IMG/VR virus record: IMGVR_UViG_3300028591_000082
From: a virus
Lineage: Duplodnaviria > Caudoviricetes
Length of the DNA stretch: 64,000 nucleotides
Reading direction: 5' to 3' (one strand)
Below the pieces are notes generated by a model that did not search any database, was not told where the DNA came from, and saw nothing but the letters and a program-made list of their open reading frames with translations. The position numbers and the translations under genes were made by a program. Positions 1-64,000 of the stretch are shown here, piece after piece (within the stretch, counting starts at the first letter, position 1; each line of letters opens with the position of its first letter).

Positions 1-17
1 TTGTTCCCACTCTCCCA

Positions 18-401
18 TTACTGCTCCCCTTTTATATCCTTAAGTGCCTCGTACTTTGCTTTAAGCACCATCATTTGCTGTATTTGATTCTCAAGTCTTG
101 CATTTCTTTTACGCTGTAGACTTAGTTCTCTTCTGAGATGCGGAAGTTCGTTATTCAGCAAAATGTTTTGCATTTTAATTGTCTCATTCTTTTTAGCAAG
201 ATGGTTCTGAAGTTCCGCAATTTGCTTCTTGTATTTTATTTCAGAAGCTCTATCTATCTTTTTATTTTCAAGTTCTTTCTGTAATTTTTCTATCTTGGCT
301 TTGAACTCTTTTCTTTCTGCTGCTCTATCAAGCTCACAAATAAGAGCCATAACAATAATCCCGCCACAAGCGATAGCCAAGCAAGTCCATACACTAATCA
401 T
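18..401 (-). CDS. hypothetical membrane-anchored coiled-coil protein
   Basis: N-terminal hydrophobic segment then heptad-rich region; GGGGGA RBS; box promoter at 433-467. Confidence 0.7.
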   Translation of the reverse strand: MISVWTCLAIACGGIIVMALICELDRAAERKEFKAKIEKLQKELENKKIDRASEIKYKKQIAELQNHLAKKNETIKMQNILLNNELPHLRRELSLQRKRNARLENQIQQMMVLKAKYEALKDIKGEQ

Positions 402-480
402 ATAATCCCCCCTAAATTCTTTTTCTAGATATATTATACACCAAAAAAATTATATTGGCAGGGTGCAAAAATTCTTAATA

Positions 481-516
481 AAAAACAAAATTAGCCCGTC
501 AGAAGATGACGGGCTT
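481..516 (-). terminator. intrinsic terminator
   Basis: AGCCCGTCA/TGACGGGCT stem followed by T-rich tract on the minus strand. Confidence 0.75.
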
Positions 517-1010
517 TAGAATCCATCTTTTTCGAAACAACAAGCAAAACCGCAGTAGAGCAAGTCATTTCTGAAAGACTTCATATAGGCTAACCATACC
601 TACTCGGAGCTAAATACCATAGCTATGTCTACACCTAGAGCAGTAGCCATCACTCGTTACACTCACCCGTTAGCGAATAGTTCCAACATCACTTCTAAGG
701 CTGTTGGCGCCACCATCTTTTGACTTATGATGGTTGTAATCTAATTAGACAGATTACTCAAAAAGTATTTCGTCAGTAAACCCGCGAAGTAGACCAACTC
801 ATACCCTCTTTCCTCTATGCCATAATTAGCACGTTTCATATTGGGGCATCAGAAATTAGCCGCTTGTTGACGCAGATCAACCATTCCCGAAGGATATAGT
901 CTGCTACTGGTCGTCATTACCATTATTCCATAATTCCATGTAAGTTCAATTATGAAAAACAATAATGATATAGTCCTTTTGTTAATAGTTCTTACATAAC
1001 TATCTCCAAA
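517..1010 (-). ncRNA. candidate large structured ncRNA (copy A)
   Basis: ORF-free and GC-richer than flanks; long-range complementarity (CAGTAGC/GCTACTG, GTCTAC/GTAGAC); motif series shared with 10320-11215. Confidence 0.5.
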
Positions 1011-1044
1011 AAAATGGAAAAGCTTCCATCAAAGAAAATAACGA

Positions 1045-1860
1045 TTACTCGTAATCTTCTTTATTTATAATAACCACAGGTTTGCCATACTGGAAAGTAC
1101 CAGGTAAAGCACACATACAGTTATCATTTTTTTCAATTTCTTTAATTTTGTAACTTTCAAGAGCTTTCTTCAGATCATTTGTGTAAGTTGACGGATTGAA
1201 ATTCAACTTATCTTTATTTACAATGATGTGAACACCACCAGAAGTTTTTACCATAAAGAAACTCTTTTCACCAAAATACTTAATTGTTATTTCGTGAATA
1301 AGTTTCTTGGCTTTGTCGTCAAAGTTTTCCATATCTACATCAAAATCAATCCAAATCTTTTTGCTAGGATTTTGAGCATGGCAACTTTTGATGTGATTTG
1401 CGATAGTACCCATCTTCCAAATAGAATCCGTAACACCATCTTTTGAATGGTTTATTGCAGCACCAATCATATCTGCGTTAATTGCGGAAATCCTTTGAAG
1501 TGTGTCTTGAACACATTTTGCTTCACTACAAGGATTAAGGTACAAATAAAGTACAATCGAATGGTCTGGGTAAGGCATATCTGATTTTGTCATGTAAGCC
1601 AATTTGTTTGTTTCAAACTTAGCAATAAATGCTAAAAAGTTTTCCCAATGATATGGCTGATCGTGATGTGGTTTAGAAATTTCTGTATGGAACATTTCTG
1701 CTTTACTTATTTTAAGTACAGCTTTTTCATCCTCAGAAAGTTTCTTATTGCGGCAAGAAAGACAAGCCATTAAAGACTCACCAATCTGCGGCTTATATAG
1801 TACATGGTCATAAAACCATTTAAGTTCATTTATGTCTGCTATTACTTTGTAAAATTCCAT
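1045..1860 (-). CDS. putative AEP-superfamily (primase/polymerase-like) protein
   Basis: hhDFDVD and KTSGGVH motifs resemble AEP motifs I and II. Confidence 0.5.
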   Translation of the reverse strand: MEFYKVIADINELKWFYDHVLYKPQIGESLMACLSCRNKKLSEDEKAVLKISKAEMFHTEISKPHHDQPYHWENFLAFIAKFETNKLAYMTKSDMPYPDHSIVLYLYLNPCSEAKCVQDTLQRISAINADMIGAAINHSKDGVTDSIWKMGTIANHIKSCHAQNPSKKIWIDFDVDMENFDDKAKKLIHEITIKYFGEKSFFMVKTSGGVHIIVNKDKLNFNPSTYTNDLKKALESYKIKEIEKNDNCMCALPGTFQYGKPVVIINKEDYE

Positions 1861-1862
1861 AG

Positions 1863-2195
1863 TTATAATTCCAATAAATTATCAATATAATCAAGAAGAA
1901 TATTAAAATCTGAAGTTCTTTGATTTCTCAAATCTTTTATTTCTTCTTTTGTTAAAGGTAAAAATTTTGTGATAAGCTCAATTGTCTTATCAAGATCTTC
2001 TGTAGGATTTGCTAGATCGTAAGTTGTAAAAGAATAATAGTAACTTTTAAAACCACTTACTTTAGCACATTTACTATTTTCATTTTTTAAGTTTTCTTCT
2101 TGTATTGTTTTTACAATTTCTTTTTTTCTTGAAAGAAGAGATTTCTTTTCTTCGTCTGTAAGCTTAAAATGAAATTGATCTATTACCTTTACCAT
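1863..2195 (-). CDS. hypothetical protein
   Basis: 110 aa ORF tightly packed in the operon. Confidence 0.65.
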   Translation of the reverse strand: MVKVIDQFHFKLTDEEKKSLLSRKKEIVKTIQEENLKNENSKCAKVSGFKSYYYSFTTYDLANPTEDLDKTIELITKFLPLTKEEIKDLRNQRTSDFNILLDYIDNLLEL

Positions 2196-2198
2196 TTT

Positions 2199-2456
2199 TT
2201 ACACCTCCTCTACTTCTAAGCAGTCTTCTTCAGCAAGCTTGTTAAATTCTTCTTCTGAGATTTCTTCAAGAATATAAGAGATGTGAAGTTCTTCTTCGTC
2301 GTCTTCTACTTCACAGTCGCCTTCTTGCATAGAGCGATCATCTGCATGCTCGCAGCAGAAGTCGTCTACTGCGTTATAGTCCTTATCAGACTTAATGAGA
2401 TATTCTTCGTCATATCCACAGTAATTTCCACTTTCTTCTACTTTATAAAAAGTCAT
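2199..2456 (-). CDS. small highly acidic protein (duplicate of 42675-42935)
   Basis: very D/E-rich; near-identical DNA copy at 42.7-42.9 kb; own box promoter. Confidence 0.8.
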   Translation of the reverse strand: MTFYKVEESGNYCGYDEEYLIKSDKDYNAVDDFCCEHADDRSMQEGDCEVEDDEEELHISYILEEISEEEFNKLAEEDCLEVEEV

Positions 2457-2546
2457 AGCAAATCCCCCTAATCTTCTTTATACATATATTATAACACGAA
2501 AAATTAAAAAGAGCAGGGTGCAAAAAAATTTGGATTTCAAAATAAA

Positions 2547-2915
2547 TTATATATCAATATGTCTGTTAATTTTTTTTGGGACTAAATAAGCATCCCACAT
2601 AAAACCAAGTCCTTGGTCTATTTCAACTATAACAGAATTTTTTCCTATTTTGTTTGGTAATTTTGTAATTTTCACTTCACAAGGTTCAACATTTGGGCTC
2701 CAAAAAAGAATTTTCCCATCTTTATCATAACAAGGTAATCTATTATCTTGGGTACTTTCTCTAAAAAGCGTTGGAAAATTTTCAAAATACCAATGTGCTG
2801 GATATATAAGATATACATCTCCAACTTTTACATTTGATCTTATTCCAAGATTTTTCCTTGTATATTTTATTCTATCATATGGTAAATTATATGGTACTTC
2901 GTATGTTAATGGCAT
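2547..2915 (-). CDS. hypothetical protein with C-terminal RHIDI tail
   Basis: 122 aa ORF ending in the family tail. Confidence 0.7.
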   Translation of the reverse strand: MPLTYEVPYNLPYDRIKYTRKNLGIRSNVKVGDVYLIYPAHWYFENFPTLFRESTQDNRLPCYDKDGKILFWSPNVEPCEVKITKLPNKIGKNSVIVEIDQGLGFMWDAYLVPKKINRHIDI

Positions 2916-3094
2916 TGTTATCTCTTTTTTGGTAAATATTCTTCTCTTCCAGTTGCAAGAAGTTTTCCGTACTGAATCATATTGAATTTTATTTTACGAA
3001 TGTTTTCGTATATGATCCTTTGTTGGCGGGCATTAAGCCCGCGTATTTGCTGATAAATTTCCATTTCAAGTTCTTCGGTTTTACTAGACATAAA

Positions 3095-4489
3095 TTATTC
3101 CTTTGCTAAGTTTGCTATGTTTGAAATAATCTCCTTTTTTGGAGTATTATTATCTATCTGCATTTTATATCCAGTTTCCAAAGCCTTTGCAAAATTCTTA
3201 TTTGGCTTTATTTCCAAAGCCATAAGATCAACACCAGTAACTATTGGTTTTGGCATTGGCTTACCTATAAGAGATGCAACCCAAGGCTCTTTTACAAACT
3301 CACAAAGATCTGGAAGTTCGTCAGGAACATCATGTATGCTACCTTTCGAATCTGCATTTGAAAGTTTAAGTAATCTATCAAACCATTTATGTGAAACAAG
3401 TTTCCAAACTTTGTATTTAGATTTTGTTTCTGAAATTCTATGAGCAAGCATATGGTTTTCAACAAGCCATCTTATCATTTCGCAATCTTCATTTTTCATT
3501 CCAAGATTTTTGCAGAAATCATATGCAATAGGAGCACCTATAACATCATGACCGTGTACACAAGGAACTCCATTCTTTAATCCATTTCTTCTTCCTGCTT
3601 CTGGCTTTCCAACATCATGAAGAATTGCTGCAAGAACATCAAGCCAATCGTGTTCTTGAGAAACCATATTTTCTAATACAAGCATTGTGTGGTTAAATAC
3701 ATTACCCTCTTTATGCCATTTAGCAGACTGTTCACAAGAGTACATATCATACATAAATTCACTAAGACCTATATGATATGAAATACCAAAAAGATCCATA
3801 AGTGAAATTATTTCACGATTGAGATTTTTACCACCAAATATTCCAACAAGTTCTTTAAGTTGTCGCTCTTTTGAAATTTCTCCAAAAAGATTTTCTGCTC
3901 CAACTTCACGAATCATAGAACTAAGGTATGTTGCTATTTTATCGTCACAAGGCTTAAAGCCTTTTTGTGATATAAAACGAACATATCTCCAAAGTCTAAG
4001 AGGATCTTCTTCTACTCTTTCCCAAGCATCTCCAACAAAACGAAGAAGATTTTTGTTAATATCTTTAACCCCAAGTTTTGTAGGATCTATTATTTCACCA
4101 TGCTTGTTTTCATAAAGAGCGTTTACAGTAAAATCACGACGCATTGCGTCTTCTTTTATATCTGTTGTAAATTCTATTTTTGGATGCCGTCCTTTTGTTA
4201 TATCACGACGCATTGTTGCAATTTCAAATTCTTCAGTTTTACCATTTATATCTATAAGTGGCATTGTAACACCGAATGGTTCTGAGTTATTTGATGTATT
4301 TGAAAATCTTTCGAATATTTTATGTAATTGAGCAGGTATAGCATCCGTACATATATCGTAATCGTGTGGCTCAACTTTCATAAGTTTGTCTCTTACGCAG
4401 CCACCAACAAAATAAGCATGGAAGCCATTTTTTTCTATTGGATTTATTACTTTTTCTATTATCTGATTTTTGTCCATATTTGCCTCCAT
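3095..4489 (-). CDS. cca: CCA-adding tRNA nucleotidyltransferase with HD domain
   Basis: VGGCVRD..DYD, EIATMR, DAMRRDFTVNAL, EDPLR motifs; H..HD..D HD domain (HTM..LHDVGK..NHM..D). Confidence 0.92.
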   Translation of the reverse strand: MEANMDKNQIIEKVINPIEKNGFHAYFVGGCVRDKLMKVEPHDYDICTDAIPAQLHKIFERFSNTSNNSEPFGVTMPLIDINGKTEEFEIATMRRDITKGRHPKIEFTTDIKEDAMRRDFTVNALYENKHGEIIDPTKLGVKDINKNLLRFVGDAWERVEEDPLRLWRYVRFISQKGFKPCDDKIATYLSSMIREVGAENLFGEISKERQLKELVGIFGGKNLNREIISLMDLFGISYHIGLSEFMYDMYSCEQSAKWHKEGNVFNHTMLVLENMVSQEHDWLDVLAAILHDVGKPEAGRRNGLKNGVPCVHGHDVIGAPIAYDFCKNLGMKNEDCEMIRWLVENHMLAHRISETKSKYKVWKLVSHKWFDRLLKLSNADSKGSIHDVPDELPDLCEFVKEPWVASLIGKPMPKPIVTGVDLMALEIKPNKNFAKALETGYKMQIDNNTPKKEIISNIANLAKE

Positions 4490-4550
4490 AATAATATTAT
4501 ATCACGAAAATATTATTGGAGCAGGGTGCAAAATTTTTGATTTGAGAATA

Positions 4551-4829
4551 TTAAAAATCTTCTAATGGTTCGCCATAAATAACATAGCTATCTTCGTCGT
4601 CATACCTGTCTTCTTTTATAAAAGAAGAACGAAGTTTCATTCCAAAATGATAATCTTCGTTCTTGTCTCCAACAAGTGATATAAGTTTATCTAAGATTTT
4701 TTCTGCTACATTATTTTTCTTTGAGTTTGTTTCAATGCGAAAACCGTCATTGAGGTTGCTATCCCAAACTTCGGCATTAACAACATTTTTTTGTTTTCGC
4801 ATTTCTTCAAGTATTCTTTCTACTTCCAT
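4551..4829 (-). CDS. hypothetical protein
   Basis: 92 aa ORF with AGGA RBS. Confidence 0.6.
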   Translation of the reverse strand: MEVERILEEMRKQKNVVNAEVWDSNLNDGFRIETNSKKNNVAEKILDKLISLVGDKNEDYHFGMKLRSSFIKEDRYDDEDSYVIYGEPLEDF

Positions 4830-4833
4830 AATC

Positions 4834-5364
4834 CTAATAATTAAAATATTTGTATTCGGTAATTACATTTACCTTCTCTTTCTGTAAACCTTCAAGAAAT
4901 ACAAGTACTGAATTTTTAGAATTCATATATCCATCATATACTTTTCTAAATCCATCATTAAGACCGTCAAGAATAACCTTACTTGTTTTATACATAACTC
5001 CTTTATCTAAAAGCAAAGTGCTTATAAGATTTTGAAGTTCTTTCTTTTGTTTAACAAAAGTATCAAATTGTATAATCCAATAATCGTCTTGTCTTGACTG
5101 CTGATGTCTTACTCTTATCCAACCTTTTGAAATAACATCTTTCATTATTTCATTTCTTGCCTGACCTTCGTTGCCTGGAGTTTCATTATATTTCTTGTAA
5201 ATTTCTTTTATTTTTTTTTCAGTATATCCGAAAATTTCAGGATTGTCAACCAAATCGTGAATATGTGTTTTCCCACCTTCTATTATTCCATTCACTTTTG
5301 ACTTATATTCTTTAAGACCTACTTCAATTAGTTTTTTGTTTTTGTACCAATATGCTTTTCCCAT
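4834..5364 (-). CDS. hypothetical protein
   Basis: 176 aa ORF with AAGGA RBS. Confidence 0.7.
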   Translation of the reverse strand: MGKAYWYKNKKLIEVGLKEYKSKVNGIIEGGKTHIHDLVDNPEIFGYTEKKIKEIYKKYNETPGNEGQARNEIMKDVISKGWIRVRHQQSRQDDYWIIQFDTFVKQKKELQNLISTLLLDKGVMYKTSKVILDGLNDGFRKVYDGYMNSKNSVLVFLEGLQKEKVNVITEYKYFNY

Positions 5365-5394
5365 AATTGTATCCTTAAAATTATCTTAAAGATT

Positions 5395-5469
5395 TGGGGG
5401 TGACAGGATTTGAACCTGCAAGTCTTCTGCTTCGTAGGCAGATGCATTATCCAATTTTGCTACACCCTC
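5395..5469 (-). tRNA. tRNA-Arg(ACG)
   Basis: cloverleaf; anticodon arm TCTGC-CTACGAA-GCAGA. Confidence 0.9.
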
Positions 5470-5474
5470 ATTTA

Positions 5475-5546
5475 TCGGTCTAACCAGAATTGAACTGATA
5501 TCCACTCCTTAGGAGGGAGTTATTCTATCCGTTGAACTATAAACCG
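5475..5546 (-). tRNA. tRNA-Arg(CCT)
   Basis: ACTCC-CTCCTAA-GGAGT. Confidence 0.9.
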
Positions 5547-5888
5547 TTATATATTTATAAGTCTTCTATAATCTTTAGAAAAACTTATCATTTCATTACT
5601 CCAAGAAAAACCATGTATTATTCCTTTTTGTCTAGGGTTAAGTCCTTCGTCAGAAAAATAAATCTGATATCCGTATTTTATCCAATTTTTATCATAACTA
5701 TATGATTCACTTTTTTCTACTTTTTCTATTTTTAATTTTTTATCGCACATTTCTTCCATTACTTCGTTAACTCCAAACATGGCAGAATGAGTTTCAAAAA
5801 AATTTTTTGATCTTATGTAAACATATTTACCAATAATATCATTTTCGTTTATTACTAGTAATTCATGATCGTCATATTTAACAAACAT
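5547..5888 (-). CDS. hypothetical protein with RLINI tail (start revised to MFVKY)
   Basis: upstream extension in the ORF track overlaps tRNA-Gln. Confidence 0.7.
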   Translation of the reverse strand: MFVKYDDHELLVINENDIIGKYVYIRSKNFFETHSAMFGVNEVMEEMCDKKLKIEKVEKSESYSYDKNWIKYGYQIYFSDEGLNPRQKGIIHGFSWSNEMISFSKDYRRLINI

Positions 5889-5890
5889 AT

Positions 5891-5979
5891 TTCTAGGGGC
5901 GGGATTCGAACCTGCACTAGCCAAAAGAGGCTAACCAGCTCCAAAGGCTGGGGTGGTACCAATTACACTTTACCCTAGA
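5891..5979 (-). tRNA. tRNA-Gln(TTG) with long variable arm
   Basis: CCAGC-CTTTGGA-GCTGG; U1-A72; extra stem TAGCC-TCTTTT-GGCTA. Confidence 0.8.
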
Positions 5980-6182
5980 GTAATTTATTTTTTTATGAAT
6001 TCTTTTGGCATCCATTTACCTTCGTAGAATTCACAATGTTTTTTATTATCAAATATCAAACCATTGTTTGACATATATTTATAAGAGATTTTTTTATTCT
6101 TGTTTTTTACGATAATTACTTTCATCTCTTATATTATATCACGAAAATCATACTTAAACAGGGTGCATAAATTTTAGGCTTT

Positions 6183-6473
6183 TTAATAACAAGTTACTTC
6201 TTCGCTATATTGTGTAGTACGTTCAACCCCGTCGGTATTTGTACATGTTATAACCGTTGGATTTGTAGGAAAATCTTTATCTTTGTAATATATTAGCTCT
6301 TGTGGATTAAGAGGCCATGATATTGGATGTGGAGGGAAAACAACGGGTTCTTCAACATTTAATTTTTCTAATTTTTTTATTAAAATAAGTTTTGTGTCAT
6401 TATCTAAATTAGATTCCATAATCTTTTTTTCGAGTTCATCCGTTTTCCCGTCTTTAATAATTTCCTGCATCAT
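6183..6473 (-). CDS. hypothetical protein
   Basis: AAGGAG RBS. Confidence 0.65.
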   Translation of the reverse strand: MMQEIIKDGKTDELEKKIMESNLDNDTKLILIKKLEKLNVEEPVVFPPHPISWPLNPQELIYYKDKDFPTNPTVITCTNTDGVERTTQYSEEVTCY

Positions 6474-6484
6474 ATAATATCTCC

Positions 6485-7069
6485 TTATTTAACTTCAAGA
6501 CCATATTCGTTATATTTATTCAAATTCATAAGTATTCTATTATCATTCATAAAATCTTTGTATGACTTTCTGAAAGTATCAAAAAACCCAGGTTCAAAAC
6601 AAATATTGTTTTCATACTCTCTAACAACAGTATTACAAATTCTTTCTATGTTATTTGGATTACAAGAAAAACCAGTTGGAGATTCTACACAAATACCTCC
6701 GTCATTTGTCATAAATACAAATCCACACCAGCCAAGTTCATCTATTTTAACAAAATCTTTTGTATATATTGGTTTTCCATTTATATCAACTACTCCAGTA
6801 TATGCAACTACAGAGTCAAATGGAGCAATTCTATCATTAATAAGCACTCCATTTTTTTTATATTTAATTTTATTTGCCAAACAAAATATTCCTATTCCAT
6901 CAAATATATATGATTTAAATCTTGGTTGATGTACTTCTTCTAATGGAACACCATATTTGCATTTTGACATAAAAGAAAAGCAAAGCTGTCCATAATCATC
7001 AACTAGAACATCATTGTATTTATTGCGTTCATACAATAAATGAAGTTTATTTTCGTAATTTAAAACCAT
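6485..7069 (-). CDS. YopX-like phage protein
   Basis: YTGVVDINGKPIYTKDFV resembles the YopX QyTGlkDknG.eIYegDIv motif. Confidence 0.55.
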   Translation of the reverse strand: MVLNYENKLHLLYERNKYNDVLVDDYGQLCFSFMSKCKYGVPLEEVHQPRFKSYIFDGIGIFCLANKIKYKKNGVLINDRIAPFDSVVAYTGVVDINGKPIYTKDFVKIDELGWCGFVFMTNDGGICVESPTGFSCNPNNIERICNTVVREYENNICFEPGFFDTFRKSYKDFMNDNRILMNLNKYNEYGLEVK

Positions 7070-7102
7070 AATTTATTATAATATTTTTAAATAATTTTGT
7101 AA

Positions 7103-7139
7103 ATAAAAAAAAGCCAAGACTATTAATAGTCTTGGCTAT
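7103..7139 (-). terminator. terminator closing tRNA block 1
   Basis: AGCCAAGACTA/TAGTCTTGGCT stem followed by a T run. Confidence 0.85.
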
Positions 7140-7141
7140 AG

Positions 7142-7212
7142 ACGCCCCTATGCGAATCGAACGCATCCTCTTGGTTTTGCAGACCAGTCACTACCCAGCA
7201 ATGTCAGGAGCG
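7142..7212 (-). tRNA. tRNA-Cys(GCA)
   Basis: loop CTGCAAA, U73; atypical D arm. Confidence 0.75.
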
Positions 7213-7325
7213 ATATTCCTACTCCGAAAAAGGCGCTGCACTCTTCGTCGGTTCGTTCTACTATAATTACAGGCAACTCTAGTGGTGCAGTGACCTGCTT
7301 CGTATATAGCGTCATTTTTCACTAG

Positions 7326-7398
7326 TGTGCCATAAGAGAGTTGAACTCTTTCTTGAAACTCCACAGGTTTCCGTGCAAAACCGTTACACTAATGGTAC
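7326..7398 (-). tRNA. tRNA-His(GTG)
   Basis: GAAAC-CTGTGGA-GTTTC. Confidence 0.85.
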
Positions 7399-7400
7399 AG

Positions 7401-7474
7401 TCGACAAGGTGGGATTCGAACCCACACAATTCACATTTTGAGTGTGACACGTATTCCAGTTCCATCACTTGCCG
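7401..7474 (-). tRNA. tRNA-Leu(CAA), short variable loop
   Basis: TCACA-CTCAAAA-TGTGA. Confidence 0.85.
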
Positions 7475-7481
7475 AAAAATA

Positions 7482-7553
7482 TTCCTCCGCTAGGATTCGA
7501 ACCCAGAACGATGCATTCAGAGTGCAATGTGTTACCAATTACACCACGGAGAA
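7482..7553 (-). tRNA. tRNA-Gln(CTG)
   Basis: TTGCA-CTCTGAA-TGCAT. Confidence 0.9.
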
Positions 7554-7554
7554 G

Positions 7555-7628
7555 TGAGCTCAAATGGAATTGAACCATCAACCCACGCCTTAAAAGGGCG
7601 TTGCTCTAACCAGTTGAGCTATGAGCCC
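7555..7628 (-). tRNA. tRNA-Lys(TTT)
   Basis: ACGCC-CTTTTAA-GGCGT. Confidence 0.92.
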
Positions 7629-7669
7629 ATATAGTAAGCGTTGCTTCGAAGACTCTACTTACTTTTTAG

Positions 7670-7743
7670 TCAGCCCGCTGGGATTTGAACCCAGAACCTT
7701 GTGCTTAAGAGGCACTCGCTCTACCAAGTTGCGCTACGAGCCG
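7670..7743 (-). tRNA. tRNA-Lys(CTT)
   Basis: GTGC-CTCTTAA-GCAC. Confidence 0.92.
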
Positions 7744-7750
7744 ATAATAG

Positions 7751-7825
7751 TGAACGACTGGGGAATTGAACCCCAAACCCCATGCTTAAAAGGCACGTGC
7801 TCTAACCAGGTTGCGCTAGTCGTCC
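7751..7825 (-). tRNA. tRNA-Lys(TTT)
   Basis: CGTGC-CTTTTAA-GCATG. Confidence 0.92.
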
Positions 7826-7888
7826 ATAGAATCAAATGTTTGTTCCATTTAACTGGGCACCTTCAATTCCAATGGACTGAGTTGAAGG

Positions 7889-8056
7889 TTATGCCCTCTG
7901 TTTCTCTTTCATTTGTTTACTAAATTCCTCTAAACGCTTTTTGCGTTTTTCTTCTCTAGATTCTTTACTGTTGCGAGCTTCAAGTGAAGACTTTATCATA
8001 GCCTCATATACTTTTTTAGCCATAGGGCCTTCTACTCTTGGTGCTCCACAATCCAT
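7889..8056 (-). CDS. small basic protein (start revised to MDCGAP)
   Basis: AAGGAG RBS; extension in the ORF track overlaps tRNA-Met. Confidence 0.55.
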   Translation of the reverse strand: MDCGAPRVEGPMAKKVYEAMIKSSLEARNSKESREEKRKKRLEEFSKQMKEKQRA

Positions 8057-8073
8057 AAAAATCTCCTTATTGC

Positions 8074-8145
8074 TGATGGGTAGAAGGATCGAACTTCTTT
8101 CAAACGGATATGAGCCGCTTATAATAACCATTATACTAACCCACC
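8074..8145 (-). tRNA. tRNA-Met(CAT), elongator (Ile2 not excluded)
   Basis: AGCGG-CTCATAT-CCGTT. Confidence 0.8.
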
Positions 8146-8152
8146 ATAATAG

Positions 8153-8225
8153 CCCAGACTCTAGGACTCGAACCTAGAACCATCTCGTCTTCAGCGAGCG
8201 GCGCTGCCAATTGCGCTAAGTCTGG
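8153..8225 (-). tRNA. tRNA-Phe(GAA)
   Basis: CTCG-CTGAAGA-CGAG. Confidence 0.85.
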
Positions 8226-8232
8226 ATATTAG

Positions 8233-8305
8233 TCCGCACTGAAAGAATCGAACTTTCGTTAATGGATTTTCAGTCCACCACCTTGACCACGTCGGTTAAA
8301 TGCGG
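8233..8305 (-). tRNA. tRNA-Phe(GAA)
   Basis: GTGGA-CTGAAAA-TCCAT. Confidence 0.85.
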
Positions 8306-8310
8306 ATAAT

Positions 8311-8382
8311 TACTGCGTATAGGAGTCGAACCTATCTAAGCCGTCTTGTAAGGGCGGAGTACAACCGATGTACCAACGCAGT
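8311..8382 (-). tRNA. tRNA-Val(TAC)
   Basis: CCGCC-CTTACAA-GACGG. Confidence 0.88.
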
Positions 8383-8389
8383 ATAAAAT

Positions 8390-8473
8390 AAAAAAGGCTT
8401 AGGAGTTAACCTAAGCCTATAATTCCACAATTAAACTATACGATTATGTCATATAGTTATGAACATAGGCTTA
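8390..8473 (-). terminator. attenuator 1: terminator plus mutually exclusive antiterminator
   Basis: terminator AGGCTTAGG-TTAACT-CCTAAGCCT-T5; TAAGCCTAT (8473-8465) can pair instead with ATAGGCTTA (8420-8412). Confidence 0.8.
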
Positions 8474-8541
8474 CTATGCTTAAACAACATACAATGTTTC
8501 TGTGAGAAAAATTTAAACTGTTTCACGAATTTCTTCAACAT
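8449..8541 (-). CDS. leader peptide 1, MLKKFVKQFKFFSQKHCMLFKHSKPMFITI
   Basis: AGGAG RBS; 30 codons; 21 of the first 22 are read by tRNAs of the downstream block. Confidence 0.8.
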   Translation of the reverse strand: MLKKFVKQFKFFSQKHCMLFKHSKPMFITI

Positions 8542-8570
8542 AGTAAACTCCTATAAAATTATCTTTATAT

Positions 8571-8644
8571 ATGCTCTGCAGGATTCGAACCTGCGTTGCC
8601 GCAAAAAATGCAGCTCAAGACTTTGACCTCTCGTCCAAGAGCAT
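8571..8644 (-). ncRNA. tRNA-like RNA without a canonical anticodon arm
   Basis: ATGCTCT/AGAGCAT acceptor; GCAGG-TTCGAAT-CCTGC T arm. Confidence 0.55.
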
Positions 8645-8665
8645 TACCTTTTTAATAAGGGGGAA

Positions 8666-8754
8666 CGGAGAGTACTGGATTCGAACCAGTGGAATCCCTT
8701 ACGAAACTCAACACCTTAGCAGGGTGCCGCTATCGACCACTCAGCCAACTCTCC
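8666..8754 (-). tRNA. tRNA-Ser(GCT)
   Basis: GCACC-CTGCTAA-GGTGT; long variable arm; G73. Confidence 0.92.
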
Positions 8755-9123
8755 AAAATTTTAATATATTTTTTTGGGTTACTGTAGCAGTCAGCCCAAT
8801 CTATTCTTAATTCCTTATAACCCTCTTCTAAAAGAAGAGAATCTTTTCTTTTGTCACAATCTTTTTGGTAATGCAATCTGCTGCATTACCATAAAATTCA
8901 AAAAAATTGATAAGGGTAAGCATTAACCTTATCTTCTCGACATATAGGTAATGAGTCACACTACCAAATATTATGCTTTAATAGTACGATACTATTTAGA
9001 CCCTAATGCTTTCAGGGAAGCACTAATAAACCCTTGCATTATTTATAGTAATACAAGAAACTAGAAACCATGTTTAATGCTCGGTTCCTTTCGTCAGCCA
9101 CCATCTCCCGATGGAATTTTTTA

Positions 9124-9196
9124 TTTCGGGGGTAGGATTCGAACCTACATAACGCGGGTTATGAGCCCGTGAACTAGCCATTAGTGATACCCCGAG
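9124..9196 (-). tRNA. initiator tRNA-fMet(CAT)
   Basis: GGG/CCC in the anticodon stem; C1xA72 mismatch. Confidence 0.88.
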
Positions 9197-9204
9197 TCGT
9201 AAAA

Positions 9205-9278
9205 AGTTGTAAATCGGATTTGAACCGACGACCTCGTCCTTGGCAAGGACACGCTCTAACCAACTGAGCTACTACAAC
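9205..9278 (-). tRNA. tRNA-Gly(GCC)
   Basis: TGTCC-TTGCCAA-GGACG; U73. Confidence 0.92.
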
Positions 9279-9281
9279 ATA

Positions 9282-9476
9282 TTAAAAACGATATCCGACA
9301 CAAACAAAAAAGTCAATAATATTTGAAATTCTGTCACACTCAAAATATCTTATTGCTTTACCGTTTTTTATCATACGGATAACTTGGTAGACATTAAATT
9401 TCTTATTGGGAAATTTATCTGCCCTATAAACAACATCTTTGAAATAATTCAAAGTTCTCAAATTATTAAAAAGCAT
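9282..9476 (-). CDS. hypothetical protein
   Basis: 64 aa; AGGGGA RBS. Confidence 0.5.
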   Translation of the reverse strand: MLFNNLRTLNYFKDVVYRADKFPNKKFNVYQVIRMIKNGKAIRYFECDRISNIIDFFVCVGYRF

Positions 9477-9488
9477 ATTTTCCCCTGC

Positions 9489-9767
9489 TTAATTAAATAT
9501 TTTTATAATATCAGAAACAAGTTCTGCTTTCTCTTTTCCAAAGATTTCGATAACTTCTTGTGGCAATTTTGCCTCTAATTCGATAAGACTGAAAGTTGTT
9601 TTATCGTCTTTATGAATTTCAACTTCCTTCTTGGTCATTCCAGCCTTTCGCATCTCTTTCCAATGATTTGCTGCATTAAGTCTATTGAACTGACCATTTT
9701 CGTCTTTTTCTAAATTATAGAGAAGATGACAAATTTCTTTGTTTGAAAGTTTCTCGGTTTCTAACAT
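9489..9767 (-). CDS. hypothetical protein
   Basis: follows the box promoter at 9814. Confidence 0.7.
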   Translation of the reverse strand: MLETEKLSNKEICHLLYNLEKDENGQFNRLNAANHWKEMRKAGMTKKEVEIHKDDKTTFSLIELEAKLPQEVIEIFGKEKAELVSDIIKIFN

Positions 9768-9828
9768 TTTTACTTCCTTCTATATATATTATACACCGAA
9801 AAACTGAATTCAGCAGGGTGCAAATTTT

Positions 9829-10299
9829 TTAATAATCGAAAACTTTTTTCTGCTTAGAGTACTCTAAGTTCGACTTAGAAGTATCTCCTTGCATTGTTGT
9901 ATTTATGATAGCACCTAACTCTTCCAATGGAAGTTTCTCTTCGTTTTCAGAATTCCATTTTTTGCATAAAGCGTAGTACTGTTTTAACATAGGAAGTATC
10001 TTCTTGTTGTATACAAGATAAATTGCTTTCTGTGTTTTATCGTCGTTCCAATTTGTATTGTTCGCAGAACCAGTTTTCTTTGCAAGAGAAACGACGCTTC
10101 TAAAAATTTCCTTTACTGTAGCTTGATCACTTTTAAAAAGCTGTTCCTTCATTTCTGCAAGGTCTTTATCAAGCTTCTTTAATGCATAAGTAAGTGTATC
10201 ATATATTTGACTTTCTTCAAGTATTTTAAGAGCCTCATTTTCGATCATAATTTCTTCGAATAAATCGGCTACCTCATTTATCAAATCATTAAGTTTCAT
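9829..10299 (-). CDS. hypothetical helical protein (start revised to MKLNDL)
   Basis: ORF track. Confidence 0.65.
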   Translation of the reverse strand: MKLNDLINEVADLFEEIMIENEALKILEESQIYDTLTYALKKLDKDLAEMKEQLFKSDQATVKEIFRSVVSLAKKTGSANNTNWNDDKTQKAIYLVYNKKILPMLKQYYALCKKWNSENEEKLPLEELGAIINTTMQGDTSKSNLEYSKQKKVFDY

Positions 10300-10319
10300 A
10301 AAATTAACTTTTTTAAATA

Positions 10320-11215
10320 AAGGCGAATATTTCGTCATTCGCATATGTTAGCGACTGCCCAAGTCCATCTTAACAAAACGCATTGGCTTCACTTTTCTCC
10401 ACTCTAGGCACCACAAGTAAGAGCCCCCAATGTTGTTTAGCATGTCTACCTTTGACAGTAGCAAGCACGACAATCCGTGCTCCACACTATGTTGGCTTTC
10501 AAGGAACTATCATAGGAATTATCTAGAATACCACACTTTCATTCCTTGCGTTAATTAACAATTCAACCAACAGAATTTGTTTTCCATTTCCGAATTACTT
10601 GGGAAACAACCTCTTTATCCGAAGACGAGAGGTTAGTATACAGGGTATTAAGGAGTCGAACCTTAACACGCCAAAACGCCTCAAGCAAGCTTGAAACACC
10701 TCGGCAACCACTTACCCTTACCATTTGCAAACAAGCTATACAATAATGTATTTAACCATTGCTGGCTTACAGAGGCTTACTGTAAATTAAGCTTGTCGAA
10801 TACCTTTTGTGCCAACCGAGTTGGCTACTGTGGTTGTTGATCTAATCTCACACAGCTTTTAATACCAAGAGTTTTCTGTCAGTTCAATAAAAGAACCTAT
10901 TGAAGTGGTATATTGGTAAACTCTTAACCGTTATTTGGCTTTCACGCTCTCTGTTTCAAGTACCACAGACATTGAGCTTTTGGAATGAGGAACTTCCTCA
11001 TGTTGCCACATAAACTTCAAACTTGCTTGCTATCCGATTTCCACGGACTACTAAACGCAATAGTTATGATCATAGGTATTCACGCCACCTTAGAATTTCC
11101 GACGGGTGTTTAGAACTTTTCCTTGTTCAATGGCGTAAATTTTATTTCTTTACGCAAGAATATATAAAGTTAGCCATTGGCACCGTTCACCAACATGATT
11201 AAGCTGCCTAGCATC
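10320..11215 (-). ncRNA. candidate large (~900 nt) structured ncRNA (copy B) with embedded tRNA-like domain at 10641-10718
   Basis: no ORF; many long-range helices (GCAAGCAAGTT/AGCTTGTTTGC, GAATACCT/AGGTATTC, CTGTGGT/ACCACAG, AAGAGTTT/AAACTCTT). Confidence 0.55.
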
Positions 11216-11217
11216 TG

Positions 11218-11379
11218 TTAAGGCTCCTTAGCACTAACTTCATTTCTAAATCCATAATAGTCAGCATATAAAGCCCACCATTCCTCTAAAGTTTTCTTTT
11301 GTTTTCTATATCGTAAATAGAAAAAGGCTCCAACTTCATGCTTCAAATCTTTTTCAAATTCCTTAATAGAAACTTCCAT
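11218..11379 (-). CDS. small hypothetical protein (53 aa, MEVSIKEFEKD...)
   Basis: translated by hand; below the ORF-track cutoff. Confidence 0.5.
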   Translation of the reverse strand: MEVSIKEFEKDLKHEVGAFFYLRYRKQKKTLEEWWALYADYYGFRNEVSAKEP

Positions 11380-11410
11380 TTATGTAAAATCGTTCCTATT
11401 AAGTAACTTT

Positions 11411-11484
11411 TAGTTCCTTGTGGGTTTGAACCACAGACCTTTCGGTTATCAGCCGAATGCTCTAACCAGCTGAGCTAAGGAACT
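11411..11484 (-). tRNA. tRNA-Ile(GAT)
   Basis: TTCGG-CTGATAA-CCGAA. Confidence 0.92.
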
Positions 11485-11539
11485 ATATACGGGCTGTTAA
11501 GAAGTCAAATCTTCCAAATAGCCGACAGACCAATAATGA

Positions 11540-11643
11540 CGGGGAACGCCTGAATCGAACAAGGCACCTCAAAAATCTCTCATCAATGAATTACAGAGCA
11601 AGACATCAACAAGAGTAGCGTACTACCATTATACGAATTCCCC
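11540..11643 (-). ncRNA. tRNA-like RNA with a 12-bp stem replacing the anticodon arm
   Basis: GGGGAAT/GTTCCCC acceptor; D arm CGTA/TACG; TTCGATT T loop. Confidence 0.55.
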
Positions 11644-11888
11644 AAAAAAACATACTACTTGCCAAAGTAGTTTCAGATGCAGGTGTTGCATCCGTTGATT
11701 ACCGAGAAAATCCTTATCGGACTGCACTGGATTCCAACTTGTCACCAATAACTCAACTTAACGCTCGTCAAGCCTAGTGCCCAGCCTTTCGGGGTACCTT
11801 GGGACGTCTCCCTCAAAACGGTACTTACTACGATTATCTACTTTCTCAGTCAAAGGTTGTCGTCCTGGCAACATCAACTAATGTTTAG

Positions 11889-11960
11889 CGGGCTCTGCTG
11901 GAGTCGAACCAGCCCACGCAGATTAACAGTCTGCAGTACTAACCGATATACGAAAAGCCC
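11889..11960 (-). tRNA. tRNA-Asn(GTT)
   Basis: GCAGA-CTGTTAA-TCTGC. Confidence 0.92.
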
Positions 11961-12154
11961 AAAAACTGCGATGTTGTGGCTATCCGCCTGCCTTTATCAT
12001 GTCTGCAAATTTCCCTGAGTTAAATTTGCTTTATTTAGGTGGAATGAGAACCACCACTACCTTTACAGGGTAGCACGCACAGTCTAATTCGTCAAACTAC
12101 TTTAAGCGCTATTTTCATTTAACTACTACCTGGCGACTTGTTAAATGCGATTCG

Positions 12155-12228
12155 TCTGTATGGTAGGATTCGAACCTACGGAATCTTGCTCCCAAAGCAA
12201 GTGGATTAGACCGCTCTCCCACACACAG
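12155..12228 (-). tRNA. tRNA-Pro(TGG)
   Basis: CTTGC-TTTGGGA-GCAAG. Confidence 0.9.
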
Positions 12229-12394
12229 ATAGCTAATTGCAAAATACTATATAGCTCATAATAATGTACATTTATGCCCGCAGTTTCGAGATTAATCCTA
12301 AGTCAGTACTATTCTTCCCAACTCGTATAGTTCGTCACACTTAGAAACAAATTAAGCGGCTATGAACTACTTCTCCCATATTTTGCAATTATAG

Positions 12395-12466
12395 AGCCTC
12401 CACTAGGAATCGAACCCAGATTCCGAGATTACAAATCACGTGTACTAACCGTTATACGATAGAGGC
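12395..12466 (-). tRNA. tRNA-Thr(TGT)
   Basis: CGTGA-TTTGTAA-TCTCG. Confidence 0.85.
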
Positions 12467-12555
12467 ATATTTGGTGAACCTGATTTCAGACTTCCCACCA
12501 AGAAGCCGCGATTTCAGACAGAACAGAGCACGCTTCAGATCAATCTCTGTCGTCG

Positions 12556-12636
12556 TGGAAGATATCAGAATTGAACTGATCTTTACTCGTCCCTTCCATT
12601 GTAGGCTTTAAGACGAGCCTCACCATAAGATCTCCC
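12556..12636 (-). ncRNA. tRNA-like RNA with enlarged anticodon domain
   Basis: GGGAGAT/ATCTTCC acceptor; ATCAG-TTCAATT-CTGAT T arm; CTCGTCTT/AGGGACGAG stem. Confidence 0.5.
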
Positions 12637-12639
12637 AAA

Positions 12640-12888
12640 TTATATATAAGTTCCTCTTTTAAAAGGAAGTTTAACATCTATATGTTCAGCAATAAGAGCA
12701 GCTTCTCCTAAATGCCCAACTACTCTTATTTCGGAAAACCTTTTTGCTTTATCTTTAAGGCATTTTGGAACTTCCACAGTAAAAGTTCCTTTTTTCTCGC
12801 CATCAATATCATAGCAAAGTGATATTTTATCGCCTTCTACATTAACAACTTTTCCTTCCAAAATAAAAGAATTAAGATTTCTTCTCAT
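12640..12888 (-). CDS. short SSB-like OB-fold protein
   Basis: NLNSFILEG...IRVVGHL...IAEHID resembles short SSB paralogs (recalled from spirochaetes, not searched). Confidence 0.5.
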   Translation of the reverse strand: MRRNLNSFILEGKVVNVEGDKISLCYDIDGEKKGTFTVEVPKCLKDKAKRFSEIRVVGHLGEAALIAEHIDVKLPFKRGTYI

Positions 12889-12889
12889 A

Positions 12890-12962
12890 TAGTCCCGAGA
12901 GGAGTTGAACCTCCGTCTCCTCCTTGAAAGGGAGGCGATACTAACCGTTGATCTACGGGACC
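12890..12962 (-). tRNA. tRNA-Glu(TTC)
   Basis: CCTCC-CTTTCAA-GGAGG. Confidence 0.9.
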
Positions 12963-13032
12963 ATAAAACCCTTTTGAGACCAGAAGCACCGCGAAAAGTC
13001 CGCGCCTTACGCTCACAGATCTCTGAGGGTTA

Positions 13033-13105
13033 CATTCCTTGCAGGAATTGAACCTTGCGTTTGTTGCTTGAGAGGCAACTGTCCTTACCATTAGACGAAA
13101 GGAAC
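13033..13105 (-). tRNA. tRNA-Glu(CTC), bulged T-stem
   Basis: GTTGC-CTCTCAA-GCAAC. Confidence 0.8.
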
Positions 13106-13112
13106 ATAAGAA

Positions 13113-13206
13113 TTACCAACTTAAGGACTTGAACCCTAATCCCGCGCCCCTTTTTCCCGCGACCCCACACGGATTTGCTGTCCTTTAGTGAGATCGTTTA
13201 TCGGTA
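13113..13206 (-). ncRNA. tRNA-like RNA (acceptor and T arm only recognisable)
   Basis: TACCGAT/GTTGGTA; TTAGGG-TTCAAGT-CCTTAA. Confidence 0.4.
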
Positions 13207-13384
13207 CTAGGGGGCACTGTGCCCTGTACACCACTTGATAATGAGCTTCCAAAATTAGCCAGCTTCGCTACAGAAACTCCAGTTGTTTCGTTTGCAACCG
13301 AAAAACAACCTTTTTACATACTTTTTATTCGTAAGTATCAAAACGAGTTAGTTTCCGATTTACTTAAACTAACAAATAAGGTGA

Positions 13385-13457
13385 CGGTCTGTGCGAGAGT
13401 TGAACTCGCCATCTCCGCAGTGACAGTGCGGCGTGATAACCGATACACTAACAGACC
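13385..13457 (-). tRNA. tRNA-Asp(GTC)
   Basis: CCGCA-CTGTCAC-TGCGG. Confidence 0.92.
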
Positions 13458-13475
13458 ATAAAATCATTTCTTTTA

Positions 13476-13547
13476 TATCCCAACTAGGATTCGAACCTAG
13501 ATCTCCACTCTTAACGAGCAGAATGCTAACCGTTACACCATTGGAAC
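13476..13547 (-). tRNA. atypical tRNA, nominal anticodon TTA
   Basis: full cloverleaf; loop CGTTAAG (G33, possible C32-G38 pair). Confidence 0.55.
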
Positions 13548-13806
13548 AACCTAAACTAGTAAGAGGGTTAACGCGTATTTCTCTTAGTCGGCTTGAGCAG
13601 GGAAAAGAAAATATGCTCGTGCCTACTAGTTTGGTAGTTAATTAGTCACGCAGACGGCATTTGCCGACACTTCTGGTTTGCCAACTACCTATGCTCACGG
13701 ACTCTAACCGTTTCTTAGTGCATTGAAGTTACAAGTAAGTTTTCCTTACTCTTATATTATACACCGTAAATCTGAATTTAACAGGGTGCATAATTTTTTG
13801 GTTTCG

Positions 13807-13880
13807 TGGAGCGGGGGAGCATCGAACTCCCAACCTCATGATTGCAAATCACGTATTCTAGCCAATTGAACTACCGTCCC
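13807..13880 (-). tRNA. tRNA-Ala(TGC)
   Basis: G3-U70; loop TTTGCAA. Confidence 0.9.
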
Positions 13881-14036
13881 AAATAAAGTGATCTTTTGGT
13901 ATCATACATACAGATACATTATAGCAGGTAATCACATTGAGTTTTTGCAATACAAACAAAAACAACCTTTAGTTCATGTAGTTAGACTTCTACCAACTAA
14001 TCTCGTTCTCCTAGTGTCTAATTCAAACGAGCGGCT

Positions 14037-14125
14037 CGGTTGGATGGAGAATCGAACTCCAGCTACGCTCATCACGCAGGACAATTTTCAAGATTGCTAC
14101 CCATGCCAACTAGGTGTTCCCAACC
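14037..14125 (-). tRNA. tRNA-Ser(TGA)
   Basis: GCAAT-CTTGAAA-ATTGT; long variable arm. Confidence 0.85.
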
Positions 14126-14211
14126 ATTATTCAAACAAAAGAACCTAGTAAAGCATCACGGTACCATTGCAACAATGCATAACGACTTATATACTGATCC
14201 CTTTGTTTTAA

Positions 14212-14293
14212 TGGGCAGTGGAGGACTCGAACCTCCAAGGCACAAAGGCGACAGGGTTACGGCCTGCTCAGCTACCATTACTGTCAACTACCC
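14212..14293 (-). tRNA. tRNA-Tyr(GTA)
   Basis: GCAGG-CCGTAAC-CCTGT (C33). Confidence 0.85.
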
Positions 14294-14602
14294 ATAATGT
14301 CCGATGCGGAGTAGCCGCTTTAAAGGCGCTCGTTGTACACGCACCTAGCTTGCAAGGTCTGGGTTGTTATTCAAAACAGATAGTAATTAGGATTTCTACT
14401 ATCACCTTTACTGGTAGGTACAAGCCGCTAAACTTGCAGTCCTCGCCTTGGCAGTTCTCGGGAAGAGGAGTGCCCCCTTAACCCGCATACTTTTAGTAAC
14501 TACTGCTTAAATTTTCTCTTTAGTTTTTTAACCTTGACATAAGCCAAGGTAGGCTAGACTATCCCTACTCGCTTAGCCTAGCTGGGTCAGAACACACCCG
14601 TT

Positions 14603-14848
14603 TTAGTCAAAATAATACCAATCACCTCTCGGTGAAGGTAAACCTTTTAAGAGATATCTTTCAATCTCTTCGTCTGTACAATCTATAGAAATTTTATTTA
14701 ATTCAGATTTCTGTAGATTTCTTCTCTGCTTACGCTGTTCTGCATGAAAACCTACTACTGATCTTCTGTAGTAACGGTAAGTATATCTCTTTCTTCTTGT
14801 ACAACCACGAGTTCCGTGATCTTGCTTATTAGGTTTATTTTTATACAT
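14603..14848 (-). CDS. small Arg-rich basic protein
   Basis: ORF track; AAGGAG nearby. Confidence 0.6.
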   Translation of the reverse strand: MYKNKPNKQDHGTRGCTRRKRYTYRYYRRSVVGFHAEQRKQRRNLQKSELNKISIDCTDEEIERYLLKGLPSPRGDWYYFD

Positions 14849-14880
14849 AACCTAAGTCATAAGCAACTCCTTTAATTTAG

Positions 14881-14954
14881 TCGGCGTGAGAAGATTTGAA
14901 CTTCCACTTTACAGATTCTAAGTCTGCTCCCTCTACCAGTTGGGGTACACACCG
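14881..14954 (-). tRNA. tRNA-Leu(TAG), short variable loop
   Basis: GCAGA-CTTAGAA-TCTGT. Confidence 0.85.
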
Positions 14955-15042
14955 ATAATCACATTCGTTAGGTAGAATGTGGTAGACCACGCCATGCTTA
15001 CGAATGGCAATTATCCTTAGATACTTCCGTCTAAGTCGGATT

Positions 15043-15126
15043 TGCCAAGAGAGGGACTCGAACCCACAAACTCTTACGAGCACAGCCACCTCAAGGCTGC
15101 GTGTTTACCAATTTCACCATCTAGGC
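15043..15126 (-). tRNA. tRNA-Leu(GAG)
   Basis: CAGCC-TTGAGGT-GGCTG. Confidence 0.9.
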
Positions 15127-15194
15127 ATATAAAAGGGTAAAGCGTGTTAGGCTTCCCCTTAATGATTAAGCTCTTGGCAAAACCATCTCTCTTG

Positions 15195-15278
15195 TCGGCC
15201 TGGAGAGACTCGAACTCTCAATCCTTACGGCGTCCGATCTTAAGTCGGATGTGCATACCAAAATTCCACCACAGACCG
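15195..15278 (-). tRNA. tRNA-Leu(TAA)
   Basis: TCCGA-CTTAAGA-TCGGA. Confidence 0.9.
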
Positions 15279-15335
15279 AAAAATAATGAACGACTTCTAA
15301 TACTGGAAGGAAGTCTAGCAGACGCACAGGACAAT

Positions 15336-15392
15336 AAAAAAGGCTTCTGAGTTTTAACATCAGAAGCCTTAGAATTCGAAATTAAGACTTCT
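15336..15392 (-). terminator. attenuator 2: terminator plus antiterminator
   Basis: terminator AAGGCTTCTGA/TCAGAAGCCTT-TTTT; AGAAGTCTTA, starting at the leader stop, can pair instead with TAAGGCTTCT. Confidence 0.8.
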
Positions 15393-15487
15393 CATGTTAG
15401 ATATGGTTCGTCTGCATCATTATATAATGATGTTGCGAGAGAATTAAGAGAAATAATAGAACTGTAAGTAATAATATTCTTTTCCAT
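15392..15487 (-). CDS. leader peptide 2, MEKNIITYSSIISLNSLATSLYNDADEPYLT
   Basis: TAAGGT RBS; lies between a consensus promoter and the attenuator; codons match downstream tRNAs. Confidence 0.8.
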   Translation of the reverse strand: MEKNIITYSSIISLNSLATSLYNDADEPYLT

Positions 15488-15529
15488 ATCTATACCTTAT
15501 ATTTATATTTATCTTTACGCTATAGAAAA

Positions 15530-15558
15530 ATTATAACATTAAAAAATAAAAATGTCAA
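15530..15558 (-). promoter_or_regulatory. consensus sigma70 promoter
   Basis: TTGACA-17 nt-TATAAT with TG extension; the same class occurs at ~21482-21510, 24633-24661, 63757-63785, 63873-63901. Confidence 0.85.
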
Positions 15559-16062
15559 CTATTTTCTATATTTCATTTTGAACCAAGTCCTAATGATTTT
15601 ATTCTCGTTTTTTCTAAAGAAAGCGTAGAAATCTTTTTCAGAAAGACCCAATGGCAAATGTAATCTTCTTACTACCATAGAAAGCAGATCCCAATCGCTT
15701 AGATTCCACTTTCTTCTTGTTTTATTATATAATTTGTAATCTTCATAAAACTCTTCGTTCCACACTTCTTTTTCGAAATCTTTTCTTATTGAAGAAAGAT
15801 TTTCACTAAAGTAAGAACCACCATCTGAAGCCCAACTATAATTATCATTCCAATTAACATTTCTGTCAACTTTTCTGTTTACAAATTTATCGTCAGGGTT
15901 TCTATTAGTTTCATAAATATTACAATCACGATATTCTGCAATACATTCTTTAAGAATTTTATTATCGTGAATTCTTCTATTCTTATTATAAATAGTTCTA
16001 TCTTTTTTATCGCTAGAACCAGTTATATTAAGTCCACCATTTTTCTTATAACTTCTGCTCAT
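15559..16062 (-). CDS. hypothetical basic protein (MSRSYKK...)
   Basis: AGGAG RBS. Confidence 0.7.
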   Translation of the reverse strand: MSRSYKKNGGLNITGSSDKKDRTIYNKNRRIHDNKILKECIAEYRDCNIYETNRNPDDKFVNRKVDRNVNWNDNYSWASDGGSYFSENLSSIRKDFEKEVWNEEFYEDYKLYNKTRRKWNLSDWDLLSMVVRRLHLPLGLSEKDFYAFFRKNENKIIRTWFKMKYRK

Positions 16063-16216
16063 AGTTTTCTCCTATGTTAGAAATTATTCTTTTTTGTTTT
16101 TTCCAAAGAAAAAAGCAATGTTTAAACTTATTAAAATAGCAGCACCTACTACAAAAAGAAACAAAGTCATATTTTCCTCCTTATTTTTTTGTTGTGATAC
16201 TTTTTTAATAATATAT

Positions 16217-16290
16217 TGGCGCTGACAGGGCTCGAACCTGCATAAATCTGATTAGAAGTCAGAGTGGCATCCAGTTGCCTACACAGCGTC
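16217..16290 (-). tRNA. tRNA-Arg(TCT)
   Basis: TCTGA-CTTCTAA-TCAGA. Confidence 0.88.
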
Positions 16291-16502
16291 AAAAAAGCCA
16301 AACCTCCTACTTGCCGCCCCCTCGTGTTTATACTCACGAATTATTCAAGGACTTATCGCAGATCCTATAAAGTGCGCACGGATCCGCGGGGTTAATCAGG
16401 TCTGTTCCTCAAAAGTGCCGAGCACTCTCTTGAATGCGACCCTGTTCTACACTTGGCTTACATTTATAAGGAATTGTTCTAGAATTTTCCATATAAACAT
16501 AG

Positions 16503-16573
16503 AGGTTCAGGTGGGAGTCGAACCCACATTTCCGACATACTCGTCAGCGTTCTTACCATTAAACTACTCAACC
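16503..16573 (-). tRNA. tRNA of undetermined identity (6-nt anticodon loop GAGTAT)
   Basis: good D and T arms; defective anticodon loop. Confidence 0.5.
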
Positions 16574-16678
16574 ATAAGAAGGGCTCATTTTAATCACCAC
16601 AGTGTCATTGCCCTTCGCCCATATATTTATACTGCGTTGTGGCTCTTTGCAGTTTATAAGTAGACTTGCTACTCATAG

Positions 16679-16752
16679 TCCTCCCAGATGGAATTGCACC
16701 ACCGACCAACGGCTTATAAGGCCGCTGCTACTAACTGCTGAGCTATGGGAGG
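16679..16752 (-). tRNA. tRNA-Ile(TAT)
   Basis: GCGGC-CTTATAA-GCCGT; T loop TGCAATT. Confidence 0.8.
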
Positions 16753-16845
16753 AAAAAATTAACTTCCTTATATATATATTATACACCCTAAAACTAAGTT
16801 TAACAGGGTGCATAAATTTTTGGTTTCAAAAACAAATAATAAGGT

Positions 16846-17154
16846 TTACTTATTATCAGAATTTTCTGTAACATCTTGGTAGTTCATTTCGATTTGAGTA
16901 TTAACTTCTGTAGTTCTAGTATAGTTAATATTCTTCATTGCTACAGCAAAATTTACATCATAGCATTTCTGACAATTATAAGCCGCAACCATACTTCCAA
17001 CAGAAGCAAGTAAACAAACTCCAAGACCAGCCAATACTCCTTTCCATTTTAAACTTTCATCAACCGCTTTAATTCCAATATAAATTAAAACTACAACTAA
17101 TGGTATGATAAAAAATACCGACACAACTACCCAAAGACATGCCGCTCCAGTCAT
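16846..17154 (-). CDS. two-TM membrane protein (start revised to MTGAAC)
   Basis: two hydrophobic segments; AAGGAG RBS. Confidence 0.65.
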   Translation of the reverse strand: MTGAACLWVVVSVFFIIPLVVVLIYIGIKAVDESLKWKGVLAGLGVCLLASVGSMVAAYNCQKCYDVNFAVAMKNINYTRTTEVNTQIEMNYQDVTENSDNK

Positions 17155-17253
17155 AAAATCTCCTTCAAGTGATGAATAAAATATTCTCAAAAAAAATATT
17201 TTATTCATCACTTGATGATATAATTATATCACCAAGTGATTTTTTTGTAAATA

Positions 17254-18342
17254 CTACTGAGAAGTAGCTTCCTTAATCAGACTATCAAGCCCAAGAACTT
17301 TCAAGTCGTTAGAAGTAATAACCTTTGGAAGATTGATGCTTTCCAAAGCCCTTGCTCGAATCTTAATAGCTTCAGCCTCGGCTTCACCTTTAAGTTTCAA
17401 GTTTGCGATTTCCTGCTCTTTCTGTTTACGAGCCAACTCTATGTTGGAAGTCTGAGCCAAAATCTGCTGCTCTGATACAGTAGTTCTCGCCTGTGCTTCA
17501 CGATTTTTTCGTTCTGCTTCAATTCGCTCAGTTTCAAGTTTCTGTAGTTCTATCTCATTACGCTTTTTCTGAACTTCTGCATCCTGCCTCTTTTTCTCCG
17601 TTTCTACCTGTGCAGCAAGTTTAGCCTGCTCGTCCATCTGATTTTGTAGAGTAGCATCGTCTGGTATCATACCATTCCAAACAGCAAGGTTATCAATAGT
17701 TATACCAAATTCTTCAGCCCAAACTTTAATATTTTCTATAGCGGCTGCTACAATTTCATCACGATTAGGTAGCACATCTTTGTATTCGTATTTATGAAAT
17801 TCTTTAGATAATTCTGCGGCTACAACATTCTTAAACTGGTTATTCGCTACATTTTCGGGCGAACTTATCATTTTAGATTTAGTACCCTTTACTTCTATAT
17901 CTGCAGGGAATTTAGACAAAAACCTTCCAGAATCTGCAGGCGTTACACGAATAGCATATTTCATAGGAACAGTAAATCCCTGACTACCTTTTGTTTCAAC
18001 TTTTATATCATCTTCCCAAGTACCAGTAATAGGGGAATTAGAAACTGCAACAACCTTTAATTTAGAAATATATTTACCAGTACCACGCATTCGCCCCGTC
18101 TTTACCCACTTATGAGGAATCTGAACGAGCTTTTCGTTTAAAAGATGGCTCTTGTAATAATCTTCTGAAGTCAAAGTTGCCTGAGCACTTTGATCATTTT
18201 CAGCAAAAAGGTCAATTACGAATGCGGTTTCATTCGTATCAATCTGAACATACTCTGGTTTGTCATATGGTTTAATGAACAAACAAGAGCTAAACAAAAA
18301 TGTTGCAGTAAACAACATCAACACCAAAAATAATTTTTTCAT
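17254..18342 (-). CDS. SPFH/band-7-like lipoprotein
   Basis: signal peptide with lipobox (FSSC); FGITIDNL SPFH-like core; C-terminal coiled coil with GEAEAEA. Confidence 0.7.
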   Translation of the reverse strand: MKKLFLVLMLFTATFLFSSCLFIKPYDKPEYVQIDTNETAFVIDLFAENDQSAQATLTSEDYYKSHLLNEKLVQIPHKWVKTGRMRGTGKYISKLKVVAVSNSPITGTWEDDIKVETKGSQGFTVPMKYAIRVTPADSGRFLSKFPADIEVKGTKSKMISSPENVANNQFKNVVAAELSKEFHKYEYKDVLPNRDEIVAAAIENIKVWAEEFGITIDNLAVWNGMIPDDATLQNQMDEQAKLAAQVETEKKRQDAEVQKKRNEIELQKLETERIEAERKNREAQARTTVSEQQILAQTSNIELARKQKEQEIANLKLKGEAEAEAIKIRARALESINLPKVITSNDLKVLGLDSLIKEATSQ

Positions 18343-18348
18343 TAGGTT

Positions 18349-18657
18349 TTATTCTCCTTCCCTAAAAATTTTAATAATTTTTAATACATTTTTAACAAAA
18401 ATGTATACAACTGCTATCCAAAGCAATAAAGCCAAGAAAGCAAACAAAGAAGTAAGACTATCTTGATTGTTAATAACAAACTCAGAAAGATAGAGAGGTA
18501 CTTCTTTATTTAATCGTTGGATTTCAAGTTCTCCTGCTGCTTGATTTATTATAGTCGCAAAAAGACCACGAGCAAGATATGTAAACTTTATCGCTAAGAA
18601 TAAAAAAGCTTCTTTGATAACTAAGCCAATAGACCTAGTTGCAATTTCTTTAACCAT
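18349..18657 (-). CDS. two-TM membrane protein (start revised to MVKEIA)
   Basis: GGAG RBS; extension in the ORF track overlaps tmRNA. Confidence 0.65.
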   Translation of the reverse strand: MVKEIATRSIGLVIKEAFLFLAIKFTYLARGLFATIINQAAGELEIQRLNKEVPLYLSEFVINNQDSLTSLFAFLALLLWIAVVYIFVKNVLKIIKIFREGE

Positions 18658-18681
18658 TTTATTCTCCGTATATTTAATGTA

Positions 18682-19051
18682 TGGAGGTGCCGAGATTCGA
18701 ACTCGGGTCTTCACCAATTACTATATTAAACACTTCTATACAGGCTTAAAGTCATATTATTGCTTGGAATGACTAATACCATAAAATCTTTAACCTTATC
18801 ATTTAGCCAAAGGATTTGCAGACTTTGATCGCTAAACTATTCCGTTCGTTTACACGCCTTCTAACATCTATAACAGAAAGGAACTGTAAGAAGACGGCTA
18901 GGCTCACGCAGTCCTAGCAAGTTTGAGGTGCTTACGCAGCCATCAAAACTTCTTCGTAGTCGTTGTCGATTACTTTTTTGCCATTTCAAACCATGACTGG
19001 TTATGTACCTGATGTTCAATTTTTCATTGTGAATCGATACCGTTCACCCCC
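18682..19051 (-). ncRNA. ssrA: tmRNA; tag (A)GKKVIDNDYEEVLMAA
   Basis: 5' GGGGGTGAACGGTATCGA; 3' GAAGACCCGAGTTCGAATCTCGGCACCTCCA (G3-U70); internal tag frame ending LMAA-TAA. Confidence 0.93.
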
Positions 19052-19213
19052 GAAAAATTATTCTTTGCTTGTAGCAATATTTATTGCTTCTTGTAATGTT
19101 TTTGTGTATCTATATACACCTTTATAGTGAATGCAAGCGAGATATTTGCCAGGTGTTTTCCATACTTCCCAACAACCATATCTTGCAATAAATTTCCAAT
19201 ACATATTTGCCCT

Positions 19214-19402
19214 CTATTCTTCGTCAAAAATTCTTCTACTACAAGAAAATAAATCTTCTCTTTCTATATCTTTAACAGAAGATAATAAGAATATATATGC
19301 AGATACTTTATCTGTTATTATTCCTTTTTTTCTAAAGTTTTTCCCTTTCTTTACGAGTCTGTTAAATTTTATTTTTTTGAAAAAATCTTTAATAAAATTC
19401 AT
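19214..19402 (-). CDS. hypothetical protein
   Basis: GAGGA RBS. Confidence 0.55.
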   Translation of the reverse strand: MNFIKDFFKKIKFNRLVKKGKNFRKKGIITDKVSAYIFLLSSVKDIEREDLFSCSRRIFDEE

Positions 19403-19406
19403 AATA

Positions 19407-19595
19407 TTATCCTCTCCACATCTTTTGAATGTGAGTATCTGGAATATCTAATTCAAGTATCTTTTTTGCAGCTTCTTTAATTGTTTTAAATTGCAAAGCT
19501 TTTTCGGGGTCATATGTTCTAAATCCATTTTCATCTGCTACATATTCATACATATTTTTTGGATAATTATATTCTATAACATAAAAACTTTTCAT
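19407..19595 (-). CDS. hypothetical protein
   Basis: follows the box promoter at 19641. Confidence 0.65.
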   Translation of the reverse strand: MKSFYVIEYNYPKNMYEYVADENGFRTYDPEKALQFKTIKEAAKKILELDIPDTHIQKMWRG

Positions 19596-19677
19596 ACAAA
19601 TCCCTTATACTAATATTATATCACGAAAATATTATTTAAACAGGGTGCAAATTTTTTACTTTTGAAAATAATTTGTG

Positions 19678-19932
19678 TTATTCAACTAAAGCCATTTCAC
19701 AATAATTACTGAATATTCTCCAAGCCATATAATATTTTCTCTTTGCTTCCCGACATTGTTCTTCATTAGACTTTCTTATATCTTCAATCCTCATCATTGT
19801 TAAAGGATATTTTCCAGTTTCATCAGGTAAATATACATTGTTCTTCTTTTTTATTTTCTCATATTCTTTTTTTGCTTCAATGTATTTAATATGAGCTTTT
19901 CTATATTTTTTAAAAAATTTAGTTTTTTCCAT
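19678..19932 (-). CDS. hypothetical protein (start revised to MEKTKF)
   Basis: GAGG RBS. Confidence 0.6.
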   Translation of the reverse strand: MEKTKFFKKYRKAHIKYIEAKKEYEKIKKKNNVYLPDETGKYPLTMMRIEDIRKSNEEQCREAKRKYYMAWRIFSNYCEMALVE

Positions 19933-20068
19933 ATTTTTACCCTCGAAATAATTTGTGTAGTGTAGCCACCACCGCGAAGCGTATATACACAAAATGACCC
20001 TTGCTTTAACAAGGGTCATTTTTAAATGCGACTAATTTAATGCTAAGTGAGAAATCTGTTTTGCAAGA

Positions 20069-21160
20069 TTATTCATTCGCCTTGCCTTTCTTTGAATCCT
20101 TCTCAAACGCCTTGAGTAAGAGAATTGAAGTGAGCGCATTCTGATCTTTGCCGCCCATACCCTGAAGAGCAAGCAAAGGAAGGAGGTCGTCTTTGTCTCC
20201 TTTTCCGTCGAGCAACATGAGTGGCAGCAATCCATTTAAACCTCCTTCGCCAAACTTTCCACCATTAGCCATGCTGAGCATAGCCATTGTCTTTACGTCA
20301 AATTCACCATCGCCAAGTAACATTGCTGCTGCCATTGGGTTGTTGTTGATGCCCATTGAACCGAGCATCTGTGCCTGGATAAGACCCTTTGTATCGATCT
20401 TACCATCTGTTCCGAAGAGCGGCTTGTAAACAATTACCTTGTCTGTCATTGGAATTGAAGAAACAAGAATCTGTGCAACAATACCAGTATCAAGATTGAT
20501 TACTTCGTTGTCGGCTCTTGCGAAGAAGAGTGATTCACCATCAGAGTAGTAAACACCCTTCGTGATCTTGTCAGCAACTGTTGGAACAAGTGCTGGAATA
20601 TCCTTCAAAAGTACAAACTGTGGCAGAATTTCTGCAGCAGCACCTGCTTCATTGATGTACTTGTACTTTCCATTTACTGCGAAAGCAAGCTTCTTGTCAA
20701 ATGTGATAACACCTTTGATCATGTTAAAATTCATTGTGGACTCCTTCTTGATTGATTTCTTTTCGATTGTTGGTGCACGTCTTGGTGCAGCCTTTACTGG
20801 TTCTTGGTCAGCAAAAATTGGGTCGCCATATTCTGGGGCTTCTGTGTCAAGGCTAGAAATATCTCTTTTAAGAGAACCTACATCATAACGAATTTCCTTG
20901 TAAGAATCGATTGTGTAGATATCTACTTCATCGCCATTGCTGTTGTATGTTCTACCAACAGCCTTGAACTTTGGGTTAACTGCCGAGAAGTAAAGCTCAA
21001 CATCACGAGCTGTGTTAAGTCTTACACCCCATTTTGAATCACCAACAAGCTGTACCTTAAAGTAACCTGAATATGCTTTGATATGTGCACGAGTTACATT
21101 GTTAATGCACTCTGCAGCATCAGGTACCTTAAACTTCTGTTTTTGTGGTTCGTAAGTCAT
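20069..21160 (-). CDS. hypothetical protein with Met/Leu/Gly-rich C-terminal repeats (start revised to MTYEPQ)
   Basis: AAGGAGGT RBS; extension in the ORF track overlaps tRNA-Glu. Confidence 0.8.
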   Translation of the reverse strand: MTYEPQKQKFKVPDAAECINNVTRAHIKAYSGYFKVQLVGDSKWGVRLNTARDVELYFSAVNPKFKAVGRTYNSNGDEVDIYTIDSYKEIRYDVGSLKRDISSLDTEAPEYGDPIFADQEPVKAAPRRAPTIEKKSIKKESTMNFNMIKGVITFDKKLAFAVNGKYKYINEAGAAAEILPQFVLLKDIPALVPTVADKITKGVYYSDGESLFFARADNEVINLDTGIVAQILVSSIPMTDKVIVYKPLFGTDGKIDTKGLIQAQMLGSMGINNNPMAAAMLLGDGEFDVKTMAMLSMANGGKFGEGGLNGLLPLMLLDGKGDKDDLLPLLALQGMGGKDQNALTSILLLKAFEKDSKKGKANE

Positions 21161-21195
21161 AAAAACGAATACCTCCTTTTTTGATATAAATTTTC

Positions 21196-21270
21196 CATTC
21201 CCTGCAGGAGTTGAACCGTACATCTTAGTCCTGAGAAGACTTTGTCCTATATCCGTTAGACGAAGGGAAC
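21196..21270 (-). tRNA. tRNA-Glu(CTC), bulged T-stem
   Basis: loop TTCTCAG. Confidence 0.75.
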
Positions 21271-21372
21271 ATAAACATAACCCTTTCAAAACATACGACG
21301 GATCACTAGAAAACCTTGCCAGGCAAGGGAAAGCATTACTTCCTCCCCGTACTAGTCTCTGAGGGTTAATGA

Positions 21373-21445
21373 CATTCCTTGCAGGATTTGAACCGTGCTT
21401 TTATTGCCTGAGAAGCAATCGTCCTAGCCATTAGACGAAAGGAAC
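21373..21445 (-). tRNA. tRNA-Glu(CTC), bulged T-stem
   Basis: ATTGC-TTCTCAG-GCAAT; identical to the copies at 22022 and 22346. Confidence 0.8.
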
Positions 21446-21561
21446 ATAAAAATTTTTTTGATTTTTTGTTGTTATACTTAAATTATAACATGAAATATGA
21501 TTTTTGTCAAGTTCGTTACCAAACTTTATGTGAAATATTTTTTGATTTTTTTCATAATTTC

Positions 21562-21634
21562 CATTCCCTGCAGGAATTGAACCGTACATCATTTGCCTGA
21601 GAAGCAACCGTCCTTACCATTAGACGAAGGGAAC
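21562..21634 (-). tRNA. tRNA-Glu(CTC), bulged T-stem
   Basis: loop TTCTCAG. Confidence 0.78.
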
Positions 21635-22021
21635 ATAAAACTGATAGTTTATCGGTCACTATCAAACGAGTAATGTTTTTTTAACGGTACAAAACACCAC
21701 CAAGAAGACAATTACTGCCATACCAGCCAGCAGTAAACATATACTGTATTGCTGGTACATACAGCAACGACGGCTTTACTATTATAAAGGCTGAAGCTAA
21801 GCCTACCTATCATTTATGTCGTAGTAGGTGACGAAGATATTTAATCTAGAATATCCCAAGAAGGTATTTTGACCTGAAATACCCAAAACAGGACTTGCTG
21901 TCGTTAGTCCACGGATTTTTAAAGGGTTAACTCCCGACCTCTTTTTTAAGTGGTTGTTCCCACTTCTTTTCTAAATCTTTTTTGAGAGCAGAACCCTCTA
22001 AAAGATATTTTATAAAAAAGA

Positions 22022-22094
22022 CATTCCTTGCAGGATTTGAACCGTGCTTTTATTGCCTGAGAAGCAATCGTCCTAGCCATTAGACGAAAGGAAC
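22022..22094 (-). tRNA. tRNA-Glu(CTC), bulged T-stem
   Basis: identical copy. Confidence 0.8.
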
Positions 22095-22345
22095 ATAAAA
22101 CCCTTTTGAAACCAAACGCAAGATCACGGGTCTAAGCATAAGTGACCTCCCTTGCAAATCTCTAAGGGTTTAAATTGTAAGCCTTTAACGATTAAAACTT
22201 ACTAAAACGGTTAGCCTGTTTTTATACAGTCCCTACTTCATTGACTGCCCAGTTTTACGCAAACCTGTCGACATTTGGGAGCTTGCAACTTTTTGTTTTC
22301 GATCGAAAAGTAAAACGCCATTTTTTAACAGAAATGATAACTTTT

Positions 22346-22418
22346 CATTCCTTGCAGGATTTGAACCGTGCTTTTATTGCCTGAGAAGCAATCGTCCTAG
22401 CCATTAGACGAAAGGAAC
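22346..22418 (-). tRNA. tRNA-Glu(CTC), bulged T-stem
   Basis: identical copy. Confidence 0.8.
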
Positions 22419-22975
22419 ATAAAATCGCAAGTACTGTACACATACTCGCTTGTGGGCAATCCCATTGTATAGTCGGTCTACCACCATTATGTCTACTGTA
22501 AATCTCAAATCAGTTACCGATACAAATTTTCATGTTATCAAATTTGTTAAAGTTAGCCCAAACCGTACTTGGACAGTCAGCAAGCCATTCCTCTAATAAA
22601 GCACTTAATAGCTTCGTTAAGCCTGACATTTAGTGAGTGTCTTAGGACACCATTGTCAATGGCATCCTTGCTGTCTTTTTTTGTTTTCTCTAATTTCATA
22701 ATTTGCAGGATATTCTATATAATGTTACCAACGAACTTTCTTCATAATGAAACTCCTTTAGTGTATTTTAAAAAGACAGTTTCGAGTCAAAAGCAAATGA
22801 AAATAATAGAATTGCCCAAACTCTAACTGTCTTTTATTTTTCTTTTTTCAATCGCTTTCGCTAAGGATGCCTTACTGTGAGATTGTCCCTTAGGTACTTA
22901 CTTGCTGAACTAGGTTTTAATACCCTGTACTACCTAACAGCCATAAAACCGTTTCCAATTAAATGTACAAATTCA

Positions 22976-23048
22976 AGCACCATGTCGGGCTCGAACCGAC
23001 GACATTCTGCTTGGAGGGCAGACACGCTACCAACTGCGTTAATGATGC
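22976..23048 (-). tRNA. tRNA-Gly(TCC)
   Basis: TCTGC-CCTCCAA-GCAGA (C33); U73. Confidence 0.88.
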
Positions 23049-23896
23049 AAAAGACTTGCTTTTTTTGAAACTACTAAAGCATATGCTACCATGGACTGAC
23101 GGTTCAAGTTTCGGAATAGAACCTCTAACGAAGCCCTGAGTCCTACAGCACTCACGAATTACCACTCGTAGTCTGCAAAAGTAATCTCTAAAAAGCAATT
23201 TGTTGGTTTCAACTTACGAAACCAACAAAGCTCACCATATTTAAATGGAACGATTCACACCGTTGGTGAACAGTCGATACACCATCTTTGCAATTAAGAA
23301 ATTGCATTGATCTATACCGTCTTTTAGGACTTCGTCATACTGCAATATGACTTGTAGTTTCTTTTCTGGCTTAAAAACCACCAAACATAAACCCATCTAG
23401 TTAAGCGTTAGATGTAAACTCGGTTTTTATACAACATTAAAAAACTTAAAAAAACTTAGTCTTACTTGCAAAACAACTTGCAGACTGAGTTGCTACATAA
23501 GACCCACTCGCAAAAGATTTACATGAGGGGAGGCGTTCTCTCTCCTGCGAGTGGCGTGGCAATATCAAAAACCACATTGGGAGCCTTCAGATAACCCACA
23601 ACAGCTCCTCGCTTCCTATGTCACACCGTCGGTTAGTGTGGAGGGTTTTAGCATAACGATTTATTATCGTCGGTGTAAAGAATTCTTCGCACCTATATTA
23701 TACACTCCGAAAACTAATAAAAGCAGAGTGTAAATTTTCAACCACAAAAAAAGTGAATTTCGATTTAACGGTTCTATTTCATATTTCTTCATTACTAACT
23801 CCAGTCAGTAATATTTTTTCTCATTCCCTTATACTAATATTATACCACGAAAATATCAGTTGAACAGGGTGTAAAAATTTTTGGTTTAGAAATTTA

Positions 23897-24589
23897 CTAG
23901 TAATCGAAGAACTTCTTATCTTCGAGAATAATCTCGCCCGAAGTTTCCCTAGCCCTTCTTTCAGCAAATGAAGATGCTGGAGGGTTGAAGTAAATTTCTT
24001 CTTCAAGAGCAGAAAATCTTTTTAGTTTTCCTGCATCTACTTTTTTAGGATTATTAAAATCTGTATAATACTTTTCTGTAGCTTCTTTTGCTGCTCTTGC
24101 GATCTTTAAATTTTCCTTAAAAGTAGTAACAGTCTTCCCATTTCTATCTGCCCAAATTGGTTTTTCACCAGGCTTCTTAAAATAGAAAGAGTACTGATTA
24201 TATTTTTTTGTAAGTGCCTTACCAAACTCAAAAATTTTGTTTATATCTAAGGCTTTTCCGTCTTTCCCAGAATTATAAACAATCATTGATGTTTCGCCTG
24301 GTACAGAAACTTTCTTGCCATCTATTTCTTCAAGAGAACCACCATAAACAGGAGTAAATGTATAACCAGCCTTATGAATATCAGACTGAAGTTCTCTTGT
24401 TTTTTGCTTATTTATTGTCTTGTTATTTTCGGGATTTTTTTCGTCCCAATCTTCACGACAAGCAGATATAATTATGTATCCATTTTTTTCGTGAACATTC
24501 AAAAGACGATCAATTTTGTCTTCATTTAATGTATAGGAAACAGGACTTTTTGTTGCTTCATTGAGATTAACATAATTTTCATTATTCAT
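23897..24589 (-). CDS. hypothetical phage protein
   Basis: 230 aa; AAGGA RBS; sigma70 promoter at ~24633-24661. Confidence 0.75.
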   Translation of the reverse strand: MNNENYVNLNEATKSPVSYTLNEDKIDRLLNVHEKNGYIIISACREDWDEKNPENNKTINKQKTRELQSDIHKAGYTFTPVYGGSLEEIDGKKVSVPGETSMIVYNSGKDGKALDINKIFEFGKALTKKYNQYSFYFKKPGEKPIWADRNGKTVTTFKENLKIARAAKEATEKYYTDFNNPKKVDAGKLKRFSALEEEIYFNPPASSFAERRARETSGEIILEDKKFFDY

Positions 24590-24903
24590 AATAATTATCC
24601 TCTTTCCCTTTAACTTCGTTCCTTATACTAATATTATACAATATTAGTAAAATTTTGTCAAGTTCAAAATAAGTAAAAGTAGGAAGTCAGCCTGAGTTAC
24701 AACAAGGATTTGTCATAACTATCTGTCTGCAGCCCACGGGTTCCTTCCCTTGTGCGACTTTTACTATCGAAACCGTCCGATAGAGGTGGGGTATTATCGG
24801 ACGACCGAAGGACATCGGTTTGTAGCCTACAGATAACCAACAACAGCTACACCTTTTCGATAACCGTGGCTAAAGCCACGGTGATGGTTTTAGGAGGGAC
24901 AAG

Positions 24904-25371
24904 TTAAGCAGCATTTACTGCAATAACAGTACCGTCTTTCTTTTCGATAGAAACAAGTTTACGATACTGAATATATCTTTTACCTGCTTCTCCATTTGCA
25001 GTAGGATAATCCTCTGTGAACTCAACTGTAATTGAGTTTTCACCGAGCTTCTGAACTGGGCGAGTAAATTCTCTTGCGAATTTTCCAGTTCCCATAACGA
25101 ATGTTACTTCATCACCTACTTCAAGCTTGCTTGCAAGTTCACGACCAAGTTTTGTTGCGGCTTCACGAGCGGCATCAGCAGCAGCCTTTGCTTCAGCTTC
25201 AATCTGAGCCTTGAGATTTTTCTTCTCTTCGTTAAGCTGTTCAAGAACTCCCTTGAGAATTGCAACATTTACTTTGTCGCTGTCACCTTTGATCAAGCCC
25301 ATTGTCTTATCAACGATTTCGTTAACAACTTTCTTTGACTCTGGCTGGAGAGCATCATAAGTTTTTTTCAT
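24904..25371 (-). CDS. coiled-coil plus KOW/SH3-like protein, paralog 1 of 4
   Basis: VGDEVTFVMGTGKFARE...RYI motif shared with 46049, 47842, 52484. Confidence 0.8.
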   Translation of the reverse strand: MKKTYDALQPESKKVVNEIVDKTMGLIKGDSDKVNVAILKGVLEQLNEEKKNLKAQIEAEAKAAADAAREAATKLGRELASKLEVGDEVTFVMGTGKFAREFTRPVQKLGENSITVEFTEDYPTANGEAGKRYIQYRKLVSIEKKDGTVIAVNAA

Positions 25372-25513
25372 AAAAGTTTTCCTACCTAAGTAAACTTAGG
25401 ATTTTAATAAAATATTAAAAGACTAACAGTCCTATGTTTTCCTTACATATATTATATCACGAAAATATCATTTCGGCAGGGTGCAAAATTTTTAAGCACT
25501 TTTTATACTGTAA

Positions 25514-25714
25514 CTAAAAATCTTTGCCTTTATTTTTTACTGGTAAAGATTCAAAAGTACTTTTATCAACCCATTCTGGTAAAGTATCTATTACATTTTG
25601 TGCTTCTTCTTTTGAATAGCGAGAAGCGTAATCAGGATTTCCAATCCAACCATCACCAATGGTTTCACTTCTATACAAACCATGTGCTTTGTCATGTACT
25701 ATAAATAATTGCAT
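25514..25714 (-). CDS. hypothetical protein
   Basis: box promoter at 25771; GGGGG RBS. Confidence 0.6.
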   Translation of the reverse strand: MQLFIVHDKAHGLYRSETIGDGWIGNPDYASRYSKEEAQNVIDTLPEWVDKSTFESLPVKNKGKDF

Positions 25715-25793
25715 ATTTGCCCCCAACTAATTTTCTTTACATATATTATAACACGAAAATCTGTTTTCAACAGGGTGCAAAATTTTTGGCTAC

Positions 25794-26021
25794 CTAGTAC
25801 CTAGGAGATTTTTCACCAAACTTATTTCTTACATATGTTGCTCTGTGAAAATCAAACCTTATAAAATAACGACCATCGTGATCTTTCACTGGTTTATTAT
25901 CTTCAAAAGACATTTTTACTTGTATTGTTTTGGTTGGAACTTTGTAAATATTTCCAGCCTCAGACAAAACTTCAGAAACATCTTTTTTTCTTTCTAACAA
26001 AACACCATTTATTAAATACAT
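25794..26021 (-). CDS. hypothetical protein
   Basis: ORF track; possibly related to 31716-31982. Confidence 0.6.
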   Translation of the reverse strand: MYLINGVLLERKKDVSEVLSEAGNIYKVPTKTIQVKMSFEDNKPVKDHDGRYFIRFDFHRATYVRNKFGEKSPRY

Positions 26022-26031
26022 AATCGACCTA

Positions 26032-26286
26032 TTAAAGTTTGCTAATTACATCAATGTTGACAAAAACTCTATACGCATCAGCCTCAGAGTATTTTTCCAA
26101 AAGAGTTCTTTCATAAAAATCTCTAAGCTTTCTAAGAGTATCATTTGACATTTCACCTTTAATATTTCTGATATCAGAAATACCACCATTTATACTTGTT
26201 TCTTTAGAGCAAACTTTTCTGCTTTTGTTTGCTTTTGATTTTAAAAAAACAGTATAAGAAACTTTTATAAAATACTTGTTTTCCAT
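26032..26286 (-). CDS. hypothetical protein (start revised to MENKYF)
   Basis: extension in the ORF track overlaps tRNA-Trp. Confidence 0.6.
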   Translation of the reverse strand: MENKYFIKVSYTVFLKSKANKSRKVCSKETSINGGISDIRNIKGEMSNDTLRKLRDFYERTLLEKYSEADAYRVFVNIDVISKL

Positions 26287-26288
26287 AT

Positions 26289-26359
26289 CAGGCGCAGCTC
26301 GACTTGAACAAGCCTCAGTGGTTTTGGAGACCACGGCACAACCTCTATACCATACGCCT
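26289..26359 (-). tRNA. tRNA-Trp(CCA)
   Basis: GTGGT-CTCCAAA-ACCAC. Confidence 0.85.
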
Positions 26360-26363
26360 ATAA

Positions 26364-27131
26364 TTAAACAATATCTATATCAAGATATGTTTCTTCGTCA
26401 CCAGTATCAACGAAATAGAAATCTCTTTGATCTTCTCCTTCACCAACAGATACTTTTACTGGATCATTACTACTATATGATTTACCTATTGTTGCAATAA
26501 AATAGTCAATATTTTGAGTAGTAGTATGTCCAACTATTTGAGTTTTAATTCCATCAATAAAAGATTCAGCAGACATAAGACCATTAGGCCTTACCCAAGT
26601 ACAACCCTGAATCGGAGATTCTCCATAGCCAGAATAATCTCTATCGTCATAAATAAGTCTTACTTGAGCAGCTTCGTCTTTTTCTTTTAGTCTATTAAGA
26701 AGACCATTGATATCTTCAATCTTTATTTTACATTCGTTAAGCCAAACATTTGTAACACCAGCGTGACTTATAATTGTATGATCGTTTGGCATAACAATAA
26801 GATTGAATATATCCATATTGTCTAATATAAGTTTTCTTATTGTTGCAGAAAGATGATAATTATATCGAGATTTATCACAATCTATTATATAATGTAAATC
26901 GTGATTTCCGAGAAGAAGTTTAACTCTTGGATCAGATCTTGCTATAGCAATAATATCATTAAAGTTATCAACTATTGCTTTTCTTTTTTCGTCTGTATCC
27001 AAATAAAAATAAGGATCAAAGTAGTCACCTTCGCAAACAAAAAGCTCTATTGTTTTGTCGTCTTTGAGAGAATTGTAAATTTTCTTAAATTTTCCACGAC
27101 CGTGCTCGTCGCCAATAGCTACCGTCCTCAT
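26364..27131 (-). CDS. calcineurin-like metallophosphoesterase
   Basis: GDEHG, GDYFD, GNHD, SHAG, VGHT motifs. Confidence 0.9.
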   Translation of the reverse strand: MRTVAIGDEHGRGKFKKIYNSLKDDKTIELFVCEGDYFDPYFYLDTDEKRKAIVDNFNDIIAIARSDPRVKLLLGNHDLHYIIDCDKSRYNYHLSATIRKLILDNMDIFNLIVMPNDHTIISHAGVTNVWLNECKIKIEDINGLLNRLKEKDEAAQVRLIYDDRDYSGYGESPIQGCTWVRPNGLMSAESFIDGIKTQIVGHTTTQNIDYFIATIGKSYSSNDPVKVSVGEGEDQRDFYFVDTGDEETYLDIDIV

Positions 27132-27320
27132 TTTATTTCCCCTAATGTACTGCAATTTTTACCAAAAGAATTACTCCTTCGTCATTTTGATAGGAATACA
27201 CTTTATCTTCAGAATTAAAGACATCTAGTCTTTGCAATTCTTCTATCAATTCTTCACTAAGTTTATCACACTTAGAGTAATCTATCTTTTTTTTCATACT
27301 TATATTATAACACGAAATGG

Positions 27321-28046
27321 TTAAATAGTCAAGATTTTTACTTCATTGGTTATAGTATCAATTATTGCTCCAACATTTCTTGCACTTGAATCTGTAATTA
27401 CAAATTTTACATCTGCAGGCTCGTCAACTTCTGACACAATAATATTGTCTCCTTTTTTGAGAATAATTCTTGCTGAATCATTAATTTCTGTATGACCAAT
27501 AGCCTGATTATAACCACTAACACTTGATTTTATAAGTGCAGAAGGTCTAATCCAAGTGCAGCCCTCAAGAGTAGAATTACCATAAGGCTCTATACTGTTC
27601 TTGCCAAAGATTTGATAATCACCCCAGTAGTAATGGTCATTGATATCATCAATTGAATCAAGACCTTTATTTACCATCCACTCTCTAGACACACCTGCGT
27701 GACTAAAAATCCAATGATCTTTTATAAAGACCATAGCAAACTCTTTCTTATTACGCTTGAGATATTCTTCAACATCATAAGCATAAATAAGCTGATGACC
27801 ACTTACAATTTCTCCAATTAAATAAGCGACATCATGATTACCAAGAAGAACTTTTACCTTGTCAGGATTTGCTCTTTTGAAATCGAGGATTTGCATAAGT
27901 ATAGGTTTCTGATCATTCCATTTGCTATAGAATGAGTCAGCGTAATCACCTGGGAATACGACCATATCTACTTCATTGATGTATTTCTTTGCAAGTTCAA
28001 GAGGCGTCTTATCGCCATGAACATCGCTAACTTGTAATACTTTCAT
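27321..28046 (-). CDS. calcineurin-like metallophosphoesterase (paralog)
   Basis: SDVHG, GDYAD, GNHD, SHAG, IGHT motifs. Confidence 0.9.
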   Translation of the reverse strand: MKVLQVSDVHGDKTPLELAKKYINEVDMVVFPGDYADSFYSKWNDQKPILMQILDFKRANPDKVKVLLGNHDVAYLIGEIVSGHQLIYAYDVEEYLKRNKKEFAMVFIKDHWIFSHAGVSREWMVNKGLDSIDDINDHYYWGDYQIFGKNSIEPYGNSTLEGCTWIRPSALIKSSVSGYNQAIGHTEINDSARIILKKGDNIIVSEVDEPADVKFVITDSSARNVGAIIDTITNEVKILTI

Positions 28047-28111
28047 TTGACGCCTCCTTTATTTGTCATAAATATATTATAACACGAAAAAATTATCTGA
28101 ACAGGGTGCAG

Positions 28112-28387
28112 TTATGCTACACTTAAAACATCAAAACAATTTTCGCACAACACATGATCTTCGTCGTCGAGATAACAGTCAGTACCACCAGAATCTATCT
28201 CACGACCACATTCTGAACATATACGACCTTCGTTTGCCCATTCATACAGGAACTCTGTATCTTCTTCACAATAAGGGCAAACATTATCTTCTGTTACTTC
28301 TTCTGCTGCCATAGACACACCACATTGTGTGCACTCGCAGTTAACAATATAGTCTTCATTAAGAGTAAATTTTTTCAAGTTGAACAT
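28112..28387 (-). CDS. acidic zinc-ribbon protein
   Basis: four CxxC pairs. Confidence 0.7.
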   Translation of the reverse strand: MFNLKKFTLNEDYIVNCECTQCGVSMAAEEVTEDNVCPYCEEDTEFLYEWANEGRICSECGREIDSGGTDCYLDDEDHVLCENCFDVLSVA

Positions 28388-28389
28388 AA

Positions 28390-29073
28390 TTATGCTCCTA
28401 TGGCTTTAAGCCCAAATTGTCTGTTAAGAGAAATGCTATCACCAGCAGCTTTTCCTTCGCGATAAGCATCTGTCATTGATGCTGTTGCCTGAATTCTTTT
28501 TCCTTTACGAAGCATTGGATACTTTTCGTGTGCAAATGCCTTTACTTCATCCATTGGAATAATTCCCCAACCATCTTTTTCATTTGATCTTGGTTTTATT
28601 GAAAAAATCTTTGCGGACAAAGCATTTGCTACACCAAGGCAGTAAGAATTTCTTCTTGCTGTATCTGAGTGATATTGTTCTCTTGCTTCTTTCATTGTCT
28701 TGTCATGGATCCAATTGTACATAATCCCAAGTGTAACACGATTTGCTTCACGACCAATAACATCAATTTTTACTTTGCGAGAACCTGCATTACAATAAAC
28801 AAGATGACAGTCAAAGTAATAAGCAAGAGAAGAAATAAGAATTTTCTTCCAGTTGTAATATGTCTTACCATCTTCGTCGTCATTGAGCCAATTAGCACCA
28901 AGTTCACCAAGAGTTTCTTCACGAGAGTGAGCAGCAAGATCACCGTCTGTTACTCCATGTGCTGTCATAAGCTCTCGAGCCTTACAAAGACAAAGTTCTG
29001 CTTCTGCTTCAAAGTTTGTGCCATTTGCTCTATCTAAAAGTTTCTGAATTTTTTCTACAATTTTTGCGTCCAT
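28390..29073 (-). CDS. DUF2786-like protein
   Basis: N-terminal KIQKLL.RA....EAE....KA.ELM..HG signature. Confidence 0.7.
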   Translation of the reverse strand: MDAKIVEKIQKLLDRANGTNFEAEAELCLCKARELMTAHGVTDGDLAAHSREETLGELGANWLNDDEDGKTYYNWKKILISSLAYYFDCHLVYCNAGSRKVKIDVIGREANRVTLGIMYNWIHDKTMKEAREQYHSDTARRNSYCLGVANALSAKIFSIKPRSNEKDGWGIIPMDEVKAFAHEKYPMLRKGKRIQATASMTDAYREGKAAGDSISLNRQFGLKAIGA

Positions 29074-29185
29074 ACGCGTCCCCCTTATAGATATATTATA
29101 CTACGAAAATATTAGTTTAACAGGGTGCAAAAAATCTAGCCCACAAAATAATATTTTGTGGGCAAATATATATGAGTAAAACATA

Positions 29186-29509
29186 CTATATCTTAACAAA
29201 CCTTGTAGTTTTATTATAAAGAATTTCTTTTAATGCATAAAACATTATCTCTCTCATTTCTTCACAATTACTAAGCTTTGCATTACGATAACCAAGTTCT
29301 TTTAAAAAATGATTGCATCCTGTTGATTCTATCCCAAACTTATCATTAAGTGGGCATAAATCACAATCATGTGGAAATAAGTTATTGCGTAAATTATTAT
29401 AATAAGTTTTTATTAAAGACTTACCAATATCATTTGTATGAATAAAATCTTTAACACCGACAACTAAATGTCCAAAGTATATTTTATCTACGCGTTTTGG
29501 AAGCTTCAT
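29186..29509 (-). CDS. CxxC family protein, tail RFVKI
   Basis: CDLCP..C..C. Confidence 0.75.
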   Translation of the reverse strand: MKLPKRVDKIYFGHLVVGVKDFIHTNDIGKSLIKTYYNNLRNNLFPHDCDLCPLNDKFGIESTGCNHFLKELGYRNAKLSNCEEMREIMFYALKEILYNKTTRFVKI

Positions 29510-30746
29510 TTATAAATTTTAGTCCTTTTTCTGCATACTCGCAGTTTTTTATTTTCCAAGAATCTCCAATATTTTTGTCTTTATCATAATTAATGGTACG
29601 AACAACAACACCTTCGTGCTGGAAATAGTCTTTCCAAAGCTTTTCACCCTTCTTTGGCTTATAAAAATAATCTACTTTTCCATCACCAATAGGCTTCCAG
29701 TATTGTCCTTCTGCAAATGTAACTGCTGTATCAAGATCTGGCATTACATCTTTAAGAATAAACTTTCCAATAACAGGAACAGTTTCAAGATCAAGTTCTT
29801 TACAAACAGAAAGCATTTCTTCAAAACCAAATTGCATTCCAGTAATTGCATCTTTTATTGTATAAACAAAGAGATGAAGATCCTTAAAGCCATAAATATT
29901 TTCTTGTATTCCAGGCCCACATTGCTCACCTTGAATTACGAGTAATTTTCCAGTCTTTTTATAATAATCAAGAATTTTTTTCTTGAGATCATATTTTTCT
30001 GCAATAGCCCAATAATCATTTGAAACTTTTGCACGATAAGCAATATTTCTTGAACAAGTAAAAAAGCAAGTAGGTTTCTTACCTTTTTTATCAAAAAGAT
30101 AAGTTCCACTTTGACCTTCCATTTTACAAGTTACATATATTTCATTGTCTGCAAACTTTTCAGTTACATATTTTTTATTCTGAATAGTTGTTTCGTCAGA
30201 TTTTGAAATTATATAAGATGGAAATCCACCAGACTTTGCAGATTTCTTATTGTTAAGAATAATCTTGCCAATCCAACGAGTATATTTATACTTCATAAGA
30301 AAATGTACTAATCCAGTTTGTTTCTTTGGAGATGCTTCTTCCTGCTCTTCGTATTTTTCAATTTTGAGAAGTTCTGTAATGTCGTCACCAGCCTTGAGTT
30401 TGTTTATAGTTTTTTCGTTAAGACCAATTTGATCAAGTCGAAGAACAAGACCCCAAGAACGAATTTCCTTAAATTTCTTTACCTTAATAAGATATTTATT
30501 AAGATCTGGCTTATAACATTTAAGATTCATAAGAAATGCCCAAGTGCCAACTGCATTTCCATCTTTATCAATTTCTGCTGGAAGTAATGCACCTTCTTGA
30601 ATAAAAGCAACAAGATCACCAGGTTGAATATCTTTACCTACCATAGCTTCATAGCCATTTTCAACCATAGAAATTCCATGAACACGATCTTTTCCTTCAA
30701 GTGCCCAAGCTTTATCTACTGTACAAACAGATGCCAAATCTCTCAT
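29484..30746 (-). CDS. RNA ligase (Rnl2/DRB0094-like)
   Basis: N-terminal OB-like domain; nucleotidyltransferase motifs KMEG, QGE, F, EGVV, KIK. Confidence 0.85.
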   Translation of the reverse strand: MRDLASVCTVDKAWALEGKDRVHGISMVENGYEAMVGKDIQPGDLVAFIQEGALLPAEIDKDGNAVGTWAFLMNLKCYKPDLNKYLIKVKKFKEIRSWGLVLRLDQIGLNEKTINKLKAGDDITELLKIEKYEEQEEASPKKQTGLVHFLMKYKYTRWIGKIILNNKKSAKSGGFPSYIISKSDETTIQNKKYVTEKFADNEIYVTCKMEGQSGTYLFDKKGKKPTCFFTCSRNIAYRAKVSNDYWAIAEKYDLKKKILDYYKKTGKLLVIQGEQCGPGIQENIYGFKDLHLFVYTIKDAITGMQFGFEEMLSVCKELDLETVPVIGKFILKDVMPDLDTAVTFAEGQYWKPIGDGKVDYFYKPKKGEKLWKDYFQHEGVVVRTINYDKDKNIGDSWKIKNCEYAEKGLKFINEASKTRR

Positions 30747-30813
30747 TTTATTATCCCCCAATATACATATATATTATACAACTAAAAAATTATTTTAGCA
30801 GGGTGCAAACTTT

Positions 30814-31140
30814 TTAAATCTTAACAATTCTTGCTTTATTGAGAATATGTTCTAGTATTTGAGTTATTACTTCTCTTTCCTCTCTACAGGTTAATCCATA
30901 AGCTTCATTGTATCCAAGATCTTCCAAAAAAGAATTACAGCCAACATAATATGTTGTACTAAATGCATCATTTAATGGACAATGACGACAGACAAGTACT
31001 GTTTTTGATGTATCTTTTAAAGATACTAAATTTTTATAAAAATAAATTATTTTTTCTCTTGAGATTTTTTTATATTTAATAAACTTAGCAGCACCTATAG
31101 TTGCCTGTTCTACTCTACTTTTAAGTATTCTACTTGGCAT
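30814..31140 (-). CDS. CxxC family protein, tail RIVKI
   Basis: CRHCP..C..C; paralog of 29186. Confidence 0.75.
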   Translation of the reverse strand: MPSRILKSRVEQATIGAAKFIKYKKISREKIIYFYKNLVSLKDTSKTVLVCRHCPLNDAFSTTYYVGCNSFLEDLGYNEAYGLTCREEREVITQILEHILNKARIVKI

Positions 31141-31714
31141 TTTTTAATATCTCTCCAAATGTTCTTGGAGTATAATCCATATAATCAATCATACATCCAA
31201 CATTATACATTCTGCAGCAATTCGGATCCTCACCAATACTCTTGTAAGAATCCATTACTTCTTTCTGAAATTTCTTTACAAGAGTATAATCATTTGAATT
31301 ATGAACATGACCATAAAAATGTACAGAACCTCTGTGCTGTCCTTTGAAAAACAAAATTGGATAATGCGACATTATAAGAAGTGTTGGAACTCCTTTGTCA
31401 AACTCTGTAATTTCTTCATAATCAGAAATCTTATCAAATAATTTAACAAAAGTTCTATCTTTTAAAATCCTTCCGTCGTGATTTCCTTTTATGAGAATTT
31501 TATGACCCTTTAACTTCTTTAATATCTCTATTGTTTCTGTATTAGAACGCCAAGAAATATCACCGAGAATATAAACTGTGTCTTCGTCTTTTATGACCTT
31601 ATTCCATCTTTTGATAATTTCAGCGTCCATCTCTTCAGTATCTTCGAATGGGCGGTGGTCATACTTTAACACATTTGCGTGTCCGAAGTGTAAATCTGAT
31701 ATATAATAATTCAT
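31130..31714 (-). CDS. metallophosphoesterase (phage type)
   Basis: SDLHFGH, GD, GNHD, SHYP, GHVH motifs. Confidence 0.9.
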   Translation of the reverse strand: MNYYISDLHFGHANVLKYDHRPFEDTEEMDAEIIKRWNKVIKDEDTVYILGDISWRSNTETIEILKKLKGHKILIKGNHDGRILKDRTFVKLFDKISDYEEITEFDKGVPTLLIMSHYPILFFKGQHRGSVHFYGHVHNSNDYTLVKKFQKEVMDSYKSIGEDPNCCRMYNVGCMIDYMDYTPRTFGEILKNAK

Positions 31715-31715
31715 T

Positions 31716-31982
31716 TTATTTTCCTCGCTTTGGTTTTGCATCTATAAACTCTCTTGCTTCAGCAAAAGACATTCTTACAACTCTATGGTCTAAAGCATTT
31801 TCAATTCTTGCTTCAATACTTCCATCTGAGAGAAGTAAATATTCTCCCGTAACTCTATCCATTTTTATACCGACAAGTTCAAGAGGTGCCTTGTATACAT
31901 ATCCACTATAGAACTGTCTTACATAGAGCATTCCATTTTCTTTATGATTTTTACTCTTTACTAATCTTCCACTTATATACAT
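31716..31982 (-). CDS. hypothetical protein
   Basis: box promoter at 32028. Confidence 0.65.
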   Translation of the reverse strand: MYISGRLVKSKNHKENGMLYVRQFYSGYVYKAPLELVGIKMDRVTGEYLLLSDGSIEARIENALDHRVVRMSFAEAREFIDAKPKRGK

Positions 31983-32240
31983 ACATATCCCCTATGCATA
32001 TATTATATCATAAAAAATACACTTTAACAGGGTGTAAAAAATAAGAGGAAAATATTAAATAACATCTTTTTCTATTATATCTTCAAAACCTTTCGTAAAA
32101 GTTATATCGTCCATTATTTGATCGATATCAGGTTCTTTTTTGTCTACAGTTTCAATAGTTTCTGAAGATATTTGCTCAGTTATATTTTGAGCATTTTTAT
32201 CATTTTTATCATTTTCGATAGACACCTACAAATCTCCTAT

Positions 32241-32963
32241 TTAGGCAGCTCTATGCTTTTTTGCTATTTCTTGAGCTTTAAAATAATTAAACCAGTCATT
32301 GTAAGAAATGTAAATAAATTTTCTTTCTTTTGTTTTTTCACTTTCAAATATTAAAGGTCTATATTCTACAAGCCCATTATTTATTTTAAAATCTTCTTCC
32401 ATACAAACACCTATAGGAAGAAAACCTTTTAGTTTTTTATTTAAAAGATCTTCTAATTGTATTGGCGGTGGATCTTCCCTTACTTTTACAAAATCTCCTT
32501 GAATATTTTCTGTGTCAATTTCTTCTGAATTTATATTATTTGTAATAAAAGAAAAATCATAATATTCTTCTTCTGCAGATGGCAATTCTTCCAAGTCACT
32601 TTCAAAATCTTCTTCTATTTCTTCAAGGGCCCCAACAAACTGATCATCGAAAAAATCGTCACTTCCAGGATATTCCTTGTATGCTTTTTTTTCTTCAATA
32701 TATTCTTCCAATGTTATATCCAAATTTACAACTTGAACAATCCTATGTTCCATTGGTTTATACTGTTCGTATTTATCATCCTCTCTTCTTAAAAAACCAG
32801 AAATTGATATTTTTGATGGATCTTTCATAAGGTCTTCAAGCTCTTTTTCGCTAACACTATATACAGATTCATAGTATCCATGTTTAATAATCCAAACATA
32901 AGATGGATTTACCTCGTATATATATGTTTTACTTTCCGATAATTTACATATTTTCAAAAGCAT
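32241..32963 (-). CDS. acidic hypothetical protein
   Basis: 240 aa; AAGGA RBS. Confidence 0.7.
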   Translation of the reverse strand: MLLKICKLSESKTYIYEVNPSYVWIIKHGYYESVYSVSEKELEDLMKDPSKISISGFLRREDDKYEQYKPMEHRIVQVVNLDITLEEYIEEKKAYKEYPGSDDFFDDQFVGALEEIEEDFESDLEELPSAEEEYYDFSFITNNINSEEIDTENIQGDFVKVREDPPPIQLEDLLNKKLKGFLPIGVCMEEDFKINNGLVEYRPLIFESEKTKERKFIYISYNDWFNYFKAQEIAKKHRAA

Positions 32964-33234
32964 ATTTTTTTATCCTTATATCCCAAAACAAAATAAGGGA
33001 AGCATCGAAACTTTCAACGCTTCCCAAGAAGTAAGAGGTGAGTATTATTTATTCGTCGAGAACACTATAGTCGACGAACTCTTCCGATTTACCTTCAATT
33101 TTTCTTCGAAGTTTTTCTGCTTCGGCAACTGAAATCTTTATACCGTTGTAATCAACACTTAAAGAGCCATTGCTTTCAACATTAATCGTTCCGACATTTT
33201 TTATAAATCTTGTTCTGCCCATTTTACTTCTCCC

Positions 33235-33753
33235 TTATACAGCAAAAATATAAACTTTTACATCACCACTTTCTTCATAGTCAAATGAAACTTCACTTTT
33301 ATCTTCTGGATCAACTCCTTCTGTATAAAAGTAATCGTTATAAAGAGAAATAAAGCCAATCATTTTTTGACAAGTAGAAATCTTATAAGCAAAATCATTT
33401 GCGTCATCTTCAAGATAAGCAATATCATCTTCGAGCTGTTGTTTCTGCTCTGCATCAAGTTTGTAATACTCAACGCTATTTTTTATTGCTTTCTTTACTG
33501 CGGCTTCTTGAATCATTTCACGATACTTTCGTTCGTAAATTTCAGAAGCATTTGCAAATGAATTAAGATCATACCATTCTCCAAAAGAATCTTTTGTACC
33601 ACTTGGAGTAGGAAGATCACATTTGCAAGGAACAATTTCTTCGTCAAGATGTGCAGAATATCGAGTCTGATTTACATTCTTAAGTTCATTGAAACAAGCG
33701 TTAAACTGAAGTTTACCGTTCTTAAAAAGTTTGAAATGGATATCGTATCCCAT
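33235..33753 (-). CDS. hypothetical protein
   Basis: GGGGG RBS. Confidence 0.7.
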   Translation of the reverse strand: MGYDIHFKLFKNGKLQFNACFNELKNVNQTRYSAHLDEEIVPCKCDLPTPSGTKDSFGEWYDLNSFANASEIYERKYREMIQEAAVKKAIKNSVEYYKLDAEQKQQLEDDIAYLEDDANDFAYKISTCQKMIGFISLYNDYFYTEGVDPEDKSEVSFDYEESGDVKVYIFAV

Positions 33754-33772
33754 ATGATCCCCCTTATTTGTT

Positions 33773-34012
33773 TTATTTTATTTCAATGGTAACACCATTT
33801 TTCTTATGCACAATTACTTTTGCAGCAAGTGTTTTCTTAGAACCAGTTCCTGCCATTTTGTATTTATTTCTGTTCGTTATTTTTTCATTGTTAATCTTAT
33901 CCCATTCTTCGTCAGAGATTTTGAAACTATCACGAACAGCCTGCTTTTCCATAGCCTCACGAACTCTTAATTCTTTGAAGCTCAATCTTTTTCCACCTTT
34001 AAGATTTTTCAT
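33773..34012 (-). CDS. small basic protein
   Basis: GAGGT RBS; box promoter at 34062. Confidence 0.65.
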   Translation of the reverse strand: MKNLKGGKRLSFKELRVREAMEKQAVRDSFKISDEEWDKINNEKITNRNKYKMAGTGSKKTLAAKVIVHKKNGVTIEIK

Positions 34013-34080
34013 TTTATACCTCACCTTACTCTTATATTATATCACGAAAATATCATTTCGACAGGGTGCAAAATTTTTGG

Positions 34081-34410
34081 TTAAATCTTAATATTATTTC
34101 TTGAAGATTGTTCAAGCTCTTTTAATATTTTAAAAGAACTTTTTCTTATATCGTCGCAATTATTCATTGGAAAATAACAATCTGCATAACAATTAACAAG
34201 TTTTATAATTAAAGTACATACAGGAATATCACATCTTCCTGCAAAGATTTCTCCTCTACCTGTTAACATAGTTTTTAATACACAATCAGAGCAAGGAATA
34301 TAATCATGTTCTAATTTTAATTCTCTACTTCTAGGAACTCTACTTATATATTTATTATATGATAAATATGATAATTGTCTTTTTGCTTCTTTCTTTTGTT
34401 CTGAATTCAT
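34081..34410 (-). CDS. CxxC family protein, tail RNNIKI
   Basis: CSDC..C..C. Confidence 0.75.
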   Translation of the reverse strand: MNSEQKKEAKRQLSYLSYNKYISRVPRSRELKLEHDYIPCSDCVLKTMLTGRGEIFAGRCDIPVCTLIIKLVNCYADCYFPMNNCDDIRKSSFKILKELEQSSRNNIKI

Positions 34411-35045
34411 TTTACATTCCTGAAACTAGATTTCTTATCAAAACCGTGATTTTCTATTTTCTCATTGTTTGAAAGACCTTTACTCTCTGTCTTTTCGCTA
34501 TTCTCTTGCAAAGCAGTAAAATATTCTACAAAGGCAAAGTAAATTTCTTCAGCAGAAGTGCAAGAAGGAATACCACTTTCTTTAAGAATTATAATTCCTT
34601 TTTTGTTTCCATAAGGAGCATCTTCTATTACTTTTGAGTAATAATATTTATTAAGAACACATTTTATTATTTCTTCATTTCCCCTTCCATTGTTTTTCCA
34701 GCCAAGCTTCCAAAAATCAACATAAAGTTTTTCAAGAGTAAATTCAGATAAATGATCGTAATCCTTCCATTTATGTATAAGTTCTGTATTAAAATCAATT
34801 ACTTCTCTATACATAGAATCTGATTTTACAACATTTACTTTATAAAGAAATCTTGTATAACCAATAGATAAAAGCAAAACGCAATATTTATTGCCATTAT
34901 CATATGAACGATCGTCTATGCTAAAGTGAGCACACCATTCTTGTCTGGAAATAGATATAGAACCCCTTCTATCAAATGTATAAAAATCGGGGTATATTCC
35001 TTGAAGATAATCGTAAAAGTCTTTGTTTTTATCTATTATTCTCAT
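34407..35045 (-). CDS. hypothetical phage protein
   Basis: MRIIDKNKDFYD...KIENHGFDKKSSFR. Confidence 0.75.
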   Translation of the reverse strand: MRIIDKNKDFYDYLQGIYPDFYTFDRRGSISISRQEWCAHFSIDDRSYDNGNKYCVLLLSIGYTRFLYKVNVVKSDSMYREVIDFNTELIHKWKDYDHLSEFTLEKLYVDFWKLGWKNNGRGNEEIIKCVLNKYYYSKVIEDAPYGNKKGIIILKESGIPSCTSAEEIYFAFVEYFTALQENSEKTESKGLSNNEKIENHGFDKKSSFRNVK

Positions 35046-35095
35046 ATGTGTATTATACAACTAAAAAATTATTTAAGCATGGTGCAGATACTTTG

Positions 35096-35365
35096 TTATT
35101 TTAAATCTAATATATCGTCAAAACTATATATAAAATAATATTTTACTTCTTCTAATATGTCTTTACAACGAATGTAACCAGATCCATCTTTTTGCTTAAT
35201 GTTCATTCCAGGATACATTCTGTTTAACAATTTAATGCAAGAATCAATTCTTAATATTTTCTTTAAAAATCTACAAGGACAATCAATACAATCAATATCA
35301 TCTTCATGTAATTCTGACAATTCATTTACTTTATTTACAATTAATGCACTAAAACTTCTTTCCAT
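35096..35365 (-). CDS. CxxC family protein lacking the tail
   Basis: CIDCPC..C..C. Confidence 0.65.
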   Translation of the reverse strand: MERSFSALIVNKVNELSELHEDDIDCIDCPCRFLKKILRIDSCIKLLNRMYPGMNIKQKDGSGYIRCKDILEEVKYYFIYSFDDILDLK

Positions 35366-35981
35366 ACTTTTCTTCACAATCAACCAAAGCAAATAAAAGT
35401 TCTTTTGATATATTTAGTTTATCAAGAAGTTCCAAATTCTTTGGAATTAAAAACATACAATCTTTATCAAAACCAACTATTTTAATATCTACTTTTTTAC
35501 CATTTAGTAAATCTATAAATTTTTGATTTCCTTCTTTTTTATTATACAAAATAAGATCGCTGCAAGTTCTAAATTCTTCGTTATTAAGAACTGTTTTGTC
35601 AAACTTCTCGATAAACAAATCTGAATTTATTACAAATGCATTATTAAACATTGAAACAAATAAATTTGCAGCCTTTGAGATCAATTTATCAAAATCTTCT
35701 GTATCGTCTGGAAATATAGTAATAAGTGGTTCTACAGGAATTGATACAATTTTTCCATTACCTATAGACTTAATCCAAGATTTAATACATCTTTTTTTGT
35801 GTGGATATTTTTCAAAGTCATAACCTTCGTCAAAATGAAATAATATGTATACCATTTCATTTTCTTTTGTACTTTCAATTACTTCTTTAATAGACCCACA
35901 GCTCATTTCACCACTTTCAGGATCAATTATTGTAACAATTAAAAAATCCCTTAAGTATTCTAAATCTTTATCACTTACCAT
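35349..35981 (-). CDS. hypothetical protein
   Basis: ORF track; start revised to MVSDKD. Confidence 0.65.
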   Translation of the reverse strand: MVSDKDLEYLRDFLIVTIIDPESGEMSCGSIKEVIESTKENEMVYILFHFDEGYDFEKYPHKKRCIKSWIKSIGNGKIVSIPVEPLITIFPDDTEDFDKLISKAANLFVSMFNNAFVINSDLFIEKFDKTVLNNEEFRTCSDLILYNKKEGNQKFIDLLNGKKVDIKIVGFDKDCMFLIPKNLELLDKLNISKELLFALVDCEEKYGKKF

Positions 35982-35997
35982 TTTATTCCCAAAAATA

Positions 35998-36486
35998 TTA
36001 GTCGTCTTTCTGATTAAAATATGAAGCAAGAATTTCAGATAATTGCTTTGCTTCATTAGCTGTTACTAAATCTTTATCTTTAATAAAGACAGATTTTTCG
36101 CTGCCAACTCCTACGAGTTTTGAAAGATTTATAATCTTCCTACAAAGAGTTCCATCTCCACCGACATCTTCACATCTGTCGGGCCAGGCAACACACTTCT
36201 CTTTATCTTTTGCAGAACAAGGATAACAAATTTCTACAAAATCAGAAGAAGGCATAATTACTTCTTCGGCTTTTCCATCAACACAACAAGAATTAATGAA
36301 GTCAATAAAGCACTGGTCGTCAACCATCTTTGCAACTTCCTGCTCAGAAATTTCTTTTCCAACTGGAGTTAAGTCATTATGACCCTGACAATAAAACCTC
36401 CAAAGAATTTCTTTGAAAGGAACAGGCTCCCAATCTTTTCTTGAGGCTTCGTAAAACTTTTCAAAATTTTCTCTTAAGTCTTTCAT
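35998..36486 (-). CDS. Cys-containing hypothetical protein
   Basis: GGAG RBS. Confidence 0.7.
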   Translation of the reverse strand: MKDLRENFEKFYEASRKDWEPVPFKEILWRFYCQGHNDLTPVGKEISEQEVAKMVDDQCFIDFINSCCVDGKAEEVIMPSSDFVEICYPCSAKDKEKCVAWPDRCEDVGGDGTLCRKIINLSKLVGVGSEKSVFIKDKDLVTANEAKQLSEILASYFNQKDD

Positions 36487-36488
36487 TG

Positions 36489-36839
36489 CTATATCTCCAA
36501 TTTTTCTCTAGTGTCTTTGACACCATTTATTCTTTTAACCTGAATCCAAATCCAACGGCAATCGTCGTCAGAAACCGTAATGTGTGCATTATTTAATAAT
36601 TCTTCAAATGTAAATTTACCGTTATACATACACCACATTACATTATATTCACCATTTTGATGGGCAGCATCTGCAGCCTCTTCGCTTTCAACAAATTTTG
36701 CGTCAAAATCTGAGCAAATTTCTTCTACAGCTTTTCTTATTTTTGGAAATGATCTTTTATTAAAATAAAAAGGACTACAATAATCATAATCACCATTGTA
36801 ATCTTTTGCTTCAATTATTACGATTTTTTCGTCTTTCAT
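36489..36839 (-). CDS. hypothetical protein
   Basis: ORF track. Confidence 0.7.
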   Translation of the reverse strand: MKDEKIVIIEAKDYNGDYDYCSPFYFNKRSFPKIRKAVEEICSDFDAKFVESEEAADAAHQNGEYNVMWCMYNGKFTFEELLNNAHITVSDDDCRWIWIQVKRINGVKDTREKLEI

Positions 36840-36849
36840 TGTTATATAA

Positions 36850-36949
36850 AAGTCAGAACTACCTTCGTAGAAACAGGACTCGAACCCATATTCACATCTT
36901 ATATTGATGGTATGCTACCAATTACATCATTCCACTTTCGTTCTGACTT
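36850..36949 (-). ncRNA. tRNA-like cloverleaf enclosed by a 10-bp terminal stem
   Basis: AAGTCAGAAC...GTTCTGACTT around D arm, loop AATATAA and ATGGG-TTCGAGT-CCTGT. Confidence 0.55.
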
Positions 36950-36957
36950 ATTTCTCC

Positions 36958-37308
36958 TTACTTTTCACTTTTGAATGTATAGAAACCATTTTCCTTAACT
37001 ATCAATCCCTTTTTAAGAGATCCTTCGATAAGCTGTCTTGCATACTTAGGCATCTTTTTCTTTAAGACTACCATTTGCTTATCTGAAAGGAAATTTCTGC
37101 TCTTGTACTGCATAGCAAAAGATGTAAGAAGAGGGGCATCTGATGGAGTAAATCCTACACCATTATTATAATGGGTGTCTCCACTTTCTTGTTCACTCTC
37201 TGTCTGATTTGCAAACACAGTCATAAGACCTTTTACAGCCTGATTATCACGAACTGATAACTGTTCTCTGAGATATGAAATTAAATCATTTTTAGAAGTG
37301 TATTTCAT
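36958..37308 (-). CDS. hypothetical phage protein
   Basis: QT..EQ....T...NGVGF...DA..L.S.A......LS.KQ......KYARQL pattern. Confidence 0.75.
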   Translation of the reverse strand: MKYTSKNDLISYLREQLSVRDNQAVKGLMTVFANQTESEQESGDTHYNNGVGFTPSDAPLLTSFAMQYKSRNFLSDKQMVVLKKKMPKYARQLIEGSLKKGLIVKENGFYTFKSEK

Positions 37309-37516
37309 TTGTCGCCCCCTATATGTATATTATACACCGAAAAATCCATTTCAGCAGGGTGCAAAAAATATTGACATAAAAAATTTAAAAAAATAAAATA
37401 CGAGCAAAGCGAGTAAATACACAATGCTTTCTACTACTTGCAATTCGATTTCTGTTTGTTGGTTCCACTTCGTTTCACCAACAAACAGAAATAAGGGGAC
37501 ATAGTCCCCTTATGAT

Positions 37517-38044
37517 TTAGCAATATTCGTTGTCGTACCAAATACTCTTTTTGAGTTTTAAAAGTCTTGCAATCTGAACGCAGCCGCTATTACCATAACC
37601 TTTATCAAGTTCTTCGCAGAAACCATCATATGAGTAATTTACTCTAAATTCTGGTTCAAAACCTTCTTCAAATTTTTTGAATTCTTCGTAAGCTTCTTCT
37701 TTTGTTGTTCCTTCAAAAACAAACTGATCAAAAAATTCATAAATACTGTCATAATGAAAAGTTTTATTGATCAATTCTATATCTTCTTCAAACAAAAGAT
37801 TATCAAGCATATTTTCATACTTGATATTTTTGAGAAGATCTTCGTCATTCAGTTCCATATATTCAGCGGCATCTATGTTGTAAGAACCGTGATTCATTGG
37901 ACTTTTGTAATGAGATACATAAATGTATTCGTGATCATATCCATTTGCATTTTGAATTATACGATGAACTTCAAAATATACATCAGATGGATTTGATGAC
38001 CAAAGATCCTTAACTGTAAAACTTCCTATTTTTCTTGATTTCAT
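37517..38044 (-). CDS. acidic hypothetical protein
   Basis: GGGGTGA RBS; box promoter at 38094. Confidence 0.7.
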   Translation of the reverse strand: MKSRKIGSFTVKDLWSSNPSDVYFEVHRIIQNANGYDHEYIYVSHYKSPMNHGSYNIDAAEYMELNDEDLLKNIKYENMLDNLLFEEDIELINKTFHYDSIYEFFDQFVFEGTTKEEAYEEFKKFEEGFEPEFRVNYSYDGFCEELDKGYGNSGCVQIARLLKLKKSIWYDNEYC

Positions 38045-38121
38045 AATCACCCCTTATTTGTACATATATTATATCACGAAAAATATATCTTAACAGGGTG
38101 CAAAAATTTAAATATAGAATG

Positions 38122-38343
38122 TTATTCTTCGAATAATGATCTTTGATATTCTACATATACTGCTAATGTAAAAAGCCAAGCTAATGTTTCTAAAGAAACT
38201 TCTGCAGTTCCATTCTTTGCAAAACTTTCAAGTTTCTTTTTCTTTATATCTTCTACTGTTATAATTTCTTTTTTAAAATAGCTCCACCCATTTTCTTCAA
38301 TAAATGTCATTACATTTTCAACAAGGTGTTCTTCACAAGACAT
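38122..38343 (-). CDS. hypothetical protein
   Basis: GGAG RBS. Confidence 0.6.
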   Translation of the reverse strand: MSCEEHLVENVMTFIEENGWSYFKKEIITVEDIKKKKLESFAKNGTAEVSLETLAWLFTLAVYVEYQRSLFEE

Positions 38344-38356
38344 TAAATTTCTCCAT

Positions 38357-39326
38357 TTATATTTTTATATTACGATCTGTTATTTTTATTTTTACAGGAA
38401 ATTTTTCAAAAAAAAGATCACATAACAAAGAATCATCTTCAACAAATTCTTCTATAAAATCTCGAAGAGTTCCACTCCAACCAATAAGTTTACATAAAGC
38501 ATAAGCTCTTTGAGCACAACAAGATATTGTACTTCTACTTGCATAACTAAAAAATTTTTCAAATTTTTTATTTTCGTGAAGAATAGCACGATTATCTGGT
38601 TCAAAAGGGCAATGATATCCATAGCAATTGTCAGTAAAACCTTCCCCTTCGCCAATTTCTATTTTATTTTTGATATATTTTAAGTTTTCTGATAATTGTT
38701 TTTCTAATTTCATATTTTCGTATTTACCCTTGTTTTAACTTCTATATCATAAAACCATCTTGAAAACCTATCGCACCAAACTCCAGAACCTGGTTCGTGA
38801 ATTTCCTTTGGCAAATTTTCAATTTTAAAATAATCTAATATTTTTTCACAGTTAACTCCACAATCAAAAGCATTACTTATACCAATTTCTTTTCTGTAAA
38901 GACTCATTGATGTTTTTATTGGACAGTAATCACATTGTCCAAATCTTTTAGGATTTATTGTTTCTTTTATTTTATAAAAAATTTTTAATTTATTATATGG
39001 CATTCTTATTTTCATATTTTTATATTATACCTTGATACAATTTTTAAATCACAAAACCATCTTGAGAATTCTTCACATGAAACACCATTGCCACTACCAT
39101 ATTTATGAATATGTTCAGGCAAAAGCCATCTAATGTTAAAATAATCTAATAATCTATCACAATTAAATCCACATCTTCTATTGTCAGATGTATTTGTCTC
39201 ATTTGGAAATTCTTCTTTTGCTATCGCTATAGGGCAACTGCAGCAATCACCAAAATAATCTGGATCACAAAAATTTACTATTTTATTAAATATTTTTACT
39301 TTTTTTGAAGTAAGTTTTATTTTCAT
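38357..39326 (-). CDS. three coupled CxxC family genes (38357-38713, 38710-39015, 39012-39326)
   Basis: CxxCP motifs; tails RNIKI, RVNTKI, RYNIKI; ATGA overlaps. Confidence 0.8.
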
Positions 39327-39327
39327 T

Positions 39328-39549
39328 TTATTTCCCAAAAATCAAAGAAAGAACAAAAACCAATCCATATACAGATGTTTCAAGAACAAGAGCGTTGAAT
39401 GTCTTTTTGCATATATTCTTTCTTTCAAATGTATGTTCTGTATCGTGTTTTACTTTTGATTTTGATTGTACAAAGTTGTAAATAAGAGAAGCTGATTTTC
39501 CCATAAAAAGTACAAATGAAATATCTTTTATCATAATTTTTGCCTCCAC
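39328..39549 (-). CDS. small membrane protein
   Basis: two hydrophobic segments; box promoter at 39581. Confidence 0.55.
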   Translation of the reverse strand: MEAKIMIKDISFVLFMGKSASLIYNFVQSKSKVKHDTEHTFERKNICKKTFNALVLETSVYGLVFVLSLIFGK

Positions 39550-39594
39550 ATATAATTATATCACGAAAAATATATTTCAGCAGGGTGCAAATAA

Positions 39595-42374
39595 TTATAT
39601 TTTAATTTCTCTATTTGTTGTGATCATTGTTAAAATTTTTTTTGCTGAATCTAAGTTTCTACCACAAGTATCATTGTTTAAATAAAAATTGGTACGTAAT
39701 GATATAACATAATTAGTTAATGTTTGACAATTAGTATAATAATTTCCAGTTTTCTCTGTTCTTAATGGACATTGATCGCATGTACGACCACAAACATTAA
39801 TATACATATCTATAAATTCTATCATTTTTTTTGGACTAATCTTATATCTTTTTGAATAAAAATTTCTTATTCTAAGTGCTTCAATATTTTTGAATCTTTT
39901 CATATTTTTATATTCCTACTCTTAAGTCCAATGTTATATACCCAATTTTGAAAATTATCACAATCAACGCTGCCACGAATATATTTACACTGATATAGAT
40001 CCAAGTCAAAATAATGCATTATATCTATTGCTATATCAGAACAAGAATCAAAAATATCTACTTCTAATCTTATATTATTTATAAGATTATTTTCTGTGGC
40101 AATACCATATCTTCCTCTTAGTATACATACTGGGCATCCTTTGCAACTTTCATTTATTGTTTCTTTTTGCTCTTGTGGAGTTTTTATTCGAAACATATAT
40201 TTTTTTAACTCTTTAAATTCTTTAATATGTTTCATATATTTATACTCCTACTTTTATTTAAAATATATTTTATTGCTTTTATATGGCTTCTACATCCATC
40301 TCTTCCTTCGTTAATTTTTCTCCAAATATCAAAACCACCTACTGTTTCTATATATCTTCCACAAGTAAGATGTAAACGATTATTTCTATCTGCACAAGCA
40401 CACATAATACATCCAGGATAACCTTTATTTCTAGAATGTTTGACGTACTCAACGGCTTTTTTAAAAGCAATTTTATCAATATTTTTCATATTTTTATATG
40501 CCTACCAAAATTGTTTACTATTTTGCAAATTATTGCTCTTCCTTCAGCACAACTTGTAAATTTTTTATCACCACCCATTGCTTTGTATATATCTGCACAA
40601 GAACCATGCATAGCATATTTCTCTCTTGGGAAGTCTGTTTTAAGTCTTTGCCATACACATTCTGCACAAGCAGTAACCTTTTCGTTTACTGTAACATTTT
40701 TATCGTATTTTATTATCCATTTGATATCTTTTAACAATTCTTTGTTTAAAGGCATTTGCTAATCCTTCTTAATTATTTTTTTATCATATTTTTATATCAC
40801 GTTTTGAATTATTGTCTAAAGCAAATTTTATTGCTACTATATGCTCGTCGCAACTAAGTTCATCTTCTTCAAAGCCAAGTCTTTCCCAAATATCTTCTCC
40901 TAAAACTTTTTCTATGCGTTCATAACAATATAAATTATCAGAATTATTTTGATGAGAGCTTGGGCAATTTTCACATTCGTCACAATCACTACTTTCATAA
41001 TCCAAAAATGTTATATAATGTAAAGTATCTTTAAATATTATTTCAGTTTGCTTATTTAGTTTTATTTTTTTCATATTTTGGCTGGTTTCCTATAATTTTC
41101 CAAAGTATATTTTATTGCTTTTAATCTATCACTACAGTTGTGCTCGTCTTCTCCTATTCCTATTTTTCTAAGAGATTCTCCAATTACTTCTTCAATAAAA
41201 ACACAACAGCCAAGATGAAGTGGATTATACTCAAAACTACAAGGACATTCAGTACAATTCCTTTCACCATATTTATGATATTCTAATGTTTTCTTAAAAA
41301 GTTCTATATAAGTTGAATTTAGTCTCATATTTTTGCTGGCTTCCTATGATTATAATCTTTTAAAGCTTTTTTAACTGATTCTAATCTTCTTTTGCATGAA
41401 TAAAAACCGAAACGATCTATATATTGTGGAATCACTCTAGTAAGAAAATCCATGCATCCTTCCCCACTTGGATTATTTGAATAACTAAGTGAACATATAC
41501 TACAGTCATGGCCTTGGTTTTCTTTTAATGCATTTTTTAAAGTTCTTATTTCTTCTTTGCTTAGTTTCATATTTTAGTTGCTCTTATTTTACTTTTTGTT
41601 TTATATATTATATCAGAAAAGCGTCTGACATCATCACAATTAAATAAATTAAACATTCGTTTTCCAGGAACAAATTTTGCAAACACTTCATTAAAATAAT
41701 CAATACAACCAATACCAATATCATTATTAGAAGAACTCATTGGGCATTCTTCACAAGCTGTAAAATCATTTATATATTTCATTTCAGAAAGTATTTTCAT
41801 TAATTTTCTGCTTGGTCTCATACTTTAATGTTCCTATATGATTTTTTTAATAATATATCTGTATAATTCCTAATTGTTAGACAATAACTTTCGTATTTTT
41901 TACTATTGTTAATAATCCATTGTTCAGAATTACTGCAAATTTCATGTAGATAAGTAAGACAAGAAATATTAAATCCACTATTAGTGGCATACAAAGGACA
42001 ATTGTCACAACCAATGTGCGTTCTTTTACAATCAAGAGAAAATCCTTTTGACAATATATTTTTTCTTAATGCATTTAATTTACTAATATCAATCATATTT
42101 TAATAATCCTAAAATTGGTAGGTAGCTGCTCCAAAAACCAACAATAAAACCTACTGCAATTAACGGAATTATCTATAATTGCTCTTGGCGGGTAATCCAT
42201 TTTTAATATGTCAAGCATTCTGTAAACTTCCATAGCACAACTTCCATTGCATATTTTTTTCCCAGTAATTTTTTTATAGATTTCCTTTGGACAAATATGA
42301 CATTCGTTGGCAATATCATTAGAGCGTGATATCATTGTTTCTTTTATTTTAAGAGCCAAGGTTGAATTTTTCAT
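39595..42374 (-). CDS. array of ten CxxC family genes (left ends 39595, 39900, 40232, 40486, 40784, 41071, 41325, 41567, 41818, 42093)
   Basis: 81-111 aa each; CxxC..C..C; R..[K/N][I/V] tails; mostly ATGA-coupled. Confidence 0.85.
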
Positions 42375-42670
42375 GCTGGTATTTCCATTTCCTGATATTC
42401 CTTTCCAGCTTTCCAAGATTGATAGGTAGATACTTTCATTACACCTGAAGTATTATCAGTTAAAAAGCCTTCGCTGTTGTATTCACGATTATTGTCTTTG
42501 TGATATTCTTCATTAATACCGTCAAAGCCATCAAAGAAAGCGGCATTGATGTATGTCATATCTATTTCATCAAAGTTTTGAAACTCTTCGGAGTGTTCAC
42601 CATTATAATAATAGTCGTACCAGGCATCTCCCTTGTTATTATAAGCCTTCTTCATATCAGGAAACAACAT
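42371..42670 (-). CDS. acidic hypothetical protein
   Basis: GGAGGT RBS. Confidence 0.7.
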   Translation of the reverse strand: MLFPDMKKAYNNKGDAWYDYYYNGEHSEEFQNFDEIDMTYINAAFFDGFDGINEEYHKDNNREYNSEGFLTDNTSGVMKVSTYQSWKAGKEYQEMEIPA

Positions 42671-42674
42671 AAGA

Positions 42675-42935
42675 CTACACCTCCTCTACTTCTAAGCAGT
42701 CTTCTTCAGCAAGCTTGTTAAATTCTTCTTCTGAGATTTCTTCAAGAATATAAGAGATGTGAAGTTCTTCTTCGTCTTCTTGTTCGTCGTCCCAATCAGC
42801 TTCTTCCATAGAGCGATCGTCTGCATGTTCGCAGCAGAAGTCGTCTACTGCGTTATAGTCCTTGTCAGACTTAATGAGATATTCGTTAGTATATCCACAG
42901 TAATTTGCATCTTCTTCTACTTTATAAAACTTCAT
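42675..42935 (-). CDS. small highly acidic protein (duplicate of 2199-2456)
   Basis: GGAGG RBS; box promoter at 42990. Confidence 0.8.
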   Translation of the reverse strand: MKFYKVEEDANYCGYTNEYLIKSDKDYNAVDDFCCEHADDRSMEEADWDDEQEDEEELHISYILEEISEEEFNKLAEEDCLEVEEV

Positions 42936-43021
42936 AATTTGCCTCCAGTTATTCCTCATATATATTATACAACAAAAAAAGCACCTTAGCAGGGTGCAAA
43001 AGTTTTAGGAATAATCAATAA

Positions 43022-44919
43022 CTATATCTTCACAGATTTTCTTTTTGACTTAAAATCCTCACATATTTGATAACAAGCATCTCTTACGTCACAGCAGCTA
43101 AACAAATGACCCGATGGTAAATATCCCTCAATTATTTCCTTACCAATCATATCTCGCAGGACAGTTAAGCAAGTTCTAAAATAAATTCTATCATTGAGTG
43201 GACACGTTTCACAATGCAAATCAGGAACTGTAGTTGTCATTTTTAACATTTTAATTATATCGGGTCTTATTTTTTTCATATTTTTGTATTTCTTGAGAAT
43301 TTGTAATTTTTAACAAAATCATATACTTTTTGGTGTATAGTTGGGCAATGAGTGGTCATATCAATACCAAATATTCTCTGTATTTCACTGCATGGCTTTT
43401 CCCCACCAAGACAACTAATCATTGTATCTTTTTTCTTTCCAATACTTTCAAAGTATTTATGCAGTATACAAGTTTCTCGCATCAAAACCCCATAACCAGT
43501 TCTTCCAATATCTTCATTACAATTCTTTTGTATGCATTTGAATTTAGCTATCACATCATCTTTTTTCATATTTTACATCCAAGCCTGTATTTAGAATGAT
43601 TAACCATATATTTAATTGCAATTACCTGATCTCTACAACCAGTACAGTCTCCCCCAGATTCTTCATATATTTTATCTCCTCCAATCTTCATTATAAATAA
43701 ATAGCATCCAACTTTTGCTCTATTATTTTTTTTAGACATAGGACATTTTTCACATATATGCCCTTCACTTTGATGCTCTTCTACATATTTTAAAGCACTT
43801 TTAAGCGTCATTAAATCTTTTTTACCAATCTTTTTCATATCTTAATACCTCTAGTAGAGTTAGAATATTTAATCATATATTCAATTGCCATATGCTGAGA
43901 ATTATACCCCTTCATTGCCGCTTCATCGCGTATATTCTTTCCTCCCAAGAACTTTATAAATTCTGGGCAAGTCAATCCCACTCTATTATTAGTACTGCTC
44001 ATAGGACAAGTTCTACAATCAGCAAACCCCTTTCCCTCCCAAAGTCTTTTAGCAGTTTTCATAGTAGCCAGATCACTTTTACTAATCCTTTTCATATTTT
44101 AATACCCCTTAAATGGCAAATTCTATATATTTCTTTATGTATATCAGCACACATAATATATCTATTAAGTCCAAACTCTTCTACTATTTTACCACATATT
44201 TTCCCACCAAGACATTGACTTCCGTGATATTCTTGTTGTAAAGCTTGTTCTAAGAATTTATGCAATATACAAGATTTTCGTATAATAAACCCATTATCAT
44301 CTATTTTAATATTAGGAGAGCATTTTATGCTTTTAAGTTTATTAAACATCTGCCTATAGTTAAGTATTTGTTGATACCCATTCATATCTTAGTCTCCCTA
44401 ATACCTCTTTTTATAATATTATATACATTCTTATGTATATCAGCACACATATTAGTTGCTTTTAATCCAAGCATTTTCTGTATGCCTTCACATATATATC
44501 CTCCAACACAATTAGCTCCATAAAACCTTAATGGTGGGTTTACACATAATAAGTACTTATGCAGTATACAGTTATGCCGCCAGTTAACGCCACAAGTATT
44601 AAGATTAGGATTACACTCTTTTCTTACTTTACAAAGTAAGCGTATCATTTCATTATTAGCCATATTTCCTTTATATCCTACAAAATCTATTAATTTTTAT
44701 ATTCATAAATGCATCATAAAACTCTATACAACCACATCCACCACTATACTTTATACCAAGCCTTTTACATAACTGTTCCCGGTGTTCTGCACACCCAATG
44801 CCCTTAAGTCTTCTTATAGATAAATTACTATAAATGGTAATAGGACAGCACCTACAAGCACCAGGAGCATTGTTCTTAGCTAATTCTGCTTGTATTTTCC
44901 TTATCATTCTCTTATCCAT
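43022..44919 (-). CDS. array of seven Cys-rich family genes (left ends 43022, 43276, 43566, 43835, 44092, 44382, 44671)
   Basis: CxxCP or CILH variants; tails KSVKI, RNTKI, LGCKI, RGIKI, RGIKI, RETKI, RFCRI. Confidence 0.85.
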
Positions 44920-45341
44920 ACCCTATACCCTCTACATATAAAAATTCAAAAGTAAATATTTATCCTTATAACTATATTATACCATAAATCGCCCATAAAA
45001 TCAATAAAAATGCTTATTTTGTCTCAGCCAGTGGTTTTTTGAAAGAAAAAGTCATTTTGAAGCGGTTTCAAGGTCAAAAACATCCAAAAAAGCTCAAAAA
45101 TACCCAAAAAGTGCCAATAAAACCCATAGTTTTGCCATAGTTATGTGTATATATAGGGGAGTAATAAAGGCACTTTGCCGATTATTATTGGAACTTTGAG
45201 GGAGTCCCCGCTCTCTCCTCCGTGTCAACAAAAAAACCTGCCCAGAGCAGCTGATTCAGGTGACAAAAATTATTCGCCAGATGCGTGGATTATGATGACA
45301 AAAAAATCTGCCCAGAGCAGCAGATTACCAAGACAAAAAAC

Positions 45342-45370
45342 TTGAACTGTTTATTGTTCCGTGCTATAAT
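45342..45370 (+). promoter_or_regulatory. sigma70-like promoter for the + strand pair
   Basis: TTGAAC-17-TATAAT with TG extension. Confidence 0.6.
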
Positions 45371-45376
45371 TGAGCT

Positions 45377-45730
45377 ATGCCTAGAATAAGTGATAGATAT
45401 AGAGTAATAGAAAGCGATTGGACTCCATATGTAACTGTAACACATAATGATACTACAGCTGATGCAACTACAGCTACTAGTACTGGTACATATTGGACAT
45501 TTAATGATGATGTTAATGATAATCGTGTAACAGTTAATTTACATGATTATTGGTATGAGGTACCTAATTCAAATGGATACATTACTTTGGATCCAAGTCT
45601 AAGCTTTAATAGTAATTCATTATGGTCTGATAATAGATCATATGTTAGTTGGGATCCAGGATTAAGTTTTGAAGAAGCTTACAAAAGATGGTTGAAAAGA
45701 CGGAATAAGAAGAGAGTTATAAGGATATAG
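45377..45730 (+). CDS. hypothetical protein, tail RVIRI (possibly leaderless)
   Basis: ATG 6 nt after the -10 box. Confidence 0.7.
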   Translation: MPRISDRYRVIESDWTPYVTVTHNDTTADATTATSTGTYWTFNDDVNDNRVTVNLHDYWYEVPNSNGYITLDPSLSFNSNSLWSDNRSYVSWDPGLSFEEAYKRWLKRRNKKRVIRI

Positions 45731-45732
45731 CA

Positions 45733-45912
45733 ATGGAAGAAGAACTTTTAGAATCGGTTAGACGATTACTAGATAGTGTTTATAGGGATAATATCAGCCG
45801 CAGAATATTTAGAGAATACTCTATGGAAGTGTCGGGAGATACTATTTATTATGTTAGACCATTCTTTGGAAAGAATATAAAACACAAGTGCAGGAAGAAT
45901 TGCAAGATATAA
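45733..45912 (+). CDS. 59 aa protein, tail RKNCKI (not in the ORF track)
   Basis: translated by hand, MEEELLESVRR...HKCRKNCKI; AAGGA RBS. Confidence 0.65.
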   Translation: MEEELLESVRRLLDSVYRDNISRRIFREYSMEVSGDTIYYVRPFFGKNIKHKCRKNCKI

Positions 45913-46048
45913 TCGAATATTTGCGCCAATTAGGCTTTGCGGCCACTGTGGCTTTTTTATTGACAGTGTAATGATAGGAACCCCGTTTCGGGGCAAAAAT
46001 AAAAGCCCCTCGGGCGAACCCAAGAGGCTTCTAGCAATTTTTTTATGA

Positions 46049-46432
46049 TTAAGCAGCAGGCTGAATGCTTACAACCTTACCGAAGTTGATGTAGCGTACA
46101 CCAGTTGTTCCGTTAGGAGTGTTGTCTTCGGTGTAGTTTACAGTGATTGTAGCCTCGCCAATCTTTACGATTGGGAACTGATACTCTTTAGCAAACTTGC
46201 CAGAGCCGCAGATTACAGTAGCGATGTCGCCAACCTTTGCGTCCTTAACAAGAGCCTTACCAGCTTCAATTGCTTCAGCCTTAGCGGCTTCGCGAGCTGC
46301 CTTTGCCTGTTCAGCAAAAGCTTCCTTACCAGCCTTCTTCATTTCCTTGAGGGCGTCGATAGCAGCGTTGATTGAATCGAGGTTGTCAGCCTGAATACCG
46401 ATAGTAGCGAATGTTTCTGGAGTGAATTCCAT
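46049..46432 (-). CDS. coiled-coil plus KOW/SH3-like protein, paralog 2
   Basis: VGDIATVICGSGKFAKEY...RYINFGKVV. Confidence 0.85.
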   Translation of the reverse strand: MEFTPETFATIGIQADNLDSINAAIDALKEMKKAGKEAFAEQAKAAREAAKAEAIEAGKALVKDAKVGDIATVICGSGKFAKEYQFPIVKIGEATITVNYTEDNTPNGTTGVRYINFGKVVSIQPAA

Positions 46433-46665
46433 AATTTTGTCCTACCTAAGTAAACTTAGGATTTTGATTAAATTTGTTGTTCTTACGAACTTTTTTGAGG
46501 AGCAACGCTCCCTTACTCTTATATTATACACCGCAAATCCTAACAGAACAGGGTGCATATTTTTTTGGTCTTGCGACCGTTTGCAGCTTCGAAACCTCTC
46601 TGAGAAGGGGGCAGAACCCAGCCCACAAATTGGGCTTCAATCTCATAAAAGATTTCTGACTGCGA

Positions 46666-46738
46666 CATTCCTTGCAGGAGTTGCACCGTGCATTTCTTGC
46701 CTGAGAAGCAATCGTCCTAGCTGTTAGACGAAAGGAAC
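46666..46738 (-). tRNA. tRNA-Glu(CTC), isolated copy
   Basis: same body as the 21-22 kb copies; T loop TGCAACT. Confidence 0.7.
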
Positions 46739-47841
46739 ATAAAAGGTGCGAAGGTTTCGCATTCGCTTGCGGAGCTCACCTTGACCCGATGGGGAGTGGG
46801 GTTTTGTTGTCGCACAATCACTAAGGCGTTGCTCTTTTTTCGAATGGATGTAAGCAATAGCCACAAATTCGCAAAAGTAGGTAAGGGTTAGATCACGCAC
46901 ACTATCTAAAGTGCATCTTCTAGTGGGAGAGGGAATTTCTTCGTATTCCTATCGTTCCTTACTCTTATATTATATCACGAAACTTTTAATTCAGCAGGGT
47001 GCAGAATTTTTTGGTCTCGCGAAAGAACGGGGGATTTTTGTGAGGTGAACTTTGTAACCGATCTGCTCATTTGGAAAAGCAGAACGATCAATCTCCCGTT
47101 CCTTATACTAATATTATACACCGTAAACCTGAAGTCAGCAGGGTGCATAATTTTTAGGGTTCGGCAGCAAATTCTTCTTGGACATGCGAGCCATAAAACT
47201 CTATACCAAGGTTCCGCCACTCTTATATCTCTTTCGAGGGAAGTTCGACCTTCCTTTGCTGCCTTACACTAATATTATACCACGCAAAAGTGAACTGGGC
47301 AGGGTGTAAAATTTTTTGGTTTTTTTATTGACTTAAAATCGATCTTAAGTTATACTGTGAGTACACTTGAATAAATTCGGATTTTCCGAATATTTAAGTA
47401 CAAACATATACAACACCAAAATCCGACTTTTTCGCGAGGTTGATCTTCGCGAGGAAGTCGGTGCTGCTGCCTATAGTGTAATGATAGGAACAACGGTTTT
47501 GTCAAGGTGGGCAGGGTGCAAAAGTGTGAGTACATGAGTTTTTTCAAATACATGTCGACTTTTTACAAAAAGTCGACTATTTACATAGTGTAGGCTTCGA
47601 AGCCGTTTTGGTTTCAAAATCAGACATATGTATAGTATACTAGAATACTACTATACATATGTAGTGTAATGATTTGAATAACTATATTATATCATAAGGT
47701 TTGGTTAAGCAGGGTGCAATACAAATACACTATACATATGTATAGTGTAATGATAGGAGCCCCGCAATAAAAAAGGCTAGGTGGCTTTCGCCGACCTAGT
47801 CGATTTATTTTAGGAGTGTCTGCCCTTTCGGGCAGGGTGCA

Positions 47842-48258
47842 TTACTGTGCGTCTACTCCGACAACCTTACCGAAGTTGATGTAGCGAACACCTACTGTGC
47901 CATTCGGTGTGTTATCTTCGGTGTAGCGAACAGTAATTGTTGCTTCGCCGATTTTTTCGATAGGGAACTTGTATTCCTTTGCGAACTTTCCACTACCACA
48001 GATAACTGTAGCAATGTCGCCGACTTTTGCGTTTTTGAGCAAAACCTTTCCGTTTTCAACGGCTTCGGCATTTTTTGCTTCGCGGGCAGCCTTCTGCTGT
48101 TCTGCGAACATTTCCTTTCCCGATTTCTTCAACTGACGGAGAACTTCCATAGTTGCGTCGAGTTCGTCAAGATTTATGAAATCCTTTGAGATTCCGATTG
48201 TTGCGAGTTTTTCTGTCTGAGCAGCCAAAAGTGATGGAGAAAAAGTTTTGTTAGCCAT
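47842..48258 (-). CDS. coiled-coil plus KOW/SH3-like protein, paralog 3
   Basis: same motif. Confidence 0.85.
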   Translation of the reverse strand: MANKTFSPSLLAAQTEKLATIGISKDFINLDELDATMEVLRQLKKSGKEMFAEQQKAAREAKNAEAVENGKVLLKNAKVGDIATVICGSGKFAKEYKFPIEKIGEATITVRYTEDNTPNGTVGVRYINFGKVVGVDAQ

Positions 48259-49125
48259 AATGGTAATTTCCTTTGCCTAAGTAAACTTAGGACTTTTATT
48301 AGATTTTTTGTTCGGGTCAACGACCCTTGATGTCTTTATTCTACAACCCGAACTCTGACAGAGCAGGGTGCAGATTTTTGTTTTTTCTGCAAGGCAGAAA
48401 CTTTTTATTTTTCTGCCCTACGCCTATATTATAACATTTTGAACTTGGTTTAGCAGGGTGCAAATTGAATTATCTTTTGCAATTCACTCACCCTTCCTTC
48501 CCTAGTAATGTCAAAGAACTGTAGGCTCTTGTTCGTGCCTTACTCCTATATTATAGCAAGTGAAATTGATTTGAGCAGGGTGCAAATTGTCTACAGGATC
48601 TTTTTGATCTGAGCAGGGTGCAGCGGCTGCGGGGGTGTAATGATATGAACAACGAAAGGAAATCCCCTAGGGGCACTTAGACCCACTAGGGAACTTCTAA
48701 AATCACTTCCTATGGTGAAGGCATGTCTGCGACTAGGAAACCCTCTACATCATTTTATAAGTTTTTCTCACCGAAAACTAGAGAACCCGTAGTGAAACTT
48801 AAAAGGGGCTCGCAATTGTTTTATTAGTTTCCTATAGTTGAACTCTCAAAGCAACGAGCGTGCAAAGTAAAACTGCATGGATAATTTATGGATAATCACT
48901 ATGCTCAAAACCCACTTTACCCTAAAGTGTAAGCTGACACCAATCTTCCCTGTGTCAGTAGGGTAAGGACTCGAACCACTTTTATTAGTGGGGTACCTCA
49001 TCGTTCCTTACACCATTATTATAGCAAGGTTATTCCAATTAAGCAGGGTGCAATTCTACTAATGTGTTATGATTTGAATAACGAAAAAAAGCCCACTATA
49101 CGAAAGTATAGTGGGCAGAGGTGAT

Positions 49126-49710
49126 TTATACTATTGTGTATGAAGTCCAATCATTGTTTTTCCTTATTTCTTCAATAGGAATAACTGTGAAACTGTAGTC
49201 AGGCCCCTCATCTTCGACATTTTCATCTTCATCTTCGCCATAGCCCATACTGTCATACCAAGATTGAGCACAGTCGCCAATGTAATCCAATATTTCTTTT
49301 TTAGTATATTCTGCAGGAAAAGCATAGGATTCAATTTCGTCGTGACAATCGTATGAGGAACTATAAGTTGCCTCGATATACTGAAGTTTATTGTCAAGAT
49401 ATTTTCGCAATTCCTTTTCATGTTCTTTTGTGAACTTGAGCATAAACTGAACAACTTTGACAAGAGCAGGAGTAAAAGAATCAAATTGATAATTCTTAAA
49501 CTTTTCAAGGAACTTATCAACAAACCCTGCTCGCATACTTGAATAATTACAATGTTCCAAGCCCTCGACCAATTCATCGTATTTTTTGCCAAAACTGATA
49601 TAAGTGTTTAAATCCTGAACTTCACGCTCAAATTGAGCACAACCGATTCTGTCAGCAAATACAATATCTATACCACAAACATCTGAAACATACTTTGTTA
49701 TTTCTTTCAT
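49126..49710 (-). CDS. acidic early protein
   Basis: GAGGTGAT RBS; box promoter; downstream hairpin terminator. Confidence 0.75.
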   Translation of the reverse strand: MKEITKYVSDVCGIDIVFADRIGCAQFEREVQDLNTYISFGKKYDELVEGLEHCNYSSMRAGFVDKFLEKFKNYQFDSFTPALVKVVQFMLKFTKEHEKELRKYLDNKLQYIEATYSSSYDCHDEIESYAFPAEYTKKEILDYIGDCAQSWYDSMGYGEDEDENVEDEGPDYSFTVIPIEEIRKNNDWTSYTIV

Positions 49711-49767
49711 ATCATCACCTCACGCTTTTATTGTAACCCACTCGGCAGAGCCGAGCAGGGTGCAGAT

Positions 49768-50058
49768 TTAACATTCACGCACTAATCGATCTTCGGCTTT
49801 ATATTCCAACTGATCGATTTGAGCCTGCGTTAATTCTACATTGTACTTTGTTTCGTACAGGGTGCAGAAATCCTCAAAACACTCTTGAAAAGAATAGTAT
49901 CTTTCCTTTTTCAAAAATGTTTTTTTGGTAATATCACTGTAAACACCTATACAATAAATGCCTTTATACATATAAAGCATAACTGTTTGCATACCTATAA
50001 CAAAACGGAAATCGACACTGTCATCGTTGACGATAATTTCTTTTGAAGCCTTCCACAT
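49768..50058 (-). CDS. early hypothetical protein (start revised to MWKASK)
   Basis: GAGGTGAT RBS. Confidence 0.7.
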   Translation of the reverse strand: MWKASKEIIVNDDSVDFRFVIGMQTVMLYMYKGIYCIGVYSDITKKTFLKKERYYSFQECFEDFCTLYETKYNVELTQAQIDQLEYKAEDRLVREC

Positions 50059-50178
50059 CTTTATCACCTCGCACCAACAGTATAACAAGATCAATCTGAT
50101 TGAGCAGGGTGCAACACTGCCACTGTGTTATAATTTGAACACCACTTTTTCAAGTGGTAGGGGCTTTCGCCCCTAGAC

Positions 50179-50583
50179 TTAGGCAACCAAGGCTACCTGC
50201 AACCTACTTGCTACATAGGCTACAGCCCACCTAGAAGATTCGCCATTTTGGTTTTTACATACGATAGGGTATGTTCGGGCACGATTATTCCAGTCAAGAA
50301 TACGCCAGGTATTCCCCTTTTCATCACGCCATTTTAAGCCGATGACTACTTTAGGAACATCACGATAATAACACCATAAAGCGTCATGAATTTTGGCATT
50401 TGCGAAATCGTCGATTTTAAGAGAGCCGTCGGTATTTTTTTCGACAGTTTCAATAGTAATCTTCAAGCCAGTATCTGAATAAGTAATACGAGATCTAGAC
50501 ATCTCATTATTAAACTCAGCCAATAAACCACTAAGCATAGAATCAAGTCTAGCATGGAAAACTTTACAAGTTGATTTATCCAT
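50179..50583 (-). CDS. early hypothetical protein
   Basis: GAGGTGAT RBS; box promoter. Confidence 0.75.
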   Translation of the reverse strand: MDKSTCKVFHARLDSMLSGLLAEFNNEMSRSRITYSDTGLKITIETVEKNTDGSLKIDDFANAKIHDALWCYYRDVPKVVIGLKWRDEKGNTWRILDWNNRARTYPIVCKNQNGESSRWAVAYVASRLQVALVA

Positions 50584-50710
50584 TTTATCACCTCACATCT
50601 TTATTATAATCTGCTCGGACTAACCGAGCAGGGTGCAGCACCACAACTGTGTTGTAATTTGAATACCGCAAATAAGAGCACCACCCTTTCGGGTGGTGTA
50701 GAGTGTGATG

Positions 50711-50992
50711 TTATGCGGTCATTAAAGATACTTCTCCGAGTGGAGAATGCACCCGTCTATGGCAGTTCGCACAAAGGCACACAAAGTTGTTTATATCGTT
50801 TTTACCACTTACTGCAAGTGGAACGATATGGTGGAGTTCAATGACATATTTGTCTCTTTCTCCACAAATCTGACATTCATACCCAAGACGCTCTTTAATT
50901 CGTCTAATGGTTGCCATTTTAGGTCTATCTCGTTTTATCGGAAAGTGATGGCAAATACGCTCGTACTCGCTCATTTTGTGTCCTTTCTTCAT
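50711..50992 (-). CDS. HNH endonuclease-like protein
   Basis: CQICG..IELHHIVP...G.N...N...LCANCHRRVH. Confidence 0.85.
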   Translation of the reverse strand: MKKGHKMSEYERICHHFPIKRDRPKMATIRRIKERLGYECQICGERDKYVIELHHIVPLAVSGKNDINNFVCLCANCHRRVHSPLGEVSLMTA

Positions 50993-51548
50993 AAACTTGC
51001 CCCCTTAGTTTATTATGTCTTATGCCCTTATTATACTCGGCTAGCACTAGCCGAGCAGGGTGCAGATTAGAACAGAGCCGAATGTCTTTTCTTAATCCAC
51101 GAATGTATTTCTGTTACTGCAAGATAGATTGTAAGCACTACAAGAGCAGGTACTGCCACGAGTGTTTCTACTGAAAACTGATTAAGCCACTGTATCATTT
51201 TATCACCTCACGACTATAGTATACCCCATTCGCACTAGGCGAACAGGGTGCAATTAACAGATACTACTCCAAGAAGTATAGTAAGAACAAAAGCCAAGAG
51301 CATTTAATCCCATACAGATTTCTCTTGCATCCCAACGAGCCAAATCTTTTGCAACAAGTCTTTCAACACCATTCTCTCTGATGTAGACATTACTAAGAAG
51401 TTGCCAATGAAGTTTCTCTTTGTACATACTGTCCTCCTTACGCCTTTATTATAGCAATCATTGATTGATTGAGCAGGGTGCAACGCTGCAGCAATGTAGT
51501 AATACCAACCCCGCCCTTTCGGGTGGTGGGGCTTTCGCCCCTAGCGGA

Positions 51549-52007
51549 TTATTCAGTAGCGTATTTGATAAACTCATCATAGAGATTATGCTTTGCAAGG
51601 AAATCAAAAAGATAACAACTACCAACATAATCTTGTAAGGCTTCGTCGATTGCATTTTTTATACTATCGTTGCCATTTTCAATAAGTGTTTCAAGTTCTT
51701 TTTGAGTAAAATCTGTAATACTTGCAGAAACATGAACATTATCATCGATTGCTTCAACTAAAGCCCTTAAATCTTCATTGTTGTCAAATTCAACATCGTC
51801 CAAGAAAGTAATACCATCAATAGATTGTACAAGTTCAATGGCTAATCTTTCGCCATAGTCATTTGCATACTCTCCAAGATACCCGTAGTACTGACCACAG
51901 TCATCGCAAAAATACAATTTTTTGGCAATATCTAATTCATGGTCTTTAATCTGTTGCTTTTCCCAATCTTCAAGACCACAGAATGCTTTTGTTGTTTTTG
52001 TTTTCAT
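51549..52007 (-). CDS. acidic early protein
   Basis: GAGGTGAT RBS; box promoter. Confidence 0.75.
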   Translation of the reverse strand: MKTKTTKAFCGLEDWEKQQIKDHELDIAKKLYFCDDCGQYYGYLGEYANDYGERLAIELVQSIDGITFLDDVEFDNNEDLRALVEAIDDNVHVSASITDFTQKELETLIENGNDSIKNAIDEALQDYVGSCYLFDFLAKHNLYDEFIKYATE

Positions 52008-52483
52008 ATCATCACCTCACGCTTTTATTATAACAAAGTTTGACTGATTAAACAGGGTGCAACGCTCACCCCGATGTAGTAATACCAACACCGCAAATAA
52101 AAAACCCTAGGGGTTATCCCCTAGGGGTAACTACCTACCTATACCATAGGTATTTCGGTAGGCAATCGGTAGACTCTTGCTAACATTAGAGCACGAGAAA
52201 TGCGAGTGGATTAAAGTGGCTACCCGTTCACTCGATTGTTTTCTTTAAGCCCTCGACCAACCTTGAATACGAGGGGCTATTGTCGTGCAAGCAGACGGAG
52301 GGTTTGTTACGCCATAGCCCACAACTACGTGAGGCTTTCGCCTCATTACATCTGTATTATACTATACTCCCATAATGAGAGCAGGGTGCAACACTACTTG
52401 GTGTAGTAATACCAACCCCGAGGTCGGCTCGGCAGAAAACCCGAGAGCCGACTTCTATTCCCACCCTTTCGGGTGGGGGCAGA

Positions 52484-52906
52484 TTATTCTGCCTTTTCTA
52501 CGCCAACAACCTTTGAGAAGTTGATGTAGCGAACACCTGTTGTTCCGTTAGGGGTATTACCCTCTGTGTATTCTACGGTAACAGTTGCTTCACCGATTTT
52601 TACGATAGGGAACTTGTATTCCTTAGCAAACTTGCCCGAACCACAGATAACGGTTACGATGTCGCCAACATTTGCTCCCTTAAGCAGAGCCTTACCATTT
52701 TCGATATTTTCGGCTTTCTGAGCCTCTCTCTGAGCCTTAGCCTGTTCTGCGAGAGATTCCTTAGCAGAAGTCTTGATTTTGCGGATTTCGTCGATAGCAC
52801 AGTCGAGCAAATCCTTATCAACACATTCAGCGTTGATACCCATAGCATTAAGACCATTTGCAACTTTTGCAACCAATTCAGAAGAAAAAACTTTCTTAGC
52901 GTTCAT
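52484..52906 (-). CDS. coiled-coil plus KOW/SH3-like protein, paralog 4
   Basis: same motif. Confidence 0.85.
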   Translation of the reverse strand: MNAKKVFSSELVAKVANGLNAMGINAECVDKDLLDCAIDEIRKIKTSAKESLAEQAKAQREAQKAENIENGKALLKGANVGDIVTVICGSGKFAKEYKFPIVKIGEATVTVEYTEGNTPNGTTGVRYINFSKVVGVEKAE

Positions 52907-53205
52907 AAGACACTCCGTTTTGCCTAAGTAAACTTAGGACTTTTATTAGATTTTGTTTTGAGGAGCAACGCTCCCTTATGCCTTTATTGTACTCCGTTCG
53001 ACCTAGCCGAGCAGGGTGCAAGTTTTAGCCTTTTCCATAGAGTGAGGGGCGAACCCTCACTCAGCCATAAGACTGTTTCTCACTGCCTTACACCATTATT
53101 ATAGCAAGGTTTATAGACTTAAGCAGGGTGCAACTCGGCAGAGCCAGACCCTGGTGTAGTGATAGCAACCCCGCCCCCGACCCTTTCGGGTCGGTGTATA
53201 CTTTA

Positions 53206-56200
53206 TTAAACAAACATTCTGATTAGTTCATTAGCGAGTAAGAGTTTTTTCTTTTTGTCGCTATCCAAGATTTTTTTGTCAGAAACACTTTTAATTAAAG
53301 CACGAGCAATTGTAAGTTTCTGACTGTCGGTAATTGTATTGCCCAAGTCGGCAATAAGTTCAAGCAATTCGTCGTCGTTCATACGCAACTCCTTATGGCT
53401 TTATTATAATGCCCTTGCCACTATCGAGCAGGGTGCAACTCTCACCAACTTTCCTTATGACTTCAAAAGGAAGTACCATATTATCGCCAACGAAAGCAAC
53501 CCTTTTATCGCTACTGAAGGAAGTGATTATGCCTACAGATACAGTAGCCAAACTTTTATAAATGATTCTGTCGCCAACATTAAGTTTTTCGATAACCATA
53601 TCTGACCCCCTTACGCCTTTATTATACGCCAATCAATCGAGCCAAGCAGGGTGCAACTCCAACGACTGTGTTGTAATTCGAACACCGAAACTCACCGAGC
53701 GAACTCGGTGAGCAAGAGATGTTATGTGTTTATGTGTAAGTGATTTGCAATAGTGTTCTTACCCTTAATTTTAGCCTTATGGTATTCATAGCAAACCTTT
53801 GCTACATTTACCCCTATCATAAAAATGGCAGAAACAATTTTAATCGGTGTATTACCGAGTACCATTCCAACAAAAGAAATAGTCCTTACGAGTGTAGATA
53901 CAGATTCGATATAAAACTTTTCCATTTTATCACCTCACACCCATAGTATAACAAGGCTTGACTGATTGAGCAGGGTGCAAGTCGGCAACTGTGTTGTAAT
54001 TCGAACACCGAAAATAAAAAAACTCACCACCCCCTGAGAGCAACGCCTGCTCTTGTGGAGATGGTGAGTGTAACTCAATACCCTTTTATTTTCGCCAAAA
54101 GGGTGAAAAGAACTCGGCGGTATTAGGCTCGCGAATGCCCACATCAACTGCAATAGTGATACTTTCCATTAAAGACAGAAACTTTTAATCTACTATGGCT
54201 TTCTACGATACCACTAACGGTAATCAAGGTCGTCAGATTACATGACGGATTTTGTAAGTGTTTTCTCACATAGACTGTCTATAGGAGGCTTTCACTCCCT
54301 TATGCTTTTATTATACCCCATTCGTACTAGGCGAACAGGGTGCAACTATGCTACAAGTTCCACATAGTCAATTACTTTTATGCAATAAACATCTGCCCTA
54401 GAAATCTTCTTGCCAAGTTTCTTAGACATCTTTTCAATATAGAAGGGCAACTTCATTTCGACATCTTCCTTAGAAGCGTTGTCGACAAGCACACATTCGC
54501 CCAACCAACTTCTTAAAATTATAGCAACCATATCTTGCCCCCTTACGCCTTTATTATAGCAAGGTTATTCAAACAGAGCAGGGTGCAACTCTACTACTGT
54601 GTTATAATTTGAATACCGTTTTGGAACGGTAGGGGCTTTCGCCCCTAGTCTCTAGTCGCTATCTTCAAGTCTTGTAAGATAGTCGTATTCTTTTAATTCC
54701 TTTTCAGTTGCAAACTGATACAGTTCGTCGTCGCGTATTGCAATAAAGAAAGGATTTTCTCTTTCAAAAAACTTGTAAAGAACATCAAGAGCATTTTTCT
54801 TACACTTCATTTCTTCAAGTTCTGATTCTGCAAATAAACCACCAACGCAAGTGTTCATTCTCAAATCATTCTCGTCGTTTATACTCCAACCCAAAAGGTA
54901 AGTAAGTTCACAAAAGAACTGTTTCTTTTCCAAATCAACCATAACCACACCTCTTGCCCTAAGTATACTCCACTCACACCACCAAAACAGGGTGCAACAC
55001 CAACTATTGTGTTATAATTTGAATAGCGTAGGTGGGGCGTCTGCCCCTTTTACCTATGCAACTTTTATATTGCGTACAATGAAATTGTTTTTCTTTTCTT
55101 TTTTGATAATCTTTATAAGACTAATTGAATTGATAACCAAGCAAGAGCCATTCATAAAAATCATACTAGGTAAGCCAAGCACGATAGCATAAACCAAGAA
55201 CATAATTCCACTTACTATTGCGATAGTACGGAAAATTTTCTGATTCTTTACACAGTATGTAACCAACACCAAGCAACTTGCAATAGTACTTAAAACTTCC
55301 ATAACATCACCTCACGACAACAGTATACTATGCTCTCACTAGGAGAGCAGGGTGCAACTATGCTACAAACTTGCAAACATCTACTGTCTTATATAAGTCG
55401 CATACTTTTTTTGACTTCAAATCTTTACAAAGTTTTTTGGCATACTGTCTTGCTTTTCTTTTAGAAGAAAAGTGTATTGCATTAGAGGGTCTGCCAACAA
55501 GAAAGCCACCGTTATCATAGTACATACGACCGTCCCAAGATTTTACTCCGACCAAATAATACTTGACTCTTTTCATACGCACCTCTTACCCATATTATAA
55601 CAACCATTGATCGATCGAGCAGGGTGCAACGCTGCCACTGTGTTGTAATTTGAATAACGAGTTGAGGGACAGATTGGCTCTGCCCCTTGTTCTATATCAC
55701 AGCGTTATCTCCACAGTAATGTTTCAGGGTTGTCTGCAATCTTTTTTGCCGAACCCTCGATTGCTTTATCCATATCATAGGTCTTAGCCTTGATAGCCTT
55801 CTTCAATGCGACAACTCTTCTGTGTCGCTCTGCTATTGTAATCATAAGCAACTCCTTATGCCTATACTATACTCCCCCTAGGTTGAGGGAGCAGGGTGCA
55901 GTTAAAGCGTTATCTCTTTAAGAAGTTCAATAGATGATTTATCCTTGTACTTCTTTTCGTAGTAATACTTCCACTCTGCGAAGTAATAAAAACCATCTGA
56001 AGTGTTATTAGTATAGCAAGGCATTTTTAAGATGACTGCTTCTTTGAAACTATCATCATCGTTTTCAAAAGCCTTAAAGATTTCTGCATAAGCTCTGACA
56101 TTTTCCTCTGCTTCTTTGGCGGTGTCAAAGTTTTCATCAGCAATATTAAATGCTCGGTCTGTAAACTCGTTATAAATAATGTTATCCAAAACCTTAAAAG

Positions 56201-56500
56201 CATTATCGCTAAGCGTTATAGTTTTTTCCATATCATCATCTCTGACTAGAGTATAGTAACCCCACTGTGTGAGAGCAGGGTGCAAGATTAGAAGAGTTCC
56301 ATAATGATAGATCCATTATCATCACCATAGCACTGTGGATTATTACAGTACCATTCATATTCTTCCCATGTTGGTTCTGTGCCTTTTTTGAAACACATCA
56401 TTTCATACTCTGCCCATGTGAAACAATCTTCATACTGTTCCTCTGCAAAGCAAGAACAACCAACCAATAACAAAGCAAGTATTAAAATAATCTTTCTCAT
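53206..56500 (-). CDS. series of monocistronic small early genes (left ends 53206, 53393, 53722, 54346, 54652, 55054, 55358, 55902, 56288)
   Basis: each has a box promoter and most a clear RBS; 55054 and 53722 are hydrophobic membrane peptides; 56288 has a signal peptide. Confidence 0.7.
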
Positions 56501-56637
56501 AGCCATAGTATATACAGTGGTGTATATACAAACAGGGTGCAGACTCCACCACCTGAGTTTGATTATGCACCCTGCTATAGCACCTCAATCTTTGTATAAT
56601 AAAGTTGTGAGGTGATAATATGAAGAAGTTCTAATTT

Positions 56638-56963
56638 GTTCCTGGCAGGGTATGTATATATACAGTACCCTGTGGGATAGGTGCCCCCGCATCTTCCAAC
56701 GCCGAAAGGCTTAAAAAGTTTATGCAGGGGGTGGGTAAAAAACTCCTGGCAGGGTTTACTATACATATATATAGTACTATGGTATGCCCCCACGCACTCT
56801 CCAATTGTATAAGGCTAAATGCCTACACAAAGAGCTAGTAAAAAGTTCCTGGCAGGGTTTCCACTATATAATGGTATGTGTATATAGTGCCCTCCGCTAT
56901 TCCTCCCCTCAAACTGCCATAAAAGGCTATAAAAAGGTATAGTGTTTTACTCCTGGCAGGGTT
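56638..56963. repeat. degenerate tandem repeat, period 103-104 bp, core TCCTGGCAGGGT
   Basis: CCTGGCAGGG at 56641, 56745, 56848, 56952. Confidence 0.8.
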
Positions 56964-59883
56964 TATATATGTATATTCCTTTTAAAGAAGTGGCTTTCTA
57001 CCCAATCAGAAGTAGGATACTCGCATCTTTTACAACTATAATCACAAAGGTCTTCATAGCGTTCCTTATTGTATAAATTAGGGAGCTTAAGCTTTGTTCC
57101 TATCACCTTCCATATTGCAGTACATGAATACCTGGTTCCTAAGGTCTTGGCAAGTAAGTGAAATCTAATTCTACCGTCTTGGTTTAATAGCCAGAAGTAT
57201 TGGTGTGCTACACAGCCCTTACAGTGCTCGTCTTCTACTTTACTAAAAATTGGTTCATCATATTTAGCTATTTCTTTATTGTTGGCTTTTTTAATTGCCT
57301 GTTTTAAGATACTAATATTTAATATTTTATCTATCATTATTACTCCTGGCAGGGTTTATATATGTATGGTACGGTTACAGTGCTGTAGTTTTGCCAGTAT
57401 ATAATCTGAGCGTTGTGGAGGTGCACATAATATTGTGTTATAATTTGTTCCATACTGATAATTTAAACATTCTCTAATATCAATACAACTTATAAGGTAA
57501 GTGGTAAGTTCTTTACTTACTATATCTAATAGTTTACTTATATAACATCCATCGCAGTAGCAACTTGCTTCTTTTCCTTTTACCTGCTCTATGGATTTAA
57601 GTATTTGTTTTTTTGTTATATTAATATTTGATCTATCCACTATAGATGGCATAATTACTCCTGGCAGGGTTATATATGTATAGTTTTTCTTACAGAAACT
57701 AAAGATTCTACTCTTTTTGGATTTGGATAAAGGCAAAAGTTTCTTGGCTCTTCATCGTATTCATCTTCATCTTCAAGATCTTCAAATGTACTTCTGTCAT
57801 ATATATGAGTACCATATTTAATATCAATCAATTTCCATACTGCAGTACATGCGAATTTAGTTCCAAGTTCAGCAGCATTCGACCATAAATCACTTCTGCC
57901 ATTTCTATCTAAAAGCCAGAAATAATAATAAGCAGTACATCCTTTGCAATGTTCTTGTTCTCTTTGCATTGAAAGTCTGGCTTCTTTGTTACCTTCTCTT
58001 TTTCTGGCACTTTCAATTGCTTTCTTTAATTTATGTAAATCAATTTTATGCATTTGCCTTTCCTATATATCAATACATCTGAAACATTTAGTAGCATTAA
58101 TAAAATCATTTGCTACTAATTGAGTCAACGAGCAGCTTGTTGGACAATATGGGAAGAAACGTTGAAATAATCCCTTACCGCCACAAGGACTTCCACATAA
58201 ATCAACACCAAGTGCAAGCATAAGATCTTGAACTACACAAGTTTCACAAGATCCAATATAAACTTTTCTTGTTTTGATTTGTCTTATTTCTTTTGCATAT
58301 TTTTTTATTTCACCATTAAAGTAATTTTTATCTATAGTTTTCGTATTAATTTTTGCTGTTGCTGGCATAATTACTCCTGGCAGGGTTTATATTATAGTAA
58401 CCCTTGAAACTTTAAGTAATATTTCTTTTGTTTGGATTGGCTTTGTTGGACAAAATGACATACCTTTAAAATAAGATGTTCCATATTGTTTATCAAGAAG
58501 CTTTTTTACTTCAGAACAACTTGGTCGATTAACTTCTTCAAATAATTCTTCACAACGTCTTAAATAATGTATAAAACAATTACCACATTCATTAAATCCT
58601 TCATCTTTTATTTTAGTAGCATTTTTTATAGATTCTAAAATATATTTTCTACTAATATTCATTGCTTCTCCTATAAAGGTAAAATTCTTTTATATTTTCT
58701 TTGTACATAATCTATAAAATTTGCTGATACCATTTGTGACATATCGCATAAATAAGGACAGTCTGGAAAATACTTTTGAAATCGTTCTTCGTTACCACAC
58801 CCACATTCAATTTTGATACCAAATGTTTTTAATAAGCAAACAACTATACAATCATCATCAGAACAATCAGTTTTGATACCAATACGAAAATTATCTATAT
58901 CAATTTTATTTATCTCTTTAATGATTTTTGGATTAAGGGAACCTTTAAATTTACCAAAATCAACCGCTTTTTTAAATCTTATTGATGGCATATTCAATTC
59001 CTTAAATGTTAATTAGTCTTGCGTTGTTTATAATGCGTAGTATATCTTTTGTTGATGAATGAATGTCTTCTTCTAAATAACCATTACATACAATAATGCC
59101 TTTATGATACTTTTCTTTTATCATATCTTTTATATAAAAACAAGAATTTTTATAACTTTTTTTTGGTATTATTTCATCATACCATTCTTGAATAGTTATA
59201 TCATGCATAAGGTAATTAATAAAACATTTTCTACATTTTGGCGGATATGCATTGCCTCCAAATGAAGCTTCCGCATATTTTATACATTTTAGTATATTAC
59301 TTTTATCTAAATTTAATCCCATAATTTATTCCTGGCAAGGTTTATATTTCAATACATCCTCTCCCAGATATCTCATTATATAAAGTCTTGTATGCTTTAT
59401 TACAATCAAAATAGTTATATAATCCTGGATTTTTTTTAAATATCGTAGGTTCTATTTTAAATTTATAAAGTTCATTTTCTATACCAGTAGAACATATACC
59501 ACCATTAAATCTACATAAATTACAAACTCTATTACCTTGTTTAATAAGTTTATTTATTTCAGAAAGTTCTCTTTTTGTAAAAATAGGTTTTAAGATTGGT
59601 TTAGTTTTCATATTTTTGTTACTCTTTTAAGACTTGCAATTATATATATTATATCGTTTCTTGCTTCATTACAAGTTTTTGCTTCGCCATTATAAGTTGT
59701 ATAATATCCAAGAACAGATCCGCATCCGCTAGTAAAAGTGTCTTGTCCAAATCCTAAAATTTTAAGTGCTTTGCATACAACACAATAACTACAATTAGTT
59801 GATGCTCTGATTCTTGGATTTTGTAATAATTTTTTTAATTTTATTTTTTGCATTGATGTTGGATCTGCCAATAACTTAATCAA
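56963..59883 (-). CDS. array of nine CxxC family genes (left ends 56963, 57356 [start 57652], 57670, 58063, 58387, 58671, 59002, 59342, 59608)
   Basis: CxxC..C..C; tails RNIHI, RTIHI, KTIHI, RCIDI, RVTII, RILPL, RLINI, GCIEI, RVTKI. Confidence 0.85.
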
Positions 59884-60434
59884 TCTTCTCCTCCAGCAGC
59901 TTTTAACAAGTCTGCTTTATCCTGTACATTATTACAAAATTTTGCCCAAAGAGTTTCTGTATCTATAGGAATAAATTCAAAATCTTTAAAGAACTTACTT
60001 TCAGAGTTTGATTTAATACTTTTATTTATTTTCTCTGCTTCTCTACATTGTTCTGAAGTTGGATTTTCCAAAGAAGAATAAAATTCATATTGTTCATTCT
60101 TGTATCTTTTTATATCATTATTTTCACCTGGAATATATAAAATTGCTCCAAACAAAAGAAGTATTGTACCAAAAACATCAAGTGCTACAGATAACATCAA
60201 TAATATTTTATACCAAACATAACAACAGTAACTATCCCAACATAAATGTTCTGTACAAAAATATTTTATTTCATTAAATTTTTTTGCAATAGCATATTCT
60301 TTATCTGTTTTGTAAAGATTTTTTAAATGAAAATTATAAACAAAAATTTCTTTTATTATCAAAAGAATTTGAGGAATAAACATTAAAAATATTATTAATA
60401 AAAATCTTCTATATGTTACCCAATTTATATACAT
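59880..60434 (-). CDS. two-TM membrane protein
   Basis: hydrophobic segments. Confidence 0.7.
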   Translation of the reverse strand: MYINWVTYRRFLLIIFLMFIPQILLIIKEIFVYNFHLKNLYKTDKEYAIAKKFNEIKYFCTEHLCWDSYCCYVWYKILLMLSVALDVFGTILLLFGAILYIPGENNDIKRYKNEQYEFYSSLENPTSEQCREAEKINKSIKSNSESKFFKDFEFIPIDTETLWAKFCNNVQDKADLLKAAGGED

Positions 60435-60784
60435 AAGCTTCTTTCTTGTATTTTTGCAAATTCAAAAGATGTCATAAATACTTTACAAACATCATCACCT
60501 TTGCTATCTAGTTCATTATATAATTTTACAAAATCTTTTGTGCCAAATAAGTCATCAAATATATAAGCATTTATATGACAGCTGCTTGTTGCAACTATTT
60601 TTTTATCACGAGCAAGGTTGTTATAAAAAGTTTTTTTATTTAAAAAAATTTCTTTGTATCTTGGAGGTAAATCTCTTTTTAGTAATCCATCACTAAATGG
60701 GCATTTACAAAAAAAAGATCCATCACCTCTAACTATATTTTTTATACAGATTAACATATCTGAATTTTTTCTTATTAGTACCAT
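60425..60784 (-). CDS. divergent Cys family protein, tail RSLCI
   Basis: CKCPF..SC..C; resembles 38357. Confidence 0.65.
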   Translation of the reverse strand: MVLIRKNSDMLICIKNIVRGDGSFFCKCPFSDGLLKRDLPPRYKEIFLNKKTFYNNLARDKKIVATSSCHINAYIFDDLFGTKDFVKLYNELDSKGDDVCKVFMTSFEFAKIQERSLCI

Positions 60785-61269
60785 CCAATTGGTTCTCCAA
60801 ATATTTGCTCATACTCATCAGCTTTATCAAGTATCATTGTTTTTATATCACCTTTAGATAATATATCTACTTTTAAAATATTTTCTGATGGTTTATTTGT
60901 TACTCCCATAACATATATTCCATTCGGAATATCTTCATCAATTTTAAGAATGTTCATTATATTCTTTGGTCTAAATGATTCAAAATCTATTTTGTTTCCA
61001 AAAATTCTTGGAACTATCAAATCATTCTTTATGTCAAATTCAATCATTAATGAAAGAAGAAAAGGAAGTTCTTTTTTATTATATTCTGTAATTCTAAAAG
61101 ATTTTTCACAAGCAAAAACTCCTAGCTCTACATCACATATATCAAATTTATAAATAAATTTTTCATAATAATATTTTTTTTCATGTATCTGACAAAGTTT
61201 TTTATCTAAAAAAACTAGATTATCTTCAGAGATAAATTTTTTAATTCCTTTTTCTTCTATTTCTTTCAT
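60775..61269 (-). CDS. hypothetical protein
   Basis: coupled ORF. Confidence 0.65.
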   Translation of the reverse strand: MKEIEEKGIKKFISEDNLVFLDKKLCQIHEKKYYYEKFIYKFDICDVELGVFACEKSFRITEYNKKELPFLLSLMIEFDIKNDLIVPRIFGNKIDFESFRPKNIMNILKIDEDIPNGIYVMGVTNKPSENILKVDILSKGDIKTMILDKADEYEQIFGEPIGWY

Positions 61270-61571
61270 TTTGTTGTTATCTGCCCTTGCTTATTTATGA
61301 TTATTTTTTTTGTATTAGATTCTGCTTGTATTTCACAAACTGAGTTATAGCAACTAAATTCTTCTATGTTAGAAATAGATGCTGTTATATTCGAAGGTAT
61401 TACAATTTTTTTATTGCCATCTACTATAACAAGTTCCATATTCGAATTGTTTTCAATAACAATGTCCTGGCAATCTTCTTCTTGTACTAATTCTTTTTTA
61501 GTATTTAATTTTACTTTTATACATCCAACAGTTAAAAGTAATAAAGCAATAACTAAAAATACTTTTTTCAT
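61266..61571 (-). CDS. putative lipoprotein
   Basis: MKK-hydrophobic-TVGC lipobox. Confidence 0.65.
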   Translation of the reverse strand: MKKVFLVIALLLLTVGCIKVKLNTKKELVQEEDCQDIVIENNSNMELVIVDGNKKIVIPSNITASISNIEEFSCYNSVCEIQAESNTKKIIINKQGQITTK

Positions 61572-61591
61572 AATTCCCACCCGTATGTTTT

Positions 61592-61939
61592 TTAAAAATT
61601 ATTTAATATATTTTCTCTTAATAAGAGTAATTCTTTTTTATATACATAATTAAAACGCGAATAATTATAAAACATTTTATAATTCTCTTCTGCTTCAAAA
61701 AGTTCCCAGAAAAAATTTGTTCCAAATAATCTGTCAATTTTCATTAATGTTGCACCAAATAAATCATGTGTTGTTGTTCTGTAATTTGATATATCTTCAA
61801 AGTGTTTAAGGCTAGAGTATAACTGATCAACAAAATTATTTAATACAACATCATACCAGTAATTATCTATATTAGAACACGTATGTATAAAATTATTTAT
61901 ATCTAAAAAATTTAATATGTTATCTGCATTTGTTTTCAT
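61592..61939 (-). CDS. hypothetical protein
   Basis: ORF track. Confidence 0.55.
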   Translation of the reverse strand: MKTNADNILNFLDINNFIHTCSNIDNYWYDVVLNNFVDQLYSSLKHFEDISNYRTTTHDLFGATLMKIDRLFGTNFFWELFEAEENYKMFYNYSRFNYVYKKELLLLRENILNNF

Positions 61940-61976
61940 AAGCTAATATTAAGGAAAAAGGAGTAGGAGCGTAATT

Positions 61977-62324
61977 ATGGAAAGCGTAACAACTATGCTT
62001 GTTCAGCAGTATGGGCCCCTAATCGTAGACTGCCTTATAATAGCTGTTGAAACAATAGGTCTTGTTAAGTTCTTCGACAACTTTATTTTTCCAAAAAGAG
62101 ATCTGTCACTTAGAGAAAAATGTTTTCTTGAACTTATAATTTGTTGCAGCTGTGCTTTTGTAAATAGTGGTGCAGTTTCAGCTCTTTTAAACAAGATTAT
62201 TAACCTATTCCTGCTTTCTCTGTCATTTACTCAGCTTGCTTATGATTGTATCATAAGTGGTATAAGACACCTTATTGACAGAGCCTTTAAGGTTAAGGAA
62301 AACGAAAACGGAGAGGGCAAGTAA
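61977..62324 (+). CDS. three-TM membrane protein (holin-like)
   Basis: AGGAG RBS; hydrophobic segments and charged C-terminus; terminator at 62329-62358. Confidence 0.6.
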   Translation: MESVTTMLVQQYGPLIVDCLIIAVETIGLVKFFDNFIFPKRDLSLREKCFLELIICCSCAFVNSGAVSALLNKIINLFLLSLSFTQLAYDCIISGIRHLIDRAFKVKENENGEGK

Positions 62325-62389
62325 ACTTAGTAAGGACTGCTATATAGCAGTCCTTACTTTTATTTATAGCCTTGCGGCGTTAAATGGTA

Positions 62390-62935
62390 TTAGGCTGCTC
62401 TTGTGAGCAGCTTGTTCCAAGGAATTGTTGGCTCAGTAAGAGCCTCTTCTTCATCAAGAAGAATTGTTTCCTCGGTAGGAACGTGATAAAGATATCTGTT
62501 GCCATCAATTGAAAGAACCAAAGAATCTTTATTTGAAACAATTATTCTTATCATATCTCCACGATAATAAATTGCTGACAACCTCAAAGATTTTCCTTTT
62601 TCTGTACATTCGTTATAAAAATCTTTTATCGCTTTCCTTATTTCTGGCTTAAGAACTGTATGTGCAGTAGCTGTTGCATCTGCTATTTCTTTTTTAGATG
62701 CTTCTTCTTCAGCTATTTCCCATCCTTCGTAAGAATACATGTTTATGTTATTCTTTGCACAAAATGTTTTTAATGTAGCACCACGATCTCTGTTTTTAAA
62801 CATTTCGTTATATTGGTCAAGTGTATATACACCTGCATAAAATGATTTGGCATTAACCTTGTAAATTACAAGGTTAGAGCCATCACTTCCAGTAATTGCA
62901 GCTCCTACAAAGGCATTTTCGCTTGTAAGTTTCAT
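62390..62935 (-). CDS. hypothetical protein
   Basis: ATGA-coupled. Confidence 0.75.
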   Translation of the reverse strand: MKLTSENAFVGAAITGSDGSNLVIYKVNAKSFYAGVYTLDQYNEMFKNRDRGATLKTFCAKNNINMYSYEGWEIAEEEASKKEIADATATAHTVLKPEIRKAIKDFYNECTEKGKSLRLSAIYYRGDMIRIIVSNKDSLVLSIDGNRYLYHVPTEETILLDEEEALTEPTIPWNKLLTRAA

Positions 62936-63231
62936 GACTGTGCCTTTTGAAGAGTTGCAATTGCAACATTGATGGTGTAATACTTGTTAAGAACAGCATA
63001 CAAAATTTTCCAACTTTCTGGAATGTTTTTGATTACATCAAAATCACTTTCAAAAATGTTAAGATTTTCAATCTTTGTCAATTTTGCTTTTGTCATTGGG
63101 ACATCTTCTTTGCGAAGAAGTTCTACGAATTCGCTGTCAAACTTTTCCCATTCTGCCTGGTTTGTAAACTTTGGCTGTTCTCCAGTCATCATTTTGTATA
63201 CAGTGTCAAATCCTTCATTTACATTTTTCAT
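62932..63231 (-). CDS. hypothetical protein
   Basis: AAGGAG RBS. Confidence 0.7.
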   Translation of the reverse strand: MKNVNEGFDTVYKMMTGEQPKFTNQAEWEKFDSEFVELLRKEDVPMTKAKLTKIENLNIFESDFDVIKNIPESWKILYAVLNKYYTINVAIATLQKAQS

Positions 63232-63251
63232 AATCTTACTCCTTTTTTAAA

Positions 63252-63695
63252 TTAAGCCATTTCTGGAACTGCTATTTTTTCTTCGACAGTTTCAGTAATT
63301 TCTTCTTTTGGCTGTTCTTCCAAAGAAGCTTCTTCTGCTGGAGCAGTAACTTCTGCTACTGCTGCTGGCTCTGGATGTTCTTCTTCTGCTGGAAGTTCAA
63401 TTTTTGATATATGATCTGGCTTGTCGTCTGGAGATTCATATACAAATTGTGCTTTGTTTCCTTCGCTATCTTCTGAAGGATTGTCAGAGTTGACTTCAGT
63501 AAAAGCTGGCTGAGGTTCAACTCCCTGCTTTACAACAGCCTGTGAAAAAAGTTTATGTTGAATTTTTGATGATGTTGGAGAAGCTCCAATTGCTGTAGAT
63601 GGGGATCCATAAAGAACCCAACCTGAGTTGAGTTTTTCCTGAACCATTAAACTTAATCTTTTAGAATCGTCTGATGATAAAAGTAGAAACTGCAT
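63252..63695 (-). CDS. DUF1737-like protein with acidic tail
   Basis: V.E.L..GW.LYGSP....QAVVK pattern. Confidence 0.6.
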   Translation of the reverse strand: MQFLLLSSDDSKRLSLMVQEKLNSGWVLYGSPSTAIGASPTSSKIQHKLFSQAVVKQGVEPQPAFTEVNSDNPSEDSEGNKAQFVYESPDDKPDHISKIELPAEEEHPEPAAVAEVTAPAEEASLEEQPKEEITETVEEKIAVPEMA

Positions 63696-64000
63696 ATTGT
63701 TTCCGCCTTAAAATGTGGGATAATTCTTCATACGAAGAATTTTTCTTTATATTATAATTATAACATTTTTTACAAAAAATGTCAATAAAAATTCTTAAGA
63801 AACTTTAAATCTTTGCAGAGACTTTTCAGTCCCAGCAAAAACTTAAAGTCATATTCTATATACTCTATATATATTATAACATTATTTATATATTTTGTCA
63901 ACAAAATTAATAACTTTATTTCAAATCTTGAAGCATCTCTTCAAGCTCAGCTTCTGCTGATTTCATAAATATCTTTTTTGGTTCTTCTTTTTCTGCAGCT

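Follow-up and report, generated by a model that had tools for sequence, protein, structure and literature searches.

Results

Genes ending in a common C-terminal tail

The window, i.e. the whole stretch of 64,000 nucleotides analysed here, is part of a large rumen phage genome with 39 tRNA calls and a tmRNA (18682-19051), and it also encodes an RNA ligase, a CCA-type enzyme and phosphoesterases. About a third of its genes, 37 in number, end in the consensus R-x(2-3)-[K/N/H/D/E/R]-I-stop, which we refer to as the tail. On the minus strand these are a small SH3/KOW-like protein ending in RHIDI (2547..2915), an SH3/KOW-like barrel protein ending in RLINI (5547..5888), three uncoupled members of a family with four conserved cysteines (four-Cys family) at 29186..29509 (TAG stop), 30814..31140 and 34081..34410 (both ATT-TAA), and a protein outside that family with a weak link to the SH3-like group (36489..36839). 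Tandem arrays of tailed four-Cys genes follow on the same strand, with three members (38357, 38710 and 39012; 38357..39338), ten mostly ATGA-coupled members (39595, 39900, 40232, 40486, 40784, 41071, 41325, 41567, 41818, which ends in V, and 42093; 39595..42416) and seven members (43022, 43276, 43566, 43835, 44092, 44382 and 44671; 43022..44919). Another minus-strand array comprises nine four-Cys genes (56963..59883), eight of them tailed (56963, 57356, 57670, 58063, 58387, 59002, 59342 and 59608) and one, 58671, with a decayed tail; between most of its neighbouring genes lies a short repeated spacer with an SD rather than an overlap. A divergent tailed four-Cys member lies at 60425..60784 (minus strand). 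The plus strand carries a Cys-free orphan ending in RVIRI (45377..45730), at whose place and strand a second phage also has a tailed gene (L142:9093), and a 59-aa orphan ending in RKNCKI (45733..45912). Two more tailed genes are found just past the right end of the window, one on an identical contig (L006:846) and one in a close strain (L012:928).

A sequence-only reading of this DNA had proposed a common C-terminal tag on some 37 proteins, and all the ends that it quoted were found in place. The loose ending R-x(2-4)-[IV]-stop occurs in 39 of the 107 curated genes compared to 1.9 expected from internal positions of the proteins of these genes (binomial p 2e-40), the stricter ending R-x(1-3)-[KR]-I in 24 compared to 0.14, and in the non-coding frames of the window the tail ending is present in 12 of 575. 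For the count of 37 true tails 53206 was set aside as a likely chance match and 12640, an 82-aa ORF on the minus strand (12640..12888), as a loose and uncertain match to the end pattern. Counted back from the last residue, the Arg of the 37 tails is located at position -4 in 26 and at -5 in 12, position -2 is I, V or L in 26 and otherwise T, C or A, position -1 is Lys in 23, and the last residue is Ile in 36. The end of ORF 5547 was confirmed, but its start was moved to the ATG at 5888 because the longer frame overlaps tRNA-Gln (5891-5979). The statement that nearly all CxxC genes carry the tail applies to most of the four-Cys family, but not to 1045, 28112, 35998, 50711 and 51549, CxxC genes outside this family. 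The frame at 16167 (end RRKI) shares sequence with tRNA-Arg and is unlikely to be a real gene.

Several other features recur in the window. A second C-terminal tag, K-x-F-[ND]-Y or K-[VF]-F-D-Y, is found on the minus strand at 4834-5364, 9829-10344 and 23897-24589 and resembles the peptides with which proteins of T4-like phages bind the sliding clamp by their C-terminus. Thirteen of the 68 non-tail genes end in Ala (24904, 28112, 28390, 32241, 42371, 46049, 50179, 50711, 54346, 55054, 55358, 62390 and 63252), often in VA or AA like the phage tmRNA tag and many Treponemataceae Hsp20s; these endings are probably ssrA-like degrons. Three paralogs of another family, without tail, are conserved in the second phage (L142; window positions 46049-46432, 47842-48258 and 52484-52906), and a small gene is present in two copies with the same C-terminal end 40 kb apart (2199-2456 and 42675-42959). 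A promoter-like element, TGCACCCTG followed after about 19 bases by a -10 box, occurs in about 55 copies between 466 and 56567, and a related short element with SD links the genes of the 56963-59611 array. Two tRNA calls (13475-13548 and 16678-16752) are unusual: one has the ochre-suppressor-like anticodon TTA and the other, a tRNA-Ile, the anticodon TAT; TAA is an ordinary stop here.

Families and folds of the tail bearers

With the last 8 residues removed the bodies of 31 of the 37 proteins link in one similarity network at E<=0.01, and 59342 joins this four-Cys family by its Cys pattern. The number of tags proposed at the outset is real, but their independence is not, as 32 of the 37 genes are paralogs and the tail has accordingly been gained few times. 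The family consists of small, strongly diverged proteins with the layout helix, CxxC, C, C, helix, tail, and the four conserved cysteines suggest a single metal site. Its relatives are confined to the present phage clade, where nearly all retain the tail. The AF2 model of 43566 is helical with a pLDDT of 88.9, the last three residues being below 50. Searching this model against PDB, BFVD, Atlas and VIA-wide gave no clear match (best VIA Z 4.8), which does not by itself make the fold new, and a comparison of ten tagged proteins with Pfam and PHROG yielded nothing significant.

The SH3-like group comprises 2547, 5547, probably 36489, and relatives in L155 and L156, including an ortholog of 2547 (L155:7709, 33% identical) that keeps the tail. 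The AF2 model of 5547 (pLDDT 76.5) has SH3-like barrels as best structural matches (Z about 5); residues 107-112 are below 50 and the tail lies outside the barrel, so that in both modelled folds the tail is an external element of low pLDDT. Alignment of the SH3-like and four-Cys profiles is limited to the 7 tail columns. Counted by unrelated protein types, the tail has at least three kinds of bearer (four-Cys, SH3-like and orphans), which is far below 37 independent cases. The tagged proteins are basic (median pI 9.1), have no evident signal peptide and share no motif at their N-termini. None of the bearers, be it four-Cys helical, SH3-like or orphan, has an attached alpha-crystallin domain, and hence they are not sHSPs themselves but only possible ligands.

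Selection on the tail peptide

We considered whether the ending is no tag at all, but the product of one family's shared ancestry and of coupling constraints, with AGG serving as SD and ATA-TGA as stop-start overlap. The paralogy of 32 of the 37 tailed genes is in line with this, as is codon usage: AGG encodes the tail Arg in 21 of 35 coupled but only 8 of 41 uncoupled genes of both phages (p 4e-4), as an SD would lead one to expect, and ATA is kept for the tail Ile where coupling is absent, in 17 of 20 genes of the window (p 1e-4). However, the tail is present on unrelated folds and on both strands and is part of neither modelled fold. In the second phage, where about 38 tails are found among the 114 genes seen and conserved genes are 68-87% identical to the window phage in DNA, 12 of the 21 uncoupled tails have ATT or ATC as Ile codon, with no excess of ATA (p 0.26), and orthologs of 29-60% identity keep R, K/R and I of the tail via synonymous and conservative changes. 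Ancestry and coupling as the whole explanation are therefore most improbable.

Whether the tail needs an overlapping downstream start can be answered from the window itself, as 17 of the 37 tails are ATGA-coupled and 20 have no overlap. Coupling, which the sequence-only reading had raised as an alternative, thus accounts for codons, AGG being enriched in coupled genes, but not for the peptide, and to judge from codon usage it shapes the former and not the latter. The selection on the peptide favoured by that reading is borne out: the tail is kept in uncoupled genes, with all three stops, with varied codons (CGT, CGA and AGA among those for Arg, ATT and ATC among those for Ile) and on unrelated folds. 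At the level of sequence comparison these results show the tail to be real, portable and selected as a peptide. Two further roles could be ruled out, stop-codon read-through via the anticodon-TTA tRNA, since all three stops occur after the tail, and rare-codon stalling, since ATA (42%) and AGA (60%) are common codons here.

Related phages and database searches

Contigs from other samples differ from the window in the region of the arrays. Relative to 29469-30807 the RNA ligase stretch is missing, and relative to 30809-43278 gene 43276 is joined to the DNA after gene 30814; as contigs from other animals join different array members, the array rearranges between strains. Searches of IMG/VR, GTDB and INPHARED with protein patterns returned no close relatives. 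A DNA pattern for two coupled tails matched 23 viral and 108 genome stretches, but not one of the 103 loci obtained carried three or more tail-like ends, so that no second phage clade was found by this pattern. A non-syntenic 280-kb phage sharing one gene had no tails in 20 kb, tail arrays were not seen at viral loci with other Hsp20s, and L157-L159 were discarded as spurious relatives that rested on methyltransferase matches. The literature, as far as searched, has nothing on tags of this kind or on these phages. The sequencing run with the best match is a sheep gut metagenome, and the host is inferred to be a spirochaete, in part from a FlgM-like gene in a relative.

Hsp20 proteins of phage and host

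A 222.6-kb contig, which we assigned to the window phage by 100% identity over the 14.4 kb compared, encodes an Hsp20, P0162 (PF00011). Its gene lies some 7 kb outside the window on the left, at a distance of about 8 kb from the 271-aa gene 1045-1860, and six small genes follow it after 3 kb. In the second phage the Hsp20 has 144 aa and is 90% identical to P0162, and the gene is syntenic in two related phages, the second and a third. The phage Hsp20s are acidic (pI 5.2-5.4). On the side of the presumed host an Hsp20 was found in 53 of 61 Treponemataceae genomes, so that an alpha-crystallin partner for the tail is on hand in phage and host alike. The 29 Treponemataceae Hsp20 ends compared, in four of which the motif was assigned by eye, have the form [RK]-x-I-x-[IVL] followed by at least two residues, with R or K at -4 in 27; in the phage Hsp20s the motif is followed by one residue. 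The window phage's own Hsp20 anchor lacks a basic residue at -4, and the phage Hsp20 homolog P0169 has the anchor K-V-I-K-I.

The third phage also encodes a second, divergent alpha-crystallin-like protein (L156:19747-20172) with neither N-terminal arm nor terminal IXI. The assignment is supported by an hhalign E of 2e-4, but at a probability of 45%, and by Atlas neighbours with HSP20 (score 0.79-0.82), and we regard the protein as a lead, namely a candidate dedicated receptor of the tail. In two phages the SD of hsp20 lies within an inverted repeat (L155:19040-19089 and L156:9950-10000), which could be an RNA thermometer. Near hsp20 we also noted a FlgM-like gene of 37 aa (L156:10859-10972) and a GGDEF gene (L155:16921-17994), which suggest that the phage acts on host motility.

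The tail matches the [RK]-x-I-x-I anchoring motif of the Treponemataceae Hsp20s in register. Comparison of 77 tail-like ends from two phages, two probable chance matches included, showed that 44 match [RK]-x-[IVL]-x-[IV] exactly and that R or K is at -4 in 63, as in the host Hsp20s. Judged as an IXI motif in an unstructured C-terminal extension, 54 ends fit [IVL]-x-[IV] and 23 fail the strict form, the tail having a pLDDT below 50 in two models. Position -2 is always I, V, L, A, T, C or M, with A, T, C or M in the 23. Lys is found at -1 in 53 of the 77 tails and is absent from the host Hsp20 motifs. A complex prediction for two copies of the Hsp20 core (residues 30-133) and the last 35 residues of 40784, run without controls and with an uncertain partner fold, scored 0.02 and speaks neither for nor against docking.

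Discussion

IXI motifs of sHSPs bind the beta4/beta8 groove of a neighbouring alpha-crystallin domain (PMC4823740), cyanophage sHSPs carry an IXI/V motif, some in non-classical form (PMC3827213), and in Hsp27 binding of the peptide is abolished by Ala at either aliphatic position (PMC6212398). We propose that the tail is a portable tag of this IXI/V type, by which a whole library of small proteins docks on the alpha-crystallin domain of either phage or host, a reading to which we give somewhat less than an even chance. The docking or sorting signal of the sequence-only reading, one form of which was beta-strand addition to a shared partner, thereby gains a candidate partner, the phage or host Hsp20, while virion loading and a protease tag become rivals. 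As the bearers are not sHSPs, this would be a new use of a known motif and not membership. What the analysis newly contributes, as far as sequence can tell, is an Hsp20 in the same phage genome and the match of the tail to the anchoring motif of Treponemataceae Hsp20s.

Docking would proceed by insertion of the tail aliphatics at -2 and at the last position as a beta-strand into the beta4/beta8 groove, with the basic residues at -4 and -1 pairing with the acidic chaperone. The Hsp20 oligomer of the phage, and probably that of the host, would be both shared scaffold and holdase, gathering and stabilising a quickly evolving set of small proteins that probably bind metal, and tails present in large amounts could dislodge the anchors of the host chaperone itself. 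In the tandem arrays the tail codons double as SD (AGG) and stop-start overlap (ATA-TGA) and so ease duplication, which does not explain the peptide. Paralog expansion and the rearrangement from strain to strain agree with the earlier notion of interchangeable effectors forming a library; the effector role is putative.

Several findings speak against an IXI motif. Position -2 is A, T, C or M in about 30% of the tails and Asn in the two tails found in the third phage, and Lys at -1 has no counterpart in the host motifs. The lack of a basic residue at -4 in the anchor of the window phage's own Hsp20 and the small number of independent gains of the tail also count against it. Unlike the Hsp20 motifs, practically every tail stops at the Ile, and this strictly terminal position suggests that a free carboxylate is recognised; we know of no IXI groove that needs one. 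Moreover, HTVC008M has an Hsp20 but none of such tails, and since Hsp20 is common in large phages the co-occurrence of tail and Hsp20 is weak evidence. These points keep three other readers of the tail alive.

The first is a host or phage AAA+ protease that, acting on the tail as a C-terminal degron in the manner of MuA and ClpX, would shorten the life of early proteins. The tail is strictly terminal and unfolded, and the MuA degron RRKKAI is likewise basic and ends in Ile (PMC8138137), but it has Lys at -2 and Ala at -1 where the tail has a fixed aliphatic residue and Lys. That the phage appears to use other degrons, with many genes ending in x-Ala and the tmRNA tag in AA, can be turned either way, as it makes degrons plausible in this phage and at the same time provides other genes with a simpler Ala-Ala degron already. 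In 26 Treponemataceae genomes the ending is not in excess over a reversed-pattern control, and altogether we consider a degron unlikely.

Alternatively, the tail could be the C-terminal counterpart of the T4 capsid targeting sequence and send a variable set of small basic proteins into the head, to be delivered when the phage infects. T4-like phages do tag divergent small basic proteins terminally (PMC9026906), and the tagged proteins here are small, basic, polymorphic between phages and rearranged between strains. The T4 tag, however, is N-terminal and removed by a protease, while no conserved cleavage site precedes the tail, and the tailed genes lie among promoters of the host RNA polymerase type and tRNA-repair genes, although T4 internal proteins are also made early. 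We rate virion loading as quite unlikely; it can be combined with docking on Hsp20.

Finally, the tail might dock on another hub that reads a free C-terminus, such as a PDZ-like domain, a TPR clamp or a scaffold protein of the phage from outside the known families. Class I and II PDZ ligands have comparable C-terminal ends, to which the invariant terminal Ile and the I, V or T at -2 bear a resemblance, and about half of the genome's genes were seen, which leaves room for such a hub. Against it, no PDZ-like or TPR-type domain is present among the annotated genes, and the tail proteins have no evident signal peptide, whereas known bacterial PDZ proteases are mostly periplasmic. Such a hub is in our view very unlikely.

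Docking on an alpha-crystallin domain can be taken further. This phage clade may have made the sHSP anchor a genome-wide address label, by which small proteins, more than 50 in number and either unrelated or strongly diverged, attach to an alpha-crystallin scaffold made by the phage. This scaffold, possibly a dedicated second copy without anchor like L156:19747, would store or concentrate them or carry them into the virion as a modular library for counter-defence or host takeover. We put this forward as a speculative extension, possible but on the doubtful side.

sHSPs are thought to choose their clients by misfolding and not by an encoded label. If the tail docks on Hsp20, more than 50 natural partners of a phage chaperone are defined by a five-residue tag that is directly testable with peptides, which bears on the reason for Hsp20 in many large phages. 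Should a protease or the capsid be the reader instead, about one third of the window's genes still carry a portable C-terminal signal, and many of its bearers belong to a large four-cysteine family without a fold match in the searches made.

Comparison with known systems

The T4 capsid targeting sequence of IPI-III (PMC9026906) is, like the tail, short and terminal, and the small basic phage proteins that share it are divergent and differ from one relative to the next, but it is N-terminal, 10 residues long and cleaved by the prohead protease, whereas the tail is C-terminal and has no sequence likeness to it. ClpX C-motif-2 of MuA (PMC8138137) shares with the tail the basic residues followed by a terminal Ile and the unfolded state; in the tail Lys at -1 and an aliphatic residue at -2 take the place of Ala and Lys. 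BAG3, a human protein that is not an sHSP, binds the same beta4/beta8 groove of sHSPs via IPV motifs (PMC6212398) and thus provides a precedent for an IXI-type motif of a non-sHSP protein on alpha-crystallin domains, the docking being inferred in our case; the IPV motifs are internal and belong to one eukaryotic co-chaperone, whereas the phage tail is terminal and borne by a large diversified library. From the IXI/V anchor of sHSPs the tail differs in being placed at the very end of about 40 non-chaperone proteins of the window, in Lys at -1 and in the 30% of non-canonical residues at -2, while it shares with that anchor the [RK]-x-I-x-I register, the unfolded C-terminal place and an Hsp20 in the same genome.

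Follow-up and report, generated by a model that had tools for sequence, protein, structure and literature searches.

Two blocks of tRNA genes in a large rumen phage were each found to be preceded by a short leader ORF, rich in the codons read by the tRNAs of that block, and by an intrinsic terminator. It is very likely that these units are ribosome-stalling transcription attenuators exerting feedback control over the phage tRNA supply, an inference drawn from sequence alone and without bench data. As each leader is written in the codons of its own block, the phage probably boosts a tRNA set only when those codons are read slowly. The stretch of DNA analyzed, termed the window, covers 64,000 nt of the IMG/VR record IMGVR_UViG_3300028591_000082 (Caudoviricetes); all features located below lie on the minus (-) strand.

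Leader ORFs and the tRNA blocks they precede

Block 1 (7141..8383) harbors 11 genes, namely, Val, Phe x2, Met, Lys x3, Gln(CTG), Leu(CAA), His, and Cys, and is closed by a terminator at 7103..7137. Block 2 (11410..15278) harbors 13 sense genes (Leu x3, Tyr, Ser(TGA), Ala, Asp, Glu x2, Thr, Pro, Asn, and Ile(GAT)) along with an odd gene at 13475; its Tyr gene (14211-14294) was detected at a relaxed threshold only. An encoded CCA end is missing from most tRNA genes of the blocks, and a CCA-adding enzyme gene is present at 3095..4489 (phrog_2244, E 1e-59). Among the genes outside both blocks, Arg(ACG), Arg(CCT), and Gln(TTG) (5394..5979) are ungated, no leader-terminator unit being found upstream of them, and so are Arg(TCT) and Ile(TAT) (16217..16752), which lie downstream of a box promoter at 16804. 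Gly(TCC) (22976..23048) follows, at 186 nt, a terminator-like hairpin without a matched leader, while Trp (26288..26360) and Ser(GCT) (at 8665) also lie outside both blocks.

The leader 1 ORF (8449..8541) has 30 codons and an AGGAG ribosome site at 8548-8552. Its sensor comprises codons 2-22, of which 20/21 are read by block 1, the exception being one Ser codon (TCA, codon 13); its tail, codons 24-30, contains Ser, Pro, Ile, and Thr codons and constitutes the predicted antiterminator 5' arm. The leader 2 ORF (15392..15487) has 31 codons, the exceptions here being a single Lys codon (position 3) and a single AGT codon, the latter read by the outlying Ser(GCT). Own-block codons accounted for 23/29 (0.79) of leader 1 and 28/30 (0.93) of leader 2, against 5/29 (0.17) and 1/30 (0.03) for the other block (binomial P 3e-8 and 7e-6, respectively). 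Both leaders ranked top for own-block match among the 281 small ORFs of the window (ORF means 0.34 and 0.51), and the observed score was not reached by any of 200,000 relabelled partitions. Arg, Gly, and Trp codons were absent from all 59 leader codons (P 0.002). Several amino acids are represented by a single codon, and a few leader codons are without a tRNA in their block. The ORFs and their codon-anticodon match are thus shown. Two features expected of a ribosome-mediated attenuator are present: the leader codons are enriched for the cognates of the regulated tRNAs, and a short ORF equipped with a ribosome-binding site lies after the promoter and ahead of the genes to be regulated, the promoter being clear for leader 2 and only a candidate for leader 1.

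An earlier note on the window had described leader 1 as using K, F, Q, H, C, M, V, and L(TTG) and leader 2 as using E, N, I, T, Y, S, A, D, P, and the other Leu codons, in near-disjoint sets matching the tRNA blocks and devoid of Arg, Gly, and Trp. These observations held, as did its positions for the outlying tRNA genes and for a box at 9814; the codon exceptions were omitted from it, and its list of outside genes lacked Ser(GCT), an initiator-type Met, and five Glu(CTC) copies. The refutation it had preset, concordance no higher than that of random small ORFs or swapped leader-block pairs, did not materialize, as concordance was far higher.

Terminators, predicted antiterminators and promoters

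Terminator 1 (8385..8418; 9 pairs and a T run, -14.7 kcal/mol) lies 12 nt upstream of tRNA-Val, and terminator 2 (15334..15371; 13 pairs and a T run, -16.5 kcal/mol) lies about 60 nt upstream of the first Leu gene. The criterion that an intrinsic terminator separates leader from tRNA genes was therefore met, on sequence and predicted fold only. Both terminators start with AGGCTT and end with AAGCCT and a T run; hence, the two units are not fully independent, and the earlier claim that the leaders share nothing beyond the motif TAAAGATAA failed. This motif does occur before leader 1 (8559..8567) and leader 2 (15509-15517) as claimed, and its significance was not upheld: five copies were observed in the window vs 3.1 expected, some common 9-mer is expected by chance in 6-17% of upstream pairs, the copy in the sister phage's leader 2 differs by one base, and the motif was missing upstream of nine other leaders. 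It was rejected as a shared functional signal.

In predicted antiterminator 1 (8410..8472), the ORF end binds both the spacer and the 5' arm of the terminator, a fold retained in a sister phage with changed inner pairs; in predicted antiterminator 2 (15356..15399), the partner of the terminator 5' arm is the region of the stop codon. Taking the ribosome edge as 12 nt beyond the A-site start, the predicted cost of freeing the terminator arm was 6-17 kcal/mol while the ribosome was still upstream and 0-3 once it stood at the stop (12/12 units). When 70 nt of upstream sequence were included, scores ran from -9 to -16 for these 12 units and from 0 to -6 for ten further terminator-like hairpins in the window, without overlap. 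By prediction, the units therefore have an antiterminator that excludes the terminator and whose 5' arm is hidden by the ribosome only after it has passed the control codons. Terminators and alternative folds are thus shown, the latter as predictions. Per-unit shuffle tests were modest (4/100 and 1/100; 57/100 for one relative). The leader 1 antiterminator (7-10 kcal/mol) is weaker than terminator 1, so the switch must be kinetic. A 1:2 protector or pause hairpin, which would cause termination of untranslated leaders, is lacking, as the start-region hairpin is compatible with the antiterminator; the units are therefore not of the trp/his four-segment subtype. No T-box riboswitch, a class marked by a stem I specifier loop and an antiterminator bulge, was matched in Rfam at gathering threshold or at E up to 1.

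In most units, the antiterminator was still predicted without a ribosome on the leader, so that loss of translation would also turn the block on. This favors a rival explanation, a general translation-stress switch triggered by any translation failure (ribosome damage, initiation shut-off, antibiotics) and merely tuned by the codon match. The toiL uORF of E. coli topAI offers a precedent, as a single leader sensing many stresses through stalls at several positions, although it acts by translational repression and Rho-dependent termination, senses antibiotics, and controls a toxin-antitoxin pair (PMC12121999). Such a switch needs no codon match, yet the match extends to synonymous codon choice and shifts along with relocated tRNA genes (see below), and this explanation is considered unlikely. 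Stress sensing can coexist, as a second input, with the codon-stalling reading.

Leader 2 is preceded by a sigma-70 promoter (15530..15558; consensus 12/12, extended TG), whose -35 box is retained in the sister phage. RNA polymerase beta (PF00562) gave no match in two complete relatives, though divergent phage polymerases may escape such a search; promoter and missing match could fit the use of host polymerase and transcription-translation coupling, the host being unknown. For leader 1, no promoter of its own was identified; the nearest clear candidate is the box site (9814) at 9787..9822, upstream of Gly(GCC), the initiator-type Met, and Ser(GCT), with only a weak hairpin intervening. Between block 2 and leader 1 no strong terminator turned up, and the two channels are therefore possibly partly in series. 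Within block 2, between Ala and Asp, another promoter-like box site (the box at 13782; 13755..13790, TGCACCCTG then TATAAT) may feed eight distal genes, bypassing leader 2.

These sites support a second rival, that the units are real and carry little present regulatory weight, the blocks being expressed mostly from box promoters or read-through, or the switch only timing expression. In its favor are the boxes at 13782 and 9814 and those at other positions within the sister phage's block 2, the lack of a strong terminator found before leader 1, and, weakly, short block 2 contigs at high depth in rumen RNA libraries (contigs only, so that ends and levels are unreadable). Against it, 15/30 codons of leader 2 are still read by tRNAs located downstream of the inner box, and box positions shift between the sister phages whereas leader, fold, and frame are retained. 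It is regarded as very unlikely.

Recurrence in related and cultured phages

Relatives were found with the CCA-adding enzyme as marker. No close relative was found by single-protein scans of viral contigs or by megablast of cultured phages; the 20 loci returned by two DNA-pattern scans each had fewer than two tRNA genes, and no tRNA arrays were seen in the SPFH-gene neighbours L240-L242 or the CCA-enzyme neighbours L147-L149. As to the host, the marker's best GTDB match (38%) was in a Treponema bin, and a FlaA-family gene is present in L001; both are hints only.

Fourteen units were identified across seven related phages, including six uncultured relatives, with differing tRNA partitions. The table of tRNA in block vs amino acid in leader (79/8/35/58) gave a Fisher P of 2e-14. 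At the synonymous level, 59/66 informative codons had the block-read form vs 40.4 expected (z 5.2). The block limits of the relatives were set by the analyst after the leaders had been seen, and the window's codon usage served as their background. The sister phage has Val and Gly tRNA genes within block 2, and its leader 2 has three Val codons and one Gly codon while its leader 1 sensor has no Val codon. Relatives with gated Arg, Gly, and Trp genes have such codons in their leaders. Indels between orthologous leaders are multiples of three. Recurrence and covariation are thus shown.

Among cultured phages, units in phiCbK scored 37/44 (P 1e-8) and those in phi38:1 19/28 (P 7e-7); the phiCbK record annotates one unit merely as a hypothetical protein and a terminator. 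The phiCbK units involve CbK_gp083 and terminators near 49769 and 51502. In KVP40, one candidate leader with 19 distinct amino acids (P 0.015) precedes an array for all 20, where concordance cannot discriminate. The unit of L005, truncated by the contig end, falls short of significance by itself (P 0.2). For the tRNA arrays of G009, G012, G014, G015, T5, and Bxz1, the search yielded no matched leader upstream; these are weak negatives, because units lacking an ATG-started ORF or an intrinsic terminator escape the detector.

A third rival, that AT-rich small ORFs happen to precede ordinary terminators or encode trans-acting small proteins, is suggested by how common such ORFs are in the window and by block 2 reading 56% of all codons. 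Chance was refuted by the permutation and cross-phage tests; in addition, the peptide sequences are unconserved across phages, and their composition tracks the tRNA set. This explanation is all but excluded.

Proposed mechanism and relation to known systems

In the attenuation model, RNA polymerase would transcribe the leader with a ribosome trailing. When charged cognate tRNAs are plentiful, the ribosome would reach the last codons and cover the antiterminator arm, the terminator would fold, and the block would remain off. If any listed codon is slow, the ribosome would lag, the antiterminator would hold the terminator 5' arm, and polymerase would enter the matching block; the newly made tRNAs would then shut off their own synthesis. 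Each leader would act as an OR gate for 8 or 10 amino acids, both together covering 17. The trigger would most likely be tRNA loss in infection, e.g., by host anticodon nucleases, starvation also being possible. Leader translation, transcription-translation coupling, in vivo termination, trigger, and charged-tRNA-dependent read-through are inferred, the in-frame indels giving translation indirect support. The earlier reading of a two-channel surveillance circuit for the host tRNA pool is supported with qualifications. The "host tRNA pool" is too narrow, since decoding speed reflects the charged tRNAs of host and phage together as well as the supply of amino acids, making this a feedback loop and not a host-tRNA monitor alone; nor is the number of channels fixed at two, as G008 and phi38:1 have three each.

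The proposed units resemble the E. coli pheL attenuator (PMC3082878) in that a short ORF is translated, an antiterminator and a terminator form as alternatives, and a stall at cognate codons leads to read-through. The leaders trpL, hisL, and leuL control amino-acid operons, and thrL and ilvL are multivalent. In such operons the output is biosynthetic enzymes, whereas that of the phage units is tRNA genes, and the criterion of regulated biosynthetic or synthetase genes was not met. Classical leaders list 1-3 amino acids in codon runs; the phage leaders list 8-10, often as single codons, and form a phage-borne set dividing the code. As the phage units have no predicted exclusive 1:2 protector, absence of translation would mean on. 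The pheM attenuator of E. coli pheST exemplifies leader attenuation of the translation machinery by charged tRNA, but it concerns one amino acid, and its target is a synthetase instead of tRNA genes. T-box riboswitches antiterminate according to tRNA status, binding uncharged tRNA directly without an ORF, and could not sense a destroyed tRNA. The tRNA L-array of Anabaena PCC 7120 (PMC8421152) is likewise a supernumerary array induced under impaired translation; however, it is cellular and without a codon-matched partition, and attenuation or a leader peptide is unmentioned in that paper. Phage tRNAs have been proposed to offset host tRNA depletion by anticodon nucleases (PMC10264068), which suggests a likely trigger; that proposal concerns tRNA sequence, and regulation by attenuation is absent from it. 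No description of attenuation control of tRNA genes was found in the literature searched, from which subscription journals were mostly missing.

A bolder reading is that several leaders audit most of the genetic code, detect selective tRNA loss (e.g., by anticodon-nuclease defence), and switch on just the block that is required, the leaders being re-edited as tRNA genes move between blocks; the balance of evidence tips slightly toward it. The attenuation model itself is testable now because the cultured phages phiCbK and phi38:1 carry such units, and the leaders could report which tRNAs a defence system destroys. If the model holds, the reach of attenuation would widen to include tRNA genes, with as many as ten amino acids sensed simultaneously. 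The role of phage tRNA arrays has been open for >50 years (PMC10264068); in these phages, they would be an on-demand backup for tRNA shortage and not a constant codon-usage supplement.

Codon match between the leaders and the tRNA blocks

Each unit consists of a leader ORF, a predicted antiterminator and an intrinsic terminator ahead of a tRNA block. The leader 1 ORF (8449–8541, minus strand, 30 codons) is located downstream of an AGGAG site and is followed by terminator 1 (8418–8385, minus strand) and the 11 tRNA genes of block 1, which end at a closing terminator at 7137. The leader 2 ORF (15392–15487, minus strand, 31 codons) lies downstream of a perfect sigma-70 promoter and is followed by terminator 2 (15371–15334, minus strand) and the 13 sense tRNA genes of block 2, which extend as far as 11410. 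Under standard wobble rules, 23/29 codons of leader 1 were readable by block 1 vs. 5/29 by block 2, and 28/30 codons of leader 2 by block 2 vs. 1/30 by block 1 (binomial P for the own block of 3e-8 and 7e-6, respectively, against window codon usage). Among 281 small ORFs, each leader ranked top for its own block, and their joint score of 52/59 was attained by none of 200,000 random amino-acid relabellings. The codon partition claimed in the earlier note held, and, as it also stated, neither leader has any codon for Arg, Gly or Trp (P 0.002).

The match extends below the amino-acid level to synonymous codons. Leu is encoded by TTG in leader 1 and by CTN or TTA in leader 2, and the Gln codon of leader 1 is only CAG, the tRNA gene for CAA being outside the blocks. 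Across 11 units, the synonymous form read by the block was used at 59 of 66 informative codons vs. 40.4 expected. The exceptions to the partition between the leaders, omitted from the codon sets of the earlier note, are one Ser codon within the sensor of leader 1 and one Lys codon and one AGT in leader 2. Its list of tRNA genes outside the blocks also lacked Ser(GCT), the initiator-type Met and Glu(CTC), the last in five copies. The sequence TAAAGATAA, noted ahead of both leaders, is present but carries no evidential weight. The claim that the leaders share no other obvious sequence failed; both terminators have a common outer stem, and hence descent of the two units from a single ancestor is possible.

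The promoter-like box noted before Gly(GCC) at 9814 was confirmed in the sequence. For leader 1, too, it is the closest site that makes a clear promoter candidate, and between block 2 and this region no strong terminator was found. A box promoter-like site at 13782, one of >50 in the window, lies inside block 2, so that the eight distal genes may receive a second input. The TGCACCCTG box, ∼20 nt ahead of TATAAT, occurs in >50 copies at 459–56566, densest at 46.5–56.5 kb, and we read the pair from the sequence as a phage-specific promoter class with the box in place of the −35 element.

Predicted switch in the leader transcripts

In units 1 and 2, the nascent RNA is predicted to pair the end of the ORF with the 5′ arm of the terminator. 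With the ribosome edge modeled 12 nt beyond the start of the A-site codon, release of this arm was predicted to cost 7–10 kcal/mol until codon 18 in unit 1 and 15–16 kcal/mol until codon 24 in unit 2, and nothing at the stop, which is TGA in both leaders. The unit 1 switch point (∼codon 21–23) coincides with the end of the codon match (20/21 matched upstream). The predicted cost dropped from 6–17 to 0–3 kcal/mol in 12/12 units tested. The 12 leader units scored −9 to −16, vs. 0 to −6 for a control set of ten terminator-like hairpins from elsewhere in the window; the per-unit shuffle test was weaker (0–9/100 in eleven units, 57/100 in one). Without a ribosome, the antiterminator is still predicted to tend to form. 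Hence, the units do not belong to the four-segment type of trp/his and are expected to be on if translation fails altogether.

Recurrence in relatives and in phages outside the family

Relatives were located using the CCA-adding enzyme and neighboring genes as markers. With the window counted in, seven phages yielded 14 units; the other six are its sister phage (loci L007, L243 and L264), L016, G003, G008, L001 and L005. Block limits in relatives were set after the leaders were seen, with window codon usage as background. The partitions vary and the leader codons track them: Ser is grouped with Asp/Asn in the window and with Lys/Phe in L016 and G003, G003 also has Ala and Gln on switched sides, and the blocks number three in G008. 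Leaders contain codons for Gly, Arg and Trp where the corresponding genes are gated, with few exceptions, e.g., Trp and Gln in L016. The table of tRNA presence vs. amino-acid presence over nine units (79, 8, 35, 58) gave P 2e-14, its cells not being independent.

We judge the sister phage to be the sharpest test. Its leaders are orthologous to those of the window, and all indels between them have lengths divisible by three. Its block 2 contains Val and two Gly genes; in its leader 2, Val accounts for three codons and Gly for one, and this leader matches 33/37 on its own block 2 vs. 29/37 on that of the window. Met in its leader 1 occupies the place of the window's Val, the direction of change being undetermined. 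Its block 1 carries, within it or immediately downstream, insertions of DUF559 nuclease-like genes and of an IS605-type element (L007 816–1366; L264 12217–16204). A TACTAA motif, likely a promoter element, lies upstream of seven leaders in relatives (L016, L146, L151, L152 and L005) and is absent from the window leaders.

Beyond this family, units were found in two cultured phages, with two in Caulobacter phage phiCbK (37/44, P 1e-8; 15/31, P 0.02) and three in Cellulophaga phage phi38:1 (P 0.02, 7e-7 and 4e-4); every leader matches its own block best, and each unit shows a position-dependent switch in predicted folds, the fall being incomplete in phiCbK. In Vibrio phage KVP40, a 28-gene tRNA array is preceded by one candidate leader ORF (L277 7918, minus strand), whose 37 codons cover 19 amino acids, along with a terminator and a strong antiterminator, possibly a single-channel version of the design. 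With a detector that required an ATG ORF and an intrinsic terminator, no unit was detected in T5, Bxz1 or four uncultured arrays.

Genomic setting and proposed mechanism

The window comes from a large uncultured phage. Three of its genes have protein matches on a 222,619-base contig, and the stretch was detected in gut RNA libraries of sheep and cattle. There is only a weak hint that Treponema could be the host. The minus strand carries a tmRNA (18679–19051, tag ending in LMAA) and all of the roughly 40 tRNA genes, and the window also encodes a CCA-adding enzyme and an RNA ligase (29484–30761); the tmRNA and the two enzymes point to a translation-rescue kit. Within and after block 2 there are stretches that code for little or nothing (10717–11140, 13571–13799 and 14445–14863). 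Among the long contigs from rumen RNA libraries, those covering these stretches are the deepest (30–110 vs. ∼7, in a run whose kind is not recorded); no Rfam family fits the stretches, and they could be abundant unknown RNAs.

Several tRNA-like features were also observed. A Glu(CTC) tRNA-like gene occurs in six copies outside the blocks (21195–22419 and 46666–46738), three near-identical, with similar dispersed copies in L243. A tRNA called at 13475–13548, and also in relatives (L007 2474–2542; L146 9690), has an odd loop and an anticodon that would read ochre; it is either a suppressor or a mis-call. A tRNA-like element (8570–8644) lies immediately ahead of leader 1, its acceptor and T arms conserved and its anticodon arm different in the sister phage. 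Other tRNA-like sequences, at 11535–11650, 12545–12640, 10641–10718, 16502–16573 and 36865–36936, have an anticodon arm that is enlarged or irregular.

The ORFs, codon match, terminators, recurrence and covariation are shown, along with alternative folds predicted by model; the mechanism is inferred from the established model of pheL attenuation (PMC3082878). By this analogy, an undelayed ribosome on the leader checklist would free the terminator and keep the tRNA block off, and a stall at any listed codon would leave the antiterminator in place and allow transcription, the newly made tRNAs closing a feedback loop. As the signal would be decoding speed, host tRNA, phage tRNA and amino-acid supply would all count. 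Since the control codons are single, the trigger may be near-complete loss of a tRNA, e.g., by host anticodon nucleases (PMC10264068), more than mild starvation. No RNA polymerase beta match was found in two complete relatives; this and the sigma-70 promoter are compatible with, and no proof of, host polymerase and coupling.

The units would work like a multivalent version of leader-peptide attenuators, whose sequence-level class tests they meet, but are not members of the biosynthetic-operon class or the four-segment subtype, nor are they T-boxes. Anabaena has an inducible tRNA array, for which attenuation is unmentioned (PMC8421152), and no description of leader-peptide control of tRNA genes was found in the literature searched, mostly without subscription journals. 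It is very likely that the units are real and represent a known attenuation mechanism with a new target, tRNA genes, and a new scope, with translation, termination and coupling being inferred.

Follow-up and report, generated by a model that had tools for sequence, protein, structure and literature searches.

Eleven tRNA genes of a large uncultured phage lie behind a short leader ORF whose codons are almost exactly those read by the same tRNAs, and we consider it very probable that this arrangement (cassette 1) is a ribosome-mediated transcription attenuator giving feedback on the tRNA pool. We observe its sequence anatomy, its codon match, the conservation and covariation of its parts and the folds predicted for its RNA; we infer that the leader is translated, that its translation is coupled to transcription, that polymerase reads through and that a depletion of tRNAs is what naturally trips the switch, and there are no expression data. 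The window, by which we mean the whole 64,000-nucleotide (64-kb) stretch that was analyzed, stems from a 222-kb metagenomic contig with small genes, ~40 tRNAs, a tmRNA, a CCA-adding-type enzyme and an RNA ligase. Relatives of this phage were found among viral contigs of IMG/VR (219 kb and 386 kb) and among pig-gut contigs; matches to cultured phages were limited to single tRNAs.

Cassette 1 consists of the following parts, for which counts of seven orthologues refer to the window plus six close orthologues:

8548..8552, minus strand: ribosome-binding site AGGAG, 6 nt before the ATG, invariant in 7 orthologues
8449..8541, minus strand: leader ORF 1, 30 codons, with codons 2-22 as the sensing stretch; open in 7/7 orthologues
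8536..8547, minus strand: segment 1, the start-codon region, partner of 8482-8470 in the ribosome-free RNA (predicted fold)
8465..8473, minus strand: segment 2, antiterminator strand TAAGCCTAT, codons 23-26, forming 9 pairs with segment 3
8434..8458, minus strand: 10-bp hairpin with the stop codon inside, nested in the 2:3 loop (predicted fold)
8389..8420, minus strand: segments 3:4, predicted intrinsic terminator with a 9-bp stem of about -14 kcal/mol and a U-tract
7141..8383, minus strand: gated tRNA block 1 (ARAGORN)
7103..7137, minus strand: predicted closing intrinsic terminator of block 1, stem 7137-7112

Much of this had been proposed in a sequence-only reading of the same DNA, and its inventory was borne out. 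AGGAG (8552-8548) and the 30-codon ORF (8541-8449) are present with exactly the codons quoted, as are the terminator after the leader (stem 8418-8395, U-tract 56 nt beyond the leader stop codon) and the one that closes the block (7137-7112). The strand formed by codons 23-26, TAAGCCTAT (8473-8465), is perfectly complementary to ATAGGCTTA (8420-8412), and ARAGORN returned the identical set of 11 tRNAs: Val(tac), Phe(gaa) twice, Met(cat), Lys(ttt) twice, Lys(ctt), Gln(ctg), Leu(caa), His(gtg) and Cys(gca). Absent from that reading were the stop-codon hairpin, the start-codon helix, the operon-internal position of the leader and a 55-aa ORF in the block (8056-7889), which has no Pfam or PHROG match. 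Downstream of leader 1 there are thus 11 tRNA genes and one 55-aa ORF, with no biosynthetic enzyme or synthetase. Between the His and Cys genes lies a non-tRNA segment of 110 nt (7213-7322), 95% identical in L019 and without an Rfam match. The exact terminator sequence found no match among viral contigs.

Under strict wobble rules and with the start codon excluded, 20 of the 21 codons at positions 2-22 of leader 1 are read by block 1 tRNAs, against 25.7% expected from the long ORFs of the window (P=2.5e-11). The match claimed earlier is therefore real, but its count of 21 of the first 22 codons included the start codon, and 20/21 is the fair figure. Among ~128,000 six-frame windows of 21 codons in the 64 kb, leader 1 scored best; scores of 18 to 20 came only from its ORF, and the next best elsewhere was 17. 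No shuffle reached 20/21 (0/200,000, whether mononucleotide or codon-position preserving), the other two frames of leader 1 scored 5 and 2, and only 4 of 125,970 random sets of eight amino acids did as well on this leader. The proposed match down to synonyms held in part. TTG makes up 16% of Leu codons in the window, and TTG-only usage in leader 1 has a probability of 0.026; CAG, at 56%, is the majority Gln codon, so that exclusive CAG (probability 0.31) was rejected as evidence of synonym choice. Given the amino acids, two TTG, two CAG and the GTG together have a probability of ~0.0035. The codon match is very unlikely to be due to chance and the architecture is real, while the switch is without experimental data.

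The 185-nt leader 1 region folds at z=-4.4. Four helices are predicted: the start-codon helix (8547-8536/8482-8470), the antiterminator (8473-8465/8420-8412), the 10-bp stop-codon hairpin, which draws segments 2 and 3 together in the predicted fold, and the terminator (8418-8395). We folded nascent RNAs that ended at the 5' arm of the terminator and were masked through 10 nt past the A site of the ribosome. Folding with and without the ribosome footprint, a check proposed in the earlier reading, gave the position dependence expected of an attenuator: the antiterminator formed with a probability of >0.9 when the A site was at codons 1-21 and of <0.1 at codons 22-25, then partly returned at codons 27-30 and stood at ~0.3 at the stop codon. 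The boundary coincides with the end of the codon match at codon 22, and in orthologues with a 2-codon insertion the limits of fold and match both shift to 23.

At equilibrium, the terminator was the favored fold of full-length RNA of the window wherever the ribosome was placed, and the switch must therefore be kinetic, with 2:3 forming first. A start-codon helix of the 1:2 type exists and the full-length minimum free energy structure is terminated, yet naked nascent RNA is likewise predicted to form the 2:3 antiterminator, so that classical super-attenuation is not predicted. As modeled, the device looks like a detector of a late ribosome, whose default without translation may be read-through. 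The earlier comparison with trp/his-type geometry applies to the layout of an attenuator, but here the antiterminator strand is part of the ORF, and antitermination is predicted for untranslated nascent RNA too.

In the mechanism that we propose, RNA polymerase would make the leader RNA and a ribosome would translate it. With fast decoding of codons 2-21, the ribosome would cover segment 2 from codon 22 on while segment 3 emerges, the 3:4 terminator would form, and the eleven tRNA genes would remain untranscribed. A shortage of any of the tRNAs for Val, Phe, Met, Lys, Gln(CUG), Leu(CAA), His or Cys would make the ribosome lag, segments 2 and 3 would pair while segment 4 has yet to be made, and polymerase would enter the block, whose tRNAs would then relieve the stall as negative feedback. 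The leader peptide itself probably has no function. Transcription-translation coupling is an assumption here because the host has not been identified: matches to a GGDEF protein of a relative reached merely 26-40% and were scattered over many phyla, and the presence of a FlaA domain in L006, a distant locus, is a hint of a spirochaete host but too little to assign one. A stall caused by amino acid starvation, one trigger that had been suggested, would trip the switch as well; extra tRNA cannot cure starvation, however, and we therefore infer that tRNA loss through cleavage, decay or dilution is the more sensible signal. Nothing singles out the anticodon nucleases that had been named as another trigger, and the loss may stem from such nucleases, from a general decay of tRNAs during infection or from high demand.

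Leader 1 is operon-internal and does not stand at the 5' end of a transcript. Two elements lie upstream:

9788..9821, minus strand: nearest candidate promoter upstream of leader 1, a GCACCCTG-N20-TATAAT motif; promoter function inferred
8570..8644, minus strand: degenerate tRNA-like element directly before leader 1; role inferred

The motif at 9788..9821 is ~1.25 kb before leader 1, and two ORFs and the genes for tRNA-Gly, -Met and -Ser would be transcribed first. Throughout the window, GCACCCTG-N20-TATAAT occurs in 37 copies between 433 and 56600 (e.g., 9788, 13756 and 16778), where 0 are expected; it probably represents a class of phage promoters dependent on an activator or sigma factor that the phage itself encodes, although promoter function is an inference. 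The acceptor and T arms of the degenerate tRNA are invariant while its anticodon arm drifts (orthologues are called Lys, Phe, Cys or Met), which suggests, again by inference, a role as a processing site.

A second cassette in the window has the same design:

15530..15558, minus strand: perfect sigma-70-type promoter of cassette 2 (12/12 plus TG)
15392..15487, minus strand: leader ORF 2, 31 codons, matching block 2 in its codons
15335..15392, minus strand: predicted switch of cassette 2, made up of the terminator (15370-15341) plus U-tract and an antiterminator strand located at the stop codon (15392-15384)
8665..15278, minus strand: tRNA block 2 (Leu x3, Tyr, Ser x2, Ala, Asp, Glu x2, Thr, Pro, Asn, Ile, Gly, Met)

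The tRNA-Tyr of block 2 (14213-14293) was identified by eye and then matched by comparison. Of the 30 codons of leader 2, block 2 reads 25 under strict wobble and 29 at the amino acid level; block 1 reads 1. The codon table is thus partitioned between the two leaders along the lines of their blocks (20/21 versus 1/30; Fisher P=5.5e-12). Within the tRNA region, cassettes 1 and 2 are the only places where an RBS-bearing small ORF precedes a strong terminator, and the distances from stop codon to U-tract are 56 and 53 nt, respectively. Promoter motifs inside block 2 (13756 and 9788) could bypass cassette 2. A tRNA-like gene at 13475-13548 received the call Stop(tta) and its orthologue in L051 (92% identity) the call Tyr(ata), so that this is probably an element in drift rather than an ochre suppressor.

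Further tRNA genes and a set of tRNA maintenance and repair genes that flank the tRNA region lie outside both blocks:

5394-5979 and 16217-26360: tRNA genes belonging to neither block (Arg x3, Gln(ttg), Ile(tat), Glu(ctc), Gly(tcc), Trp)
18682-19051: phage tmRNA
3095-4489: CCA-adding-type nucleotidyltransferase with HD domain
29484-30746: RNA ligase

No leader-terminator cassette was found in front of the outlying tRNAs (5394-5979, 16217-26360). The CCA enzyme had no relative among the viral contigs searched. About five near-identical tRNA-Glu(CTC)-like copies cluster at 21180-22419, with a further copy at 13032. Long stretches amid the tRNAs are free of ORFs (10320-11215 and 22400-24900), and weak matches to drum RNA occur at 10864-10965 (E 0.25) and at L017:6765-6914 (E 0.0018).

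Leader 1 has six orthologues (L008, L009, L013, L019, L020 and L021) that retain the RBS, the frame and 9/9 antiterminator pairs, with a spacer that varies. The 9-bp antiterminator helix is invariant in 7/7, which demonstrates conservation and not covariation. An equivalent of the start-codon helix is predicted in the orthologues; as inspected by eye, a U-A pair located 4 nt before the ATG has changed to C-G. In the distant relative L017, segments 2, 3 and 4 read AAGTCT, AGACTT and AAGTCT where the window has AAGCCT, AGGCTT and AAGCCT, a matched change. The leader codons also move with the tRNAs, if imperfectly, a point that the earlier reading had put forward for checking in related phages. 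Block 1 of the six orthologues lacks tRNA-Val and codon 6 is ATG instead of GTG, a position that is also a conceivable alternative start. A prediction set beforehand, that Val codons should then turn up in leader 2, was met in the pig-gut relative L051: Val codons are missing from the sensing stretch of leader 1, block 2 contains Val(tac) and Gly(tcc), and leader 2 contains three Val codons and GGG. This Val result is modest, given that 3 Val in 37 codons would occur by chance in ~36% of cases. In L017, Leu(taa) and Gln(ttg) follow a leader that uses TTA three times and CAA, and the leader of L006, rich in Ser, Pro, Tyr, Leu and His codons, gates tRNAs for those residues. Tracking is incomplete, however: the L017 leader retains Lys, Phe and His codons and leader 2 of L051 retains Ala, Asp and Ile codons, whereas no such tRNAs were found at these loci. 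Between the two tRNA-Phe genes of block 1, the pig-gut relatives L008, L009, L013 and L051 carry a DUF559-like nuclease ORF, probably a homing endonuclease, which is absent in the window, L019, L020 and L021.

Two further viral genomes were selected solely by homology to an SPFH protein, whose gene is not adjacent to tRNAs in L001-L003. They carry 40 and 44 tRNAs and contain seven strong terminators directly before tRNA blocks, each with an upstream ORF of 24-49 codons that matches the composition of the block; for one weaker hairpin before a Leu tRNA in these genomes, no clear leader was found. The cultured phage phiCbK has two cassettes, one headed by gp083 and the other by an unannotated ORF, and in both a terminator and a matching tRNA block follow. 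The unannotated ORF (L142:4142-4240, record ~51341-51439) has 32 codons, is rich in Gln, Val, Ile and Arg, and precedes a terminator and a Phe-Val-Ile-Gln block. Pattern searches based on structure alone gave 28 hits, 4 of which had tRNA arrays behind them, in two lineages. A fold test on 13 cassettes found no switch in G001_d and a weak one in L017_B.

The permutation of leader codons against anticodon sets, another check proposed earlier, was passed over the same 13 cassettes: the summed own-block z was 55.5 versus 6.7 ± 7.1 for permuted pairs (0/200,000). This P value is optimistic, as the ORFs were hand-chosen from candidate lists and some cassettes are homologous. Left out were redundant leader-1 orthologues, L005, whose cassette stands before a block truncated at the end of the contig (P=0.39), and L026/G005, with a weak match (P=0.06). 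The same data bear on the possibility, which we regard as unlikely, that the switch senses overall ribosome lag or failed initiation, as in shut-off of host translation or uncoupling, with a codon inventory that serves merely for tuning or is in part a relic. A pure speed sensor would need no block-specific codons, yet 9 of the 13 leaders rank their own block first and the other 4 rank it second, and the match reaches the level of isoacceptors (102 synonymous choices observed versus 77 expected of 142; z=4.5, with the codon usage of this window as an approximate background). General lag would nevertheless account for the antitermination predicted for untranslated nascent RNA, for leader codons whose tRNAs have gone from the block, and for the sampling of most block tRNAs by merely 1-6 scattered codons without runs.

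Less likely still is a post-transcriptional role of leader translation, in processing or stability of the precursor, or a peptide acting in trans, with an incidental or leaky terminator. Against it, a strong terminator lies 51-75 nt beyond the leader stop codon in 13/13 cassettes and a complementary strand sits where the codon match ends. It can point to the position of leader 1, operon-internal and directly behind a possible processing site, and to partial conservation of the peptide (F-K-x-H, K-P); the conserved K-P-M codons, however, are the antiterminator strand itself, and peptides of different cassettes have no sequence in common. An ordinary small AT-rich phage ORF before a constitutive terminator, with a chance match and a block transcribed by leak-through, has next to no standing: Lys, Phe and Met codons are AT-rich and phage tRNA regions hold many small ORFs, but window scan, shuffles and permutation all reject it statistically, and the pattern recurs in the second cassette and in unrelated phages.

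Attenuation by a lagging ribosome, as first proposed from the sequence, is thus supported by codon match, position-dependent folding, conservation, cassette 2, an advance prediction and blind replication, with translation, read-through and trigger remaining inferences. It is conceivable, though we would put it at somewhat under an even chance, that phages widely survey the host tRNA pool at isoacceptor resolution, each block being transcribed only when its own codons decode slowly, and that tRNA-cleaving defenses thus switch on the tRNAs that neutralize them. The reason why phages carry tRNAs has been open for >50 years (PMC10264068). If they are gated by decoding speed, phage tRNAs would be an on-demand reserve, which favors replacement of depleted tRNAs over constant codon compensation. 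Attenuation would also extend from enzymes to adaptor RNAs, as a direct feedback loop. A leader-reporter fusion could show which tRNAs run short in infection or upon activation of defense, phiCbK on Caulobacter offers a laboratory model, and the leaders could be used as compact multicodon sensors.

Our literature search found no description of an attenuator that controls tRNA genes, although most subscription papers were outside its coverage. Phage tRNAs replace host tRNAs cut by anticodon nucleases (PMC10264068; for PARIS/AriB, PMC12409363); this supply is a likely purpose of the gated tRNAs, but those studies concern tRNA function, and no cis-acting control of phage tRNA expression is described in PMC10264068. 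The trn operon of Anabaena is a horizontally spread tRNA array that is silent until translational stress (PMC8421152, PMC10272220) and is controlled by the RHH repressor TrcR (PMC10272220); neither "attenuat" nor "leader" occurs in the text of PMC8421152. It resembles the phage cassettes as a stress-gated tRNA array and differs from them in its use of a repressor protein.

T-boxes bind uncharged tRNA directly, without a ribosome. They share with the phage leader the decision between terminator and antiterminator by tRNA status, whereas the phage leader would use a ribosome and did not match the Stem I/specifier/T-box model of Rfam. A T-box was rejected as an identity for the element, as Rfam models yielded neither a T-box nor any other cis-element, whether at the gathering score or with E relaxed to 5. 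The pheM-pheST attenuator of Escherichia coli controls a synthetase through a single amino acid, Phe. Here too a leader attenuates translation machinery according to the level of charged tRNA, but the output of pheM-pheST is a synthetase and that of the phage cassette is the tRNAs themselves.

Leader attenuators of amino acid operons include trpL, hisL and pheL of E. coli and the multivalent thrL and ilvGMEDA leaders. Like trpL, hisL and pheL, the phage cassette has a short translated ORF (translation being inferred for the phage), control codons and a 2:3 antiterminator opposed to a 3:4 terminator (both predicted for the phage), with stalling that would free segment 2; for pheL, the mechanism is described in PMC3082878. 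Unlike them, the phage leader is phage-encoded and operon-internal, gates tRNA genes instead of enzymes, and samples 8 amino acids and 9 anticodons by scattered codons where theirs have runs for 1-3; its segment 2 lies inside the ORF, and super-attenuation is not predicted for it. By analogy, the phage cassette comes closest to the multivalent thr/ilv leaders and pheM-pheST without being a strict member of either group. What is new in the proposed tRNA attenuator, for which experimental data are lacking, is that a known type of switch has been placed over tRNA genes.

Follow-up and report, generated by a model that had tools for sequence, protein, structure and literature searches.

A codon-matched leader at the head of a phage tRNA block: a probable ribosome-coupled attenuator sensing tRNA supply

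What phages gain from carrying tRNA genes has long been asked, and the main answers have been codon compensation and the replacement of destroyed host tRNAs. The tRNA-Tyr of T5 and SP15 counters retron Eco7, with rescue dependent on promoter strength (PMC11555353), and a viral tRNA counters PARIS (PMC11464382); by analogy, replacing tRNAs destroyed by host defence is a likely purpose of phage tRNA genes. When, then, should such genes be transcribed? Here we consider a tRNA block in a 64,000-nt stretch of DNA (the window) from an uncultured, jumbo-class phage. We propose, with a probability of roughly 0.85 based on folding models and comparison, that the cassette heading this block is a ribosome-coupled transcription attenuator that senses tRNA supply and acts by negative feedback.

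Table 1. Features of the cassette, its tRNA block and the sister cassette (all on the minus strand)
Feature	Positions	Remarks
Sigma-70-type promoter, TTGACA-17-TATAAT	15530..15558	12/12 match; extended -10 TG
Shine-Dalgarno-like TAAGG of leader	15495..15500	9-13 nt upstream of leader ORF
Leader ORF	15392..15487	31 codons, TGA stop; modelled sensing window codons 2-29
Antiterminator 5' strand	15383..15399	last two codons, TGA and 9 nt past stop
Shared strand	15355..15371	antiterminator 3' strand and terminator 5' arm with loop
Intrinsic terminator stem-loop and U-tract	15334..15370	predicted 3' end ~15336-15334
Conserved 35-nt element	15289..15323	between terminator and first tRNA
tRNA-Leu(TAA)	15194..15278	
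tRNA-Leu(GAG)	15042..15127	
tRNA-Leu(TAG)	14880..14954	
tRNA-Tyr(GTA), atypical, C33	about 14213..14294	lowered ARAGORN threshold only; 25.5 bits, weak score
tRNA-Ser(TGA)	14036..14126	
tRNA-Ala(TGC)	13806..13880	
Internal box promoter, TGCACCCTG-N20-TATAAT	13756..13790	within block
tRNA-like gene, TTA anticodon, G33	13475..13548	inside block
tRNA-Asp(GTC)	13383..13458	
tRNA-Glu(CTC)	13032..13106	
tRNA-Glu(TTC)	12889..12963	
tRNA-Thr(TGT)	12394..12466	
tRNA-Pro(TGG)	12154..12228	
tRNA-Asn(GTT)	11888..11960	
tRNA-Ile(GAT)	11410..11485	final tRNA of matched block
Sister cassette	8390..8541	leader 8541-8449; terminator 8418-8395

The first-pass annotation had described a perfect promoter, a leader with its codons, and an antiterminator that runs from the stop codon and competes with the terminator. 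All three are present as described (Table 1), and the pairing is longer than claimed. The antiterminator (15399-15383 with 15371-15355) comprises 16 bp with one G-G mismatch, at -17.6 to -18.5 kcal/mol (z -3.7); the terminator stem (15370-15340) has -16.3 kcal/mol and is followed by a U run to ~15336. The two structures draw on the same strand and are mutually exclusive. The antiterminator beats 999 of 1000 shuffles and is stronger than in any of 161 natural controls, bacterial terminators with identical arms. Promoter -35 and -10 boxes matching those of the cassette occur in the relatives L011/L056, L043 and L058, and most homologous leaders are preceded by AAGG or GGAG. As a candidate for a protector (1:2) hairpin that might synchronise the ribosome, a helix of the ribosome-binding site and start with codons 28-30 is also predicted, and is non-uniform among homologues. 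The 35-nt element past the terminator is identical in L011/L056; its copy in L044 separates two tRNAs and has no terminator near it.

What does the leader encode? Of its 30 codons, 29 specify one of the ten amino acids carried by the block tRNAs, none of which is missing (p = 6.5e-6, with the codon background taken from the window itself and the block ends set by eye). None of 8,039 coding windows matches the block as well. The control codons are scattered, the longest run being two codons. As the first-pass annotation had noted, the leader is without TTG and CTG and uses GCA, CCA and ATT; these synonymous choices are not significant in this leader alone (p = 0.13-0.15), and we reject codon-level matching there. 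Synonymous-codon matching reaches significance only across the pooled cassettes (96 matches versus 70.8 expected, p = 9e-7, strict wobble). The sister cassette precedes Val, Phe, Met, Lys, Gln, Leu(CAA), His and Cys tRNAs, an amino-acid set complementary to that of the main block. Its leader matches its own block in 23 of 29 codons (p = 4.3e-6), and it uses TTG and CAG ahead of Leu-CAA and Gln-CTG tRNAs (p = 0.002).

How might these parts act as a switch? At equilibrium the terminator is dominant (81%), so any switching has to depend on kinetics. For the window leader, masking a ribosome footprint in equilibrium folding produced no switch; the nascent-RNA model alone switches. In that model, a ribosome at codons 2-29 leaves the terminator arm sequestered, and one between codon 30 and the stop frees it; untranslated RNA would also keep the antiterminator (free 1.00). 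We posit that host RNA polymerase would initiate at the sigma-70 promoter and that a ribosome would load on the leader. Under fast decoding, the ribosome would already be at codon 30 or beyond, up to the stop, and cover the antiterminator strand by the time polymerase arrives at the U-tract, such that the terminator forms and the RNA ends at ~15336. Were one or more of the ten tRNA classes sampled by the leader scarce or cut, the ribosome would lag in codons 2-29, the antiterminator would fold before the terminator, and polymerase would enter the tRNA block. With the newly made tRNAs, the leader would then be decoded faster and the switch would close. The leader would serve as an OR gate for ten amino acids, with the sister cassette taking most others, and the phage probably makes the block tRNAs only when leader codons are read slowly. 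Geometry, folding and comparative data are all consistent with the earlier suggestion that a ribosome at the stop masks the antiterminator and a stalled one permits read-through. We speculate that the trigger would be the loss of tRNA during infection, for example, to host anticodon nucleases. The logical inducer is tRNA depletion rather than amino-acid starvation, and serine hydroxamate would therefore probe the switch and not its purpose.

Relatives were reached via a band-7 gene, homologues of a neighbouring 167-aa ORF, and DNA patterns; direct searches with that ORF and with a CCA/poly(A)-polymerase-like gene returned zero loci. Six phage lineages together have 13 cassettes of this design, each with the ORF, an antiterminator near the stop, a terminator and a tRNA block. 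Lack of conservation of ORF and antiterminator in relatives had been named in the first-pass annotation as evidence that would speak against the switch; instead, the leader ORF is open in all homologues, the antiterminator is kept at the stop in all cassettes, and orthologues also keep the terminator, with compensatory changes. Terminator pairing holds in 60 of 60 cells across 6 homologues, with 4 pairs changed on both sides, and in L006 one stem base covaries with its terminator partner and its antiterminator partner alike. A FlaA domain in L006 hints weakly at a spirochaete host. Leader peptide sequences diverge freely, and their composition follows the tRNA block: none of 200,000 permutations matched leaders to blocks as well across the 13 cassettes, although homologues among them are not independent. 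Codons match in 259 of 325 cases within the modelled sensing window versus 30 of 73 beyond it (p = 4e-10, for non-independent homologues), so that, on the model, mismatches concentrate past the point beyond which a stall would no longer matter.

Leaders and arrays also change together. Val and Gly tRNAs have entered the counterpart of the window cassette in the closest relative, and so have Val and Gly codons. On the relative contig L056+L197, leader 2 has three Val codons and a Gly codon ahead of a block with Val(TAC) and Gly(TCC); block 1 is without a Val tRNA, and leader 1 is without Val in its sensing part. In L045, the array is split over four cassettes, with leaders split to match. The fit is looser elsewhere: leader 1 of L056+L197 retains five Lys and two internal Met codons, with no Lys or Met tRNA for its block in any contig read; strain L055 is missing 4 kb of block 2 and has an unchanged leader; and the L045b leader matches its block weakly. 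Among cultured phages, no significant match to the window cassette was found, and we identified a candidate cassette in Xanthomonas phages X1 (OQ427096.1, at about 135,560-135,740) and BUDD. This candidate and the Val/Gly swap are new here. Cassette scans of L020, L057, L060 and L062 found none that was convincing, as did those of T5-like KKP_3711, Vibrio phage Luma and Streptomyces phage JimJam, where array heads perhaps lie outside the scanned stretches. A terminator-pattern search of bacterial genomes returned ordinary terminators, with none in loci having at least three tRNA genes.

Is it possible that the terminator is simply leaky, giving a fixed tRNA level or marking a processing site, with the ORF making a functional small peptide and box promoters driving most transcription? 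The terminator is favoured at equilibrium, and the window holds 41 box promoters. The one inside the block, which the first-pass annotation had flagged as a possible driver of the distal half, is real, and promoters of the same kind lie within the block of L056 (at 13600 and 15099); the promoter at 13790 may bypass the switch for the distal half. The leader is nonetheless enriched in the amino acids of the distal block as well (p = 1.6e-4). The stretch from the terminator to Ala is free of box promoters, and transcription of the Leu, Tyr, Ser and Ala genes therefore requires read-through. The free divergence of the peptide and the antiterminator held at every stop also argue against a leaky terminator, and we give this reading very little credence. 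The block itself carries the tRNAs listed in the first-pass annotation, with Glu present twice (CTC, TTC), and in addition the TTA-anticodon tRNA-like gene, which could be a suppressor or mimic, though this is doubtful.

Could the attenuator be real and yet sense something else? It might report the general translation rate or infection stage, any uncoupling of ribosome and polymerase opening it and the codons only fine-tuning. Untranslated RNA keeps the antiterminator in our model as well, each amino acid has few leader codons, L058 and the Xanthomonas candidate have leader codons for almost every amino acid, and certain leaders retain codons for tRNAs absent from their blocks. Split arrays with matching split leaders (the window pair and the L045 cassettes), Val/Gly codons that moved along with their tRNAs, and pooled synonymous choice that tracks anticodons all argue against such a sensor, and we consider it unlikely. 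A classical sensor of amino-acid starvation, timing tRNA synthesis to poor host nutrition, seems very improbable. Classical leaders detect stalling on uncharged tRNA, and the strongest signal of the window leader is at the amino-acid level; however, an amino-acid shortage is not cured by extra tRNA, and the isoacceptor-specific TTG/CAG choice in the sister leader points to tRNA identity.

Sensing of tRNA supply by attenuation thus remains our preferred reading, and it has clear relatives among known systems. Leader-peptide attenuation is a textbook control of amino-acid genes, and ilvL of ilvGMEDA, thrL, trpL, hisL and leuL share the short ORF, commodity codons, antiterminator in the ribosome path, intrinsic terminator and kinetic coupling. 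These enterobacterial attenuators control enzymes through runs of codons for at most three amino acids, whereas the window leader has dispersed codons for ten, shows no clear 1:2 protector hairpin, and is phage-borne ahead of tRNA genes, whose products would directly speed its decoding. The cassette does not fit a biosynthesis or synthetase attenuator (trp, his, ilv, thr, pheST), given the downstream tRNAs and the lack of tandem control-codon runs. The pheM leader of Escherichia coli pheST likewise controls a component of the translation apparatus, but this is a synthetase, for one amino acid, on the chromosome. T-box riboswitches also sense tRNA status through terminator versus antiterminator, but bind one uncharged tRNA directly and without translation; a T-box (stem I specifier loop, T-box bulge) was rejected with no Rfam match at gathering or E up to 1, as was a PyrR-type attenuator (RF00515; 28 bits versus a cut-off of 54, E 0.32). 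The Anabaena PCC 7120 trn operon, a silent 26-tRNA accessory array on a megaplasmid that comes on under translational stress, uses a protein repressor, TrcR, at initiation, with no RNA switch or codon-matched leader (PMC10272220). For the T5/SP15 tRNA-Tyr, a strong promoter is described, and a leader, attenuator or regulated terminator is unmentioned (PMC11555353). We found no description of attenuation of tRNA genes in the literature searched, most subscription journals lying outside it.

A sensor that opens upon slow reading of its own codons implies that these tRNA genes are a demand-driven backup. It would add tRNA genes to the targets of attenuation, here with direct feedback, account for the unannotated ORFs of 25-50 codons that head phage tRNA arrays, and offer a compact, recodable biosensor for tRNA availability. 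With somewhat more confidence than doubt, we suggest that such cassettes form a widespread, unpublished phage class of modular tRNA homeostats, each block gated by a leader of its own codons, that provides an inducible, isoacceptor-aware counter-defence against host immunity that destroys tRNA. If so, X1 and BUDD, being cultured, would make the design directly testable, and the leaders would be a readable record of the tRNAs that run short during infection.

All the features that the first-pass annotation listed for this cassette are present in the sequence. The promoter matches the sigma-70 consensus at 12 of 12 positions and has an extended -10, and the leader and terminator lie where they had been placed (see the table). 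The antiterminator pairing is real but had been drawn too short; it comprises 16 bp and runs from five bases before the stop codon to nine after it, with folding energies of -17.6 to -18.5 kcal/mol versus -16.3 for the terminator. Only 1 of 1,000 dinucleotide shuffles equaled this pairing, and in a set of 161 bacterial terminators sharing these arms, every upstream partner was weaker (-13.2 at best and -5.8 on average, versus -15.8 in the window). Equilibrium folding favors the terminator (81%), and therefore regulation must be kinetic. The tRNA genes were likewise listed correctly, except that the Tyr gene is atypical and a tRNA-like gene with a TTA anticodon had been left out. The latter could not read TGA, the stop codon of both window leaders, and the presence of a TTA/TAA-anticodon gene differs among strains of the relative (L197 and L200).

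Coordinates of the features discussed (window positions unless a locus is named)
Feature	Position	Remark
Leader	15487-15392 (-)	31 codons
Terminator stem	15370-15340	U run to about 15336
Sister leader	8541-8449 (-)	
Sister cassette	8541-8390	
TTA-anticodon tRNA-like gene	13475-13548	G33
Internal box promoter	13790	
35-nt element	15323-15289; L044:10885	identical in three phages
167-aa ORF	16062-15559	no match in Pfam or PHROG
tmRNA	18682-19051	
CCA/poly(A)-polymerase-like HD protein	4489-3095	
RNA ligase	30761-29484	
Candidate cassette, Xanthomonas phage X1 (OQ427096.1)	L071:7899-8078	

Does the leader sample the amino acids of its own block? Block amino acids occupy 29 of 30 leader codons, and all ten are represented (binomial p 6.5e-6), against a background of 61% of residues in the 58 long ORFs of the window; no 30-residue stretch of real protein there equals it (0/8,039). 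The enrichment persists if the block is taken as far as the next cassette (p 6.5e-4), for the proximal four amino acids taken alone (p 0.006), and for the distal six counted in the remaining codons (p 1.6e-4). The sister leader carries the complementary set (p 4.3e-6); its mismatches lie mostly beyond the modeled sensing window (matches, 17/18 inside and 6/11 after). Synonymous-codon choice, which had also been remarked on, is not significant in the window leader alone (p 0.13 to 0.15). Pooled across homologues, which are not independent, and set against the codon usage of the window, it tracks the anticodons (96 observed versus 70.8 expected under strict wobble, p 9e-7; 59 versus 38.4 under four-way wobble).

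A mechanical scan of loci fetched from other genomes brought the total to 13 cassettes in six phage lineages: two in the window, two in the closest relative species (L011/L055/L056), one each in L006, L008, and L058, two in L043, and four in L045; L069 likely holds an additional one. In all 13, an ATG leader of 24 to 49 codons is followed by a terminator 21 to 48 nt past its stop codon, and the antiterminator strand falls within positions -28 to +15 relative to that codon. An alignment of six homologues shows terminator pairing in all 60 cells, with changes on both sides at four pairs, and one base covaries with both alternative partners. The match between leader and own block was bettered in none of 200,000 shuffled assignments. 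A folding model blind to amino acids gives the last stall codon that keeps the antiterminator intact; matching is 80% ahead of this codon and 41% past it (p 4e-10), as expected if selection for matching acts only on the sensing part.

The closest relative bears on this coupling in both directions. The L011 orthologue of the window leader has Val and Gly codons that the window leader lacks; Gly(TCC) is present on the short L011 contig, and a Val tRNA was predicted and then found, as Val(TAC), in the block on longer contigs. On the same relative contig (L056+L197), the sister block has no Val tRNA, and its leader has no Val in the sensing part. However, the sister leader of this species retains Lys and Met codons, and its block contains neither a Lys nor a Met tRNA; in strain L055, about 4 kb of block 2 present in L056 is missing between two Ser-like repeats, through either recombination or assembly collapse, and the leader is unchanged; and one L045 cassette, L045b, matches its block poorly. 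Over short timescales, then, the coupling is loose. L045 (IMGVR_UViG_3300012983_000032) has its four cassettes in one array, with a separate amino-acid set for each.

The window cassette is a real, conserved regulatory cassette. Its parts, their mutual exclusivity, the codon inventory, and conservation, shown from sequence and folding, support the proposed attenuator, and we assign its tRNA-specific form a probability of about 0.85. The cassette has the sequence-testable features of ribosome-mediated attenuation and operates in the manner of multivalent amino-acid operon attenuators; a different output and the absence of codon runs rule out membership in the biosynthetic families, and T-box identity was rejected. 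The stress-induced trn operon of Anabaena, functionally the closest parallel, is repressor controlled (PMC10272220). In the literature searched, we found no account of leader-peptide attenuation acting on tRNA genes. As the first-pass annotation cautioned, the internal box promoter can feed the distal half of the block, and such promoters also occur within the relative's block; the attenuated transcript may serve as a boost for the distal tRNAs or provide them at a different stage. Box promoters of the form TGCACCCTG-N20-TATAAT, which probably need a phage activator, number 41 in the window and are shared with L055/L056; this pattern found none in L006, L008, L043, L045, or L058.

The genome is large, AT-rich, and phage-like, with about 40 tRNA genes plus the tmRNA on the minus strand. 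An identical neighboring protein and the same tRNA order occur on a metagenome contig of 222,557 bp. The tmRNA, polymerase-like protein, and RNA ligase flanking the array are consistent with a translation-rescue region. The 167-aa ORF has 95 homologues by profile search, often within or beside tRNA arrays (L006, L008, L011, L056, and L058). The 35-nt element, possibly a processing signal, lies ahead of tRNA genes, whether or not a terminator is present.

Xanthomonas phages X1 and BUDD (ON758385.1; L195) offer a candidate cultured example with the same layout. In X1, the head of a 34-tRNA array has a U-tract terminator, a helix resembling an antiterminator (-23.2 kcal/mol, z -4.9), and an unannotated ORF of 39 codons that uses 19 of the 20 amino acids (by itself, p about 0.03). 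The BUDD ORF is equally long and shares a 22-codon core that differs at one amino acid; the terminator is also retained there, with a shorter stem. The candidate leader has no clear SD; in X1 it includes Ser and omits Cys, while the array includes Cys with Ser not detected. The codon evidence is weaker here because the array spans nearly all amino acids.

In the proposed attenuator model of the window cassette, a ribosome that keeps pace would reach codon 30 or further and mask the antiterminator, leading to termination, while a lag at any sampled codon would let the antiterminator fold before the terminator and permit read-through. Both tRNA-cleaving host defenses and phage tRNAs that counteract them are documented (PMC11464382, PMC11555353). 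We posit that tRNA scarcity is the likelier trigger, because a lack of amino acids is not cured by more tRNA; the tRNAs produced would relieve the ribosome's lag.

Follow-up and report, generated by a model that had tools for sequence, protein, structure and literature searches.

Seven tRNA-Glu(CUC) genes with a bulged T-stem in a large ruminant-gut phage: probable GAG decoders multiplied in small cassettes

The stretch of phage DNA analysed here (64,000 nucleotides, hereafter the window) belongs to a large phage from ruminant guts and carries seven intact copies of a tRNA-Glu(CTC) gene. The explanation that we favour, with a probability of roughly 0.55, is that all seven loci encode a working, GAG-decoding tRNA-Glu(CUC), and that these genes multiplied as modules for the boundaries and the processing of small cassettes. 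We infer from the sequence that the phage tRNA is charged, bound by EF-Tu, used in decoding and processed.

All seven genes listed by an earlier, sequence-only reading of this DNA were recovered, and every copy lies on the minus strand. They are given below together with the single tRNA-Glu(TTC) gene of the phage, with the bulged base in brackets.

12890 to 12962, minus strand: tRNA-Glu(TTC) of the phage, internal control; canonical 5-bp T-stem GGAGG/CCTCT
13033 to 13105, minus strand: tRNA-Glu(CTC) in the main tRNA block, adjoining tRNA-Glu(TTC); loop CTCTCAA; T-stem GCA[A]GG/CCTGC
21196 to 21270, minus strand: tRNA-Glu(CTC), 75 nt as against 73 nt, with two additional D-loop bases; T-stem GTA[C]GG/CCTGC
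21373 to 21445, minus strand: tRNA-Glu(CTC), "master" sequence, shared with the 22022 and 22346 copies and with those of related loci L122 and L124
21562 to 21634, minus strand: tRNA-Glu(CTC); T-stem GTA[C]GG/CCTGC
22022 to 22094, minus strand: tRNA-Glu(CTC), identical to the 21373 copy
22346 to 22418, minus strand: tRNA-Glu(CTC), identical to the 21373 copy; hairpin and U-tract immediately 5'
46666 to 46738, minus strand: tRNA-Glu(CTC) subtype in its own transcription unit; D-loop AACAG (A18), T-loop TGCAACT (G55)

The anatomy that had been described for these genes also held. Each copy has a 7-bp acceptor stem and a T-stem of five pairs plus one extra base, which is placed after pair 51:63; the 5' strands GCACGG, GCAAGG and GTACGG face CCTGC, the loop TTCTCAG is found in six of the seven copies (the exception being the 13033 copy), and the 21373, 22022 and 22346 copies agree at 73 of 73 positions. 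Position 1:72 is G.U rather than G-C in all seven, as it is in the tRNA-Glu(UUC) of Treponema. The uninterrupted 5-bp T-stem of the canonical 7/5 elongator form occurs in none of the seven copies, and minimum free energy folds returned the T-arm (((.((.......))))) for each of them. The combined T-arm and acceptor signature matched seven times in the window, against 0.00 matches expected from 100 shuffles, and all seven copies scored above the gathering score of 29 of the Rfam tRNA model RF00005 (36-58 bits). ARAGORN called four of the seven window copies; of the 74 instances found in 33 related loci it called 37.

The bulge in the T-stem is real and selected. In an alignment of 32 distinct relatives from ruminant-gut phage contigs, the bulged model leaves 97.5% of T-stem cells paired and 97.2% over the whole cloverleaf; pair 50:63 is U-A in 19 sequences, A-U in 10 and G-C in 3, and covariation was observed at all five pairs of the anticodon stem. 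Paralogues within the window likewise differ by compensatory change in this stem, ATTGC/GCAAT contrasting with AAGTC/GACTA, the stem of the 21196 copy. An alternative alignment with a 5-nt variable loop was rejected, as it was 62.5% paired and its closing pair formed in 0 of 32 sequences. Among the other tRNAs of these phages the bulge was found in 0 of 115, and within this phage group it is thus confined to the CTC isoacceptor. One related contig, which counts against the decoder reading, carries a canonical, unbulged tRNA-Glu(CTC) beside at least six bulged ones.

A single bulged nucleotide at 51a of the T-stem has been described in the natural bacterial 8/4 tRNA-Sec and SelC* tRNA-Cys (Mukai et al. 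2017, PMC5389517), and in this respect the phage tRNA-Glu resembles them. However, those tRNAs have a Sec-like D-arm and divide their stems 8/4, with 8 bp in the acceptor and 4 bp in the T-stem, whereas the phage tRNA has a 7-bp acceptor stem, five T-stem pairs and Glu identity; membership in the 8/4 allo-tRNA or tRNA-Sec-like class was rejected, U8 being unable to pair with C65.

The elements of Glu identity are conserved. The anticodon CTC and A46 are invariant in the 32 family members, and U11-A24, U13.G22 and the 4-nt variable loop are kept. U11-A24, U13.G22, A46 and a 4-nt variable loop are identity elements for E. coli GluRS, and the E. coli set is present here (U11-A24, U13.G22..A46, no nucleotide 47, U35, C36, U2-A71 and C4-G69). 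Some subtypes depart from this picture: the 46666 subtype replaces the universal G18-U55 elbow pair with A18/G55, and in the subtype most frequent in metagenomes the loop reads CTCTCCG, which puts a pyrimidine (C37) at position 37 and may let C32 pair with G38. To judge from their sequences, both look poor as decoders. A few relatives are degenerate, with U33 missing in L070 and a mismatched acceptor stem in L112.

The same design was found in cellular genomes. In a Campylobacter-like genus (the genus of G102, with six MAGs titled "uncultured Campylobacter sp."), a tRNA with the bulge and the TTCTCAG loop is the sole chromosomal tRNA-Glu(CUC) in 59 of the 62 genomes that bear the gene, which adjoins serS in a serS/CbiM context. 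Its bulge also follows pair 51:63 (GCG[U]GG/CCCGC), and its Glu-type D-arm, 4-nt variable loop and UUCUCAG anticodon loop are all as in the phage; however, the cellular gene is single-copy and chromosomal, with G1-C72 and an encoded CCA, whereas the phage genes are multi-copy, with G1.U72 and no encoded CCA. Because sister species have 5-bp stems, the bulge arose inside this genus, and it is therefore probably of independent origin and not the source of the phage tRNA. A bulged T-stem, GC[A]GGG/CCCGT, is also present in the tRNA-Glu(UUC) of Lachnospiraceae isolate A4. The sequence-only reading had taken the bulge to mean that these tRNAs are not ordinary decoders, and this interpretation fails: since some bacteria use the bulged design for an ordinary single-copy tRNA, the bulge is no sign of a non-translational role, and the design can be inferred to decode in bacteria. 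That reading had further held that a bulge in the tRNA-Glu of the host, together with normal EF-Tu binding and decoding, would speak against it; the bulge is absent from the tRNA-Glu of Treponema, which is only the presumed host genus, and is present in the other bacteria named above. Among 101 Treponema genomes only roughly one in four showed a tRNA-Glu(CTC) of its own, and hosts without this tRNA are a possible niche for the phage copies.

Codon demand does not account for the seven copies. As had been stated, GAG is not preferred in the window, where the ORFs contain 150 GAG and 897 GAA codons (14% of Glu codons); GAG makes up 13-28% of Glu codons across every sampled relative and 26% in the Treponema loci. 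The phage nevertheless has seven genes for the GAG decoder, a number out of line with GAG demand, and one for the GAA decoder tRNA-Glu(TTC). In orthologues, 55 of 108 GAG positions face Glu codons, a proportion that is similar for GAA. This is consistent with GAG being read as Glu, although it does not identify the tRNA that reads it.

The surroundings of the tRNA genes suggest small, movable transcription units, for which the following features of the window are relevant.

3095 to 4489, minus strand: phage CCA-adding enzyme (PolyA_pol head and HD domains)
20069 to 21160, minus strand: conserved 363-aa protein with no assigned function, immediately downstream of the array
21482 to 21510, minus strand: sigma70-type consensus promoter, TTGACA-17-TATAAT (12/12), directly upstream of the 21373 copy
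21774 to 22021, minus strand: spacer RNA adjoining the 3' end of the 22022 copy, with 4-5x the RNA-library contig depth of its neighbours
22577 to 22699, minus strand: 40-codon mini-ORF inside the array, DNA 98% identical to L098
46969 to 47003, minus strand: box resembling a phage-type promoter (TGCACCCTG ... TGATATAAT), identified by inspection of the sequence

The promoter-like box precedes the 46666 copy by about 230 nt and is repeated about 420 nt beyond, where it serves the next unit. At many copies G1 is immediately preceded by a hairpin and U-tract, and an ORF or structured RNA begins 5-35 nt past the tRNA 3' end; many of the 74 instances are flanked by promoters, by RBS or ORF starts and by a common 3' motif. 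The 21196 copy is separated by 35 nt from the 363-aa gene downstream of it, and a tRNA-Glu(CTC) occupies this place also in relatives whose protein shares only about 50% identity. In L122 and L124 the array tRNA is 73/73 identical while the neighbouring protein is only about 50% so, and a promoter stands between the tRNA and the 363-aa-type gene, hence there is no co-transcription at these two loci. Modules are ordered differently in the window and in L098, whose array contains the flanks of the 46666 unit. The RNA evidence comes from assembled contigs of RNA libraries, which break at repeats whatever the processing. Contigs from two studies include the region; no mature tRNA form, with CCA or charged, was seen among them. 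The spacer at 21774-22021 is enriched in the RNA libraries of two studies while DNA depth is flat, and it has an adapter-marked fragment end at 21774; the libraries thus hint at one abundant spacer RNA.

Under the favoured explanation, each locus would be transcribed, some from their own promoters, RNase P would cut the 5' end and the 3' end would be trimmed. CCA would then be added, possibly by the phage CCA-adding enzyme, which would be needed since CCA is absent from the tRNA genes; host GluRS would charge the tRNA with glutamate, and GAG would be read as Glu. The bulge after 51:63 would be a conserved structural variant compatible with ordinary translation, because bacteria have the same design in housekeeping tRNA-Glu. 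The high copy number would most likely have arisen as a by-product when cassettes were duplicated and shuffled in a hyperplastic region of the jumbo-phage genome, and perhaps also reflect a secondary use of these processes: the tRNA gene may mark the borders of small transcription units and supply RNase P and 3'-end processing sites to neighbouring small RNAs and mini-genes. A related proposal, which we regard as doubtful, makes the bulged tRNA-Glu(CUC) a portable genome module tuned off the ribosome, present in tens of copies that bound small promoter-driven cassettes and serve RNA processing, perhaps also recombination. Processing at the tRNA would in that case release small RNAs and leader-poor mini-mRNAs, and the bulge together with the elbow and anticodon-loop variants would detune the tRNA from the ribosome, possibly via lower EF-Tu affinity.

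Several other explanations were weighed against GAG decoding. That the tRNA shape chiefly acts in cis, recruiting RNase P and 3' processing to free or stabilise the intervening RNAs with decoding secondary, is an unlikely competitor, and the RNase P/Z punctuation proposed by the sequence-only reading has gained circumstantial support. It is favoured by the promoters of individual copies, by the 5' hairpins and U-tracts and nearby downstream starts, by the enriched spacer with its fragment end, by the place just before the 360-aa gene that a copy keeps although the proteins have diverged by about 50%, and by the tolerance of the decoder-unfriendly variants A18/G55 and C37. However, punctuation would not need an invariant CTC, A46 and a GluRS-type D-arm while anticodon stems vary freely; a promoter separates tRNA from gene in L122 and L124, and contig breaks arise at repeats independently of processing. 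That the majority are neutral duplicates or pseudogenes in decay is already disfavoured and the least probable proposal of all: ARAGORN overlooks three of the seven copies and L070 and L112 are among the few degenerate relatives, but every stem is preserved by two-sided changes among paralogues and across contigs, three identical copies match those of distant relatives exactly, and several copies have their own promoters.

The two remaining explanations were also raised by the sequence-only reading, and no evidence was found for either. Pairs 49-51:63-65 tune EF-Tu affinity, and the bulge abuts them; it might weaken the EF-Tu ternary complex and so reserve Glu-tRNA for a tRNA-dependent enzyme, for which staphylococcal non-proteinogenic tRNA-Gly and LanB-type glutamylation are the proposed parallels. 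GluRS identity and the anticodon are kept even as one subtype is relaxed at position 37 and at the 32/38 pair, and a rare codon has many gene copies, all of which would suit a glutamyl donor. This role is nevertheless improbable, as bulge and loop belong to the only GAG-cognate tRNA gene of a bacterial genus, and no aminoacyl-tRNA-consuming enzyme, including any Glu-tRNA-dependent family, was matched by the 17 window ORFs scanned against Pfam or PHROGs (0/17), which are part of the ORFs in the window. The staphylococcal tRNA-Gly set, like that of the phage, consists of several near-identical gene copies with altered T-stems, but there base-pair substitutions rather than a bulge weaken EF-Tu binding, and the consumer is known, namely the Fem transferases. 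Decoys for a host tRNA-targeting defence nuclease, or resistant replacements against it, are very improbable. The window encodes an RNA ligase and two phosphoesterases, which with the CCA-adding enzyme resemble a tRNA repair kit, and the paralogues have diverged in their anticodon stems; however, most sampled Treponema genomes lack a visible tRNA-Glu(CUC) target, the main Glu decoder of the phage (UUC) is canonical and single-copy, the bulge is not exclusive to phages, and we know of no nuclease specific for tRNA-Glu(CUC).

As probable GAG decoders placed at cassette borders, the phage genes recall two kinds of known arrangement. PeSL elements, described by Arbiol and colleagues in 2010, are reportedly mobile regulatory cassettes of T4-type phages; the T4-type tRNA regions and PeSL share with the present case a hyperplastic region, small genes and stable RNAs, and repeated modules shuffled between relatives, but the PeSL module is a promoter/stem-loop whereas the module here is a complete, selected tRNA-Glu(CUC) gene. 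In mitochondrial tRNA punctuation and thrU-tufB-type operons, tRNAs sit between other genes, as in the phage, and adjacent RNAs receive their ends from cleavage by RNase P and RNase Z; those tRNAs, however, are all different and each is essential for decoding, whereas the phage repeats one species whose processing role is putative.

In these genes a 7/5 tRNA departs, naturally and under selection, from the nearly universal 5-bp T-stem, and no published description of a bulged T-stem in a 7/5 tRNA was found in the literature searched. The form occurs in phages and in the housekeeping tRNA-Glu of two bacterial lineages, apparently independently, and offers a natural test case for the tolerance of a 51a bulge by EF-Tu, RNase P, TruB/TrmA and the ribosome. 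Gene finders overlook these genes, so the tRNA counts of jumbo phages are underestimates. The lineage-wide amplification of a rare-codon decoder at cassette borders gives a concrete lead to the way in which huge phages arrange and process their many small transcripts.

All seven tRNA-Glu(CTC) genes that the sequence-only reading had described were found on the minus strand at 13033, 21196, 21373, 21562, 22022, 22346 and 46666. The identity of three of them (21373, 22022 and 22346) was confirmed, and the T-stem sequences, the G1.U72 pair and the anticodon-loop counts reported for the set were all correct. The one-base T-stem bulge attributed to every copy appeared in every MFE fold as three pairs, one unpaired base (51a, after pair 51:63) and two pairs. 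The 21196 copy reaches 75 nt because of two extra D-loop bases. The family signature matched the window seven times against 0.00 expected by chance, and all seven copies scored above the threshold of the Rfam tRNA model, while only four of the seven were detected by ARAGORN.

To examine related genes, we used the conserved 5' half as a query against metagenome contigs, leaving the anticodon and T-arm free, and 66 loci were returned. In these loci, all 27 tRNAs with anticodon TTC possessed the canonical 21-nt variable-loop-plus-T-arm segment, and 56 of 57 with anticodon CTC carried extra bases, one in 48 and two in 8. Pairing models were then compared on 32 distinct 73-nt sequences in a gap-free alignment. 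The bulged stem paired 97.5% of T-stem cells, with pair 50:63 occurring as U-A in 19 sequences, A-U in 10 and G-C in 3. Placing the extra base in a 5-nt variable loop beside a plain stem was rejected, as it paired 62.5% of the cells and formed the closing pair in 0 of 32. All five pairs of the anticodon stem covary among these sequences; the invariance of the acceptor and D-arm was partly imposed by the search pattern. One related gene (L065:8252-8326) has a different acceptor stem, yet it keeps G1.U72, CTC and the bulge. A bulge was needed in none of the 115 other tRNAs of these phage loci, in which the tRNA-Glu(TTC) genes are canonical. In addition, two related loci, L122 (from a 224-kb contig) and L124, have an array tRNA-Glu(CTC) that matches the three identical copies of the window at 73 of 73 positions, and their neighbouring 360-aa protein is only ~50% identical to its counterpart here. 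On this comparative evidence, the T-arm bulge is a selected feature. A 51a bulge has been reported for minor 8/4 tRNA-Sec and tRNA-Cys species (PMC5389517); the phage tRNA-Glu(CTC) shares it but is not 8/4, an architecture that we rejected because U8 and C65 are unable to pair. The "bulges" of PMC12439589 are engineered substrates. Our literature search returned no description of a 51a bulge in tRNA-Glu, nor of its amplification in phages.

An acceptor-independent scan, requiring a Glu-type D-arm, a CTC anticodon and one extra base before GGTTCAA, matched for the most part ordinary tRNAs whose variable loop has 5 nt. It also matched six "uncultured Campylobacter" MAGs, with loop TTCTCAG and arm GCG[T]GG/CCCGC (bulged base in brackets). 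At the comparison locus L207, the bulged tRNA-Glu(CTC) gene adjoins serS, a CbiM cobalt transporter and an ABC transporter, indicating that it is chromosomal. Among 78 genomes of the Campylobacter-like genus, 62 contained exactly one tRNA-Glu(CTC), always with the TTCTCAG loop; it was bulged in 59 of these 62, and three sister species had T-stems of canonical length. CCA follows the bulged gene on a 2.28-Mb genome contig (G108), and essentially none of the phage tRNA genes encodes CCA. The cultured Lachnospiraceae bacterium A4 (L283, G104:C23:463728-463878) has a tRNA-Glu(UUC) with arm GC[A]GGG/CCCGT and a tRNA-Glu(CUC) with the 6/5 T-arm GT[C]GGG/CCCGC. Among bacterial tRNA-Glu genes, T-stem bulges may be commoner than recognised. 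There is strong reason to think that housekeeping single-copy bulged tRNAs function with EF-Tu and on the ribosome, and their design leaves a non-translational role without its structural argument. The sequence-only reading had taken the bulge as a sign that the phage genes are not ordinary decoders; that argument fails, because the same design occurs in single-copy chromosomal tRNA-Glu of bacteria. With bulged housekeeping tRNA-Glu in both the Campylobacter-like genus and the Lachnospiraceae isolate, the bulge was rejected as a diagnostic of a non-decoder. Reassignment of GAG was also rejected: phage GAG codons face Glu codons in orthologues at 55 of 108 positions (GAA 37, GAG 18), as GAA codons do. 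The phage genes retain the GluRS identity elements of E. coli, and neither A46 nor CTC varies.

Public runs containing 31-mers of the window belonged to 16 studies and derived from sheep, goat and bovine gut, and no cultured phage was similar to it. The tRNA-Glu(CTC) signature had 0 matches in IMG/VR, indicating that the lineage is absent from that collection. The sole match in a genome-collection search was a 6-kb contig assigned by binning to a Treponema MAG; the contig looks like a phage fragment, and its binning is the one support found for Treponema as the presumed host. Among 101 genomes from the genus of this Treponema MAG, nearly all had a tRNA-Glu(TTC) combining G1.U72 with a variable loop of 4 nt and a perfect 5-bp T-stem, and approximately one quarter had their own tRNA-Glu(CTC), with G1-C72 and a perfect T-stem. 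Thus, G1.U72 is ordinary for the presumed host and the bulge is no host trait. The phage type occurred on the 6-kb contig only; a bulged host tRNA-Glu, which had been raised as evidence against a special role, was not found in the presumed host genus, and inheritance of the bulge from the host was rejected.

The window is AT-rich (GC 26-43%), with 91 of the 100 ORFs picked by a simple caller on the minus strand, ~40 tRNA genes and two metallophosphoesterase genes. Further features are listed below.

Selected features of the window
3095-4489: CCA-adding enzyme gene
13475-13548, minus strand: suppressor tRNA, anticodon TTA (reads UAA), in the main tRNA block
18679-19051, minus strand: tmRNA, tag ending ..LMAA
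20069-21160, minus strand: gene for a 363-aa protein, directly downstream of the array
21774-22021, minus strand: possible spacer RNA of ~250 nt, from RNA-library depth; it adjoins the 3' end of the 22022 copy
22577-22699, minus strand: 40-codon ORF inside the tRNA-Glu array
29484-30761: RNA ligase gene
46969-47003 and ~46520-46560, minus strand: repeated phage-type promoter-like unit, GACCAAAAAA..TGCACCCTG..N~24..TG-TATAAT-ATAAGAGTAAGG

Although the UAA-reading suppressor tRNA is present, the ORFs look intact under code 11. The tmRNA is conserved in distant relatives, where it follows closely downstream of the 360-aa gene (L122:11443-11831 and L124:11527-11914). Upstream of the array, the same two relatives encode NAD synthase, NAPRTase and an NMN transporter (1-8100), matching the NAD+ gene set of gut jumbo phages (PMC11662467).

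GAG had been said not to be a preferred codon, and its share of Glu codons is indeed only 13-28% across all groups sampled (26% in Treponema loci), yet the copy number is high. There are seven copies in the window and eight in the syntenic 10-kb contig L098. A regex found 74 instances in 33 related loci, and ARAGORN, run on a somewhat larger set (35 loci), called 37; there, any other anticodon reached at most 5 except tRNA-Glu(TTC), with 9. Deviant subtypes also exist. The 46666 copy combines G18 to A18 in the D-loop with U55 to G55 in the T-loop, a double change in the tertiary elbow pair. This subtype is conserved in L079, L098, L102, L122 (~9836-9908) and L124 (9836-9908), with a two-base T-stem bulge in L098, L079 and L102. 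The commonest metagenomic bulged subtype (within L056-L121, e.g. L058, L067, L068, L088, L105 and L121) has the anticodon loop CTCTCCG, and its pyrimidine at position 37 (C) with a possible C32-G38 pair is very unusual for a decoder. One contig with at least six bulged copies also holds a tRNA-Glu(CTC) of canonical form (L121:4448-4521), which is unbulged and whose D-loop is host-like.

The placement of the copies is likewise patterned. A consensus promoter (12 of 12 matches) lies upstream of the 21373 copy. A phage-type promoter of its own serves the 46666 copy, which has a ~220-nt leader and a ~100-nt trailer, with a hairpin and U-tract abutting G1, and the repeated promoter-like unit heads successive ~420-nt units in the 46-56 kb island. 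In the wider family, a promoter just upstream, the shared 3' motif YTYAGARAT, or an ORF start 5-35 nt downstream accompanies many copies. In the window and each of the relatives compared (L098, L122, L124), a copy stands just upstream of the 360-aa gene. Its 363-aa product here has 189 metagenomic homologues, many of them near-identical variants, on contigs up to 224 kb, and had no family match in Pfam or PHROGs; its single-sequence AlphaFold model (pLDDT 34) was unusable. Spacer modules are arranged in one order in the window and in another in L098, where the flanks of the 46666 unit are located inside the array.

Four runs from three studies were placed on the window, and the region was present in RNA libraries from two studies (sheep, bovine). 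There, a contig at 21774-22049 had an RNA-run depth 4-5x that of its neighbours, with flat depth in the DNA run, and an Illumina adapter stood directly at 21774 in one RNA contig. These data are assembled contigs, from which RNA ends, strand and level cannot be read and which break at tRNA repeats, such that uncovered parts are evidence of nothing; they give only a hint of an abundant, end-marked RNA from the 21774-22021 spacer. This spacer has a fold z-score of -2.2 and is ~74% conserved in L098. A permissive Rfam scan of 19-27 kb yielded only tRNAs in the spacers. An apparent 98% conserved RNA element was rejected, as it reads as the 40-codon ORF, whose DNA is 98% identical to L098:7172-7292 and 80% identical to L067, against 70-85% for surrounding DNA; this ORF had no Pfam or PHROG match.

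How the genes are used may be explained in several ways. A mainly cis-acting role, with the tRNAs as punctuation, is the chief rival, but we consider it unlikely; it leaves the invariant anticodon and GluRS elements unexplained while the stems drift. The sequence-only reading had also proposed glutamyl donors and decoys; no positive evidence was found for either, and we regard the donor role as improbable and the decoys as more doubtful still. That the copies are pseudogenes is contradicted by the compensatory changes and seems very improbable.

At slightly better than even odds (roughly 0.55), we favour working GAG decoders of a bacterial-type structure that were multiplied as a cassette boundary module and probably also act as processing sites. 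Under this proposal, the tRNA-Glu(CTC) genes would decode GAG with a structural type also used by bacteria, their copies would have multiplied because the tRNA gene became the boundary module of small cassettes, and these boundary genes would probably supply processing sites as well.
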